Shown here piece after piece: positions 1-64,000 of a stretch of 64,000 nt of DNA (position 1 is the first letter of the stretch; every line of letters begins with the position of its first letter). This DNA is from Macrostomum lignano (Eukaryota). The position numbers and the translations under genes were made by a program. Location: NCBI GenBank assembly GCA_002269645.1, contig NIVC01001769.1:62001-126000 (forward strand), in the 5' to 3' direction. The notes under the pieces are model-generated. The model did no database searches. It worked only from the letters and a program-made list of their open reading frames with translations, and was not told where the DNA came from.

Positions 1-2340
1 GGCCACCCCTGGAGCGTCAGGGTTATCACTTCGCTTATTACCGGGTCCTGCAGGGATGCCTCGGCCAGCTCGCTTGCGCTGACAAACTCCAGCGCGCCCG
101 ATAACAATACGGCATTCACCTGGTGCTCGTTCGGATCTTCAGCGCAATCTTCTCCGAAAGCGCCATGGCGTGACAAAAAGTCGGGCACGACGTTTTTCTT
201 ACCGGGAACGTGGCACACTTGGAAGTCGTACGCGAGCAGGCGGTCGGCCTATCGGTGCAGCCGCAAAGGTCAGTGGCAGCCCTGAGCCGTCAGCAGCGTC
301 GTCAGAGCCTGGTGGTCGGTGTACAGTTCGAATCTGCCGCCGAACAGGAAGTAGTGCCAACGCTCGCAGGCGAAGATGCATGCGAGCGCTTCTCTTTCTG
401 ACGCGGAGTACTTGCACTTGGTCGCCGACAGAGTCCTCGACGCGAAAGCGACTGGCTTGCGAACGCTTGCATTAACACGGCACCCAGAGCGTGCGCAGAG
501 CTGCCGCAGGCCACGATTATCTTGTCGTCGGGACAGAAGAATCGCAGGCACGTTGGAGACACTACCATCTTCTTAAGCCTCCACAAGGCCCTCTGACAGT
601 CCGCTGTCCATTTCCAAGGCTGGTCCTTGCAAAGTAGCTGCAGCAGCGGCTAGGCGATGTCGGATAGGTTGTGTAGGAAGTTCGAGTAAACTTTACCATT
701 CCGAGAAATGAGGCCACCGCCTTGGTGTTCTGAGGCTCTGGCACCGCTTCGATGGCTTCCACATTGGACTGCATCGGCTGAAGGCCTCTAGCCGAGACGA
801 TGTAGCCCAGAAACTGCACGGACTCTGTAGCCTACTGGCACTTAGCGGTGTTGAGCGTAACGCCATGGGTGAGCAGTCGGTCCAGCACTGCCGTGAGCCG
901 CCGCCGGTGTTCCGTCTCGTTGGCAGCGTGCACCACGGTATCATCAACGTAGTGCAGCGTCCCCAAACAGCCGTGGAGAATCTTACTAAGCACCTTCTGA
1001 AAGGCTGCTGGAGCGCTGTTAAGGCCGTAGCAGACGCGTTTGTACCGGTACAGGCCTTTCTCCGTGATGAAGGCTGTTAGGTCCCGCCGGTCTTCCGCCA
1101 GTTCCAGCTGCAAGTACGACGAGTTCAAATCGAGCTTAGTGAACTCGGTAGAGGTCTCGGTAGTTAACGGACAGCACTGCCTCGCCCATTACACCGATCG
1201 CCTCGCCGTTGTACGCGATGAGCTTCTTGGTCGATGGCTGCAGTGGCACCCGGTTTCCGAGCTTTCTGAAGGTCCTTTCCGACAGGATGGACACCTTGGC
1301 TCCCGAGTCCTCGAGCAGATTCAGCCAGGTGCCCTGCGCCTTCAGCCGGCAGCGGATGTCAGGGCTGGCAGCACCGCGCACTGTGTACACGGTGTGGTCG
1401 CTATCGTCCACGATCTCGGCGACTTTGGCTCCCTGCGACCGGCCCGACCGCAGACATGGCACATCTTGCCTTCAGCTGGACAGCGAGTCCGGCTGGTGTG
1501 TCCGCCTCCGCACTTCGAGCAGAGCTCGCGATCCGCTGATCGCTTCTGACCTCCGTTTTTCCTGTCGGGTTGCAGTCGGACTTTCTTCACCTCTTCTCCC
1601 AGCTGGGCTCTGGAAGCAGCTGCGCCTCCAATCTCGATCACGCTGGCCTCAGCGATGCTGGTCTCCCACTGCTGGCTCAGAGTCATGGCCTTCTGCAGGG
1701 TCAGACCGTCCTCAATCAGCAGGTGCTATCGAATTCGCCTGTCGCTGACCTTCTCCACGATCTGGTCCCGAATCATTTCTTCCATCATGTCGGGGAACTC
1801 ACATGAGCCAGCTAGAGCATACAGGGCCGCCACAAGTCCGCAATCTTTTCACCCGGACGTTGACTGCGCTGTGGAAACTTGTGGCGCTCGGCTACCACGT
1901 TGACTTTGACCCCGAACTGCTCGTCCAGAATCGCGATTTTCGCAGTGATTCCTGTTGGAACCGGAGTCCTCGTTGCCGCCACCGCGGTGAAGACTCACTG
2001 GCCTTCAGCGCCCAGGCAGTGCAGCAGCAGCGGACGCCTCCTCGCCTCCGGCAGAGTGTCGTAACCGGCCGCCAGCAGGCAATTGTCAAACAGAGACTTC
2101 CACTCTTTCCACGGCCTCGTCGGTCGCCCTGGCTGCGGCAGGAACTGATCGGGCGGCGATACGCTGATCCGCAGGGCTTCTGTTGAGGCATTGTCACTTG
2201 CCATTTTTGTTTGCACTTTTGGAGTTTGGCGCTGTTGTAGCAACTTGTGTTGGCTTGCGTGTGTTTTGCAGTCACTTCACTCAGACTGACTTCAGCCCCG
2301 GCTAATTGGGGTGGGTGCTGGCTTTAGCTTGCGACGCCAA
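1..2340 (-). mobile_element. Ty3/Gypsy LTR retrotransposon internal region (gag-protease-RT-RNase H), frameshifted; continues past the window start
   Basis: Fragments on the minus strand, in order: Gag N-terminus (PPDQFLPQPGRPTRPWKEWKSLF), zinc knuckle (CSKCGGGH..CP..GKMCHVC), protease (LLEDSGAKVSIL), RT (GLNSAPAAFQ, HYVDD, FLGYIVS), RNase H (AFASRTLS..KYSASEREALA..YTDHQAL). They are split over several frames. Confidence 0.92.
2325..2339 (-). promoter_or_regulatory. Primer-binding site of the Gypsy element
   Basis: Minus strand reads ...ACAACA T TGGCGTCGCAAGCTA: a TGG-starting PBS 1 nt after an LTR-type CA end and just upstream of gag. Confidence 0.7.
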
Positions 2341-2580
2341 TGTTGTATAATGAAAAAGTCAGCCAGTCTGAAAATTTGTAGGCGAAACTCTTAAGCTCTC
2401 AAACTCACCGCGCTCTCACTTATATATCATATGTTATAATGCGATCGATCCCAGTGGGACTTTTCCGTCCGCCCCGATGTCCGCCCGCGCCTCCGCCCTT
2501 TTTTGGGCGACGGCCGCCCCATGGAGCTACGTGACCTCCGCCCCGGCGTCCGGGGCGGCGCCGCTGGGCGGAGCCTGATG
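2341..2580 (-). repeat. 5' LTR of the Gypsy element (outer boundary uncertain)
   Basis: The inner end TGTTG at 2341 abuts the PBS. Contains a TATA-like TATATA and a GC-rich block. The outer end could not be fixed because the 3' LTR is outside the window. Confidence 0.55.
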
Positions 2581-3436
2581 AAATTTGCTCATAAGCCTAC
2601 TATTAGTAGTAGAATTAGCACAAATTTCTTTTTTGCTGCATTCACTCAGCATTTTTTTCACGATTTTTCTGCTTTTTGGATTTTTCGATTTTGGGATATT
2701 AGCGATCACTGGCTTCGTAATTAAGGCTATTAGAATGATTCAAAGACTTGTTCGCTTCGTTTTGTTCCTACTGGTGCAGGCAACTCCGTAATGTATATTT
2801 AAGTCATAGGTAGTTCGTGTATTTTAATTATTTGCAAGTATTTTAAGGCATTAAAACATTTTATAAATAAGCGCAATAATTCTTTAAAAAAGAAATTACA
2901 AATGAATATTAGCAAAATCAGGAGTGAAGCGAGTCGGCAGGGGCGGATTGAGGGGGGGGGGGCATTAGGGCGGCCGCCCCCTATCAAAATAGCTTGATAA
3001 AAAATATTTTTTTTACCTAAGTTTAAAAACCTAAGTTTTTTGTGCATAGCTTCATTTTTTACTTTTAACACACTTTTTGCGCCCCCCTAGCTTAAAAATG
3101 GCGCCCCTCATACTCTTGATGGCGCCCCCACACTGGGACCCCCCGAAATGAAATTCCAGATCCGACACTTCGAGTCAGTTGTTAACTTTCCTCCACTTCA
3201 GCCAGCAACAGTAGCGGCCCGTGCAACGATCAGAAGTTTTTAATCAAATAGGGGAACAAATGAACAAATGAACGATGTGAGGTCCCCCACCCTATTTTAC
3301 CGACTTGAAACCCCGGACCTATGCGTATCTATGCATAACTAAGCAGCAACTCTTCTAAGCTCAGTATCTTACAAAAGCACCTTAATTAGCCTATAGGCTT
3401 TCACATTTCTGATACTATTTTAACTATATTACGCAT

Positions 3437-5792
3437 TTAATCGTCACTGTAGTCGGAAGGACACCGAAACTCATCGTCACTCGACCCCATCAAATCATCC
3501 ATTTCTCGAACAGCTCTGTTTACATTCGCACTGCGGCGCTTTGCTGCCCTCTGCTGCTGAGTAGGAGCTGGCCGCTTCTGGGCCCGCTGCGGCGTAGCAG
3601 ATGTGGTGGCCTGCGAAAGCCCGCTGGCTTGTGGAGTCGAGGCTGCGCTTCTTGCGCTGATTGAATTTGATGGCGTCATGGCACCGATTGTGTTGCGGCG
3701 AAGCGACCGCCCCGAGATTCGGTCAGCTCCGTGCCTCAGGTACTGCCGCACTTGGCTAGCGACCAGGTCCTGAGACGGCCTGCCGTCCTCCGCTCTGGTG
3801 CCGTAAATTGCTGAGACGGCATCTGCAATTCCAACAAGGGATGCAAAATAGGTCGATAACTATACAAGATTGTGGTATAAAATGACTATATCCGTGTAAA
3901 ATAAGCATTATAATTATAATTGTTTTTATGGGTTACAGATTGCAAGAAGGGTTAGCTGCATTTAGCTTAATAACAGAATATCGTACCTTGGATGTAGCCC
4001 AAAAACTTGGATTGAAACGCGAGCTCCCGATCGGATAGCTCCGTGGCTGCACCAGACTGGCACACCCTGTTCCGCATGCCCTGTCCATTGAAATTGACAA
4101 GTGCTTGCAGTCGGGGCGTCAGGATGACATTGACCATGTCGGTGACTGCAGTTGCCCAATCTCCGCGCCGGCATAGACGGAGATGATTAATCTGAGGGAA
4201 GTGACAGTAAGTTGGGTTCCAGCTTAATTTCGATTAATATAGAAACGAAACTACTTTTACTACTTACTCCTCAGAAGCAGTAGCAAGTAGGGGAATTTTT
4301 TAATTAAAATAGGTTAACACTGAAACTTACCAAAGTCAAAACTCGCTCAGAAGGCAAATCAGCGAGGAAGCGAGCATACTCCTCCAGTGAACTCAGAGGT
4401 TCAAACAGCAAGCTGGCTGATTGCCCTGCCCGCTGATCCAGACGGGCCTGAATTCCAGCCAGTATGTTGATTATCTGCTGCTGGCTTTCCTCCAGTTTCA
4501 TTGTCCGCTGGACCAGCTCTCGCAGCTGAGATACATGGAGGAATACGAGGCCGTCAGCGGAATTTAAGGGCATTGGCGCAATAGACTGAAGCTGTTCTTG
4601 CAGCCTCTTGATTGGGCCCGGCCCGAACTGCAAGCGGACTGGCCGATCGTCTGTGCCAGCAGCAGGTGTGCCAGCATCAGCAGCAGTGCTCAGTAGAGTT
4701 TTTTGAATCGTCGACGCCTCTGCAGCTGCCTTTGCCGCTTCCGCTTTTGCCACTGCCGCCTTCGCTGCTGCCGCCTTCGCCGCCGCCGCCTGTGCTGCTT
4801 TTGCCGCTGCCGCTTCCGCCGCTGCCGCTTCCGCCGCTGCCGCTTCCGCCGCTGCCGCTTCCGCCGCAGCCGCTTCCGCCGCAGCCGCTTCCGCCGCTGC
4901 CGCTTCCGCCGCTGCCCTTTCGGCCGCTGCCGCTTCCGCCGCTGCCGCTTCCGCCGCTGCCGCTTCCGCCGCTGCCGCTTCGGGCGCTGCCGCTTCTGCC
5001 GCTAAAGCCTCCGCAGCTGCGGCTGTGGAGGCCGCACTTTTAGAGGCTTCGATCTCTTTCGCTGCCGCAACCGCTGCTGGGGTCTCTGCGTTTCTAGCAG
5101 CAGCAAATGCCGGTGGAAGTGGCGGCAATGCAGAGCCTTTCGAAATCGTCGAATTCGTCGTGGCAACAAATTCAGCATCAGACTCCGGATCGCTTTGAAA
5201 GAAATCATCCGTGTTTGAGGCTGATCCAGTTGCCTCATTCTAAATAGGAGGATGTGGAAGGCAAACTACTCACTGAACCACTCATCCACTGACTCACCCA
5301 CATACTGACCCACTAGTTGACTTGGAATAACAGCTTACCCTTATTTGATAACGGCTGCGGGCCCTTCTCCAATCTTCGCGGGTGAAGACGCGTGGCTGCA
5401 CTTTCTCTAGTACATCGGCTAGCCGTTTCTTCTTCCTAATTAATTCTCTTGCGTAGCTGAAGCTGCTGGCCTCCAGACAGTCTTCCATAATAACCTAAAA
5501 TGATTTGTAGGTTATTTCTTGAATTTTTATGCATCAATTTCATTAGTTCATTTTTTTTAAAATCACCGAAAATCAGAAAATCAATAAAATATTGTTAAAT
5601 TCTTACCTGAACAATGTAAGCTTCGTAATACTTTTCGTTGTACAGCACTTCACATTTCCATTTTAATGTACAATGGCTCCTATCGAGCCACTCCTGCTCT
5701 GTCAGATTTTTTAGATGTGAAGGCAGAATCACATCCTCTTCCATCATCTCAACTACTTGTCTGTCAATTGCAAAAACAACTAAAAATTTCAT
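3437..5792 (-). CDS. DUF4806-like transposon-associated protein, 5 exons (5792-5607, 5494-5339, 5239-4331, 4191-3987, 3822-3437), about 613 aa
   Basis: All four introns are GT-AG with compatible phases (0,0,0,1) and the joined CDS is 1842 nt with no internal stop. C-terminal SQVRQYLRHGADR and LFEPLSSLEEY resemble DUF4806 proteins. Lies head-to-head with a transposase. Confidence 0.75.
4790..5000 (-). repeat. Coding 15-bp tandem repeat encoding (EAAAA)n
   Basis: The plus-strand unit CCGCTGCCGCTTCCG is repeated about 13 times in frame within exon 3. Confidence 0.9.
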
Positions 5793-5937
5793 TTTTAAAC
5801 TTAAAAAATGATTTTTTGGATTGACAAAGCACGCAGATCGCACGACAATTGCACGGGGGAAGGTAGTAGAGCAGTTGGAAGTTAAGAAGACAAGTCATAG
5901 TTTCAAATATCGGGGTGGCAGTGGCACCATTCAGCAA

Positions 5938-5992
5938 ATTAGCCAATGGGATCCGATTGCGGTTGGCCCGCCCTTTCGCTGGATTGGCTAAG
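5938..5992. promoter_or_regulatory. Putative bidirectional promoter
   Basis: AGCCAAT (5941), a CCCGCCC GC box and ATTGGCT (reverse CCAAT) sit in the 330-bp gap between the two divergent start codons. Confidence 0.5.
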
Positions 5993-6122
5993 CGCTCAGT
6001 GCGGGCGATGGCAGAGTGTTGGTGTTGTTCATCTTACAATTTTGATTAGAAATTCTTGATCATTCAAATTTGATTATTTGTTTAAAATTTTATTGAACGA
6101 AACGGAAACGTAATTATACGTC

Positions 6123-8087
6123 ATGGCATCAAGGAGCAAACGAAGAAGAGCGGATGATTTCCTAATGACTAGGTTTCTCCGGGACGATGTCGGCTATGGC
6201 AAAGCAATGCCTGAAGCTAGCCCTGTAGAAGTTGATGTCACGGAGGAGCCGACAGAAACTGCTGAAGTTGAGGAAGAAGAAGCTGGCTTTGATGAGCTTC
6301 GGTCGTTGAGCAGCACTGACGATGAAGAGGAAGAGAAACCCCAGGATATTCGCTCAACAGAGAAGAAACTGCTGGACTTGCTGGTCAGTTTCTTCACCAT
6401 CTTTGGCTATTCCAGACCAGCGGCTATTTTCCTACTGACCGGACTTCGTGCGATTGATTTGCCAGCACCTAACTATAAAACAGTCGAGCGAATTCTGAAA
6501 GAAGATCAACCCACTGGAAAGACAACTCCAATGGGCAATGGACACTTCCGGTATGTGTCGATTCTTGATAACCTGCAGTTGCTGCTCAGCCAAGGTCTGC
6601 TGCGACTGATGCCCGAGAATGAGCACCGTGATGATCAAAGTTCCACTCCTAAAGTGTTTAAGTTCGAAGGAATCGTCAATTGCGATGGTTTACCACTCTA
6701 CCATTCGAGTGGATTCGGACTGTGGCCTATTTTAATGAAAATTCCTGGCGCATTCGCAAAGCCTTTTCCGGTGGGAGTTTGGGCCGGCGTTGGAAAACCT
6801 CCACTTTTGCCCTACCTTCAAGAATTTTGCCAAGAGGCCACAAAATTTCTTTCTGGTCCTGTCACAATTAGTAAAGACGTCTCCATTACTCTATCAACAA
6901 TTTATTTCGTTTGCGACGCCCCCGCCCGAGCATTTTTAATGGCAACCTTGAATCACAACTCCTATCATGGCTGCAGCTATTGCCGAGCGGTAGGGCCTCG
7001 TGTTGCAAACCGTGTGACTTATGCACTGACGGCTGGAGAAAGCCGCTGCGGAAAGATCTATCGCGCAGGGATGGAGAGGAACCAGGAAACAAAAAGCAGG
7101 ATTCGTTCTCTGCTACTGGATTTGCCGAGCATAGATTTTGTCACGTCTTTTCCTCTTGATTATCAGCATGCTGTTTGTCTTGGTGTTGTTCGCAAGCTAA
7201 TGAACTTATACTTTGGCAAAGGACCAGCCGGTGAATGCAAGCTTAATCCGACACAGTTGCGCCGAATGTCGGATAAGATCACTTTGGTTGCTTCGTGGAC
7301 ACCGTCAGAGTTTCAGAGACGGCCTCGGCGAATTGATATAAACTTACAGTACATGAAAGCAACAGAATTTCGCCAATTTTTACTTTATTTGGGACCGATT
7401 CTGTTTCGAGGCTTCGTGCAGGAAAAATATATTAATCATTTCTTGCTTCTGCACTTTGCTCTATATGTCTACTCTGATAGGCGGCTGATCGACTTGTATG
7501 ACCACGCTAAAAAATGTATTGAAGAATTCGTATTAAAAACAGCGGAACTTTTTGGACAGCAGTCCGTTAGTTATAACATTCATGCTTTGCTTCATTTAGA
7601 TCAGTTCGTGCGGCAACACGCAGATATTAATTACTTCTCAACGTTTGCATTTGAAAACTATCTGGGTGCAGTGAAGCGAAGCATTAAAGTCACAAGGCAC
7701 CTTGCAGCCCATTGCGTCCAACAAGTTTTTAAGGTGAGAAAGCAAACGCTGCTTCAAAACCACAGCATTCCGGCACTAAGATACCGGCCGACAGCAGGTG
7801 ACAACTGCTGTTTTGTCGATGAAACCTGCAATACGTGCGTCTACATCGACAGCCTTTCAGCAAGTGGACTAGTTTCTGGCAGGATTCTTCTTCCCGAGAG
7901 TGACGTTTACTCGTACCCATACGAATCCCTCACGCTTGGAATTGGGATTTACCGCCTTACATCGATTGTCACTAGTGGTGTGCCGCAACGCAAATGCTGG
8001 ATTTGGCCTTCAAAAAATCTGGATACCGAAGCAACTGACGCAGAAAGTCGTTTCCACGTTGTGCCTCTAACGGGCGACAGGGATTAG
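6123..8087 (+). CDS. EnSpm/CACTA (CMC)-like DDE transposase, 654 aa, intronless and uninterrupted
   Basis: Motifs NCDGLPLY..SGFGLWPI, YFVCDAPARAFL, HGCSYC, LDYQHAVCLGV, PSEFQRRPR, KATEFRQFLLY.GP, YNIHALLHL and FAFENYLG are typical of animal CACTA-like transposases. Confidence 0.85.
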   Translation: MASRSKRRRADDFLMTRFLRDDVGYGKAMPEASPVEVDVTEEPTETAEVEEEEAGFDELRSLSSTDDEEEEKPQDIRSTEKKLLDLLVSFFTIFGYSRPAAIFLLTGLRAIDLPAPNYKTVERILKEDQPTGKTTPMGNGHFRYVSILDNLQLLLSQGLLRLMPENEHRDDQSSTPKVFKFEGIVNCDGLPLYHSSGFGLWPILMKIPGAFAKPFPVGVWAGVGKPPLLPYLQEFCQEATKFLSGPVTISKDVSITLSTIYFVCDAPARAFLMATLNHNSYHGCSYCRAVGPRVANRVTYALTAGESRCGKIYRAGMERNQETKSRIRSLLLDLPSIDFVTSFPLDYQHAVCLGVVRKLMNLYFGKGPAGECKLNPTQLRRMSDKITLVASWTPSEFQRRPRRIDINLQYMKATEFRQFLLYLGPILFRGFVQEKYINHFLLLHFALYVYSDRRLIDLYDHAKKCIEEFVLKTAELFGQQSVSYNIHALLHLDQFVRQHADINYFSTFAFENYLGAVKRSIKVTRHLAAHCVQQVFKVRKQTLLQNHSIPALRYRPTAGDNCCFVDETCNTCVYIDSLSASGLVSGRILLPESDVYSYPYESLTLGIGIYRLTSIVTSGVPQRKCWIWPSKNLDTEATDAESRFHVVPLTGDRD

Positions 8088-9569
8088 ATTAGATATGAAC
8101 TGATTCGTAAGTCAATTTTAACCCAACGTTTTTTTTTCAAGGTTTCTAAACAAGTGTATTGCCTAACTTATTGAAACTCGTATCATTTCCCACAGCTGTT
8201 TTGGAATCATCGATCAGCTGCTTTGATTTCTCGACTCCGCCTCGCAGGGCTCGCATGCATCTACCGAAAAAAACTACTAGCTTATTCGACTGTGAACTGG
8301 CAATATCAATACACAAAGACAGAGACTGAAACATCGAGAACGCTAGACTGTTTTTTTCTCTGTTCTGCTTTGCTCTCTTTGTTTTGATTTGTTGAACCAA
8401 GATTTATAGCTATATAGCTAATAGAAATCGTGGGACCCATTTTATTCATGGTCTGTGAACCCTGCTGGCCTGGACATGCCTGGATCAAACAGAGGCTCGA
8501 AATAAGCTTTTTTCTTATGGGGGTGGGGTATAAAGAGACAGAGGCAGCTGTTGTGGCCATAAAAAATGTCGGCTCGACAGGCTTTGAGTTGCTCCTCTAC
8601 ACGATATATCTCTCTCGCAATTCAGTTCGAAATAAAATTGATACATACTTCCCCACCAACACACTGCCCGCTTCTTTGCTATCTATCAAACAGGCCTTTT
8701 CTGTTCGAACTCAGTCTCCCATAAAGTAAACAACTATATAACTTAGAAGCAGGTCTGTGGGCTAGAACTGAGCTAAAATCTATCTGCTTCCATGAATGGC
8801 TTCGAAAAGGAACACTTTTGGCGCAGCCAGAAATTTGAATCCACTTGGAGAGTGGAGGGAGTGGGCCTGTACAATATCGAAAATATACGATTCCCCATTC
8901 CCTTGCATTTTCTGTATCCCCTGTCACCCTTTTGCTGCGTTAACACCAGTACACCAGTGAATAGAGAGGCCAGCTAAATTTCCAAGACACTACAGATCCG
9001 AACCGTCAAGAGAGCTTTTTTCTGAAAATAAAGTTCGTTCATTTCTTGACACTGAGTTAGGTGTGTCAATAATTTCAGCATTAACGACAGTTAGATTTAT
9101 CAAATTTGAGTGTTGAGAACTATGTGTTTGAATAATTAAACTAACTTTTTATCAATATGTTTCATTAACTGGTTACTAACTCTTTTAAGGCTTATTAAGC
9201 CGTTAATACCCATGTGAATGTTACAGTAACTATATTTTTTACGTTTTAATTACAAAGTTTAGCCTTTCAACAACAACGCTTAATCTGTTTTGCATACTTG
9301 TCCTGTCTTACATTTACTACAATGAACAACAGTATCTGCTTGTAACTATCTATACTTCGAGATTTGTGTGTCGTCTGAAACGAAAGAGTTGATATTTTTA
9401 GCGTGAGTTACAAACGTACAAATATTAAAAACTCAATAAAAATTTACAACCGCAACAAATTCACGGGGCGCTTTCATTAGGCAAAAATTTCACTTTGCCG
9501 AAAAGCACTCTCTTTCACTAGGCCGAACCTTATGTACCTCGTAAGAGCGTGCTCGGCAATGTGAAGTTC

Positions 9570-10400
9570 CTCTATCCTCTCTACCCTCTCTCCTTTCTAC
9601 CCTCTCTTCTCTACCCTCTCTTCTCTACCCTCTCTCTTCTCTACCCTCTCTCCTCTCTACCCTCTCTTCTCTACCCTCTCTTCTCTACCCTCTCTCTTCT
9701 CTACCCTCTCTTTTCTCTACCCTCTCTCTTCTCTACCCTCTCTCTTCTCTACCATCTCTCCTCTCTACCCTCTCTTCTCTACCCTCTCTCTTCTCTACCC
9801 TCTCTTTTCTCTACCCTCTCTCTTCTCTACCCTCTCTCTTCTCTACCATCTCTCCTCTCTACCCTCTCTTCTCTACCCTCTCTCTTCTCTACCCTCTCTC
9901 TTCTCTACCCTCTCTCTTCTCTACCCTCTCTCTTCTCTACCCTCTCTCTTCTCTACCCTCTCTCCTCTCTACCCTCTCCTCTCTACCCTCTCTCTTCTCT
10001 ACCCTCTCTCTTCTCTACCCTCTCTCCTCTCTACCCTCTCCTCTCTACCCTCTCTCTTCTCTACCCTCTCTCTTCTCTACCCTCTCTCCTCTCTACCCTC
10101 TCTTCTCTACCCTCTCTCTTCTCTACCCTCTCTCCTCTCTACCCTCTCTTCTCTACCCTCTCTCTTCTCTACCCTCTCTCTTCTCTACCCTCTCTCCTCT
10201 CTACCCTCTCTTCTCTACCCTCTCTCTTCTCTACCCTCTCTCCTCTCTACCCTCTCCTCTCTACCCTCTCTCCTCTCTCCCTATTTCTTCTTTCTCTTCC
10301 TTCTCTCCTCTCCTCCCTCTCTCCCTTCTCTCGTCTCTTCCCTCTTTTCTCCTCTTGTCTTCTTTCTTATCTCATCTCTCTCTGTCTCTCATGTCTCATG
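9570..10400. repeat. CT-rich microsatellite/low-complexity array (CTCTAC CCTCTCT variants)
   Basis: Directly visible. The 306-aa ORF over it is an artefact. Confidence 0.95.
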
Positions 10401-10419
10401 AGCTTGCACTGGATTTTTC

Positions 10420-10455
10420 ATCTGGCCCTTGAGGAAAAAAGTTTGCCAGCCTCTG
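10420..10455 (+). mobile_element. Degenerate right end of a hAT-type MITE
   Basis: ATCTGGCCCTTGAGGAAAAAAGTTTGCCAGCCTCTG resembles the MITE end at 43115-43151. Confidence 0.5.
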
Positions 10456-10729
10456 GGTTAAAGCTTTGAGTCAGCTTTGCTTCTCGCAGCGCAGCACAGC
10501 GAGCCAATAGGTCGGATTACCTAGCTCTTACTTCCCTGGCCAATTTAGACTGCCATAACTTTGCCCCAAATAAATATATTTATTTCAAACTTGAGTCGAT
10601 TGCGCCTTGATATGTTTTCTGTCTAAACATGGAGTCTCAGCTTCATAACTCAATCAGGACAGGACAGAAACTATGAGCATGTGAAGTTTGCCTGATTTTT
10701 ATCTATTCTTTTGCCTGTGGAGTAGTAGA

Positions 10730-11065
10730 GCAGTTAGAGAAAACAGGGAAACATAGAAAGCTATAGAAAACAGAGGGAGAGAGAAGAGATGAAAAAGCAG
10801 TAGACAAGAAGACAGATAGAGCAGCAGAGAGGACAGATGAAAGGGATGCAGGGCAGATGCAAGAGAGGGAGGATGAAAAAAGGGTACAGCGGAAGAGAAG
10901 ACCGGGATAACAGAGTGAGAGTATAGACAGATCGAAGGGGGGGGAGAACAGTGTGAACAAAGGGAGAGAGGAGAGTAGACAGATAGAAGGGACTGAGGAA
11001 TAGGTTGAGAGAGGACAGATGGAGAGAAAAAGAGACAGTAGAATCTTGCTTAAATAAACCGACGG
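10730..11065. repeat. AG-rich low-complexity tract
   Basis: Purine-rich GAGA/AGAC sequence without a fixed period. Confidence 0.7.
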
Positions 11066-12198
11066 AATCGAAATCGTAGACCTTGTTTGGTTTTTCCTAA
11101 CTTCCATTGCACTAGCTATTTAAATATTTTTTGTTAGATTTTAAATCAAAGAAGCAAAAGAGATACAGGGTTCCAAATTCTGTGGGTTTAAATTCCAGAT
11201 GTTAAAGCAGCGTGTTTTCACCAAAACAAATATATAAATAATCAATAGTTAGTTTTGCCTGCAGAGAAATATCCAAGCTGCGCAACGGCATCCAGGAATA
11301 AAAAATCTGCGATTTTAGTGGACACTACTCAAAGCTGTAACAGCTGCTGCAGCATTTTTCAGATCATTGATTATGGATTTCTGGCCAACAGGAACAGCAT
11401 GAAGTCAAGCATTGCAGACACTACTCGTAGTTTCACCCAGTGAGGAGCACTTAATTCTACTTCTAAGGGGCATTTTAAGCCGGCATGTTCGATCAGCAGG
11501 TTTAGCAGCAATTAAAAATAGATGGCAAAGACAAGCTCACTTTCTAAAAGCGCAAATATTTAATATTTATCGTCTATTTGATGCTTTTAATCTTCTTTCG
11601 ACTGCAAACAAAAATTTGTTCTCGGGGGGCCTGCAACTCTACGCTACTAAAAGTAGTCTGATGCGCATTTAAATTTTTATGAAACTCTACACATCTTTCC
11701 GGAAAAATAATTTCACAATGTTGGCACTAGGCAACAGCAAATATTTCCCTAACGTTTATTGTAAAGAGTAGTCACCTATTATTGTGATAAAAAACGGTTC
11801 TCCCGCTAAGCTGTAAGGGCAATGCTATTAAATAAAGCTGCCTGGAACATGAAACCTGCCAAATTTAGGTTGCCGCCTCATAGGCCGCCGGGCGATCACC
11901 GGGCGGCTTCGATTAGGATTTAAAAAATCGTACTTATTAAGGCGAAATAAAGTATCACGATTACAAAATCACAATTTCTCATTGAAAAATCAGATCATCC
12001 TTCATTGTAAAGTGAAAATAAAAATATTTACTGACTGCCCTCACAGGCGGTCGCGAGGGCGCACACCGCCCACTGTACGCCCCACTTAGTTGTCCCACTG
12101 GGATAGCTAACAGGTGTACATCGAATATACACACAATTACGCAAACGCATAGAGTAGCAACACAACAGGCGCTCCAAAGCGGTCTTCTGCTCTAGATC

Positions 12199-13069
12199 AT
12201 GGTTGAAACTCGCGTAGGTAATGCTCAGTCGGATGATGCCGGTGTAAATTCAACAAACCATTTTTGGGGAGAGGCCCTTGGTCAGCCCGATGGCTCTACG
12301 CACTTGGGCGAAGCAGCGCTTTGCTCGCAAGATGATTTTGTCAAGGTAGGTCATAAACAGTGTGTCTACCATAAACAGTGAGGTTTTGCATCTCCATTGC
12401 ACGAACGCGCTTTTTGAAGATGACAACTGTCTTTTTGACGCTGATTTTTACGTCATGTTATGTGGTTCAGTCACTACGTCCTTGTTGGCGAATTGCTGCA
12501 TCAAATTGCACACCGAGTAGCAGGATAGAATTCGCTGTCGAGAGAAGCGACGTCATCTGCGTCCCCCGCCCAGGTGATACCGCTGGGAATTTCAGCCGTC
12601 AGGAGCTCGTCCATAACGAGGTTACACAGAAGTGGGGTGAGCACGGCGCCTTCGAAACCGCCTTTTATCCTCGCTCAGGTGCAGTTAGCGGCCCATATAA
12701 GCGTGGAAGTCGAAAACCTGTTGCGGATCATTAAGTCAATCAAGCAAACGATACTGTGCTTCACATTCCTGCTGGAAAAGGAGTTTCTGAAGGAGTTAAA
12801 GAGAGCATTTTCAAAGGCTCCTTCGATGTGGCCTGTTTAGATTTTCGACCCTTAGCAAACTTCTTGATCCGAGTACATTGACTCAGGCCGACTTAAGTAT
12901 CGGTTATGTAGTGACCATGCAGCCATGCAGCAGGTTGGTTCGGGTGCCCATGCAGCCCAAGTACTATACGGTGGTACCAGCAGGCGTTGTGACGCTCTGC
13001 CAATGCGATCCTACTACTGACAGGCGTTATGACGCTCTGAGTACGAATTTGCTCGTTCTGGTGAGGTGA
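12199..13069 (+). other. Coding-like but broken ORF fragments of unknown origin
   Basis: Several consecutive GC-balanced ORFs (60-118 aa) with a GTAGGT donor near 12346. No family recognised and frames do not join cleanly. Confidence 0.25.
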
Positions 13070-13653
13070 CGCTCAGAAGTAGCGTTGCTCCTAGAGATGT
13101 TGTGACATTATATGGTGCTTATACAGTGGGACAACATAATTGAAGTATAGGAAAATATAATGTATAGGGTCCACTTTCCCGGCGTCATGACGCTCAGGCA
13201 ACCCGAGTTATCAGATGCGCGTTTATCCTTTTGGGTGGTTCTCGATTTATTTGAGTCAAAAAACCCGGGCGCAAACCAGACCCTGCCACGCTCGCCAACC
13301 CCCCCCCCCAGCAAGCCCCAAAGTGCATCGCTCCCTGCAAACAGAAGGGCACATGCGCTGCATATTTTTATGTACGGTATAAACTATTGTTTTTTAATTG
13401 TCATCAATTTTTTGAAAAACACTGCCTAATCTCTCATAAAATATTGCAACACAGCTGTAGTATGGAATAAGATTGTATAAGTCAGGCAACTATCCCGATA
13501 TATTTAGCTGGATTAGCTGCCACCGATGAATCTTCATCGGAAGGTTTACGAAATACTTCAACTGTTAATTCAGCAAGGCTTACAATAAAGTATGGCACTT
13601 TTTTATGCATTCAAACTGAGTAAAAGTTTTTATAGCAGCGCTTCCAGACTCGT

Positions 13654-16320
13654 TCAGTACTGTGACGGCGGTGGCGGAGGTGAATGTGGGGGTGGTGGTG
13701 GTGGCGATAAAGACGGCGGTAGTGACGGTGGCGGCGTTGGTAGCGGCGGTGGCGGCGCCGGTGGCTTTAAATGCAGCGGTGGAGGCGACGGTGGAGGTGG
13801 TGGCGGCGCCGGCGGCGTTGAATGCAGCGGTTGAGGCGGTGGTGGTGGTGGTGGTGGTGGCGGAAGGTACTGCTTCTGCTGCTGCATCGGTTGTGATTGA
13901 AATGGAGCCGCAGGCGGTAGGTACTGCTGCTGCATTGACTCTGCTTGATATGATGACGGAGCATAGGAGTAAGGCGTCGAATGCTGCTGAGGGTAACCTC
14001 CGTAAGCTGTAGGCTTTTGATTGGTGCCATACTGTTGATTTGCCTGATGTCAGCGAGTCAGTGTTTGAAAGTTTCATCAGGTTGGGTTCCAGCATAAATT
14101 AAAGACGTATTGTAACCTTTGTTATTATTTTATGTCATATCTCCATATTTTACTCTTTTTCCCGCTTCACTGTCCCTCAGGATTTTCTCCTTCCACCATG
14201 TCTAAAAAAATCTAACAATGTCTGACACTATGTCTGACACATGTCTGACACTATGTCTGACACATGTCTGACACTATGTCTGACACATGTCTGACACTAT
14301 GTCTGACACATGTCTGACACTATGTCTGACACAATGTACAATGTCTAACAAAATTCCTTATTCTTTAGCCTCTATGATGCACCTTGTGTCTAGAAAGCCT
14401 TCTGACGATCGATCGCTCTTTTTGTGGCGTTCGCTTTGCTTCTGCAACAAAGACATGTCTTTGGCCGTAATTAAAACTAGCGCACATAACCCTCGCAAGG
14501 TTTCATGACTGCTTGTCACACTTTGCTTGAGACACTTCTATTCCTTACCCCTAATATCATTGTTTTTCCCCGACGTGAATTTTCTGCCAGGATTCCCGTG
14601 TCAAAAGTTGGTTATGTTGTTTTTGTTGTTTTTAATTTATTAACGTTAATAACTCAACTCACTAACTCGTTAAACTAATGCTTTTGTCTATGGACAATAA
14701 CACGCTAATACGGACAATAGCACACATTCTGCATACGTGTCAATGGGTAGCATAATGCTTGTCAATGACTTTCTAGACATCTAGTGACCAGAAAACAAAG
14801 CTTAGAAAGCCAGTTGGCCGTATCTTTCACCTTTAGTTGCTCTCATTTTAATTTTAAAACCAACGTGAATTAATGGTTTTAATGCTTAACGCAGCAAAAC
14901 AACTTTTGTTAAACAGGATTTTTTAACTTGGGTTTGCCCAAGATTTTTAACTACAAGCCATAGCTTTCAGAGAATACGGGCTAATGAACCTAAATCATTT
15001 TTCGAGACCTCCAAGAGCAAAGGAGTCGGTATATTGGCAGTAGTGAAATCTTTAGCCCACATATCGACCACAGCTTTCGCATAGAACTAAACTAATGTAT
15101 CTTATTGTGGCGCCACTGGGTTGCGTCACTGTTGATGAGCTAACGATCGATGCGTTTCTATTTTGAGTGACTATAAATATGAGTCTCGACAGTAAAACAA
15201 GTCGCAAATCTCAGCTTAACCAATTTGTCCCTGATTTTTTACTACTGTGCGAGACTCATCATTAGAACTATTATAATAAGTAACTGCAAAACATGCTTAC
15301 CGGAAAAGCATTTTTCGGTTTCTTATTTCCACGACAACAGACGATGCAGAAAATCAGCAGACCAATCAGGATAACGCCAGCCGAAACACTGCCGCAGATA
15401 ATGGCTATCATTGTTTTGGATAGGCCCTTGGATTTTTCAGATTTTTTATCGGACTTTTTTTCTTTGCCTGATGCAATAGTAGTGTTCTGAATTCTCTGAT
15501 TTGTTGCAGTGATAGCAATTGAACTTGCGGTGGCTGCCGTTGGGCTTGCGCTGCCTCCTAGTGGTGGGTTCAACGCCGTCTTCTTGACTGTAAACTCGTC
15601 TTTTGAGCAGCACTTCTGATTGCCAGCTGGGCCGCAGCAATAAGACTTGGAACCCGGCCTGGCAACCAAGTCAGCGTACGAGCTCGCCTTGGAGCCATCA
15701 TCGGATTCCGGACAAACAAACATGTTGTAACTTTTCAGTAATGCCAAGCGATCACCGAAGCAAACTGCGACTTGGCCAAAGTTTAAATCTGTCCGATATG
15801 GGCTGTATTTGGAGGTAAGGCCACTGGGGGCGTGTTTGAATAAGTAGAGCAATTTTTGCGGTATGAAGATACTATCGAACTTGAAGTCATTCTCTTTGCC
15901 GCGGATTCCACTGAAACATAATTGTGTGTCACGTTTGATTTATAACAAGTTTTATATGAAGAAATAGGTTTTAAACAATTTTATAATAATTTACCCTTTA
16001 TATCCTCCACCCATTTTTGTGCGCATCCCGAATTTAGACGAAAAAGATGAACCTGTAATCATATAAATAGGCTATAAATTGATTTTGGCATGGAGTGTGC
16101 ACTGCTTAAATAATCAACTTAAAATACTTTAAAGCACAGCTTTAAATTGAATTAAATCGACAAACTGTATTCACAGGTCTCCTTTCTAAATTTTGCTCTA
16201 TTTTTATCAAATCAGAAAAAGTTATTGTCAGATTTACTTACAGTTTTGTACCTCAAAAATAATTCCAATAAACAAAATAATGAATACAGTCGCTAATCTG
16301 CTTGTTGCAGAACTGCTCAT
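13654..16320 (-). CDS. Shisa-like single-pass membrane protein A, 3 exons (16320-16242; about 15770-15301; 14043-13654)
   Basis: Exon 1 gives a hydrophobic leader MSSSATSRLATVFIILFIGIIFE with a GTAAGT donor. Cys domain C..FVCP..YCCG....KCC, TM IAIICGSVSAGVILIGLLIFCIVCC, then a phase-0 splice to a Tyr/Pro-rich tail. The exon 2 acceptor has more than one phase-1 candidate. Confidence 0.75.
14217..14335. repeat. 10/12-bp tandem repeat (ATGTCTGACAC[T]) in the Shisa-like A intron
   Basis: Directly visible, about 10 units. Confidence 0.9.
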
Positions 16321-16554
16321 GTCGTTTAGCTGGGAGCAAGTGGCGTCTTTTAAGCGTGAAAAAATCGTTTTTCAGACTTATTCGACTGCGTATTTAATAG
16401 CTATTCGTAATTCTTCTTTAACAAAAGCAAAACAGGTCTTCTTTAACAGTGGAAACTTTTGTCTATGGAATAATCTTGAAAATGATTAGAAAGGTGGGTT
16501 TTGTGAGAACCGAATCTTATAAACAAAATTATAATTCATGGTTAATCATATTTT

Positions 16555-17098
16555 TTGCTGTAGCCTAGTGGTTAGAGCGTCGGACTCGCGACTGGAAGGT
16601 CTTGGGTTCGATTCTTGACCTACTCAGAACAATTTGTGTCCTTGAGCAAGACACTTAACTTTGCATTATTTCAGTTCACCCAGCTGTAAAATGATGCCAG
16701 CATTAGCTGGGGTAACTGAGGCTGTGTGTGACGGCCCCCAGTCCTTTGACTGAACAGCCATACGCAGCCTTCAGATTACATTACATTACATTAAAACGAC
16801 GCTTGGGTCAGGGGGCGATAGCGCGCACAAGATTGCGAAAAAGAGGGGCAGGGCAGGTCGCAGCAGTCTGGGGGGTCAGTTCAATTGCCTCCAGATCGGC
16901 AACAAGTGTCTCTCCGAGCGTCTGGGTCCGCCCTTGGCCGCGGCGGAACCGTTCGGTCGGCGGGTGCAGAACGGCCAGTCCGAGCGGGCTGTCGTCGCCG
17001 CGGGCGAACCGCCTTCAGATGCGCCACGCAAATAGCTGCGGCTGAGCTTTGGCTGCTTATCTGCCCATTGGGGCAGGTGTAATTAATTAATATTCAAT
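16555..17098 (+). mobile_element. tRNA-derived SINE family 1, split by a LINE insertion
   Basis: A box TAGCCTAGTGG, B box GGTTCGATTC, core GTCCTTGAGCAAGACACTTAAC..CACCCAGCTGTAAAATG. The body resumes at 17011. Confidence 0.85.
16777..17010 (-). mobile_element. 5'-truncated non-LTR retrotransposon 3' end (RTE-like) with (TAATG)n tail and 10-bp TSD
   Basis: GCCTTCAGAT is duplicated at 16767-16776 and 17011-17020. The minus frame reads PLGLAVLHPPTERFRRGQGRTQTLGETLVADL, like the C-terminus of RTE-type ORFs. Confidence 0.75.
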
Positions 17099-17117
17099 TA
17101 TTGTAAATATCGATAGT

Positions 17118-17477
17118 TATTTTTATTAGAGGCAGGGGGTTGTGTGCACCCTGGCGCACTTCAAGCGACATCAACACACAACCGGCGAGAGGCATTACTA
17201 TCCATTCCGCCGACTCCCCTGAGCAGGCACACAAGCGCGCGGATACGTACGCAGGCACACACTCACACAGGAGTGTACAGCGGCCCTAACTTTATATTAT
17301 CGTTAGGCATGTACACTTCACTGCGCCTTGGGGGGTTGGCTCTCAAGGCCGTTAATTGCACGAGCAGAGCCAAGCCGAGATTCCAGTTCAGCCCCAAATT
17401 AATGTGACTGCACTTGGAATCGAGCCTGGGTCGCTGGCACATCAGAGCCTGCGCTAGACCGCTGGGCTACGGCCCCC
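17118..17477 (-). mobile_element. tRNA-headed SINE family 2 (single copy in window)
   Basis: Minus strand starts GGGGCCGTAGCCCAGCGGTCTAGCGC (A box), then GGCTCGATTCC (B box), an unrelated body and an AATAAAAATAA tail. The acceptor stem does not close, so it is not a tRNA gene. Confidence 0.6.
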
Positions 17478-18449
17478 TTTAATATCGATATTACTTGCAG
17501 CATGGTTGTGGTCACCATTGTGCAACGTTGATGTGACGGCGCTGAAGGAATTCTGCCCGTTCCCGCTGACTCCTTTAAGAAGATATTTCTGTGCTTAAAA
17601 GAAGTTTATTAAACGAAAGAAATGATATTCTTTACAGCATATTTCAATGTGTAGCGCATGATGCTTGCGCATGTGAAGATACGGAGAAAATATTACACAA
17701 ATAGCGACATTATTACGGTGTAACTCTGTCCGTAGTGGACTTTTTGTGTTTTAGTACACGCAGAGTAGACAGGGAACGAATGTTGATTTCATGTTACAGG
17801 TATTTTTCTATTGTTACTGTTTGGTTGGCGCCACAAACGCGGCTTGCTGCAATTCACTTCAAAGACCTTGGACGTATTTTTGTTGCAATTTCAAGTGCTT
17901 TCCGATTGCCGAATGCAGAGCGGAAGAATAACTGAAACATGCGTGGCGTCTTTCGTTAGTAAAGCAAGTAAATAATCGAATTAATGAGATTTAAACAGCT
18001 CTCGTCCCTTTCAGAGAGCACCCCTGCATTAAAGGGAGCACTCATGCCATGAAGGGAGTACCCAGGGAGAGCCCCTAAAAGATTTCCGAGGTTGGCTTAT
18101 GTCTTTTTGTAATCGAAATTCAGAAGAATTTAGAAGATAGCAGGCCTTTTTTAATTAAGATCGTTTAAATTAAGACCGTTTTCTAAATTCAAATAGCTTA
18201 AACAGAAAAACGGACTACTTTTTACTTTAGGTCAGAAATTTTTTTTCAAATTTTCGCCTATTGCTCATGCTTTTGGTTTTGAGTTACATGAATTTCATTC
18301 AGCTACATGAATTGTCTTGTCCTTTTAATGGCCACAGCCTTAGTCATAATGCTCTTTCTTATAAAATAATTCGATTTTTTCAACTCTTACCTGTAAATTG
18401 AAAGATCAAGCTTGTGCGCATTGACAAGCTGCTACTGATTCAGCTACCG

Positions 18450-19306
18450 CTATTGAGCAGGAGGTGAGTAAGGCGGCGGCGGCGGAGGCAGTTGCAGCGA
18501 AAGCGGTATCTGAGGCTGCCGCGGAGGCTGCATCGGCGGCGGGGACGGAGACGCCGGACGAGACGGCATGGACGACAGAGTTTTCTGAGACGCCACCGAA
18601 GAGCCGCTTTTCTCGGATCCACCGGTGCGTCTCTGCATGGCGCCAACCGCTGTTCGTTGACGCCATTTCGGCTGCACAATGCACAGACAGACTATAAGGC
18701 AGAGACAGCAGGAGAACAGCAGGGAGCAGACTAAACCGATGGCGAACACGCCAATTCTTTCGATCAAACCAGATTGAGAATTGTCCGACTTCTTTCGATT
18801 TTTGCTTTTGTAGAACTCTTCGAAGCTGCAGCAGTACTGAGCTGGCCGTCTGCCGCAACAGAACGAGTCTCCGTAGCTTGAAGACTGCTTGCAGACAACG
18901 TAATGCAAGCTGCCGTCTGACCGAGTGACCTCACAGACTGCGGGGTTCGAATCGTCACTTTGAATTCTATTCGAGTTACGTGGAGGGTGGCGAGCATTAT
19001 AAGCTACTATGTTGTTAGAGCCGTTCCCATCGGGCATGAGCACCAACTGAGAAGGACCAACCGGTTGAAGGAGGTTGCGCTGACCTCTAAATAGTACGGC
19101 AGCATCTGTGGAAGCTGAACAAATAACAAGGCTTTATTATTTGTAGTTAACAAATCTGTAGTTAACAACAGAAAACACATTTATGAATATCATAAATAAT
19201 GCTTACAGCGACTTGTTAGGATAAAGTAGGAGAAGCCGAACGCAAAAGTGGAACAGGTGAACCATTTTGACGGAGTATTTACCAGCAGAAGTAGCAGCGT
19301 TTTCAT
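18450..19306 (-). CDS. Shisa-like single-pass membrane protein B, 2 exons (19306-19207, 19114-18450)
   Basis: Leader MKTLLLLLV, phase-1 GT-AG intron of 92 nt, Cys domain C..VVC..FCCG....YCC, Cys-rich TM and a cytoplasmic PPPPPPYSPP (PPxY) motif. Confidence 0.78.
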
Positions 19307-20179
19307 GATGTCAGTTGCTTCAATGCTGAGCAGACCTCGTTACATATGAACGAAGTCAGCACAGCATGCTTATATTTTAACAAGACATGTGCATGTTGAT
19401 TTTGCAGTGCCATATGTTATGGTTGCGTCTAAATTGAGTATTAGCCATAGATTTCTTTGGTTCAAAGATATTTTTAATATATAGGAAGGATAAGATTAAT
19501 TTGATTTAATTTGTTTCAATTGATTGAATAATTTAATCTGTCCACGCTTGCTCAGTTTCACCTCTATCTTTTCTTGATTTTCGTCACCAATGTTTTTACT
19601 TGTTTTTATTCCCCTGATGAGGACGCACTTTTTTCCAAATCCCGCGCTAGCACATGGGCTCTAAACCTACTAGCCTACTAACAGTGGGCAATGGGCATTT
19701 TTATCCTGTTTCTGCGAATTGTCATAGAATCTATACTAGATATAATGTTTGGTCATACTAGTAGTCATAATAACATGGGCGCAGCTTTTTGGGTCATAAA
19801 TAATCGCTTTCGAAGCTGGTCTGACAGCCACCTGCGCCTCACTCAGTGTTGAGGCGGGCGCCAGATGGTCTGAGAGGATGCGGGCGGTAGCTTTTTTCTC
19901 ATCATTTTGACAGGCCATCAAGATTTATGAGGTCAGAGCCTATTGTTCGTGTTCACTCAAGCGTGTGACAGTTTTGACAGCTATGCGTTTTACCCCTAAA
20001 AGTACTTTGGGATTAGCGATTAGCAATTTCTCTTCATTATCTTCACTTTCTATTTAATAAGAGCTTTCTAATGTATATTTTTTCATTCATTTTTGTCGAT
20101 TCTACGCAAAATGTCATAAATCATTTTGTTGCGATTTTGACTGATTTATGGCCGCACCTGTCATCTTTTTACGACCCTG

Positions 20180-20834
20180 TGGGAACTGATAGGATCTCCC
20201 GTCACGTGATTTTGGGTAGCAACTAGCTCATCCAATCAGAAAATTCGACGCTCATTTTAACAAATCGGCTCAGCCAATCAGAATCGACGTGTTCCATTAT
20301 AACAAACTGCGGTCCAGTTGGCGGCTATTTAAACCGGTGTTTTTGGCCCGCTTAGACGGCAATCTTCTTGCGACCGGGTGCCACCCTTGGCTCCACCGGC
20401 CAGGAATTGACCGTCGTTTCTTGATCATCCCGGATCGCGACTTCCCTCATCATCATCAAGGACGAATCCCCCCGGTCATCAGCAGTGAACATCAAAGTGA
20501 AGAGCATCACCTGCTAGCTATCAGCAAAGATTGTGACATCAGCATCATCCCGGGACTACAGCTGCGAAGCACTAAGCCGATTCGGTCACTGTGGATTACC
20601 TGGTCTCCGGCTGTTGAGTTTCTGATTGGTTGGGTGAGAAGCTGCCTAGACTTGCTTGATTGGGTGATTCCTTATCTGTCCCATGTTACAGTAGCTGGAT
20701 TAGGCGCACACTTTTGCTCATTTTGTTCAGCAGTGCTGTTATCGAGGCAGAAATCACTTAATAATACTATTAGTAGTCTAAAACTCCAATTCAATCTGAA
20801 GTGTGAAGTGATCTAAGGAGAAGGTTAAATCTAA
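20180..20834 (+). mobile_element. LTR-like promoter module (possible solo LTR or retroelement 5' end)
   Basis: CACGTG, two CCAATCAG boxes, TATTTAAA, then GC-rich non-coding sequence ending in ..TCTAACA. No matching TSD or PBS found. Confidence 0.3.
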
Positions 20835-22483
20835 CAGTTATTTTTATCGGTTTTATTTCTTTGTTCGCCGATGGCTCAGATGAGTAGCTAAGCTAGTAGG
20901 CGCCGGTCACAGTGGACCAATGGCAAGGCAGTTCTAAGTCGATCAATCTATCAAATCAGTTAGCGAAATTGCCAATAGTGCAGAATCGGCTCAAGAGACG
21001 TACTCTGTGCACTCTAGGTTAGCCAAGCGGCTCGGGTGATGAATCATGCGGTCTCTGATGTTCGAGTTAGTCTATCATCAGCGCTATGAGAGGCTAGTTT
21101 GCGCGTTGAAGGCCAAAAGTACACATTTTCGTATTTAGCAATGTAATAGTACATGTAGCTACCCATAGACTCGCCACTGCAAGAATCCCCTGCACAAGTC
21201 ACCTCTGTACCTGCATGGCCAATGCGATCTAGTCCCAGCAGTGTCCCTTATCACCGGCTATGACTTCGAGATTGACAGCAAAAAGACACTAGTTGGCAGG
21301 TAAGTGCAAAGCCCCTTCTAGTCGGAAGCCCGATTTCGAGAGTACCGGTTTGGTGAGTCAGAACGCACGGGCTGGTGGCAGCGGGTTAGTTAATCTACGG
21401 ATTAGCTAATTTCTACCTTCAAAATTCTCCCTGCTTGTCTCTCGCTGTCCCTCTCTTAGCTATAGGACCTAGACTGCTCGCCACACGATCAAGCTACCAT
21501 GGAGCTGACCATCTGACAGGAGTGGGGGGCCAGGACTCTAATTGATTTATTTCTGAGACCTGAGGCCCGAAGGCTTCCCCACAAGGGGGCCGAAAGGTCG
21601 AAACCCATCACCCCGATGCGCTGGATTCTTATCAAATGAGATGAATTTTCGAGAAACTTTGAGAAAATAAAGGAAAAAGAGGAAAAATTAGATTAGGCTT
21701 GCTTTGAACAAAGAGGAGTCACGCTGATTTTATTGGATCAAATTCACCTAGTTCAGAACTTTTTGATTTCCCTGACCAATCTGACCCTAAAATATATACA
21801 CTTTCACGATTGCAATAGATTCTTTATAGGCAAGTTGGAATAACAAGTGACTACCTTATAAATAAAATTGCTTCGTATATTACTATCGATATTCAAAACT
21901 ATTTGAATAAAAAACGATAGGCTACTGCAAAGTCAGTGAGACTTATGTCAGGCAAATTTTGAGTCGTCTTCACTCTCGATTAGCTTCGCCTTCAGTCCAG
22001 CAGATATTCAAACATGGAAAACGCCCAATAAAACTCGTTTCTCAGTGAGGAATTGACAATCGATCACTTAGGTTCTGGGATTCCAAAATTTCTCGTCCGT
22101 TCCCTATTTAGATATTCGACGCATTACTGCTCACTAGGAAATATTTCCAACACCATTACCCCGCAAAAAATGTGCTAAGCGGTAGCTCAGACACTCTCAA
22201 GCGTTACTTTCTTGGGTTATTGCAGTCCTCGAAAATTTTTGTCAAACAGCTGCTAAGGCGGACCAAAAATATTGTCGGACAGAAACCGATTCAAACGCTT
22301 CGCACCTGTTCAGAAAAGCTTTGAGCCGAAGGGCGGTTTCGACAACTTCAGGCGATTTGGAGGAGGTGGGGATCCTCTAAGAGCCTTATCAATCGGTTAT
22401 ATATAACCCTAATCCTGCAGCGGCCCTCATCGCCTCGGTCAGAACTCAGTCAATAACTCTAACTAGCTTAACTTGCGGCCAAA

Positions 22484-23856
22484 ATGCAGTCCTGGACTCT
22501 GATCACCGGCCTTCTGCTGGCTCTCGCCTGCTGCACATCTGCGGATATCAACGGACAGTCGGGTTACATGGATGTCGGCAGCTTCGCTCGAGTCGGCACC
22601 ACCAAATTCAAAGGATCGAAGTTGGACGTCTTTGAAATCGATGGCGTTCGCGTTGCCGAGCCGAGAGTTGCTTTCCAGTCCTCATGCAGTGCTCTGAAAT
22701 TCAGCCGGGTTTACATGAAGTACCAGCTGACTCTGTCAGTTCGCATCGATGCAAACACGCTCCGATCGCGCAAGGGCTCGTCGAAGAAAGTCGGCCGCGT
22801 GTCAATCATCGGGCTGAATGTGAAGGCGGATCAAGGCTTGTCAAGCCGACAGTCCGGGCTTTCCGTGATGGCGAGGGTAAAAAACTCGGGCAGGAGGGCC
22901 GACCTCATCTTCCTGTGCAGCTCGTTCCGCAGGTGCCGGTACCTCAGAGACGAGCTCGTGAGCAACCCATCAGACATCGGTCGGGCACTGCAGTTCGAAG
23001 CGTTCGGCAGAGTCGGCAGCAGTCCGGTGAGGTTCGGCGGCAGGAGCAGCGCCAACCTGCCGAGGCTGAGGTGCAACCGGCACCGCTGGATCGTGTTCCA
23101 GAGGCGGGTCGACGGCAGCCTCTCGTTCGCTCAGAACTGGGACTCCTATGTGAAGGGATTCGGAAATCCCAGCTCCAACTACTGGATGGGTGAGTTGAGC
23201 AGAAGCGGAGCTAAAAAACTTCAGATACCTGGTCAAAGTAACTTCCAGTTGGTCAAAGTAACTTCCAGTTAGTCAAAGTAACTTCCAATTGGTCAAAGTA
23301 ACTTCCAGTCCTTTCAGACAAATTGCGAACCGGCTTTCTACAGTGACGAAGTAATTGCGTAAATACGTAAATGGGGTGGTTAACTATTCTGTATTTCCAA
23401 CCCACAGGCTTGGACCGTCTGTCGGAGATGACGAAAACTGGTGAAAAGAACGGCTACGCCTTGACTTCGCGGTGCCGGTTGAGAATCGAGGCTCAGAGCT
23501 TAAAAGGCAAGAAGTACAAAGCCGAGTTCAGAATGTTCCAAGTGCTCGGTCCTGAGCAGCAGTACCGCCTTCGCGTCGGACAGCAGGTTGGCCGGTCAGC
23601 ACTGGGCAACGGGTTTCTCTACCACAAAGAAAAGAGGTTCAGCACATTCGACAGAGATCACGACAGCTACAGGCATTCGTGCTCTCGAAGGTTTGGCTAC
23701 GGTGGTTGGTGGTACGGCTCGTGCCACCATGTAAACCTGAACGGAGCCTACACCACCGACAGAAAGATCACTCACAATCCAACGTACAACAGCTTCGCTG
23801 TGAACGGGAAATACGTTCCAATGCGGCGCACTCTGATGAAGTTCAAGTGCTATTGA
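22484..23856 (+). CDS. Secreted fibrinogen-related domain (FReD) protein, 2 exons (22484-23189, 23408-23856), 384 aa
   Basis: Signal peptide MQSWTLITGLLLALACCTSA. FReD motifs WIVFQRRVDGS..F...W..Y..GFG.....YWMG|LD, FSTFDRDHD, GGWWY..CH..NLNG.Y. The phase-1 intron sits at the usual W(L/M)G position. Confidence 0.92.
23231..23310. repeat. 20-bp tandem repeat x4 in the FReD intron
   Basis: GGTCAAAGTAACTTCCAGTT units. Confidence 0.9.
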
Positions 23857-24589
23857 GCTTACCGCGCTCGTATTGTTCAGCAGACAGTTCTGACTCATGA
23901 CTGCTTAACTTATCCCAGACTTTTGGTGCATGGTGCTTTTCTAAATGTGGGTTGGAAAGTTAATACAATAAATATATACGATTATTAGCTTCCTCGCGTG
24001 ATATCAGTTTGAAAGTTTTAATTATTTTGGCATAGCAAACACGCAAAATAAAAGACATGATCCTTTTCTATTTATTTATTGCTAATTCATAGTAAGGTAA
24101 AAAAGGGTTGTAAAGAGTTCACTAAAGCACATCTTGTTTTAGGCATGTCAGCTTTGGTGATCGTTGATTGCGAACCAGTGTTTTAAAGAGCTGACATATA
24201 TCTGCACCAGGTAAAAAAATCGATAAGTTCAATAGCTGAGGTTTTTTGAATTTTGTTTTAACTGCGAGATAGTTGTTAGGGGCCAAGACCTTAGTTGATT
24301 TTACCGATTTTACCTTAGTTCACCGAGATTATAGTAGAGCTTTTAAATCATGAAGTCTCAGCTCTCAGGTAAGAATCAGAGTGACCATCAAAGTGAGCAT
24401 CTACTGAATTGATTTAAACACATTGCGAGTAGCCCTCGGACAGAACTGCCTGCGGTTGACTTTATTCCTGAGGTTAGAACCTGTAGAATAGCTTGAGCTT
24501 GAGCTGGGAGTAGGTCGAGCTTTGACATGTCTAAGTTAAATATTTTAGTGCTCTGCTTATTTAAGACGCGACCTGAATTAAACCTTGTA

Positions 24590-24900
24590 ATTGTAGTCTA
24601 GCGGTTAGAGCATCGGACTCACGACTTGAAGGTTGGGGGTTCGATTCCCGATCCCACTGGAACAATTTGTGTCCTTGAGCAAGACACTTAACTCTGCATT
24701 GCTTCAGTTCACCCAGCTGTAAAATGGGTGCCAGCATTAGCTGGGGTAATTGAGGGTGTGTGTGGCGACCCCCCCCCCCAGTCCTTGGACTGAACAGCCG
24801 TACTCAGCCTTCAGATGCGCCGCACAATGGCTTCGGCTGAGCTGTCGGTTGCACATCTGCCCATGCCATTGGGCATCAGTGTAATCAATTATTATTGAAT
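24590..24900 (+). mobile_element. SINE family 1, full length
   Basis: Same head, core and 3' body as the copies at 16555 and 37872. Confidence 0.88.
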
Positions 24901-25163
24901 TAAACAGGATTCTGAAAAAAACCGACTCCATTTGATAGTTGGTGGATCAAGTGTACAAGAGGCTCTGAGACAATCCATCTGGGTCTCTTATGATCAAAGT
25001 TTGGTTCAAAGCTTTCTAAAGTTCTCTGAGTTGGCATGCATTCATAAATTAATTATCATTACAATGCAGACTAAAGGAATGCAGTTGATGGGATTGTCGC
25101 AGCGTCTAAAAGTTTCTGTTTGCTTTTGTAACGTTCTAAAATTTTCAGTGAGGATTTTTGAAG

Positions 25164-26075
25164 AGTTGAGAACAGGTGTTGCCAGAGTTGAGAACAGGTG
25201 TTGCCAGAGTTGAGAACAGGTGTTGCCAGAGTTGAGAACAGATGTTGCCAGAGTTGAGAACAGGTGTTGCCAGAGTTGAGAACAGATGTTGCCAGAGTTG
25301 AGAACAGGTGTTGCCAGAGTTGAGAACAGGTGTTGCCAGAGTTGAGAACAGGTGTTGCCAGAGTTGAGAACAGGTGTTGCCAGAGTTGAGAACAGGTGTT
25401 GCCAGAGTTGAGAACAGGTGTTGCCAGAGTTGAGAACAGGTGTTGCCAGAGTTGAGAACAGGTGTTGCCAGAGTTGAGAACAGGTGTTGCCAGAGTTGAG
25501 AACAGGTGTTGCCAGAGTTGAGAACAGGTATTGCCAGAGTTGAGAACAGGTGTTGCCAGAGTTGAGAACAGGTGTTGCCAGAGTTGAGAACAGGTGTTGT
25601 TCGAGTTGAGAACAGGTGTTTTCAGGGTTGAGAACAGGTGTTGTCAGGGTTGCGAACAGGTGTTGCCAGAGTTGAGAACAGGTGTTGCCAGAGTTGAGAA
25701 CAGGTGTTGCCAGAGTTGAGAACAGGTGTTGCCAGAGTTGAGAACAGGTGTTGTTCGAGTTGAGAACAGGTGTTTTCAGGGTTGAGAACAGGTGTTGTCA
25801 GGGTTGCGAACAGGTGTTGCCAGAGTTGAGAACAGGTGTTGCCAGAGTTGAGAACAGGTGTTGCCAGAGTTGAGAACAGGTGTTGCCAGAGTTGAGAACA
25901 GGTGTTGCCAGAGTTGAGAACAGGTGTTGCCAGAGTTGAGAACAGGTGTTGTTCGAGTTGAGAACAGGTGTTTTCAGGGTTGAGAACAGGTGTTGTCAGG
26001 GTTGCGAACAGGTGTTGCCAGAGTTGAGAACAGGTGTTGTCAGGGTTGAGAACAGGTGTTGCCAGAGTTGAGAAC
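25164..26075. repeat. 22-bp minisatellite (TGAGAACAGGTGTTGCCAGAGT), about 40 units
   Basis: Directly visible. Ends about 290 bp upstream of the lectin gene A start codon. Confidence 0.97.
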
Positions 26076-26361
26076 AAGAGTACCAGACTCAGCTAATGCT
26101 GAAAGTCCAATGCACTTTGAACACGTAACAATTTTATTGATTTATGATTTTCTACTCAAAATCAAACGATTTAGTTTTGTCTATGGCCGATAGTTGTGCT
26201 GCATATCTCGAACATACATAGTTTGAACTGACAACAACAAGTGAACTAACTGAGACCAGAGCACCCAGGAAATAATCATTGCCTTTTTTTATTCGAAGTT
26301 TGAAATCGAAATTTCGAGCTCTCCAAACTAAGCCTAGGATCAGTCAGTTATAATCGTTGTA

Positions 26362-29300
26362 ATGCAACTAAAATGGCTCGTTGCGGCCCTGATTTTGAGC
26401 AGCCTGACTCAAGCTCCAGCTGGCACTCGAATCTACAAGAGTAGAAAAAAAGTGATCGCCATGGTGGGAGGCAGGACAGGAGAGGGTGAGCTCTTTGTTT
26501 TTTTATCAACTTTGCCTTCTTAACATGTACAATACATGATTTTGTTGTTTATGGCTCTTGGCTTTGAACTTGGCTTTCCACACTCCGATGACATTTGTCC
26601 TTGAGGATTCTGGGTAACATTCCGGCTGTCTCACCGTTTGAGTATTTTACATCGAGGATATTGCGCCTCTGGGATATTTTTACCCGAGGATATTTCACCT
26701 TGAGGATGCTTCATCTTGTGGATATTTTTCACCTTGGGGATATTTTACCTTGAGGATATTTCACCTGGAGGATATTTCACCTTGGGGATATTTCACCTTG
26801 GGGATATTTCACCTTGGGGATATTTCACCTTGGGGATATTTCACCTTGAGGATATTTCACCCTGGGGATATTTCACCTTGGGGATATTTCACCTTGGGGA
26901 TATTTCACCTTGAGGATATTTCACATTGGGGATATTTCACCTTGAAGATATTTCACCCTGGGGATATTTCACCTTGGGGATATTTTTGTAAAATTTCAAT
27001 GTTTTTAATAACTGTGCAATGCTTTTTTATTTACGAATCCATTTAGCCAAGCTGCACTTCAGCAGCTGCGAGCAGAGCAGCAACACAGACGCCTGCGTCA
27101 TGGCCATCGACGACTCTGTAAGCGACGAGTTCAGCCAGTGCGCTCACACGGACACCGAAAACAAAGCTAGCTGGAAGGGCTACCTTGAGAACCCGGCCTA
27201 CGTGTCTAGCGTGAGAATCATCAACTCGGACTGGAGACGACTCGGGATGAAGGTTTGTAAAACATTTCTCTCTCTCTCTCTCCCATATCTCAAGATACAT
27301 AGAGAACATAAAGCGTTTTGTATTTCACTTAACAGGACGGCCTGATGGAGTTCACAATCAGCGGCGGTGGTGAGGTCTGCTACACGCACTTATCTAATAC
27401 ATCATTTCTGACTAAAACCTTTCCCTGCGATATCCTGACAAGCTATATAGAGATCAAGAGCACAATGGAAGATGCGGCAATTGTTGTGTGCGACGTGCAA
27501 GTGAGAGGCGCCACGCTGTCATTTCCGACCATTCTGCAGTATCCGCCTCCGTAAGTATCGTGATTACCCAGATCCTAGATCCCAGATCCTAGATCCCAGA
27601 TCCTAGATCCCAGATCCTAGATCCCAGATCCTAGATCCCAGATCCTAGATCCCAGATCCTAGATCCCAGATCCTAGATCCCAGATCCTAGATCCCAGATC
27701 CTAGATCCCAGATCCTAGATCCCAGATCCTAGATCCCAGATCCTAGATCCCAGATCCTAGATCCCAGATCCTAGATCCCAGATCCTAGATCCCAGATCCT
27801 AGATCCCAGATCCTAGATCCCAGATCCTAGATCCCAGATCCTAGATCCCAGATCCTAGATCCCAGATCCTAGATCCCAGATCCTAGATCCCAGATCCTAG
27901 ATCCCAGATCCTAGATCCCAGATCCTAGATCCCAGATCCTAGATCCCAGATCCTAGATCCCAGATCCTAGATCCCAGATCCTAGATCCCAGATCCTAGAT
28001 CCCAGATCCTAGATCCCAGATCCTAGATCCCAGATCCTAGATCCCAGATCCTAGATCCCAGATCCTAGATCCCAGATCCTAGATCCCAGATCCTAGATCC
28101 CAGATCCTAGATCCCAGATCCTAGATCCCAGATCCTAGATCCCAGATCCGAGATCCCAGATGCTGGATCCCAGTTGCCTGACCAGGAATATTTATTCTAC
28201 TGTGTAATATTTCAGGAAAATAGAGCTCTCCGATTGCGATCAGAGCAGTATCAAGGGTACTAACAACTGTTGGTTTGCGGTGGACGGGAACTCCCAGCAT
28301 CAGCATGCTAACAAAGGCTACTGCGCCATGAGCCAGCTGGGAGAGTACGAATGGTGGTCCACTTCATTTAAGCTGCCAGCGATAGTGCAGCAAGTTATTC
28401 TTTACAATCGGATCGACTGTTGTCAGCAGGATTTGACCAATTTTGCGGTCACCGTTAGCGCGCAGCGGTGCGGCAGGTGAGTCGGGTGCCAGGTGTCTGA
28501 TGTGATGGACAGGTGTCTGATGTGATGGACAGGTGTCTGATGTGATGGACAGGTGTCTGATGTGATGGACAGGTGTCTGATGTGATGGACAGGTGTCTGA
28601 TGTGATGGACAGGTGTCTGATGTGATGGACAGGTGTCTGATGTGATGGACAGGTGTCTGATGTGATGGACAGGTGTCTTATGTAATGGATAGGTGTCTTA
28701 GGTTAGATGGACAGATGTCTCATGAGGTAGACAGGTGTCTTATCTTAGGTGGACAGGGGTCTCATGAGGTAGACAGGTATCTCACGTGATATATAGGTGT
28801 CCCGTGTGATGAACAAGTGGTGTTACTGTGATTAGCAGGTGTCTTATCTTAGACAGATATCTTAGGTGAGAAAAGCAGGTGTCTCATGTGATGGACAGGT
28901 GTCTCATAGTATAAACGCGTCACTTTTGAGCTTTTCTGTGTCTATTAGTGTCTCTGGCGTTTTGCTTACTAAATTTTTATCTGAATTCAAACTGGGCCCT
29001 TGAAATGAAAAGTTAAACTTAAAAAAATTGATATTTATTTGCAGATACAACAGTCCAGCTACGTTCAATATTAAGTCATTTCGGTGCAACTTATTTGGCA
29101 GCAATGTGCGGGTTCAACACATGAGCAAAACAGGTCGAGTGACTCTTTGCGAAGTGCAAGTTCTCGGTCACACCGCTGCCTTGACACCGGAGCAGTTGAG
29201 GGGTAAAAGGGGGATTTTTCTAGGCACATCGCCAAATACTCGTAGTTCTACGAGCATTGTAGATGAATACTGACTGAAGACCTGACCTGGCGTCTACCCT

Positions 29301-30833
29301 GACTCACCTGACACAGCTCTACTCTGACTCACCTGACACAGCTCTACTCTGAATCACCTGACACGGATACTCTGACTCACCTGGCACAGCTCTACTCTGA
29401 CTCACCTGACACAGCTCTACTCTGAATCACCTGACACGGATACTCTGACTCACCTGACACAGCTCTACTCTGACTCACCTGACACGGATACTCTGACTCA
29501 CCTGACACAGCTCTACTCTGAATCACCTGACACGGATACTCTGACTCACCTGACACAGCTACTCTGACTCAATTGACACAGCTACTATGACTCACCTGAC
29601 ACAGCTCTACCCTGACTCACCTGACACAGCTCCTATGACTCACCTGACACAGCTCTACTCTGAATCACCTGACACAGCTACTCTGACTCGCCTGACACAG
29701 CTACTCTGACTCGCCTGACGAAGCTACTGACTCACCTGACACAGCTACTCTGACTCACCTGACACGGATACTCTGACTCACTTGGCACAGCTACTATGAC
29801 TCGCCTGACACAGCTACTCTGACTCACCTGACACAGCTACTCTGACTCACCTGACACGGATACTCTGACTCACCTGACACGGATACTCTGACTCACCTGA
29901 CACGGATACTCTGACTCACCTGACACAGCTACTCTGACTCACCTGACACGGATACTCTGACTCACCTGACACAGCTACTCTGACTCACCCAACACAGCTA
30001 CTATGACTCACCTGACACAGCTCTACCCTGACTCACCTGACACTGCTCCTATGACTCACCTGACACAGCTCTACTCTGAATCACCTGACACAGCTACTCT
30101 GACTTGCCTGACACAGCTACTCTGACTCGCCCGACACAGCTACTCTGACTCGCCTGACACGGATACTCTGACTCACCTGACACAGCTACTCTGACTCACC
30201 TGACACGGATACTCTGACTCACCTGACACAGCTACTCTGACTCACCCAACACAGCTCTACTCTGACTCACCTGACACATAATCTGACTTACCTGACACAT
30301 ACTCTGACTCACCTGACACAGCTCTACTCTGACTCACCTGACACAGCTACTCTGACTCACCTGACACATAATCTGACTCACCTGACACATACTCTGACTC
30401 ACCTGACACAGCTCTACTCTGACTCACCTGACACAGTTCTACTCTGACTCACCTGACACAGCTCTACTCTGACTCACCTGACACAGCTCTACTCTGACTC
30501 ACCTGACACAGCTCTACTCGATCTGACTCACCTAACATTCCCAATTTTACAGAGTATAAAGGCTGCTTCAAAGACAGCCCAAAGGATCCGGACCTAAGCG
30601 ACTTCAAAGACCCAGTGTCGCTGTCGGCCATGGAGGTGAACAAATGCGACAGAATCTGCCGCAGGCTGGGCAAACGCTACTTCGGCATTCAAGGCGGGAT
30701 GCAGTGCTGGTGCGGCAGCAAATTCGGAAAGCACGGCAAAGTCCCGGACTCCGAGTGCGGCATGCCCTGCGAAGGCCGGCACCTGCAGTATTGCGGCGGC
30801 GATAATCGAAATCTTGTATTTGAACTGCTGTAA
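26362..30833 (+). CDS. Lectin gene A: signal peptide + 2 F-type-lectin-like domains + WSC; 6 exons (26362-26485, 27047-27252, 27336-27550, 28216-28476, 29045-29202, 30553-30833), 414 aa
   Basis: All introns are GT-AG with phases 1,0,2,2,1 and the joined CDS is 1245 nt. FTLD motifs C.QSS..AVDGN..C..WW..YNRIDCC..LCEVQV.G. WSC motif YKGCF.D..C...C...YFG.Q.G..CWCG..C..PC.G....CGG. Confidence 0.85.
26640..26985. repeat. 16-bp minisatellite (TATTTCACCTTGGGGA) in gene A intron 1
   Basis: Directly visible, about 20 units. Confidence 0.95.
27568..28165. repeat. 14-bp minisatellite (AGATCCCAGATCCT) filling gene A intron 3
   Basis: Nearly perfect array of about 42 units. Confidence 0.97.
28488..28905. 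repeat. 20-bp minisatellite (CAGGTGTCTGATGTGATGGA) in gene A intron 4
   Basis: About 10 perfect units starting 12 nt after the donor, then degenerate units. Confidence 0.95.
29295..30535. repeat. 23-25-bp minisatellite (GACTCACCTGACACAGCT[CT]ACTCT) filling gene A intron 5
   Basis: About 50 variant units. Confidence 0.97.
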
Positions 30834-31559
30834 TAGTTTGTTGTCTAGGAGACTAAAACTATGAAATACAGGGACTTCGGTAGTCTACTTTAAGTAGAAA
30901 GTAAAGATTTTTATTTATATTTGTACGTATATTTATTTATTTACGAGTACATTAGTTTTCTATTCTTGACTTAGCTAATGTTCTTTTGCTAGAATAATTA
31001 ATAAATAGGTGATAGTCATTAGTCATTTTGAACCATAATTGTATTTAAGTGTATTTAGCTGACATATCTTTATTAAGTTGTGTCATTTCAATTAACAGCC
31101 AAGTTTTTGTCTTTTTTGTTAAATTAATAAATACACAGATTGGTCCGATAGCCTTTTTGTAACTATATAGTTAGCTGCAGCTTACGATAAATTAATTATT
31201 TTAATTAGTACAATTTGTAATGCAGAACTACTCAACTAGAAGCAGGGGTCAAACTACGTTTCGTGGAGAATTTTAGGAGGCAGGTTTTCTTGAAAAGTAC
31301 ACACTACTCAGAAAGGTAGTTTCCATTTTTTCAGCACAAAAATTACTTTCGATAGGAAGCAGACCCAATGTCCGTCGTTTGATATGTTGTGTCTTTCTTA
31401 TATAGCTCTATTGATATTCATAAATCTTTTTGTTTAGGAAACTCGGATTTTGCATGTAGATTAATTTTTTTCTACGTAAATTCCTGTACCTAAATATTAT
31501 AAAAATGCATGTCACGGCTCGACTCATTGCAGGTTTTATGAATTCATTTCTAATTAGTG

Positions 31560-31715
31560 AGTAAATGGGGTACTTGAGGGTGTGTGTGGAACCCCCCCCC
31601 CAGTCCTTGGACTGAACAGCCGTACGCAGCCTTCAGATGCGCCGCGCAATAGCTGCGGCTGAGCTGTCGGTTGCACATCTGACCATTAGGGCAAGTGGGT
31701 GTAATCTATCATTAT
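31560..31715 (+). mobile_element. SINE family 1, 5'-truncated
   Basis: 3' half only (GAGGGTGTGTGTGG..CAGTCCTTGGACTGAACAGCC..GTGTAATC). Confidence 0.8.
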
Positions 31716-31929
31716 CATATTATAGAACTAGGATGCCTTTATTATTAATTTGATATTATGATTTTATACAGTTTATATAGCTCAAACGTATCACCCATAT
31801 CACGCGTGTCACACGTATCACATGTTATCACACGTATCACACGTTATCACATTTATCACACATGTCGCGTGATGTTGGAAGTCACGGAAGTGATGGACTT
31901 CGTGCCAGCTGTATGGGGCCCCGCCCCTG

Positions 31930-33200
31930 CTGTCGAGTAGCAGACTGCGCATATCGCCAGGATCCCAAAGAAACCAGTAGGTACCGTCAAGATCGAAGAG
32001 CTTCGCGGGATTTCACTAATGTCCTGCACGGCGCTGCTCAACAGGGTTCTGCTGTCGCGGCTGCAGCCGGTGCTGGACCCGTTCCTCCAGCTCGAGCAAA
32101 ACAGATTCCGGACAAGCAGAGGCACGGTGATCCAAATTTAGAAAAGGCCCGCGTCCGCCAGTCAGCCATCATCTGAATCTTCGTGGACTTCCTGAAGGCC
32201 TTTGACTCGGTGTCGAGGCGGGTCATCGCAAACATCCTGCGCGCGTATCACGGCTGTAATGGCTCCGTACCAGGAGACTAGGGCGGCAGTTATGACGCCG
32301 GGTGGCCTCTAATTCCGACTTTTCGACACGTCCTCCGGCATTCTATAAGGAGGCACCTGCGACATATTTCTGTTCGTCCAGGTCCTGGATTGGGCACTGC
32401 GCATCGGCCTCCCTGACGACTCCCACGGATCTTTGCTCTGCCGCAGAACAAGCAGGCGCGACACCTTGAGAAGTGACTCTCCGTCTAAGCGTACGCGGAC
32501 GACCTAGCGCTGCTGTCCAGCTCAGCCGAAGGAGCTCAACGCCTGCTAGACCAGCTGACGGCGGCGGCCGTTGTGATCGGACTGTCCATAAACACCAAAA
32601 AGACAATGGTGCTGACCGTGCCGACGGACCTCCCAGCTGAGATCGACTGCCGCTGCACGAACGGGCAGGCCAAGCATCACGGACGACATGGCACGGCGCA
32701 GTGCGCTTGACTGGGTCGCAGTCCGCACCTTGCAGACTGTCCTGCAGAGCCCCGCGCTGCCGGATCGGCTGAGAGGGCGGCTGTTCCAGGCCGTCATAGA
32801 AACCGTCCACTTTTACAACGCTGAAACGTGGACACTGACTGGTAGTGCACACTGATCGACGCAGCTCATGCTGGACTTCTGAGAGCCGCCTTGGGCGTCC
32901 ACTACTCGCCGACAGTCACCAGCAATAACGAGCTGTACCGACAGGCCCAGCTTTCCCGACCCAGCCAGCTGCTGCGCATACGGCGCCTACAACTGGTTGG
33001 CCACGTCATCCGGACAGAGCAGTGCTGCCCTGAGCCGCTTCAAGACGCGCTGCTGCTCTCCCTTCAAGGGCCGCGGCGGCTTGGTCAGGCGGGAAGTCTG
33101 CGTTTCGTTTCGTCCTGCTTCTAAGAGCCGCTGAGATTTCTGATCCTCGCGAACTCGCTATTCTGCGCAACTCTGCTTTTGACAGCAACCCAAACTTGGC
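31930..33200 (+). mobile_element. Degenerate RTE-like non-LTR retrotransposon (reverse transcriptase fragment)
   Basis: Frameshifted pieces read DFLKAFDSVSR, AYADDLALL, GLSINTKKTMVL, FYNAETWTLT and RIRRLQLVGHVIR, with stops. Confidence 0.85.
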
Positions 33201-33541
33201 TTGTCCAGGGTTGCTGTAGTTTGCTGTTGTTGTTTATAGCTCAATTTCAATGCTATCATATTTTAAGGATAAGAGCGTAAAACTAAAAAAGCAACCAAAT
33301 TTGAAATCGGCACAGGACGTGTCCCCTGCGCGCAAGGGCTGGGTCAATCGATACGTGTATATTGAACTGTTGACGCGGCTTAAACTAAACTAACGTGTTA
33401 GACAAGCCTAGAGTCCTAATTTTTGTTTGCAGTAAAAAATACAGGTAGAGGTAGAAAAATTGCCAAAAAATATGTCTTGCCTACAAATAAAAAAATGTTT
33501 GTTAATAGTACAAACAGTTCCCTTTTGTGTTCCGCAACTGT

Positions 33542-36500
33542 TCACACGAGAATCTCATAGACTGTGGTGAAGTTCCGTCCTCCGCAGGCCATGCCTCCGT
33601 CGTTCACGCATCCGAGATTGCACTTTTCTATTGCGGCGCTGCCATACCGGCCGTACTTGTTGCCGCAAAGGCAGGCTCGACCATTTTGCAAGCCGAAGTA
33701 GAGCTTGTTCAAGCGTTTGCACATTCGGTGGCATTTTCTTGGTTCCATAAACGAGTAGCTGATGACTTGTTCCATTTCCGGGTTATCCGGATCGTCATGA
33801 AAGCATCCTTTATGCTCTGGGGATATTGCAGAAGGGTTTCAGATCAGTGCTTTTTATCAGACATCTTCATAGGCGTAGTTAGAATTGTTATAAACCTGCA
33901 TGCTACAGCAGCACCAGGGGCTTTAGCACCAGGGACTTTAGCACCAGGGGCACCAGGGGCTTTAGCTTCATTATACATGCATAGCATAGAGCAATCACTG
34001 TTTTGAAGCAGACACAGCAAAACGTTGGACTCACCATGCCTCACGTCGGGATACAAGAGCGTTTTGTAGCCAAACACCTGTATTTGGCACACTGTGATGG
34101 CCGATTTCAACACTCGGCTCTCCAGTTTGACATTGTTGCCAAATCGAGTGCATCGAAATACCTTGCTTATAAACGGTTCAATAGACTCGTGTACAGCGCA
34201 GCTAGCTGAATTAACTAGGATGGCAAATTTATTCAGCAAATTGTTGCAGCACTTGTCCATCCGATTGTAAACTTTCACGTGTTTAATTAGCGTCGGCGTC
34301 ATTAAATAAACGGACAACCAGGACCGCGAGTACTCCTCTTCTCCCGGCAGAGTCAATGCACACTTTTTGCCGCTCTGGCCATGGAAAACGGCGAAATTCC
34401 GGTCGGTGGCGTCTTCGCATTTGCTGTTCTCCGCCGATGAGCTCATTAAGCAACCTGAGAAGCCAATCTCTCTTGAATTGGTTTAGAAAAATTTGTTCAG
34501 AAGTATATTATGAACCCGCCATTCTGAACCTGCCATTCTGAATCTGCCTATTCTGAATCTGCCATTCTGAACCCGCCATTCTGAATCTGCCATTCTGAAT
34601 CTGCCATTCTAAATCTGCCATTCTGAATCTGCCATTCTGAATCTGCCATTCTGAATCTGCCATTCTGAATCTGCCATTCTGAATCTGCCATTCTGAATCT
34701 GCCATTCTGAATCTACCTATTCTGAGTCTGCCATTCTGAATTTGCCCATTCTGAATCTGCTATTCTGAACCTACCCATTCTGAACTTGCCCATTCTGAAT
34801 CTGCCATTCTGAATCTGCCATTCTGAATCTGCCATTCTGAATCTGCTATTCTGAATCTGCCATTCTGAATCTGCCATTCTGAATCTGCCTATTCTGAATC
34901 TGCCATTCTGAATCTGCCATACTGAATCTGCCTATTCTGAATCTGCCTATTCTGAATCTGCCATTCTGAATCTGCCATTCTGAATCTGCCCTAAATCTGC
35001 CATTCTGAATCTGCCCATTTTAAATCTGCTATTCTGAATATGCTATTCTGAATCTGCCATTCTGAATATGCCAATCTAAAGACTCAAGCTCGCCTTAATT
35101 AACCACCTTAGCCACAGATTATCAAGCTCGTTTTTAACTCACGCCTCTCCGCTATCCAACCCTTGGAAAGTCAGAGGCTTTCCATAGACTTCGATTTCGC
35201 ACAATGACATGATGCTGTTGACACGGAAGCTTCGAATTAAAATTCTGTCTGCCATTGCGTCGCAAGGAAACGATCGAGTGATGAACGACTGTGACGAAAT
35301 GTGCCGATAGCAGGTGCTGTCGCCGGCGTATATGCCGAAATCGTGCATGGCGTTGAGCATCGCCTCGTCTGGCAGCTTCGCCGTGTGAATGACAACTCGA
35401 GCGATGTAAGAAGGCGTCTCAAGTTCGGCCTTAAGCGGAGAAAATAATAACTATTGACGTGTCAGTTCTCTAAAGACTGCACGAGTAAAAGTGAAGTGGG
35501 GAGTAAATTATTTGCCCAGTTATTGTCTAGACCCGTGAACTCCAACTCGAAAATCCTCTCTATCCAGCCCGGGGGCCCTTTGAAACTTCACGATAACAAT
35601 ACGGTCTCTTCTTAGCGGTCTTGAGCGGTGAACTACTGCAGCAGCGCCTGATGCCATGGCTCATTGGGGAGTTGCTGAGATGCCATGGCTCATTGGGGAG
35701 TTGCTGCGATGATAATTAGCTCAATGGGGGAGTTGCTGAGATACCAGTTGGCTCAATGTGGAGTTGCTGAGATGCCAATTGGCTCAATGGGGGAGTTGCT
35801 CAGATACCAGTTGGCTCATTGGGAGTTGCTGAGATGATAATTAGCTCAATGGATGAGTTGCTAAGATACCAGTTGGCTCAATGTGGAGTTGCTGAGATGC
35901 CAATTGGCTCAATGTGGAGTTGCTGAGATGCCATGGCTCATTGGGGAGTTGTTGAGATGCCATGGCTCAAATAGGATGCTGATATAGTTGACTATATATT
36001 TCTAAAATCAGTTGGAATGCATATCAATCCCACTTATCAATAATTGCAATAACAATGAGTAGAATTGAACTCACCTTCCAAAAGCTACTGAGCTCAGGTA
36101 CAGTCGAAACGCATTGAGTCCATTCTTGAACAATGCTGCCGTCAATAGCCAGATTGCAGTTCCCGGATGAGGAGCTCTGGCGACAGCGCTCTAGGTGTAG
36201 GCGTTCTGGAAGCAATTCAATGTAAATTGCAGATACGCAAGTCCAGATTTACTGTTGTAAATCTGCAAATACGGTTAAGAGTGCACTAGATCCAAGAGGA
36301 TAGATTTGTCTGAAAATCTGAGTTGATGCCTTCATCATGAGATTCTGTAATAAAGGATGCCTTCATCATGAGATTCTGTAATAAAGGATGCCTTCATCAT
36401 GAGATTCTGTAATAAAGGATGCCTTCATCATGAGATTCTGTAATAAAGGATGCCTTCATCATGAGATTCTGTAATAAAGGATGCCTTCATCATGAGATTC

Positions 36501-36790
36501 TGTAATAAAGGAAGACTTCATCATGAGATTCTGTAATAAAGGAAGATTTCATCATGAGATTCTGTAATGATACCGATCCTCACAATAGGTTGCTTAAAAA
36601 GAGCACTAAGTCTCCATGGCTTTAGCTACTCACCTTCATTGAAGTTGTCGTATCCAAGCATGCGGTACATCACTTGCCGAGTTTTAAAGAGTTGAAGCCC
36701 CACAACATTGGTTGAAAATAAAATCTGAAGTAGCAGTGCCAGAAATACGCAATTTCGATCTGGTAGACTTGAAAACCATTTTAAATGCAT
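33542..36790 (-). CDS. Lectin gene B: signal peptide + 2 F-type-lectin-like domains + WSC; 5 exons (36790-36634, 36205-36075, 35429-35143, 34471-34035, 33816-33542), 428 aa
   Basis: GT-AG introns with phases 1,0,2,1 and a joined CDS of 1287 nt with no stop. The start MHLKW matches gene A MQLKW. YNRMDKCC and WSC cysteine patterns are present. Confidence 0.85.
34515..35075. repeat. 14-bp minisatellite (CTGAATCTGCCATT) in gene B intron 3
   Basis: About 40 variant units. A second array lies at 56244-56760. Confidence 0.96.
35650..35975. repeat. About 29-31-bp degenerate minisatellite (GGAGTTGCTGAGATGCCATGGCTCAATG) in gene B intron 2
   Basis: About 11 units. The paralogous array is at 57330-57610. 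Confidence 0.9.
36325..36567. repeat. 31-bp minisatellite (GATGCCTTCATCATGAGATTCTGTAATAAAG) in gene B intron 1
   Basis: About 8 units here but only one unit at the paralogous site near 57898-57925. Confidence 0.93.
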
Positions 36791-37029
36791 TGCCCCAACT
36801 GTTTATTAGCTTAATTTTTTGTGAAACAACTAAAAGGCAGTCAAGAGTCAGTGTGAATTTTTTTAAATAGAATGTAAGCATTTTTGATGGCTTTTTGCAC
36901 CATAGATATATATCTTTTGTTACTTAGGGGTCCCTTTTATTTAAACAGAGGGAATGTAAATTAATATAAAAAGTATACGTGACGTCAGCACGACCAATAA
37001 CCATAACTAATTTAAGAAATGTATTATAA

Positions 37030-37293
37030 TAATTATTTATTACACCTGCCCTAATTAGCAGATATGCAGCCGTCACCTCAGCCGCAGCTATTCACGGTGC
37101 ATCTGAAGGCTGCGTACGGCTGTTCAGTCCAAGGACTGTGGGGGGGGGGGTCGCCACACGCATCCTCAATTACCCCAGCTAATGCTGGCACCAATTTTAC
37201 AGCAGGGTGAACAGAAGCAATGCAGAGTTAAGTCTCTTGCTTAAGGACCCAAATTGTTCCAAGTAGGATGAGAATCGAACCCCCGACCTTCGG
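37030..37293 (-). mobile_element. SINE family 1, head partly truncated
   Basis: Reverse complement of the family body up to GAATCGAACCCCCGACCTTC. Confidence 0.85.
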
Positions 37294-37871
37294 TCTCCTG
37301 CTGCGAAGACTCAATAAGACATGTACAAGGCAAGGACTACTAGGATAACGTCCTAATATAACAAAGTGTTCCTAGTGGTCCTTGGTACAAGGTACTGTAT
37401 CAAGCCTCCTTATCTAATTTATTCAATTCTGTAGAGTTCTAAATATCTGGGTACTATTGAAGATATCTATATATATTCTACAACAACTCAGATCCTCTAT
37501 ACTTACATGTAAATGACTCCAAAAACTCTCTTTCTAGCTACTCGTACATGTACTTGTACATGTACGTGGGTATATTAAACTGTCAAAACCGGAGACCCGC
37601 TAAATTTTAAATAGCTAGCATAGTTTTTAATCAATTTTAGCGACACTTGTATTATTTACTTGGCTGAAAACATCAATCGCCTACAGAATTGGTGATTTTT
37701 CATATTTGTAAAATTCCAAGTGCAGCTATACTCCAGTATAAAATCTGTGAGATCAGAGAACGCCCGTACTCTAAATTAACAATTAATCTATGTACTTTAG
37801 ACACGGTTTCAAATTTCAAACTGTTCAACTGAATCACCTGTCTATATTATTACAAGCTAGTCTTCAATGAA

Positions 37872-38190
37872 ATGGGGGTTGTAGCCTAGTGGTCAGAGCG
37901 TAGGACTCACGACTTGAAGGTCGGGGGTTCGATTCCTGATCCCACTGGAACAATTTGTATCCTTAAGTAAGACACTTAACTCTGCATTGCCTTAGTTCAT
38001 CTAGCGGTAAAATGGGTGCCAGCATTAACTGGGCTAATTGAGGGTGTGTGTGGCGATCCCCAGTCCTTGGACTGAACAGCCGTACGCAGCCTTCAGATGC
38101 GCCGCGCAATAGCTGCGGCTGAGCTGTTGGTTGCACATCTGCCCATTAGGTTTTAGCTAATTAGGGCAGGTGTAATCAATTTTTAATATT
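37872..38190 (+). mobile_element. SINE family 1, full length
   Basis: GGGGTTGTAGCCTAGTGGTCAGAGCG...GGTTCGATTCC head plus core and body. Confidence 0.9.
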
Positions 38191-39113
38191 ATCAACAAAA
38201 AACATAAGAAACTAACGCCTTGTTTAATTTACTAATTTTAAAAACCTTACAAAGAACTCAGAGATCACCAAGCTTTTGTGTACTTTCAGTCATTCAGACA
38301 TACAGTATATATGTACTACTAGAAAATGAAATTACATTTACGAGGTGTTACCCAGAGAAAAACTCTTAGGGAAGAAATTTACATATATATTTAACTGACT
38401 ATGGTGCTTAGTCACAAAGGATTTTTAGTTTTAATGATAATGATCACTATAAATACACGTACATGAAGGCAGGACAAGACAGATAAAGAAGGAATTTAAA
38501 TTAAAAAATGACCGCACTCTTATAAGGTCCAATAAGAAAATGCTAATTATATAATAACAGTAAAGCATTTTCTGCTAATCTATAGCTGTCTCGTGTTCTA
38601 ATTACATGTTTGTTTTGCCTCCAATACAAAACAGCACTGTCCGGACAAATAGTATCAGGATCTAACATAGAGAGCCAATACTACTATTAAAGCAGAAGTC
38701 GAAACCCATTCTCTGTGGCACGCTCATAACCAGCTAGTTACTTTCAAATAACTCGCATATATATAAACACGATCTACTATATATCTATGGATTTGGAATG
38801 AATTTATTTATAGAGATGGTAATTCTGATACAATATAAATATATTGTATACTCTATTATATATTGCATTGTGGGATCGCGAGTGGTATCATGATTACCAT
38901 CTCTATATATATTCATTACAAATCCATTTCCAGTCGGACACATTTGTCTATGGTCGAAAATTAGGAGCCCGATGATTTGGCTCTATTGGCTATATTGGCT
39001 AATATTGGCTATATTAGCTATATTGGCTCTCTATGTTAGCTTGGCACTCTTCTGTTCAGGACCGACACACTCTCAAAAATCAAAATAGAGGAAAAAAAAA
39101 TATAGCTGCTAAT

Positions 39114-42100
39114 TTACAGAATAATCTCGTAGACGCTATTCTGATAGTGACCGCCGCACCGTTTGGACTTGCTATAGATGCACCGTTTATCGCAGGCTTT
39201 CGGTTCCTTTGCTTCGCCATATCTGCCAAACTTGTTGCCGCAATAGCACAATCGACCATTTTGCAGTCCAAAATAGAGCTTGTTTAGGCGTTTACACATC
39301 CTATGGCATTTTGAAATCGACATAAACGTTAGCGATACCAATTGCTCAAGGTCCGGCTGCTTTGGATTGTCCTTGTAGCACCCTATATATTCTGATTGGG
39401 AAGTTGGTTTGGATATCATAAAATAACAAATAAAAACTTTGTTTTACTTAATTAATTAAATACTGAATAAATGTAAATGTCTGCGCTTGTTTGCCATCAC
39501 TGAGACCGCAGTTAGACTGGTCAACCTTAAATAAGTTGACACTTTTCTGTAAGAGGTCTCTACCCTGTAAGGGCGCTTTTCCCAAGCCCCGAGAGTCCAG
39601 TTGTGGATCCGCACCATACTCTGCGACACATGCAAAACACGAGCTACTTGTAAAGCAGAACTCACTTTGTAGCTCTTTCGGACGCAGCAATGTTGAGTAG
39701 CCGAAAACCTGCAATTGGCACAGATGTAGGCCCGCACCGGGTACCGAGACCACTTGCACGTGTTGGCCGAACCGCGTGCAGTTAAAGATCTTCGTAACAA
39801 ATGGATTTGCATCATTGTGGTCTAAGCATTTATAGTAATTAATGTGAAGAGTAAAGTGGTTCAGACTATTTTTACAGCATTTGTCCATCCGGTTGAAGAG
39901 CTTGACGTGTTTTACAAGGGCCGACTCTTTGAAGTAGGCGCGCATCCAAGCTTCTTCTGCAGATTTGTCGCTCGGGATGTCAAGGCACTTTTTACCATGT
40001 TCGCCATTGAATACGGCAAAGTTGCGGTCAAAAGCATGCTTACAGATGTTTAACTGCCAGTCGACTGATGATGAGCAATAGTTTAACGCGATTTCGCTAA
40101 AAAGATTATTGCGGGTGTCTACTGTTTCAAATAGACGACAACTCTTAGAAAGCAAATCGTTGAAATTATAAACTATGAAGAGTGATAATTCTCATTCTGC
40201 ATCAAATGTACTAATGTACTAATGTACATGTACTAATAGATTCGATCCTATATACTTATACACTAAAAGTTGTGTTCATTTTTTGTTCGAATGCATAATC
40301 TTTAAAAACAAACTCTGTCTGTTTTGAATTGGCGTTTTTTTATTGATTTTCCGCAAGCGTTTCCCCAGCATGAATAGAATTTTCGCTAGTTTTTTAGAAC
40401 CCGACTTTGATCAAAACTGAACGTGAAAAGGTGTAGTATTGTTAAGCTAAGTAGTGTAAATACCTTTTCAACTTCGAATTCGTCAGGCATGCACGCAGCT
40501 AATCCTAGTGCTACGAGTATATGATGGACACGGACATTTTGGATTGATGATTCGTGTCAAAATACGAGTACTACAAACTTTTCATTTCGACTAGCCTTGA
40601 CTTACTTAGGTGACGGTTCTTCAGTTTTTTTTGTTGATCTTCATTCCCATTTCCGCTGTGTGTGAATTTTTACATTTTCAATACACAGCGCCCAAAGCTC
40701 CAAGTAAATACAAAGTGACACATTTCACTCACTTCGTCGAATTCACACTTTTGAGAAATTCGAAGTTGAAAATGTATATAAACAGCCAAAACAAGGAACC
40801 GTTAAAACACTAACTATTTAATACTGATCTGCGATCAAAAGGCTGTACATAAATATTTATTCATCGCTATATCCATCAACTTTACAACAGGTAGACGTCC
40901 CACTATATGCGAATTTTATAAAGAAAAGCAGACTAGAGAGAAAAATACACTAGGTACGAGGTAGATAGGAACAACATAAACTTTCATGTCATTTACGTGC
41001 TTCCCCATCTTCAGTAGAATTTCTTGAAAAAAGCTCTATAGTGTGAATGTGAATCAAACTCAAAGAAACTCTTAGCTAAGAAAGAAAGAAAGCAACTTAG
41101 CTACGTCGCGGCAGACTTGAGTTGAGGAATGACGTGGGGGGAGCGGTGTGCGAGGGTTTTGTTGGACGGATTAAAGCTACCCCGATCAGTTTCTCGCATC
41201 TTTTATTTCAGAATAGTCTAAGAGAAATTTCTCACAGGCCAATAGAGAGGCGACTTTTCAATGTTGCTGAGTATATGTGCTAATCCTAAAAACTGCATGA
41301 GTGAAATATCCGACTTAGAATGGAATTTTTCTGTCTTGCCAGTTGCCAGTGTATGGCGTGCAATTTAGTCGTCCATAGTCCACTATTTCACGGAATCGTG
41401 AGCAATTCCCTAAACTTACGCAGCTCCATTTTCGAGTTCCTGGAACGCAAGCGCCTTTCCATAGACTTCAACTTCGCAAAGGGACATTACGGCATCCTTT
41501 CTATCGCTGCTCAACTCGATGAAATCGGTGAACACGTCGCACGGAAACGATCGACTGGAGAATGAAGCAGCTGCATTATGCCTGTAGCAAGCTGTTCCGC
41601 CAGCATAAATGATAAATTGGTTGAGAGCGCTTTGCATTGCCGCGTCAGGTAGAGGCGCGGTGTGAATTACCACTTTAGATACGTAAGCTGGCGTTTCCAA
41701 GAAAGCCTGGAAATGGGTTTTGTTGGGTGTAGCACAATGAAGCCAATGTATAGTACATGAGTCAATGCGGATGGTGTGCGCAGGTATCTCTTATGTAGAT
41801 GAATTGCCTGTTCTATCTTAATAACTTGTACTTGTACTTGTTTGCTCCATAGACTCAGCAACCATAGACAATTGCTTGTTTGTCTTTTCCTCACTTTTTT
41901 TCTCTAACCTTTATGTACATAACACTGGCCTGTTCACACGCGCTCCTTCGAATAAACTTTTTCTTGACCACATCATGGAGCTGAGATCCGCAGCTTTCAT
42001 TTGAATCAAGTTACAATTGAAACGGACTGAAATTATGTCCGCTAGAAGACATCGTAGCAAGGGTTCCGGAACTTTTGACGGACAGTATAATATACCAATA

Positions 42101-45100
42101 TTGATGGGCTGCAGAGGGCAGAAACGAGCTATGACACCGAGGAGTGTCAGCTCGTTTCTCCCCGATGCGGCCCATCCATATTAGTATTATACTCGTAGTT
42201 AGCGGGCGTGAAACCGCGTTTTACGGCCCGTTGAGACTGTCTATGGTAAAATCCCATTTACTCCAATGCATTCAGTTGGTTTCACGGCCCGCTGAAAATG
42301 TCTATGGCAAAGTCAAAAGAAAGCGGGGTCGAGGGGGCGCTGAGCACACCAGCACTCTAGACAAAGAAAAAAAGAAAGAACAAAATCTAAAAAATTTTCT
42401 ATGGCCAAAACTCCTTATTTTGCGAATTGAAAAAAGTAACTGATAATACTAAGCATTATTTAGAGCTGGGGTCGGCCAACTCCGGCCCTCGGGTCCTTTG
42501 AAGCTTCACAGTAGCAATGCTCAGGGTTTGTGTCTCTTTTCTGCTCTCCTCTGTCACCTCTCTCTTCTCCTCTCCTCTCCTCTCCTCTCCTCTCCTCTCC
42601 TTTCTTCTCCTCTCCTCTCCTCTCCTCTCCTCTCCTCTCCTCTCCTCTCCTCTCCTCTCCTCTCCTCTCCTCTCCTTTCCTCTCCTCTCTTCTCCACTCC
42701 TCTCCTCTCCTCTCCTCTCCTCTCCTCTCCTCTCCTCTCCTCTCCTCTCCTCTCCTCTCCTCTCCTCTCCTCTCCTCTCCTCTCCTCTCCTCTCCTCTCC
42801 TCTCCTCTCTCTCTTCTCCACTCCTCTCCTCTCTTCTCCACTCCTCTCCTCTCCTCTCCTCTCCTCTCCTCTCCTCTCCTCTCCTCTCCTCTCCTCTCCT
42901 TTCCTCTCCTCTCTTCTCCACTCCTCTCCTCTCCTCTCCTCTCCTCTCCTCTCCTCTCCTCTCCTCTCCTTCTCTCCTCTCCTCTCTTCTCTCCTACTTT
43001 ATCTCTTCTCTCCTCTCGTCTCTTTTATTCCCTCTTCTCTTTTCTCCTATTTCTCTTCTCAATTGTCTCTCCTCTGTCCCATCCTCTAGCCCACAGTCAT
43101 GCGCTAGGTTCTCTATCTGGGCCTTACGGTAAAAAAGTTTGCCGACCCCTGATTCAAAATCTACAAGTTGTAGAAACATTAACTAGATACTTAAATGCAT
43201 ACGAGGCTTTTTACTTATGGAAGTCGGCCATAGATAATCGCAGCGCGGGATGCCGTGCGTTTCAACCCGTTTCAACACGCATAGGCTAACTATAATTAAA
43301 TTTATTACATTCCACCAAGGTTGCGTCTCTGAAGCCGTAGACGAGCACTGAGTCCACTCTTGTATGATCTGGTTGTCAATAGCGAGACTGCAGTGGCCAG
43401 TGTCCGAGCTCTGAGCGCAATTCTCCAGATACAGACGCTCTGCAAAGCGCGATCAAGTGGTTTTGCTACATGTACAAAATATTTACTACTTTTAATTAAT
43501 CATTACTTTTTACCCAAGGATCTGGAGGGTGGGCCTCTGTGGAAATCTATGTAAAATGTTTTGAAGGCCACTTTTCGCCGAACAAAACACTGACTGAAAT
43601 GGGAAATTTTCGTTTTTTTAGCACAAAAGTTGTTATTGCTTTCGATAGGAGACGGACCCAATGTTCATCCTTTTTACTATTTTGATTTTTGCTTTTTTAT
43701 TCTGTGTTAATTTCTTATTCTACGTACAATTGCATGTCCTGTACCTAAAAACCATTGAAAAGAAAAAGGCACGGCTTAGCTCATGGATTTTATGAATATA
43801 TTTTGTTATTCCTAGCTGATTGTGTAACAATTTGTGTAACAGAGATGATAATCATAAAACCAAAGATTCTAGCTGTGCATTTTTATGATTTTTAGGTCCA
43901 GATAACTAGCAATCTAGTGCGGCCCCCCTTCGGGGCGCCCAATAAGAAAGGAGCAAAAATAGTTCATGGAAAACAATAAAAAAACACATTTTCTTAAACA
44001 CTAATTCCTTCTTCACATTTTAAAAATCACCTTATTCGTGTAAAATTGTCACGGACTAAGATGTTTGCAAAATTAAAAAATCACTTTTTCTCTAAAATTA
44101 ACAAACAGTCAACAAAATATCGTTTCACTAAATAGAAAATATTCCCAAGACAGCAAGCAACCCCCTCCAAAAGTGAACAATCGCAGATAGCAAGCATCCT
44201 CTAATGCTCATAGCAAGAATCACCACAGATAGCAAGCATCTGCAGATTAGCAAGCACCCCCCAGATATTATAGAAGCATCCACCCAGATAGCAAGCATCC
44301 ACTCAGATAGCAAGCATTCTGCAGATATCAAGCACCCCCAGATATTATAGAAGCATCCTGCAGATAGCAAGCACCCCCCAGATATTATAGAAGCATCCAC
44401 CCAGATAGCAAGCATCCTGCAGATAGCAAGAATCCCTAAATAGCAAGCATCCTGCAGATAGCAAGAATCCCTGAATAGCAAGCATCCCTGGATAGAAAGA
44501 ATCCCATGCATGTAGCCAGTACCCCCTCTCCCAAATAGCAAGTATCCCCCCTCGAGAGCAAGCATCCACGAGACAGCAAGTAGCTAGTGCAAATGTTACT
44601 TCCGCTAATGCAATAATCGCTTTCTCAGGTTGTGCAACAATCCACGTCTCAGCGAGCGCAATAATCTCTTTTTTAGACAGCGCAGTAATCAGCTTCTCAG
44701 CTAGTGCAATAATCCTTGGTTTATTAATAGCAATAATCCTTGATTAATCAAGTGCAATAATCCTTGGTTTATCAAGTGCAATAATCCTTGGTTTATCAAG
44801 TGCAGTAATCTTTGGCTTATCAAGTGCAATAATCCTTGGTTTATCAAGTGCAATAATCCTTTGTTTATCAAGTGCAATAATCCTTGGTTTATCAAGTGCA
44901 ATAATCCTTGGTTTATTAAGTGCAATAATCCTTGGTTTATCAAGTGCAATAATCCTTGGTTTATCTAGCGCAGTAATCCTTGGCTTATCAGGTGCAATAA
45001 TCCTTGGTTTATCAAGTGCAATATTTGTTTATCAAGTGCAATAATCCTTGGTTTATCAAGTGAAATAATCCTTGGTTTATCAAGTGCAATAATCCTTGGC

Positions 45101-48100
45101 TTATCAACTGCAATAATCCTTGGTTTATCAAGCGCAGTAATCTTTGGCCTATCAAGTGCAATAATCCTTGGTTTATCAAGTGCAGTAATCCTTGGCCTAT
45201 CAAGTGCAATAATCCTTGGTTTATCAAGTGCAAGAATCCTTGGTTTATCAAGTGCAATAATCCTTGGTTTATCAAGTGCAATAATCCTTGGCTTATCAAC
45301 TGCAATAATCCTTGGTTTATCAAGTGCAATAGTCCTTGGTTTATCAAGCGCAGTAATCCTTGGCCTATCAAGTGCAATAATCCTTGGCTTATCAAGTGCA
45401 ATAATCCTTGGTTTATCAAGTGCAATAATCCTTGGTTTATCAAGTGCAGTAATCCTTGGCCTATCAAGTGCAATAATCCTTGGTTTGCCAAGAGCAATAA
45501 TCCTTAGTTTATCGAGTGCAGTAATCCTTAGTTTTCCAAGTGCAGTAATCCTTGGTTTATTAAGAGCAATAATCCTTGGCTTATCGAGTGCAGTAATCCT
45601 TGGTTTGCCAAGAGCAATAATCCTTGGTTTATCAAGTGCAATAATCCTTGGTTTATCAAGTGCAATAATCCTTGGTTTATCAAGTGCAATAATCCTTGGT
45701 TTATCAGATGCAATAATCCTTGGCTTATCAACTGCAATAATCCTTGGTTTATCAGATGCAATAATCCTTGGCTTATCAACTGCAATAATCCTTGGTTTAT
45801 CAAGTGCAATAATCCTTGGTTTATCAAGCGCAGTAATCCTTGGTTTATCAAGTGCAATAATCCTTGGTTTATCAAGTGCAATAATCTTTGGTTTATCAGA
45901 TGCAATAATCCTTGGCTTATCAACTGCAATAATCCTTGGTTTATCAAGTGCAATAATCCTTGGCTTATCAAGTGCAATAATCCTTGGTTTATCAAGCGCA
46001 GTAATCTTTGGCCTATCAAGTGCAATAATCCTTGGTTTATCAAGTGCAGTAATCCTTGGCCTATCAAGTGCAATAATCCTTGGTTTATCAAGTGCAATAG
46101 TCTTTGGTTTATCGAGTGCAGTAATCCTTAGTTTTCCAAGTGCAGTAATCCTTGGTTTATTAAGAGCAATAATCCTTGGTTTATCGAGTGCAGTAGTCCT
46201 TGGTTTATTAATATCAATAATCCTTGAATAATCCAGTGCATTAATCCTTGGCTTATCAAGTGCAACATTCTTTACTATCAAGTGCAATAATCCATGGCTT
46301 ATCAAGTGCAATAATCCTTGGCTTATCAAGTGCAATAATCCTTGGTTTATCAAGTGCAATAATCCTTTGTTTATCAAGTGCAATAATCCTTGGTTTATCA
46401 AGTGCAGTAATCCTTGGCCTATCAAGTGCAATAATCCTTGGTTTATCAAGTGCAATAGTCTTTGGTTTATCGAGTGCAGTAATCCTTAGTTTTCCAAGTG
46501 CAGTAATCCTTGGTTTATTAAGAGCAATAATCCTTGGTTTATCGAGTGCAGTAGTCCTTGGTTTATTAATATCAATAATCCTTGAATAATCCAGTGCATT
46601 AATCCTTGGCTTATCAAGTGCAACATTCTTTACTATCAAGTGCAATAATCCATGGCTTATCAAGTGCAATAATCCTTGGCTTATCAAGTGCAATAATCCT
46701 TGGTTTATCAAGTGCAATAATCCTTTGTTTATCAAGTGCAATAATCCTTTGTTTATCAAGTGCAATAATCCTTTGTTTATCAAGTGCAATAATCCTTGGT
46801 TTATCAAGCGCAGTAATCCTTGGCTTATCAAGTGCAATAATCCTTGGTTTATCAAGTGCAATAATCCTTTGTTTATCAAGTGCAATAATCCTTTGTTTAT
46901 CAAGTGCAATAATCCTTGGTTTATCAAGCGCAGTAATCCTTGGCTTATCAAGTGCAATAATCCTTGGTTTATCAAGTGCAATAATCCTTGGTTTATCAAG
47001 CGCAGTAATCTTTGGCCTATCAAGTGCAATAGTCCTTGGTTTATTGAGTGCAGTAATCCTTGGTTTTCCAAGTGCAATAATCCTTGGCTTCTTGAGTGCA
47101 GTAATCCTTGGTTTGCCAAGAGCAATAGTCCTTGGTTTATCGAGTGCAGTAATCCTTGGTTCTCCAAGTGCCGTAATCCTTGGTTTATTAATAGCAATAA
47201 TCCTTGATTAATCAAGTGCAGTAATTTTTGGTTTGCCAAGAGCAATAGTCCTTGGTTTATCGAGTGCAGTAGTCCTTGGTTTATTAATAGCAATAATCCT
47301 TGGCTTATCGAGTGCAGTAATCTAAGTGTTTTTATTTAGTCCTTTAATAAAACCTTTTAATAAAAAATTTTACACTACTACTCTTAAACTACTTAGATTC
47401 GAACCTAGGTCGCTGCATTAGCAGTCTGGTCTGTTCAGCTCTAGGCTAGCTCTCATCGAAGTTATCAGTGATGTTGTACCACTTATATAATTCAACACTC
47501 ACACCAAGTCAGGTAGAGTAAAAAGTCTCACGAAGCAGTTATGACATAATCAATTTCTTAGGCAAGTCAGTACCAGTGTCTATGAAAGTTTACAATATGG
47601 TTACGTAATATAAATTCAGTACTGCGCTATGCTTTCACACTCAAAGCTGTGACGCAATTCAATTGAGTGTCAAATTCAGCCAGTACACAGACGATAAATA
47701 AAGTGTATTGTGATGCAATCTATTTCAGAATCAGAATTCAACCAGTCAGTTTTTCTGCTAGCATTCTTACGATGCATTTCAAGTCGAAAGAGCTGCTTGA
47801 CCTTTGCAAAAAAGCATGTTTTTCGAATATTTAATCCCTTTAGCATCAAGCAATTTCTTAGCCACGATGCATGTACTGTCACGGGAAAATTTCTGATCGA
47901 ACAGTGCAAGTTCGAAGAAAATCGGTTGAGCCGTTTTTGCTAAAATCGATCACACACACACACATACACACACACACATACCGACAGACCATTTTTAGTA
48001 TATTGGATGTACGTAGAATGAAAAAATAACATAGAATCCTAATTTTATAAACAAGAAGCTTTAGGATCAATATCAATAGAGCTATAAGAAATGTACAACA

Positions 48101-48704
48101 TATCAAAAGATGAACATTGGGTCTGCCTCCTATCGAAAGAAATAACAATTTTTGTTCCGAATAAATGAAAACTTCCTATCTCCGTAGTGTATTTTCGGCG
48201 AAAGTGAGGATCTGGGAGGCTGGCCCGGCAACTGAGGATCTGGGAGGCTGGCCCAGCAACTGAGGATCTGGGAGGCTGGCCCAGCAACTGAGGATCTGGG
48301 AGGCTGGCCCAGCAACTGAGGATCTAGGAGGCTGGCCCAGCAACTGAGGATCTGGGAGGCTGGCCCAACAACTGAGGATCTGGGAGGCTGGCCAAGCAAC
48401 TGAGGATCTGATAAGTCTTATTGTGCAACAGAGCCAGACAGTTGGACAAACAATTTTAGTATCAAAATGCTCTCATTAGTGCCATAGCGTATACATTGGA
48501 ACAGATAGGAAATGTGAATTTAATTAGCTAGATCAACGTGTGAATCTTACCTTCGTTTGTGTTATCTGCATTAATTCTACGATAATATTCTTCCCGTGAC
48601 ACAAATGTACCACGTTCAAGTGTTGCATGGATTTCGCAGGAAAATAGCAGTAACAGAAGTTGTAGAAGCAGCGATCCTGGCATGCGAAGACTTAACAGTC
48701 TCAT
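39114..48704 (-). CDS. Lectin gene C: signal peptide + 2 F-type-lectin-like domains + WSC; 5 exons (48704-48551, 43439-43309, 41706-41420, 40096-39666, 39391-39114), 426 aa
   Basis: Exons 2 and 3 have the same lengths as in gene B (131 and 287 nt) and the same phases 1,0,2,1. Leader MRLLSLRMPGSLLLQLLLLLFSC. Joined CDS is 1281 nt. The exon 2 donor (GTAATA) is weak and an upstream ATG at 48722 is possible. Confidence 0.82.
42466..43151 (+). mobile_element. hAT-type MITE carrying a (CTCTC)n microsatellite, in gene C intron 2
   Basis: Imperfect 15-bp TIRs CTGGGGTCGGCCAAC and GTTTGCCGACCCCTG. The 8-bp flanks ATTTAGAG and ATTCAAAA match at 5 of 8 positions. Confidence 0.7.
43906..43942 (-). mobile_element. 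Helitron-type 3' terminus
   Basis: Minus strand GCCCCGAAGGGGGGC hairpin followed by ..CACTAGATTGCTAG|T. Confidence 0.45.
44140..44580. repeat. Degenerate short-period repeat (GATAGCAAGCATCC)
   Basis: Recurring AGATAGCAAGCA motif with variable spacers. Confidence 0.85.
44590..47320. repeat. 24-bp minisatellite (CAAGTGCAATAATCCTTGGTTTAT), more than 100 units, in gene C intron 1
   Basis: Directly visible. It explains the DKPRIIAL, LHLINQGL and SSAIILGL ORFs. Confidence 0.97.
47690..48010 (+). mobile_element. Non-autonomous Helitron/Helentron-like element
   Basis: AAGTTCGAAGAAAATCGGTTGAGCCGTTTT followed by a (CA)n/ACAGAC microsatellite and TTTTAGTATAT, the layout of Lep1/HINE-type elements. 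Confidence 0.45.
48206..48410. repeat. 28-bp minisatellite (GAGGATCTGGGAGGCTGGCCCAGCAACT) x7
   Basis: Directly visible, 140 bp from the gene C exon 1 donor. Confidence 0.95.
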
Positions 48705-49029
48705 CCAACCACCGTGATGCATTTTTCAATGTCCGTTGAACTTCAGTGCATGTGTTACAATCAAAGTGTGTATCTGAAAATCGAAATGCCTTGGCTGAAT
48801 GAGCGGCGTGTAGGCTTGGCCATAGACATGGCCCGCATTTTTGAAAGAAATAGATCAGAAATAGGCGCCATGATATTCAAATGAAAGATTGATGGACTGA
48901 TCGATCGATATTTGCAAATAAAGTATCAGCTCTCTTGTAAGTACGAGCTAGTTGGGCTAACACCCCCGACTGACGGCAGTTTCCCGCGCGGCTGTCTCCG
49001 CCTCCCCCCCGCCCTCTGCAGAGCTCTGC

Positions 49030-49411
49030 TTGGAAATATCCCCTCTAGGCGAGGGAATTCGCTTTCTGTATCTCCGCCTGAGTTGAGAATATGGAGCAAG
49101 CCATCTTTAAATGCGCGGTCATTACTCAAGACAGGCTCACCTAACTCGGCTCAAACCCAGCCCTTACGACGTTTTCAGTTCCGAGAATTCAGCCAACTCG
49201 TCCACACTACCTATGGGCTACTGCGGGTGAGCGACCATCAACTTCTGGACTCTCAAGAGGGGGACCACGCTGTGGACACCGGCACCACCGGGTCTCCATG
49301 CGCGACACCGCAGCACTGCAGCTGCCTGTGGTCGCCAGGGGCTAGCAGAATGGGCGGCAACGCCTCCTCGCTGTATCCGGATGCCCGCGGAGCCAAGTCA
49401 AGTCAAGCCCA
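49030..49411 (+). mobile_element. Possible non-LTR retrotransposon 3' fragment
   Basis: GC-rich island ending in a CAAGTCAAGTCAAG tail. No clear protein motif. Confidence 0.3.
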
Positions 49412-51034
49412 CGCGTAAGACTTTAAAGGAAGATGCTTTGCGTTCCTTTCTTTCACCCTCCGTTTCCTCGCCCTTAGCAAGTTCTGACTGCTAGTACACT
49501 TTTTTCTGTTCAATGTCAACAAAACTCGCATTCTGTTTCGGAAAAATGACATTTAATTTCATCCTTCCAAATTTAGCTACTTCAACCGTCATATGAATTC
49601 GGTATGGATCCATTCAACTTCGGCAATCGGATATCCTTTCTTTGTAGTAAGGGCGTTCATTCTGTCTACGGATAAAACTTGTTCATGCATGCAGACTTCC
49701 TATTCAATTTCGGCATGCTGCATTCAATTTCTGCACAATATTGTTGGTGCGCATTTTTTCTAGTGTACTGTAACAGAGCGGACCCCTTTATCGGACACTT
49801 TTAAAGCTAACAAAAAATACAGCAACTGTCTGTGCTCTCTATATGGCATCCCTCTTTGAACTGAGTGCGTACACTGAATTCATCTTTAAAAGAATATAAC
49901 AAATAAGAAGAAGAATGAGCACCGAGGAGATGTTCGAAGAACCCGAAGAATGCGAGTTTTTTTAATTGAATGGGAAATTGTTTATACGGAGTACACTAAA
50001 CTGAAAACATTTTTGATAACTAAACTGCTCTGGTTTGATAAATTGACTCGCTTGATCCTGACCCCGTATACAAGATCAAAGTTCGCACAAAGCTAGTGTA
50101 GCGAGCAACTCCAGCTGGTGTTTGCGAGTGTTGGTTAGCCACTCAAAAAGGTGGAGGAGTAGAAGGCGGCTGTGCCTGTGTATTTATTGTCTGACAGAAC
50201 ACAGATTTCCGGTTCATTGAGTGCGCGTGGGGATGTTACTGCTACAGCAGATCCTTGATGCAATTTTAAAATAATCGAAAGCTTCTTACTTGAAGTTCTC
50301 CACTTTATAACACAAACGAGCCTAAATTATTTTGTAATTTAACATTACTGTGATTGAAAGTTCACCAAACCCAAATAATTGGGAGTAATTTAAATGCATG
50401 ACATAGGACATCTGCTGTCAGTCTTTCATCATTATGTATGTAATTATTGCGTTGGCTTAGGCAGATAAAAGTATTATCGAGTTACTTGTACTTGTAGCTA
50501 TACTCGCGTATGCATGTAGCTCACGTACATGTATATGGATATATACGAGTACAAGCATTTATCTACAAAAATTTCGTCGTCTGGGCAGACGCGGCCATGC
50601 AGTATTCGTACGATGTCGATGCAGTGTAAATTTAATTTATGTAAGTACTTACCTACGCCAAATTTCAGCCGATTTTTAGCAAAAATTATACTGTATTTTT
50701 ACACTTCTGCTGGGCGCCTATTTATTTATAGATCATGTCTCGTACCGGCAAACCTATCTAGAGAGCGTACACTCGTATATGCAGACAAGGGTGAAGAGAG
50801 GTACGTGTAAAACGAGTAAATTATATAATTTGTACAATCGACGCTGCTGTCATACATGTATGCCTACGTAGGTACCGATATATATATATATATATATATG
50901 AAGAAATTAGCTATACCATTCATGTCAAGGGTGACTTATAAGTACTTAATTAATGTTTTTTACGCCCTTGGATGCAGTTACATGTACATGCACAGTGTAC
51001 GCAACGTATGGATAGTGCAATCATTTGGTTCCAA

Positions 51035-51403
51035 GACGTTTCGTCAACTGGTATTTCGTCAACGAGACATTACGGCAACCGGACATTCGATTCAATCCAC
51101 GCACCATGGTACGAGTATTGCGACACCATTGAGGAACGAACGTTTCTACGAAAATTTACTTTCCAAGAATTGTACACGTTTTAAACAAATTTGAAATCGC
51201 ATGCATTACCAACTCATTGCCTTCTCTGGCTGGTGCAGCTATAATAATAATCCGCTACAATTTGCTAAGTTGCCGTAATGTCTGTTTGACGAAATGCCGG
51301 TTGACGAAATGCCGGTTGACGAAATGCCGGTTGACGAAATGCCGGTTGACGAAATGCCGGTTGACGAAATGCCGGTTGACGAAATGCCGGTTGACGAAAC
51401 GTC
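51035..51403. mobile_element. MITE with long inverted ends built from 15-bp subterminal repeats
   Basis: Left GACGTTTCGTCAACTGGTATTTCGTCAACGAGACATTACGGCAAC is the reverse complement of right GTTGCCGTAATGTCTGTTTGACGAAATGCCGG..TTGACGAAACGTC. There are about 8 units on the right and 2 on the left. Confidence 0.8.
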
Positions 51404-52555
51404 CGGTACTACGTAACGCGTAGATAGAGCTGGGTTTTCAGAATTTTGACGCGAAAAACGCAAATTATACTACTATCTGAAAATGAAGTAAGTAGTATAT
51501 GAAAACGCTATCCTAAGCGTGATATACATAGCAATATGTACTCGTATTTGTACATTAATCCCATATACTGCATTAATCCTTATCTATCTCAAATTGTATA
51601 TGTACAGTGTCTACATGAATCCCCAATCTACACGACGGCCTCCGCTCTTGCGTATTTGAATCGTCAACCCCACAAGATTATATGTACAATTCCAACTCGA
51701 AACACTAATTGTTACGTGTACAGCTCAGTATATATATTGCAGAGGTGGGTTGGTGTGTGTGCGCCAACTGTACAACATCATCTACTGCCAAATGAGTCAT
51801 GTATGCATATTTATATGTCAATTACCCAAAACCAAATGTAACTGATTACGCTATACTACCGTTAGTAGAGTTTAAAAGTCGAGATTCTTACTAAAAATTT
51901 TTGCATTCATAATTTTACCTTTTTATATTGAAAAAGCTGATATCATGTTTATTTTATTTTCATTTATATAGTTGAAACAGAGAACATGCAGAAGCGCCCA
52001 CCCACCCATATTATACTCCAAAATTTGCAAAGTGGTCCGCACATCCAAGAATTAATTCTTCATATTCTGCTGACCCTCAAAAAGCAAACAGTACGCAGAA
52101 ACCGTCGCCCACCCCCCCCCAAACTTGGCGGAGGAGGCATGAGTCAGCCAAAAATCGCTGTCCACACTGTTATATCCACTCCTTCCATACTTCATCCCTC
52201 TAGAATTCAGCCCTCGTCACCACTCCAGGACAAATACGTCATTCCGTCATTCCCAACGCCTCTCCCCGAGTCAAATAAGTTTTCAAAAGACGTATATATA
52301 TATATATATATATATATATTTACACAAAAAGCCGGCCGAGCTTTGATACGTATATATTTATTTAGTTGGCCTCTAAATTCAAGACTGTGAAAGCAATGTT
52401 TTATACAATATATCTATTTGACAGGGCGGATGATACAAGACCCCTTGTCGCGCTTTAATCCGCAAAATATGCCACTGACGCTGGTGTACACCATGGAATC
52501 GAATATGTTGCATGTTGAATCACCCTTTATCTCCGGCCATATTCAAAATCAACCC

Positions 52556-52900
52556 CAAGACTGTTCGAAGACAGCCACCCTTCAATGGTCAGCAGACCCT
52601 ATATAGCAAATCGAATTGAACCACTCGTCCCTGTTCTCTCTGTCACCCTTCTAAATTGCCGGATTTCCGACCCCTCTCCCCATTTTTAGTGTACAAACAG
52701 ATCTTTTCACAGCACAGACCCTATATTAAACCTCATTCAGCAAAACCCCTCTTCTCCAATTACGTCATCCATGCCGCCCCAGTTAGCAAGAAACTAACTT
52801 TTAATGCACATATCAACCCCGCGAATCTGAGCAAATCCGAGTCAACCTCCACCTGCATCGACTCAATACCCCTGCATCTGTCAATGTACACAGCCTATGA
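52556..52900 (+). repeat. Dispersed repeat, diverged direct copy at about 55580-55880
   Basis: Shared GAACCACTCGTCCCTGT, AGTGTACAAACAGAT..TTTCACAGCACAGAC, TTACGTCATCCA and CAGTTAGCAAGAAAC blocks. Confidence 0.75.
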
Positions 52901-53399
52901 ATCAGTGTCTCCACCGCAATGCAATTCTGATATTATACTTGATTCTAACACTTTTGCATATTGTCTCTTACCCTTGCGTTATACTAGAAGTAGTGAAGTC
53001 CACATATTTAAATATGCAATTCTACCTCCGCCACGCCTCTCCTGCCCTTATTTACTTCAAGCTTTCAGACTTGTGTGATGAATAGGCAATTAGATAAATA
53101 GCATGCACGGTAAGCAATTATTTAGGCCCTAGACAAACCTACTTGGAGCGTTCGGAGATTTTAAAGCTATTAATCCTAATCGCCTATCGCCGGTCGGCGA
53201 GTCCTACCAGTCTTTCTCCAATAGCCGCAGGTACAGTACAAGAAAAGAAAGAACACGAGGGAACACAAACCGAAAGATTTAGAGAGTGATGATCCTATAT
53301 GATACAAACTGATAATTGGCTAGACGATTTAATTTGATTTCTTCAAGTTACAAGATTCAAATTCAAAGCGGCGCAGATAACTAGAGTTGACAAAACGAC

Positions 53400-54130
53400 G
53401 ATAACGGTTAATAATAATAATAATTAGATTACGCAACTGGCAAGCACATCTCAGCTGAAGAAGAAGAGGAAGAAGAACCGAACACGACCACGGAGAAGAC
53501 TCCTAACCCCTGGCCTAAACCAGAACCTACACTCGAACGAGAGCCCTGCCGAACCGACCGTTCAACGGAGTACCGACTAAATTCTATCGGCACTGCCCTT
53601 CAGTGTGACACTGAGGCCCTCGGGGTCGAGGCCGCGTACTTGATCAGATCCGACAGTCTCTATCTTACCGCGCTTGACAGCGACGACTTCAGACAGGAAT
53701 TTGCCGTAGACGTTACGCCACAAGACTGAAGCGGTTGGGCGGGGAACAAAGTATGGACCGGGGTGACGAAATCAAAACGCCTCAAAGCGCGAACCAAAGG
53801 GAACAGGCCACCGGCCGGGAAGCTGGAACACAAACCAAAACCGGGGACGGAGCAGGAAAGAGAAGGGAAAAAGTGAGATCTGATTGCCAAACACACTTTC
53901 ATATATAGTCAGAGTCACAACCCCTCGAAACCCCCCTCAAGCCGGGCGGTGGTCGTCTGGCCGGCCGCTTGCTTAAGCCGAATTGCACTGTGCCCGCGGC
54001 GCCGGGTAGAACTGGAACTTGCCGCGTGCCAGGGTCCAGGCCGGTTCTGATTGGCTGACCGCGCAAAGCTGGGGTTCGCAGAGAACTCAACCCTCCGCTG
54101 AGTCTCACTTCTCACGTCTGACTTCTAGCC
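53400..54130 (-). mobile_element. LTR-like GC-rich module
   Basis: On the minus strand a GCCAATCAG box, a TATATAT box and pyrimidine-rich non-coding sequence. Ends and TSD not determined. Confidence 0.3.
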
Positions 54131-54284
54131 TGTTTACGCAAAATAAACCCTAACTAACAAGAAAAAAGTACACCAAAAACGCATGACTAAACTAAAGCAA
54201 AATAACAATTCAATAACAATAATGCAAAACCTAACTAATAGAATACAAGGCTATCGCAAAAGATGCTCACACTACACTTGGTCC

Positions 54285-55330
54285 TGAGATGGTTTAATCT
54301 GTTCGAAGCAGGAATGAATCATGCACTGACCTCTCCATATACAAAGTCAAGTTGGAATTTCAAACAAGAAATTTGGTTATTTTGAAAGCTAAATGACTAG
54401 AAATGAGCATTTTTCATAAGAAAATACAATTTTCACAGTTTTTAACGATTTTAACGTTAAAATGTAGACTTTATTGATCCAAATCAGTAGTTTCATCATT
54501 AGAAACCATAGCTACTTCAACAGCTAATTTGTCCAAATGTCGTTTTCAACTCGACCTTAGACAGCTTTGAAGCAAGAATGAATCCCGCACAAACATCCAC
54601 AAGCCAAGCCAGCCCAGAATCAACCAAAGTAATGGCTATTGAAGCCTAAATTGCTAGAAATGAGCATTTTTCATAAGAAAATACAATTTTTCACAGTTTT
54701 TACGCATTTTTTACATTAAAATGCAGACTTTATTGATCAAAATCAGTAGTTTCATCACTAAAAACCACAATTTTAACACAAAATGATCACAAATGCTACT
54801 TCTGGAACTCTGAGACAGCTTTGAGCAGGAATTATAATCGCACACGGATTACCCGAGCCAGTCCAATTTCCACTAAAGCTATGGTTTTTTAAAGCTAATT
54901 CTTCGAATTTCTCATTCTTTGGTTTAATAAAGGCCAATTTTCACAGTTTTATTATTTTCTAACGTTAAAATGCTAAATGCGAATTGATCAAACTTAGTAG
55001 TTTCATCCCAAAAACCATGATTTCAACCGCTAATTTGTCCAAATGCTGATTTCAAAGTTGGCAAGAGACAGCTTTCGAGCAGGAATGAGTCACACACTGA
55101 TCTCCATATGCACACCCCGGCCCAAATTGGAATTCCACCCAAGGCATTTTCATTGAAAGCTAAATTACTAGAAATTGCACATTTTCGTTTAAAAAGGCCA
55201 ATTTTCACAGTTTTTACTCTTTTTAACGTTAAAATGCTGACTTTATTGAACAAAATCAATCACTTCATCAGCAGAAACCATAATTTTTACAAATTAATCG
55301 TCAAAATGCTGTTTCATCATCAAATGTGTG
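54285..55330. repeat. About 255-270-bp diverged tandem repeat x4
   Basis: Recurring GAGACAGCTTT..GCAGGAAT, CTAGAAAT..TTTTCACAGTTTTT..AAAATG and GTAGTTTCATC..AAAACCA blocks at about 260-bp spacing. Confidence 0.8.
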
Positions 55331-56243
55331 TATTTGGTACGTGTAATACCCCTCAAGAAGTCAGGGAAGGGATTATTCTTGAATATTGGGTTAAAACGTA
55401 CAGTTTGCTATAAACCTAGCTATAATAATTTTAACATATACAGTCGGTAAAGCGGCCCGTTGATTTCAATTGAAATTTAAACTGTCTCTCACAAACTCTC
55501 TCTCTCTCTCCTTCTGAACCCACTGAGAAAAGTGGCTTATGAGACAATCAGTTAGACAAGTTTAGTATACTGAAATTGGCAAAACACCCAACACCCAATT
55601 GTCATTAGACTCGTCTTCACAGCACAGACCCATATCGAACAGAACCACTCGTCCCTGTCTCTCTGACCTTACCATTTCTAACTGTCAAGGAATTCCGACC
55701 CTCCCTCTCCAATTTCAGTGTACAAACAGATATTTTCACAGCACAGACTCATATATTGAGTCTCCTTCAACCAAAACCCTATCTTGATTACGTCATCCAC
55801 CTCCCCATAGGAGCAGTTAGCAAGAAACAAAATTTTTCAATGCACATTTGAACACTGCAAACCCTGCAAAATCGCACATCTACGGGTCGATTTCGATTGA
55901 CAATTTAATACCTTTTGTTGATGCTGCTGTGTACAGTAGTCTTATTTCCGAAGCTCCTAGCAGTCATCTTTTAGGTGTGGTGAATCAGTGTCGTTGTTGC
56001 CAACTTTACATCTCGATTCATCCTCCAAATTCTTAAAATCTGACCATATTCAATAATTTAACCCATGCAAGTAGATTTGCCAATTCGTCAAATTAGCCAA
56101 TACGAATGGGGCCAGAGGATCCCCCAACAGAATCGAGTCAATCTTTTACCAAATCGAGCCCTTGTCTCTCCCAGGCCTCTCTCTCCTACACATACCCAGA
56201 AAAGTGACTCATGAGGCAATCAGTTTGACAGGTTCAGTATACA

Positions 56244-56760
56244 GTCTGAATCTGCCATTCTAAATCTGCCATTCCTAATCTGCCATTCTGAATCTGCCAT
56301 TCCTAATCTGCCATTCTGAATCTGCCCATTCCTAATCTGCCATTCTGAACCTGCCCATTCCTAATCTGCCATTCTGAACCTGCCCGTTCTGAACCTGCTC
56401 ATTCTGAACCTGCCCATTCTGAATCTGCCATTCTGAATCTGCCATTCCTAATCTGCCATTCTGAATCTGCCCATTCCTAATCTGCCATTCTGAACCTGCC
56501 CGTTCTGAACCTGCTCATTCTGAACCTACCCATTCTGAATCTGCCATTCTGAATCTGACATTCTGAACCTACCAATTATGAATCTGCCATTCTGAATCTG
56601 CCATTCTGAATCTGCCATTCTGAATCTGCCATTTTGAACCTGCCATTCTGAATCTGCCATTCTGAATCTGCCCTAAATCTGCCATTCTGAATCTGCCCAT
56701 TCTAAATCTGCTATTCTGAATATGCTATTCTGAATCTGCCATTCTGAATATGCCAATCTA
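56244..56760. repeat. 14-bp minisatellite (CTGAATCTGCCATT); left edge of the duplication
   Basis: Same unit as 34515-35075. The flank on the right is homologous to 35075 onward and the flank on the left is unrelated. Confidence 0.95.
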
Positions 56761-56824
56761 AAGACTCAAGCTCGCCTAAATTAACCACCTTAGCCACAGA
56801 TTATCAAGCTCGTTTTTAACTCAC

Positions 56825-58159
56825 GCCTCTCCGCTATCCAACCCTTGGAAAGTCAGAGGCTTTCCATAGACTTCGATTTCGCACAATGACATGATGCTGT
56901 TGACACGGAAGCTTCGAATTAAAATTCTGTCTGCCATTGCGTCGCAAGGAAACGATCGAGTGATGAACGACTGTGACGAAATGTGCCGATAGCAGGTGGT
57001 GTCACCGGCGTATATGCCGAAATCGTGCATGGCGTTGAGCATCGCCTCGTCTGGCAGCTTCGCCGTGTGAATGACAACTCGAGCGATGTAAGAAGGCGTC
57101 TCAAGTTCGGCCTTAAGCGGAGAAAATAATAACTATTGACGTGTCAGTTCTCTAAAGACTGCACGAGTAAAAGTGAAGTGGGGAGTAAATTGTTTGCCCA
57201 GTTATTGTCTAGACCCGTGAACTCCACCTCGAAAATCCTCTCTATCCAGCCCGAGGGCCCTTTGAAACTTCACGATAACAATATGGCCTCTTCTTAGCGG
57301 CCTTGAGCGGTGAACTACTGCAGCAGCGCCTGATGCCATGGCTCAATGTGGAGTTGCTGAGATGATAATTAGCTCAATGGGGTAGTTGCTGAGATGCTAT
57401 GACTCAATGAGTGAGTTGCTGAGATGCCATGGCTCATTGGGGAGTTGCTGAGATGCTAATTGGCTCAATGTGGAGTTGCTGAGATGCCATGGCTCGATGG
57501 GGGAGTTGCTGAGATGTCATGGCTCATTGGGGAGTTGCTGAGATGCCATGGCTCAATGGGGAATTTCTGAGATGCCATGGCTCAATGGGAGGAGTTTCTG
57601 AGATGCCATTTGCTGGAATTTATATCAACCTTGGTTATCAATAATTGCAATAACAATGACTGCAATTGTACTCACCTTCCAAAAGCTACTGATTTCAGGT
57701 ACAGTCGAGACGCATTGAGTCCATTCTTGAACAATGCTTCCGTCAATAGCCAGATTGCAGTTCCCGGATGAAGAGCTCTGGCGACAGCGCTCCAGGTGTA
57801 GGCGTTCTGTAAACAATTCAAGGTAAATTGCAGCTCTAATTGCTAAACTTCAAATAAATGTACGTTTGGGAGTGCACTAGATCAAAGAGAATAGTTTTGA
57901 TGCTTTCACCATCGAGATTCTGTAATATCTAGATAATGATGCTAATCCTCACAATAGGCTGCTTAAACAGAGCACTAAGTCTCAATGGCTTTAGCTACTC
58001 ACCTTCGTTGAAATCGTCGGATCCAAGCATGCGGTACATCACTTGGCGAGTTTTAAAGAGTTGTATTCCTGCAACATCGGCTGAAAATAAAATCTGAAGT
58101 AGCACTGCCAGAAATACGCAATTTCGATCTGGTAGACTTGAAAGCCATTTCATTTGCAT
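56825..58159 (-). pseudogene. Lectin gene B' : exons 1-3 only (58159-58003, 57806-57676, 57111-56825)
   Basis: Same exon sizes as gene B (157, 131, 287 nt) with intact splice sites and frames. No exon 4 or WSC exon found between 48.7 and 56.2 kb. Confidence 0.75.
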
Positions 58160-58374
58160 TGTACTGACTGTTTAGTTAGCACAATTCAATGTTTTGGCTT
58201 GATGTTTTTGTGAAACAACTAAAAAGCTGTCTAAAAAAGTTAGTGTGCAATTTTTGCATTTTTAAAATGAATGTTAGCATTTTGATAGGTATAGACATAG
58301 ACATATATATATAAAAGAATATTACGACCAATAATAACCATAACTAATTTAAGAAATGCAATAATATACTAAAA

Positions 58375-58662
58375 TTTGAATATAATGCACCTGCCCTAAT
58401 TAAAATATTTGCAACCGACAGCTCAGCCGCAGCTTTTGCGCGGCGCATCTGAAGGCTGCGTACGGCTGTTCAGTCCAAGGACTGGAGGGGTCGCCAACAT
58501 GGCTAAATTACCTTCAATTACCCCAGAAAATGCCGGCACCCATTTTACAGGTGGGTGAACTGAAGCAATGCAGAGTTGAGTGTCTTGCTTCGGGACAAAT
58601 ACTCGTAGTTCCGAGTAGGTAGAGAATCGAACTCCCGACCGACGTTCTAACCACTAGGCTAC
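58375..58662 (-). mobile_element. SINE family 1 (paralog of the 37030 copy)
   Basis: Reverse complement of the family body and head to TTCTAACCACTAGGCTACAACC. Confidence 0.85.
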
Positions 58663-59155
58663 AACCATAAAGACTGTCTCCTGCTGCGAAGACATTAAAA
58701 AGGTAGTGTATCAAGCCTTTGAATCTAATTTAATAAATTCTTTAGAGTTTGAATATCTGGGTGTTATTGAAGATATCCATATATTCAATGACAACTCCGT
58801 CCATTACTTGGATAACTCCAAAAAACTCCTCTTACTTTCATATACAAGTGGGTGGATTAAACTGTTAAAACCAAAAACCCGCAAAGTTTTAAATAACATT
58901 TTTAATCGATTTTAGCAATCTTTTTTCATTGTTTACTCGGCTAAAATCCTTGTGTCCTACAGAGTTGTCGAATTTTCATATTTGTACAATTCCCAGCTAG
59001 TGCAGCTATTTCAGAATGAAGTATAAATCTGTTCGAACATAGAACGCCGGTACTCTAAATTAACAATTAATCGATGTACTTCACACACGGTTTAAAATTG
59101 TTAAACTTTTCGACTGGATCACCTGTCGGTATTACTATACAATTATTCAATAAAA

Positions 59156-59455
59156 CGGGGTTGTAGCCTAGTGGTCAGAGCGTAGGACTCACGACTTAAA
59201 CACGATTCGATTCCCGATCCCCACTGAAACAATTTGTCATTGGGCAAGAAACTTAACTCCGCATTGCTTCGGTTCACCCAGCTGTAAAATGGGTGCCAGC
59301 ATTAGCTGGGGTAATTGAGGGTGTGTGGGGCGACCCCCCCCCAGTTCTTGGACTGAACAGCCGTACGCAGCCTTCAGATGCGCCGCGCAATAGCTGCGGC
59401 TGAGCTGTCGGTTGCACATCGTGCTATCAGGGCAGGTCTAATAAATTATTAATAT
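59156..59455 (+). mobile_element. SINE family 1 (paralog of the 37872 copy)
   Basis: GGGGTTGTAGCCTAGTGG head, core and body. Confidence 0.88.
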
Positions 59456-60309
59456 TACTATGAATAAAAAAGAAAGGAAACTATAACATCTTGTTTTAAT
59501 TTATTTATTTTAAAACCTTACAAAGAACTGAGAGATCACCAAGTTTTTGTGTACTTTCAAAGTCACATTCAGACGTACAGTATGTACTACTAAAAATGAA
59601 GTACATTTACGAAGTGTTGCCCAGTAAGAAACTCTTAGGAAAGAAATTTATTCAACTGACTGTAGTGCTTAGTCACAAATTATTTTTGTTTTAATGATAA
59701 TGAGCACTTTATAAATAAATGTACATGGAGGCAGGTCATGGGACACCGTGGGAAGACAGTGAATAATACAGAATTTAAATAAAAAATGACCGCTCACTTA
59801 TAATCTCCAGTAAGCAAATGCTATTAATAAGAGTACAGCATTTTCTGTTAACCCACAGTTGTTTCGAGTTATTAATTGCAGGTATGTTTTGCCTCAAAAA
59901 TAAAACATCACTGTCCGGACAAATAGTATCGGGATCTAACATATAGAGAGCCAATACTGCTACTACGCTCGTAGTATTAAAGGTGAAGCCGAAATCCATT
60001 CTCTGTGGCACGTTCATAAACAGCTAGTTGCTTTCAAATCGCATATATATTATATGTATATTGTATCATAATCATATATATATGATTATGATAAATCAGA
60101 TGATCATTATAAATCAGCAACCATGCAATCATTTCTAGTTGTATAATTTGGCTTATGGTCGAAAATTAGAAGCCCGAGGATTTGGGATTTTGTGCTTCAG
60201 CTTAGCTATTAGCTATATTGGCTCTCTATGTTAGCTTGGTAAACTTCTGGTCAGGATCAATACACTCTCAAAAATAAAATTGCAGAAAAATACTCATAGT
60301 TGCTATAAT

Positions 60310-61293
60310 TTACAGAATAATCTCGTAGACGCTATTCTGATAGTGACCGCCGCACCGTTTGGACTTGCTATAGATGCACCGTTTATCGCAGGCTTTCGGT
60401 TCCTTTGCTTCGCCATATCTGCCAAACTTGTTGCCGCAATAGCACAATCGACCATTTTGCAGTCCAAAATAGAGCTTGTTTAGGCGTTTACACATCCTAT
60501 GGCATTTTGAAATCGACAAAAACGTTAGCGATACCAATTGCTCAAGGTCCGGCTGCTTTGGATTGTCCTTGTGGCACCCTATATATTCTGATTGGGAAGT
60601 TGGTTCGGATATCATAAAATAACAAATAAAAAAATTTGTTTTGCTTAATTAATTAAATACTGAATAAATGTAAATGTCTGCGCTTGTTTGCCATCACTGA
60701 GACCGCAGTTAGACTGGTCAACCTTAAATAAGTTGACACTTTTCTGTAAGAGGTCTCTACCCTGTAAGGGCGCTTTTCCTAAGCCCCGAGAGTCCAGTTG
60801 TGGATCCGCACCATACTCTGCGACACATGCAAAACACGAGCTACTTGTAAAGCAGAACTCACTTTGTAGCTCAGTCGGACGCAGCAATGTTAAGTAGCCG
60901 AAAATCTGCAATTGGCACAGATGTAGGCCCGCACCGGGTACCGAGACCACTTTCACGTGATGGCCGAACCGCATGCAGTTAAAGATCTTCGTAACAAATG
61001 GATTTGCATCAATGTGTTCTGTGCATTTATAGTAACTAATGTAAAGAGTAAAGTGGTTCAGACTATTTTTACAGCATTTGTCCATCCGGTTGAAGAGCTT
61101 GACGTGTTTTACAAGGGCCGACTCTTTGAAGTAGGCGCGCATCCAAGCTTCTTCTGCAGATTTGTCGCTCGGGATGTCAAGGCACTTTTTACCATGTTCG
61201 CCATTGAATACGGCAAAGTTGCGGTCAAAAGCATGCTTACAGATGTTTAACTGCCAGTCGACTGATGATGAGCAATAGTTTAACGCGATTTCG
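60310..61293 (-). CDS. Lectin gene C' : exons 4-5 (61293-60863, 60587-60310); 5' exons absent from the window
   Basis: Same exon sizes as gene C (431, 278 nt), open frames and intact splice sites. Exons 1-3 may lie beyond 64000, past the Polinton-like insertion. Confidence 0.75.
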
Positions 61294-61466
61294 CTAAAAA
61301 GATTATTGCGGGTGTCTACTGTTTCAAATAGACGACAAATCTTAGAAAGCAACTCGTTGAAATGATAAACTATGAAGAGTAATGATTCTCATTTTGCATC
61401 AAATACATATATACTCGAAGATGCAATCCTATACTTATTCTCTAAAAGTTGTGCTCATTTCATGTT

Positions 61467-63170
61467 AGTAGTAGGAAAGTGGTACCCTCTACCGCCATCG
61501 CACGGGATTGGCCGGGGCACCCGGCCAATGAGGGGAGACGGCGCCCCGAAGACGCCCACCCCGACGCCAAACCCACCCCGACCCCAAAACCCACCCCGAC
61601 CCAAACCCAACACCGCCACGCACCCAATCCAGACCCCCAAACCCACCACCGCCACGCACCCAATCCCAACCCCAAACCCACTACCACCACGCACCCACCC
61701 CGACCCCAAACCGGGCCCCCAAAGACGCCCACCCGACCCCAAATCCACCACCGCCGCACCTACCTCCGACCCCAAACCGGGCCCCCTCCTGTCCTGCACC
61801 CCATCCCATACCGGAGGCCGGAGAAAGGGGTCGGGCAAGCCCAGGTTGGGGTCGGGCAAGCCCAGGAGTGGGGTCGAGCAAGCCTAGAAGTAGGGTCGAG
61901 CAGGCACAGAGGTGGGGTCGGGCAGGCGGAATGAGGGGGTCAATCAGGCCAAGGGTGGGGTCGGGCAGGCCGGTTGAGCAGGCCAGATGACGGGTTGGGC
62001 AGCTGAGTGTCTGTTGAGTGTCCAAGGGTGAGTTAAGTGAGTGTTCAAGGGTGAGTTTTGAGATGTGAATGAGTGTCCATTGTTGAGTATCCTCTACCGC
62101 ATGTGGTGACACGCAACACAGAGTTTCAATGTGATCGGTCAACGGGTAGAGGGTCCGATTGCTTGGAATTTCCGAGTAGAGAGGGGAAGGGATTCTATTG
62201 GTCGAGCAAGCATTTGAAGTGATTTCCGAGTATAATGTGGGGAAAGAATTCTATTGGTCGAGAAGGAATTCTATTGGTCGAGTGGTCCCTGATGCACGAT
62301 TTGGTTGGTCAACACAACCCGCAGGAGCCGGGGTCCAGTACCCTTTATAAACAAAGCACCCGGGACTCAGTAGACCCCATAGATTTTTTTATTTTATATC
62401 AAATTTAACATACAACAAAAATGCAAATAACTTGCGACTTCTGCGAGTCATCAGTAACCGGGGGCATTGAGGAGCACTATGCGGTATGCCCTGCGATACC
62501 AGCACTGTTTGAGTCAGATGACTCCCCAACGATTCATTTTCAACTGATCAAGGAGGCGTTTAATGGCAGGTCCCGACTTTACCGGGCCAGTGCATGCGGC
62601 GACCCGAGGAATTTTTTGGAAAGCACTCGTCAAGCTTTCATTGACTTGATCACCCAGCATCAACTTCAGCCAGGAACCGCCATCAAGGTTCAGCTGCGCC
62701 TCGGGGTCCTGATGCAGCGCATCATTAATGGCCGCTGCGCCGCCGAGAACACCGCCTGGTTTGCTGCCAAGGTCCACTCTCTTATTCGGAGTGAGGAGGA
62801 GCAATACTTCTCTGACGACATGCAGACTATCCTCAACCGGATAGAGAAGTACCTACGCAATGCCAGTTGCTGGGAAATCAGGACCACTCGGTGTGTTGAC
62901 GTGTCGACCGCTGTTTATTATCTACCGCATGGAGCGTCGTGCAAAAGGCCAAGAATGAGTTCAAGAAAGACAACGGGCCGCTAAACAACTCCCTGTAGAC
63001 CCTAGAGAATGTTCGCAAGCAAGTGAGCTACCGACTGGTCAATTCAAAGCCTGTGGCCAAGTCAGCATTCCGCGACCAGAAGATTTTCAACCGGGATTTA
63101 GTTCTGGTGCACGTTCTCAAGATGACAAGCCAGTGTCGGCCAGTGCGATCTGGACACTAGCAAGCTCTTT
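61467..63170 (+). mobile_element. Internally deleted Polinton/Maverick-like element (left end plus pPolB relics)
   Basis: Begins AGTAGTAG exactly where homology to 40285 stops. A GC-rich repetitive terminal region is followed by three ATTGGTCGA boxes, a TATA box and polymerase-B-like fragments. The right end is not in the window. Confidence 0.65.
62421..63170 (+). pseudogene. Truncated protein-primed DNA polymerase B-like gene
   Basis: The ORF has IKVQL.LGV.M and IEKYLRNASCWEI....VDV..AVYYLPHGAS, like the N-terminal region (E.Y...GSGW....Y.PL.GSS) of invertebrate Polinton-type PolB. It jumps directly to AKNEFKKD..LNNS*TLENVRK..KSAFRDQKIFNRDLVLVH (motif B region) in another frame. Confidence 0.65.
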
Positions 63171-63344
63171 TTCTCACAATAACATTCTTTTCACATATCT
63201 TTAATTTTTAACTATGTGCATGTGAATTTAATGCGAATATACTATATTTTGAATAATAATAAATCCATCCTTTACTTAATGATATTTGATACACTGCAGG
63301 AGAGAAAATTGTTCTTTCACATTAGTATTTTTACCATAATGAGT

Positions 63345-63665
63345 CATTTTTGTGCACATCTCTGGGTTAAAATTCTCATTGAAATGTTTGTATTTTGTAC
63401 ACGAGTATGTAAGTTTTCGTGCACAGTGATTAAAAGTGCGCAATATGACGTGACTTTTTTGACAACATGCGTCAATTTTCATGCACAGGTTCGAGTAAAA
63501 ATCCCTATTGAACAACATTTATTTTGTGCACAAGTATGCAAGTTTTCGTGCACAGTGTTAAAAAGTATGCAAAGTGTCGAGGTTTTTCGTGCACACATTC
63601 GGGTAAAAATTCCCATTGAAATGTATGTATTTTATGCAAAAATGCATGATTTTTCGTGCACAACA
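63345..63665. repeat. Three diverged 105-130-bp tandem units
   Basis: Recurring GGGTAAAAATTCCCATTGAAATG..TTTTCGTGCACA. Confidence 0.7.
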
Positions 63666-64000
63666 GAGGCTAGAAACGCTAAATCCGCAGAAATGGGTCG
63701 GGGTGGGTAGTTTTTTTTCAAGCCAGGTGTTTGGCATAAGAAAATGATAGGTACTAGAAATTTGGTAAAATGAAAAAGAAAAAGGCAATTTCCAAAATTC
63801 TGCCAGGTATTTATTTTGACTGCAGTAGACCGGGCAGCTATGGCGGCTATCAGGCATTAAAACGAGAGTTGCACAAACAGCACGGACCCAAGTTTAGTGT
63901 AGGGCAGGTATGCATATACGATATACTCCTGAACCAATGATTTTCTAGAAAATTCCAGCTTAGGCTTTTAGTTTTATCCACTAGCTAGCAATTTCCAGTT

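What the first reader, a model, noticed from the sequence alone, without database searches (positions are those of the whole stretch)
26362..61293. Tandem family of secreted double F-type-lectin + WSC proteins
Three complete genes and two partial copies share the architecture signal peptide - FTLD - FTLD - WSC. It is only visible after splicing exons across minisatellite-filled introns (seen: phases, exon sizes, Cys motifs). Both domain types are carbohydrate-binding modules (established). I do not recognise this exact architecture as a named family. A locally expanding cluster next to a FReD gene suggests a glycan-recognition, mucus or immune locus (inference).
Basis: partly seen in the sequence, partly recalled or inferred. 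Interest (0 to 1): 0.78.

Follow-up and report, generated by a model that had tools for sequence, protein, structure and literature searches.

The report
Flatworm secreted double-F-lectin plus WSC genes
The window, from the flatworm Macrostomum lignano, holds a tandem cluster of real genes for secreted proteins with two F-type-lectin-like domains and a WSC domain; this domain combination was found only in this species, and it lacks the residues that normally bind fucose.

Summary
The window is Macrostomum lignano contig NIVC01001769.1. I rebuilt three complete genes by hand, all with GT-AG introns. They are identical to three consecutive GenBank proteins (PAA64272-74) from an RNA-seq-guided annotation.

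Each protein is signal peptide, FTLD, FTLD, WSC. The WSC domain is unambiguous. Both FTLD types hit only solved F-type lectins in the PDB, and the best match is the two-domain fish fucolectin FBP32.

None of the six FTLDs keeps the full His/Arg/Arg fucose triad, so fucose binding should not be assumed.

Of the two "partial" copies, one (c4, exons 1-3) is a true 5' fragment. It is intact and under purifying selection. The other (c5, exons 4-5) is probably a fourth complete gene cut off by the window edge.

An exhaustive HMMER search found the exact architecture only in M. lignano. Looser FTLD+WSC mixes occur in a hemichordate and a crinoid.

No expression or ligand data could be linked to these genes. 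The "immune/mucus locus" idea stays an inference, and a reproductive-secretion role is an equally open rival.

Verdict: real and transcript-annotated, but unstudied. It is a new domain combination in a lectin family already known for domain shuffling. Interest is modest.

The parts
26362..30833 (+). Gene c1 (Mlig006795g2, PAA64272.1), 414 aa. Coding exons 26362-26485 (signal peptide), 27047-27252 and 27336-27550 (FTLD1), 28216-28476 and 29045-29202 (FTLD2), 30553-30833 (WSC plus stop).
   Evidence: Hand model with AG/GT at all junctions. It is 100% identical to P0001. Pfam gives WSC 8.8e-18 and PF22633 1.3e-9.
33542..36790 (-). Gene c2 (Mlig025061g2, PAA64273.1), 428 aa. Exons 36634-36790 (signal peptide), 36075-36205 and 35143-35429 (FTLD1), 34035-34471 (FTLD2), 33542-33816 (WSC plus stop).
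   Evidence: Hand model is identical to P0005. dN/dS against the paralogous locus is 0.046.
39114..48722 (-). Gene c3 (Mlig008416g2, PAA64274.1), 432 aa. Exons 48551-48722 (signal peptide), 43309-43439 and 41420-41706 (FTLD1), 39666-40096 (FTLD2), 39114-39391 (WSC plus stop). Intron 1 is 5.1 kb and holds the 24-mer array 44703-47322.
   Evidence: Hand model is identical to P0002. The gene span is confirmed in the NCBI record.
56825..58159 (-). Copy c4, a true 5' fragment of the c2 type. Exons 58003-58159 (signal peptide), 57676-57806 and 56825-57111 (FTLD1). There are no exons 4-5. Reading through the last donor gives ...SGEA and then a stop.
   Evidence: Intact ORF with AG/GT sites. It is not called as a gene in the NCBI record. 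No exon 4/5 remnant lies in the 8.1 kb downstream. dN/dS is 0.27 against c2 (0.09 in FTLD1) and 0.094 against its counterpart in L002.
60310..61293 (-). Copy c5, exons 4-5 of the c3 type: 60863-61293 (FTLD2) and 60310-60587 (WSC plus stop). Probably the 3' end of a fourth gene whose exons 1-3 lie beyond base 64000.
   Evidence: Intact ORF and splice sites. Collinearity with L002, where intact exons 1-3 lie 11-48 kb upstream.
34563..40207 (.). Segmental duplication, copy A. It runs from c2 intron 3 through c2 exons 3-1 and the intergenic DNA to c3 exons 5-4.
   Evidence: Self-blastn gives 78-94.5% identity to 56242-61404. The left breakpoint lies inside the 14-mer minisatellite 34507-35077.
56242..61404 (.). 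Segmental duplication, copy B. It carries c4 (exons 1-3) and c5 (exons 4-5).
   Evidence: The left breakpoint is at the edge of the 14-mer array 56245-56759.
22484..23856 (+). Neighbouring fibrinogen-related (FReD) gene. It is context only, not a family member. Its ORF pieces are 22484-23272 and 23371-23856.
   Evidence: Pfam Fibrinogen_C at E 5.8e-11 and 9.4e-22.

Best explanation
This is a Macrostomum-specific, tandemly duplicated family of secreted proteins of about 45 kDa. Each is built from a signal peptide, two F-type-lectin-fold jelly-roll domains that are internal duplicates of one another, and a C-terminal cysteine-rich WSC domain.

Shown: the genes are real, spliced as modelled and present in transcript-guided annotation. 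The domains belong to the FTLD and WSC families. c2 and c4 are under purifying selection. The cluster grew by duplication of a two-gene unit (c3 type plus c2 type), after which one copy lost its 3' exons.

Inferred: the proteins act outside the cell as multivalent binders, most likely of glycans, that cross-link or coat a secreted or surface matrix such as mucus, egg or ejaculate material, or microbes. The canonical fucose triad (His, Arg, Arg/Lys) is incomplete in all six domains. Any sugar binding is therefore expected to be non-canonical, or to be carried mainly by the WSC module and the FTLD2 Arg-x-Asp core.
For: - Gene models match GenBank proteins exactly, and that annotation is RNA-seq guided.
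- WSC: Pfam E 4.7e-13 to 8.8e-18 against a cutoff of 27.8 bits. It matches Kremen1 WSC at E 1.7e-10. All eight Cys are invariant.
- FTLD: the F1 profile hits 3cqo at 5.6e-15 and the F2 profile at 2.6e-16. Every significant PDB hit is an F-type lectin domain.
- F1 against F2 by hhalign gives 99.5% probability, E 2.5e-22.
- The AF2 model has FTLD cores at pLDDT 70-87. Its Foldseek top hit is 3cqo at E 6e-13 over 318 columns.
- Each protein has an N-terminal hydrophobic segment only, with no other membrane-strength stretch.
- Purifying selection: c2 has omega 0.046 between loci and c4 has 0.09.
- The same gene order is found on two further contigs.
- Relatives in M. lignano pair FTLDs with WSC, Kringle or ricin-B domains, and some of them keep the full triad.
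Against: - No ligand, expression or localisation data were found for these genes.
- Triad: His is kept only in c1 FTLD1. Arg-x-Asp is kept only in the three FTLD2 domains. The final basic residue is absent everywhere.
- FTLD folds without the triad may have lost sugar binding, as the review notes for Drosophila CG9095 and some oyster isoforms.
- The WSC part of the AF2 model is poor (pLDDT below 50).
- Pfam PF22633 scores for c2 and c3 only just reach the cutoff (27.9 and 29.7 against 27.8 bits).
Confidence: 0.6

Rival explanations
1. They are classical fucose-binding F-type lectins that act as innate-immune or mucus pattern-recognition molecules. The adjacent FReD gene would be part of one immune locus.
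For: FTLD and FReD domains are typical of invertebrate immune lectins. The FReD gene is real and lies 2.5 kb upstream of c1. Lineage-specific tandem expansion is typical of immune gene families.
Against: The fucose triad is incomplete in all six FTLDs. No infection or expression data were found. Adjacency of two genes is weak evidence. c2 evolves under strong constraint (omega 0.046), not the diversification usual for recognition receptors.
Confidence: 0.15
2. They are reproductive secretions, for example prostate/seminal-fluid, antrum or shell/cement-gland proteins, that act on the partner or on gametes.
For: WSC-domain and ficolin/angiopoietin-like (FReD) transcripts are conspicuous in the BLAST table of the M. 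lignano seminal-fluid in situ screen (PMC5977470 Table S1). Mlig-pro46 and several other candidates resemble WSCD2 (PMC6953679). F-lectin repeats act in fertilisation elsewhere. The c3/c5 FTLD2 exon shows 12.5 nonsynonymous against 0.5 synonymous changes.
Against: The 18 Mlig-pro transcripts that are mapped to Mlig_3_7 gene IDs do not include Mlig006795, Mlig025061, Mlig008416 or Mlig024563. No screened transcript was described as a fucolectin. The excess of nonsynonymous changes is not significant against neutrality.
Confidence: 0.15
3. They are non-lectin binders or structural components. The FTLD jelly rolls would have been co-opted for protein or lipid binding, as in discoidin/F5-F8 C domains, and the WSC domain would act as a protein-interaction module, as in Kremen-DKK.
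For: The sugar triad is lost. Foldseek also returns neuropilin b1b2, factor V/VIII C1C2 and DDR1 discoidin pairs at E around 1e-8. The closest solved WSC domain is Kremen1.
Against: At sequence level only F-type lectins are hit, not discoidin domains. The Arg-x-Asp-Cys-Cys core is retained in every FTLD2.
Confidence: 0.1

Closest known systems
Binary tandem F-type lectins of fish (Morone saxatilis FBP32, PDB 3cqo)
   Same: Secreted, with two tandem FTLDs. It is the best sequence-profile and structural match for both domains.
   Different: FBP32 has no WSC domain and keeps functional fucose-binding residues. The flatworm proteins add a C-terminal WSC domain and lack a complete triad in every domain.
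Other M. lignano FTLD/WSC proteins (e.g. UniProt A0A1I8GQJ8, A0A1I8J2B5, A0A1I8HUV8; paralogue group Mlig024563g1-3)
   Same: They use the same two domain types in the same species. Mlig024563 has exactly the FTLD1-FTLD2-WSC order, at 33% identity to c1.
   Different: Several of the others have different domain orders or numbers and keep the canonical CTHT...NRxDCCxxRL motif. Some are older gene models that may fuse neighbouring genes.
FTLD+WSC proteins of deuterostomes (Glandiceps talaboti XP_077989192.1; Anneissia japonica XP_033112682.1)
   Same: WSC and FTLD occur in one secreted polypeptide. The crinoid FTLD keeps the full motif.
   Different: The order is reversed (WSC first) and the copy numbers differ (W-Fx5 and W-W-F). 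There is no FTLD1-type domain.
Metazoan WSC-domain proteins (Kremen1/2, WSCD1/2, polycystin-1)
   Same: A WSC domain with eight cysteines. Kremen1 WSC is the closest solved structure (E 1.7e-10).
   Different: Those are membrane proteins with kringle/CUB, sulfotransferase or PKD contexts. The proteins here are small and soluble, and WSC is the C-terminal module.

Membership tests
F-type lectin domain (FTLD / FTP, SMART SM00607; Pfam PF22633 / PF00754 clan) | Sequence and fold similarity to the F-type jelly roll. | tested here: met
   The F1 profile hits 3cqo at E 5.6e-15 and the F2 profile at 2.6e-16. 1k12, 2j1r, 2j22, 3le0 and 4gwi are also hit, and no non-FTLD is hit significantly. PF22633 scores 39, 27.9 and 29.7 bits against a cutoff of 27.8. 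The Foldseek top hit is 3cqo at E 6e-13.
F-type lectin domain (functional fucolectin) | Fucose-binding motif His ... Arg-x-Asp-x4-(Arg/Lys), as defined in PMC5712786. | tested here: not met
   His is present only in c1 FTLD1 (CAHT). Elsewhere it is Ser, Ser, Met, Leu and Leu/Asp. Arg-x-Asp is present only in the FTLD2 domains (NRID, NRMD). The final basic residue is replaced by Asp, Asn/Leu or Asn/Ser (alignments; motif definition).
F-type lectin domain | Cation-binding motif h2-D-G-x. | tested here: inconclusive
   Exact in c2 FTLD1 (AIDGS) and c1 FTLD2 (AVDGN). Altered in c1 FTLD1 (AIDDS), c3 FTLD1 (AIDNQ), c2 FTLD2 (ATDRN) and c3 FTLD2 (AFDRN).
F-type lectin domain | Demonstrated fucose or glycan binding. 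| not testable with these tools
   This needs recombinant protein with glycan arrays or calorimetry.
WSC domain (Pfam PF01822) | HMM score above the curated cutoff, and eight conserved cysteines. | tested here: met
   Scores are 64.7, 49.6 and 57.8 bits against a cutoff of 27.8, over profile positions 1-82. Eight Cys are invariant among c1-c3 and Mlig024563. Kremen1 WSC is matched at E 1.7e-10.
Binary tandem FTLs (FBP32 type) | Exactly two FTLDs and no other domain. | tested here: not met
   Two FTLDs are present, but a WSC domain is appended.
M. lignano prostate-limited seminal-fluid candidates (Mlig-pro set) | Listed among transcripts shown by in situ hybridisation to be prostate-limited. 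| tested here: inconclusive
   The genes are absent from the 18 Mlig-pro transcripts that are mapped to Mlig_3_7 IDs. The remaining candidates are listed only under RNA815 IDs and could not be mapped.

The most novel reading that the evidence does not exclude
The locus may work as a cassette system. Several alternative 5' modules (promoter, signal peptide and FTLD1: the c4 fragment, the distal c5-gene exons 1-3, and c3's own exons 1-3) would be spliced onto a shared 3' module (FTLD2 plus WSC of c3). This would resemble clustered protocadherin or UGT1A loci and would give combinatorial diversity in a secreted lectin-like protein.

Observations consistent with this:
- c4 has no 3' exons of its own, yet it is intact in two loci and under purifying selection (omega about 0.09).
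- Its last donor is in phase 2, which matches the c3 exon-4 acceptor.
- The GenBank model for the paralogous locus (PAA71864.1) spans 66 kb and joins distal exons 1-3 to the proximal exons 4-5, skipping an intact exon 4-5 pair and two exon 1-3 sets.

The 66-kb model could equally be a transcript-mapping artefact among near-identical copies. c4 could instead encode a short secreted single-FTLD protein, because read-through of its donor hits a stop after one codon.
Probability: 0.08. Interest if true: 0.6.

Novelty: new variant of a known kind. Interest (0 to 1): 0.3.

Why it matters
F-type lectins are known for domain shuffling, but WSC is not among the partner domains listed in the family review I read. 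Here the combination has expanded in one flatworm lineage while losing the canonical sugar-binding residues.

That makes these proteins a natural test of what an F-type fold does once the fucose triad is gone. M. lignano has transgenesis and RNAi, so function can be tested directly.

The locus also shows intronic minisatellites at the breakpoints of a gene-scale duplication. It shows as well how near-identical paralogous loci can confound gene models in this genome.

Beyond that, it is an ordinary lineage-specific secreted-protein family.

Tried and rejected
- Single-ORF Pfam scans gave only sub-threshold FTLD hits. Joined models and profiles were needed.
- My first acceptor for the c3 FTLD2 exon (phase 1, at 40064) was wrong. 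The phase-2 acceptor at 40096 fits the upstream donor and the GenBank protein.
- An apparent in-frame extension of c3 exon 3 (..RIDSCTIHWLHCATP..) looked like an FTLD1 N-half. It is intron; the true exon 2 lies 1.6 kb upstream at 43309-43439.
- The word-indexed protein search found only M. lignano proteins. The exhaustive HMMER search was needed to see other taxa.
- Gene IDs were searched in paper texts and in the supplements of four M. lignano papers. There were no hits.
- Seminal-fluid link: the 18 mapped Mlig-pro IDs do not include these genes.
- Pseudogene reading for c4: rejected because of the intact ORF, conserved splice sites and low dN/dS.
- Positive selection on the c3/c5 FTLD2 exon (omega about 7): not claimed. 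With 13 changes, 0-1 synonymous is not significantly different from neutral, and c5 may simply be relaxed.
Full report
**Source and setting**

The window is eukaryotic and rich in minisatellites. The copy-1 protein is 100% identical to GenBank "hypothetical protein BOX15_Mlig006795g2" of the free-living flatworm Macrostomum lignano. The DNA maps to contig NIVC01001769.1 of assembly GCA_002269645.1, with window base 1 at about record base 62001. In this genome, simple and tandem repeats make up about 15% of the sequence (PMC5730564). Repeat-filled introns are therefore a property of the genome, not of this locus.

**Checking the observation**

tblastn with the clearest exons found four WSC exons and the matching FTLD exons, on both strands. 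I then read the junctions base by base and assembled the models in a script that prints the flanking dinucleotides.
- Every internal junction is AG...GT.
- The intron phases are 1 after the signal-peptide exon, 0 inside FTLD1, 2 between the FTLDs and 1 before WSC.
- c1 (+, 26362-30833) has six coding exons.
- c2 (-, 33542-36790) and c3 (-, 39114-48722) have five each.
- c3's first intron is 5.1 kb and contains a 2.6-kb 24-mer array.
- c1 differs from c2 and c3 in intron positions. Its FTLD1 intron lies 25 codons further downstream, and its FTLD2 has an extra intron.

The three models equal PAA64272.1, PAA64273.1 and PAA64274.1, which are consecutive accessions on one contig. That annotation was built from RNA-seq (StringTie/TACO) and a de novo transcriptome. 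My independent models therefore have indirect junction support, although I could not inspect reads directly.

**The partial copies**

Self-alignment shows that 34563-40207 is duplicated at 56242-61404, at 78-94.5% identity. The second block carries c4 (exons 1-3 of the c2 type) and c5 (exons 4-5 of the c3 type). Both have intact reading frames and splice sites.

I fetched the paralogous locus L002 (contig NIVC01001131.1). It is collinear with the window. In gene-sense order it holds a distal gene with exons 1-3, then c5-type exons 4-5, then a c4-type exon 1-3 set without 3' exons, then c3, c2 and c1.

Window 61405-64000 matches the DNA just upstream of the L002 c5-type exon 4 at 97.8%. In L002, exon 3 of that gene lies 11 kb further upstream. 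So c5 is most likely a fourth complete gene cut by the window edge.

c4 is a true fragment. The 8.1 kb between it and c3 is 98.4% identical in the two loci and contains no exon 4/5 remnant. The simplest history is a tandem duplication of a two-gene unit (c3 type plus c2 type), followed by loss of the 3' exons of the upstream c2-type copy. One breakpoint of the surviving homology lies in an intronic 14-mer minisatellite.

**Domain identity**

WSC is unambiguous:
- Pfam scores are 50-65 bits against a 27.8-bit cutoff, over the full profile length.
- Kremen1 WSC is the best solved relative, at E 1.7e-10.
- Eight cysteines are invariant.

The FTLDs are weaker in Pfam. PF22633 scores 39, 27.9 and 29.7 bits. 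They are clear with profiles:
- The FTLD1 profile hits FBP32 (3cqo) at 5.6e-15, and the FTLD2 profile hits it at 2.6e-16.
- The S. mitis and S. pneumoniae F-lectin domains and eel agglutinin 1k12 follow. No other fold is hit significantly.
- FTLD1 and FTLD2 are homologous to each other (hhalign 99.5%, E 2.5e-22).

An AF2 model from a five-sequence alignment is only moderate (mean pLDDT 58.8). The two jelly-roll cores reach 70-87, and the WSC part is poor. The model's best PDB match is again 3cqo (E 6e-13, 318 columns), followed by discoidin/CBM32 domain pairs.

The only strongly hydrophobic stretch in each protein is N-terminal. This fits secreted soluble proteins.

**Binding residues**

The family review defines the fucose motif as His ... 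Arg-x-Asp-x4-(Arg/Lys), and the cation motif as h2-D-G-x (PMC5712786). From the alignments to FBP32 and among the paralogues:
- His survives only in c1 FTLD1.
- Arg-x-Asp and the vicinal Cys-Cys survive only in the three FTLD2 domains.
- The last basic residue is missing in all six domains.
- The cation motif is exact in two of the six.

Other M. lignano FTLD/WSC proteins and the crinoid protein keep the full motif. The loss is therefore specific to this subfamily. These proteins belong to the FTLD fold family but fail the functional fucolectin test.

**Distribution**

The exhaustive HMMER search of 1.84 billion representatives gave 8892 hits at E up to 0.001. I re-annotated the top 150 with domain HMMs built from the window's proteins. 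Most are multi-WSC or multi-FTLD proteins.

The exact FTLD1-FTLD2-WSC architecture occurs only in M. lignano. It is found in the three genes here, their copies on two other contigs, and one further paralogue group, Mlig024563g1-3.

Other FTLD+WSC combinations occur in M. lignano, the hemichordate Glandiceps talaboti, the crinoid Anneissia japonica and one metagenomic contig. M. lignano also joins FTLDs to Kringle and ricin-B domains.

**Selection**

| Comparison | Synonymous changes | Nonsynonymous changes | omega |
|---|---|---|---|
| c2, window vs L002 | 6 | 1 | 0.046 |
| c4, window vs L002 | 3 | 1 | 0.094 |
| c4 vs c2, FTLD1 exons | 6 | 2 | 0.09 |
| c3, window vs L002 | 1.5 | 3.5 | 0.63 |
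| c5, window vs L002 | 11 | 28 | 0.65 |
| c3 vs c5, exons 4-5 | 0.5 | 14.5 | about 7.5 |

By a hand binomial calculation, six or more synonymous among the eight c4-c2 FTLD1 changes has P of about 0.002 under neutrality. In contrast, the non-coding DNA around c2 and c4 is only 78-89% identical.

c3 is nearly identical between loci, and its exons 1-3 are 100% identical in DNA. c5 is more divergent and more relaxed.

The c3-c5 nonsynonymous changes cluster in FTLD2. With so few changes the ratio is not significantly above 1.

**Function**

I found no paper that names these genes and no hit in the supplements I could search.

The M. lignano seminal-fluid literature is suggestive but not linked to these genes. 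The BLAST table of the in situ screen for seminal-fluid candidates contains many WSC-domain and some ficolin/angiopoietin-like transcripts, and Mlig-pro46 resembles WSCD2. However, the 18 candidates mapped to current gene IDs do not include these genes.

I therefore commit to the general mechanism the anatomy supports. These are secreted, three-module, probably multivalent binders of extracellular glycans or glycoconjugates, with non-canonical specificity. Tissue and biological role remain open between surface/mucus defence and reproductive secretion.

**An unresolved oddity**

The GenBank model for the paralogous locus (PAA71864.1) spans 66 kb. It joins the distal exons 1-3 to the proximal exons 4-5 and skips intact intermediate exons. 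Together with the constrained, 3'-less c4 and the matching intron phases, this leaves room for alternative 5' cassettes spliced to shared 3' exons. It may equally be a mapping artefact among near-identical copies. Junction reads would settle it.

**Verdict**

The functional inference is untested and is weakened by the missing triad. This is a new domain combination, and a lineage-specific expansion, within a lectin family known for domain shuffling. The genes are already present as unnamed "hypothetical / WSC domain-containing" proteins in public databases.

Noticed in passing
window 22484-23856 (+): A fibrinogen-related (FReD) gene lies 2.5 kb upstream of c1. Pfam Fibrinogen_C scores E 5.8e-11 and 9.4e-22 on two ORF pieces, and an N-terminal signal-like segment is present. 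Ficolin- and angiopoietin-like transcripts are listed in the BLAST table of the M. lignano seminal-fluid in situ screen, but no link to this gene was shown.
   Followed up: partly
window introns of c1-c4, e.g. 26643-26985, 27567-28173, 28490-28904, 29294-30513, 34507-35077, 35650-35970, 36325-36568, 42540-43022, 44703-47322, 48205-48410, 57332-57609: Almost every intron of the family consists mostly of one minisatellite, with a different unit (5 to 31 bp) in each intron. The 14-mer of c2 intron 3 is shared with the array after c4 exon 3 and marks a breakpoint of the segmental duplication.
   Followed up: partly
L002 10001-76140 (NIVC01001131.1), paralogue of window c3/c5: GenBank gene Mlig008416g1 (PAA71864.1) is modelled over 66 kb with a 35-kb intron. 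It joins distal exons 1-3 to the proximal exons 4-5 and skips an intact c5-type exon 4-5 pair, a c4-type exon 1-3 set and the c3-type exons 1-3. This is either long-range or alternative splicing, or a transcript-mapping artefact.
   Followed up: partly
window 60863-61293 vs 39666-40096: The FTLD2 exons of c5 and c3 differ by 12.5 nonsynonymous and 0.5 synonymous changes. The changes cluster at HINYYKCLDHND -> YISYYKCTEHID and nearby. The intron between exons 4 and 5 is 98.2% identical. The ratio is not significant against neutrality.
   Followed up: partly
window 27253-27335 and 28477-29044 (c1) vs c2/c3: Intron positions differ between paralogues. c1's FTLD1 intron lies 25 codons downstream of the c2/c3 position, and c1's FTLD2 carries an intron that c2 and c3 lack. 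This implies intron gain, loss or sliding within the family.
   Followed up: no
window 270-1128 (-), and ORFs up to about 2300: A fragment of an LTR-type retrotransposon pol gene. Pfam gives RVT_1 at E 1.1e-15 and RT_RNaseH at E 1.1e-17.
   Followed up: no
window 6123-8087 (+): A single uninterrupted 654-aa ORF with no Pfam match at E up to 0.01. It is unusually long for an intron-rich genome and may belong to a mobile element.
   Followed up: no
window 15271-15852 (-) and 18450-19046 (-): Two ORFs encode small Cys-rich proteins with one hydrophobic segment and weak, sub-threshold Shisa_N matches (E 5e-4 and 8.5e-3). They look like a paralogous pair.
   Followed up: no
window 16559-16776, 24591-24864, 37050-37291, 37879-38150, 58407-58640, 59161-59424: A dispersed repeat of about 220-270 bp is present in at least six copies in both orientations at 80-89% identity. 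It looks like a short interspersed element.
   Followed up: no
window 56825 (c4) and 35143 (c2), exon 3 donors: The exon-3 donor GC|GTGAGT puts a TGA in frame one codon after the exon end. An unspliced c4 transcript would therefore encode a complete 192-aa signal peptide plus FTLD1 protein.
   Followed up: no
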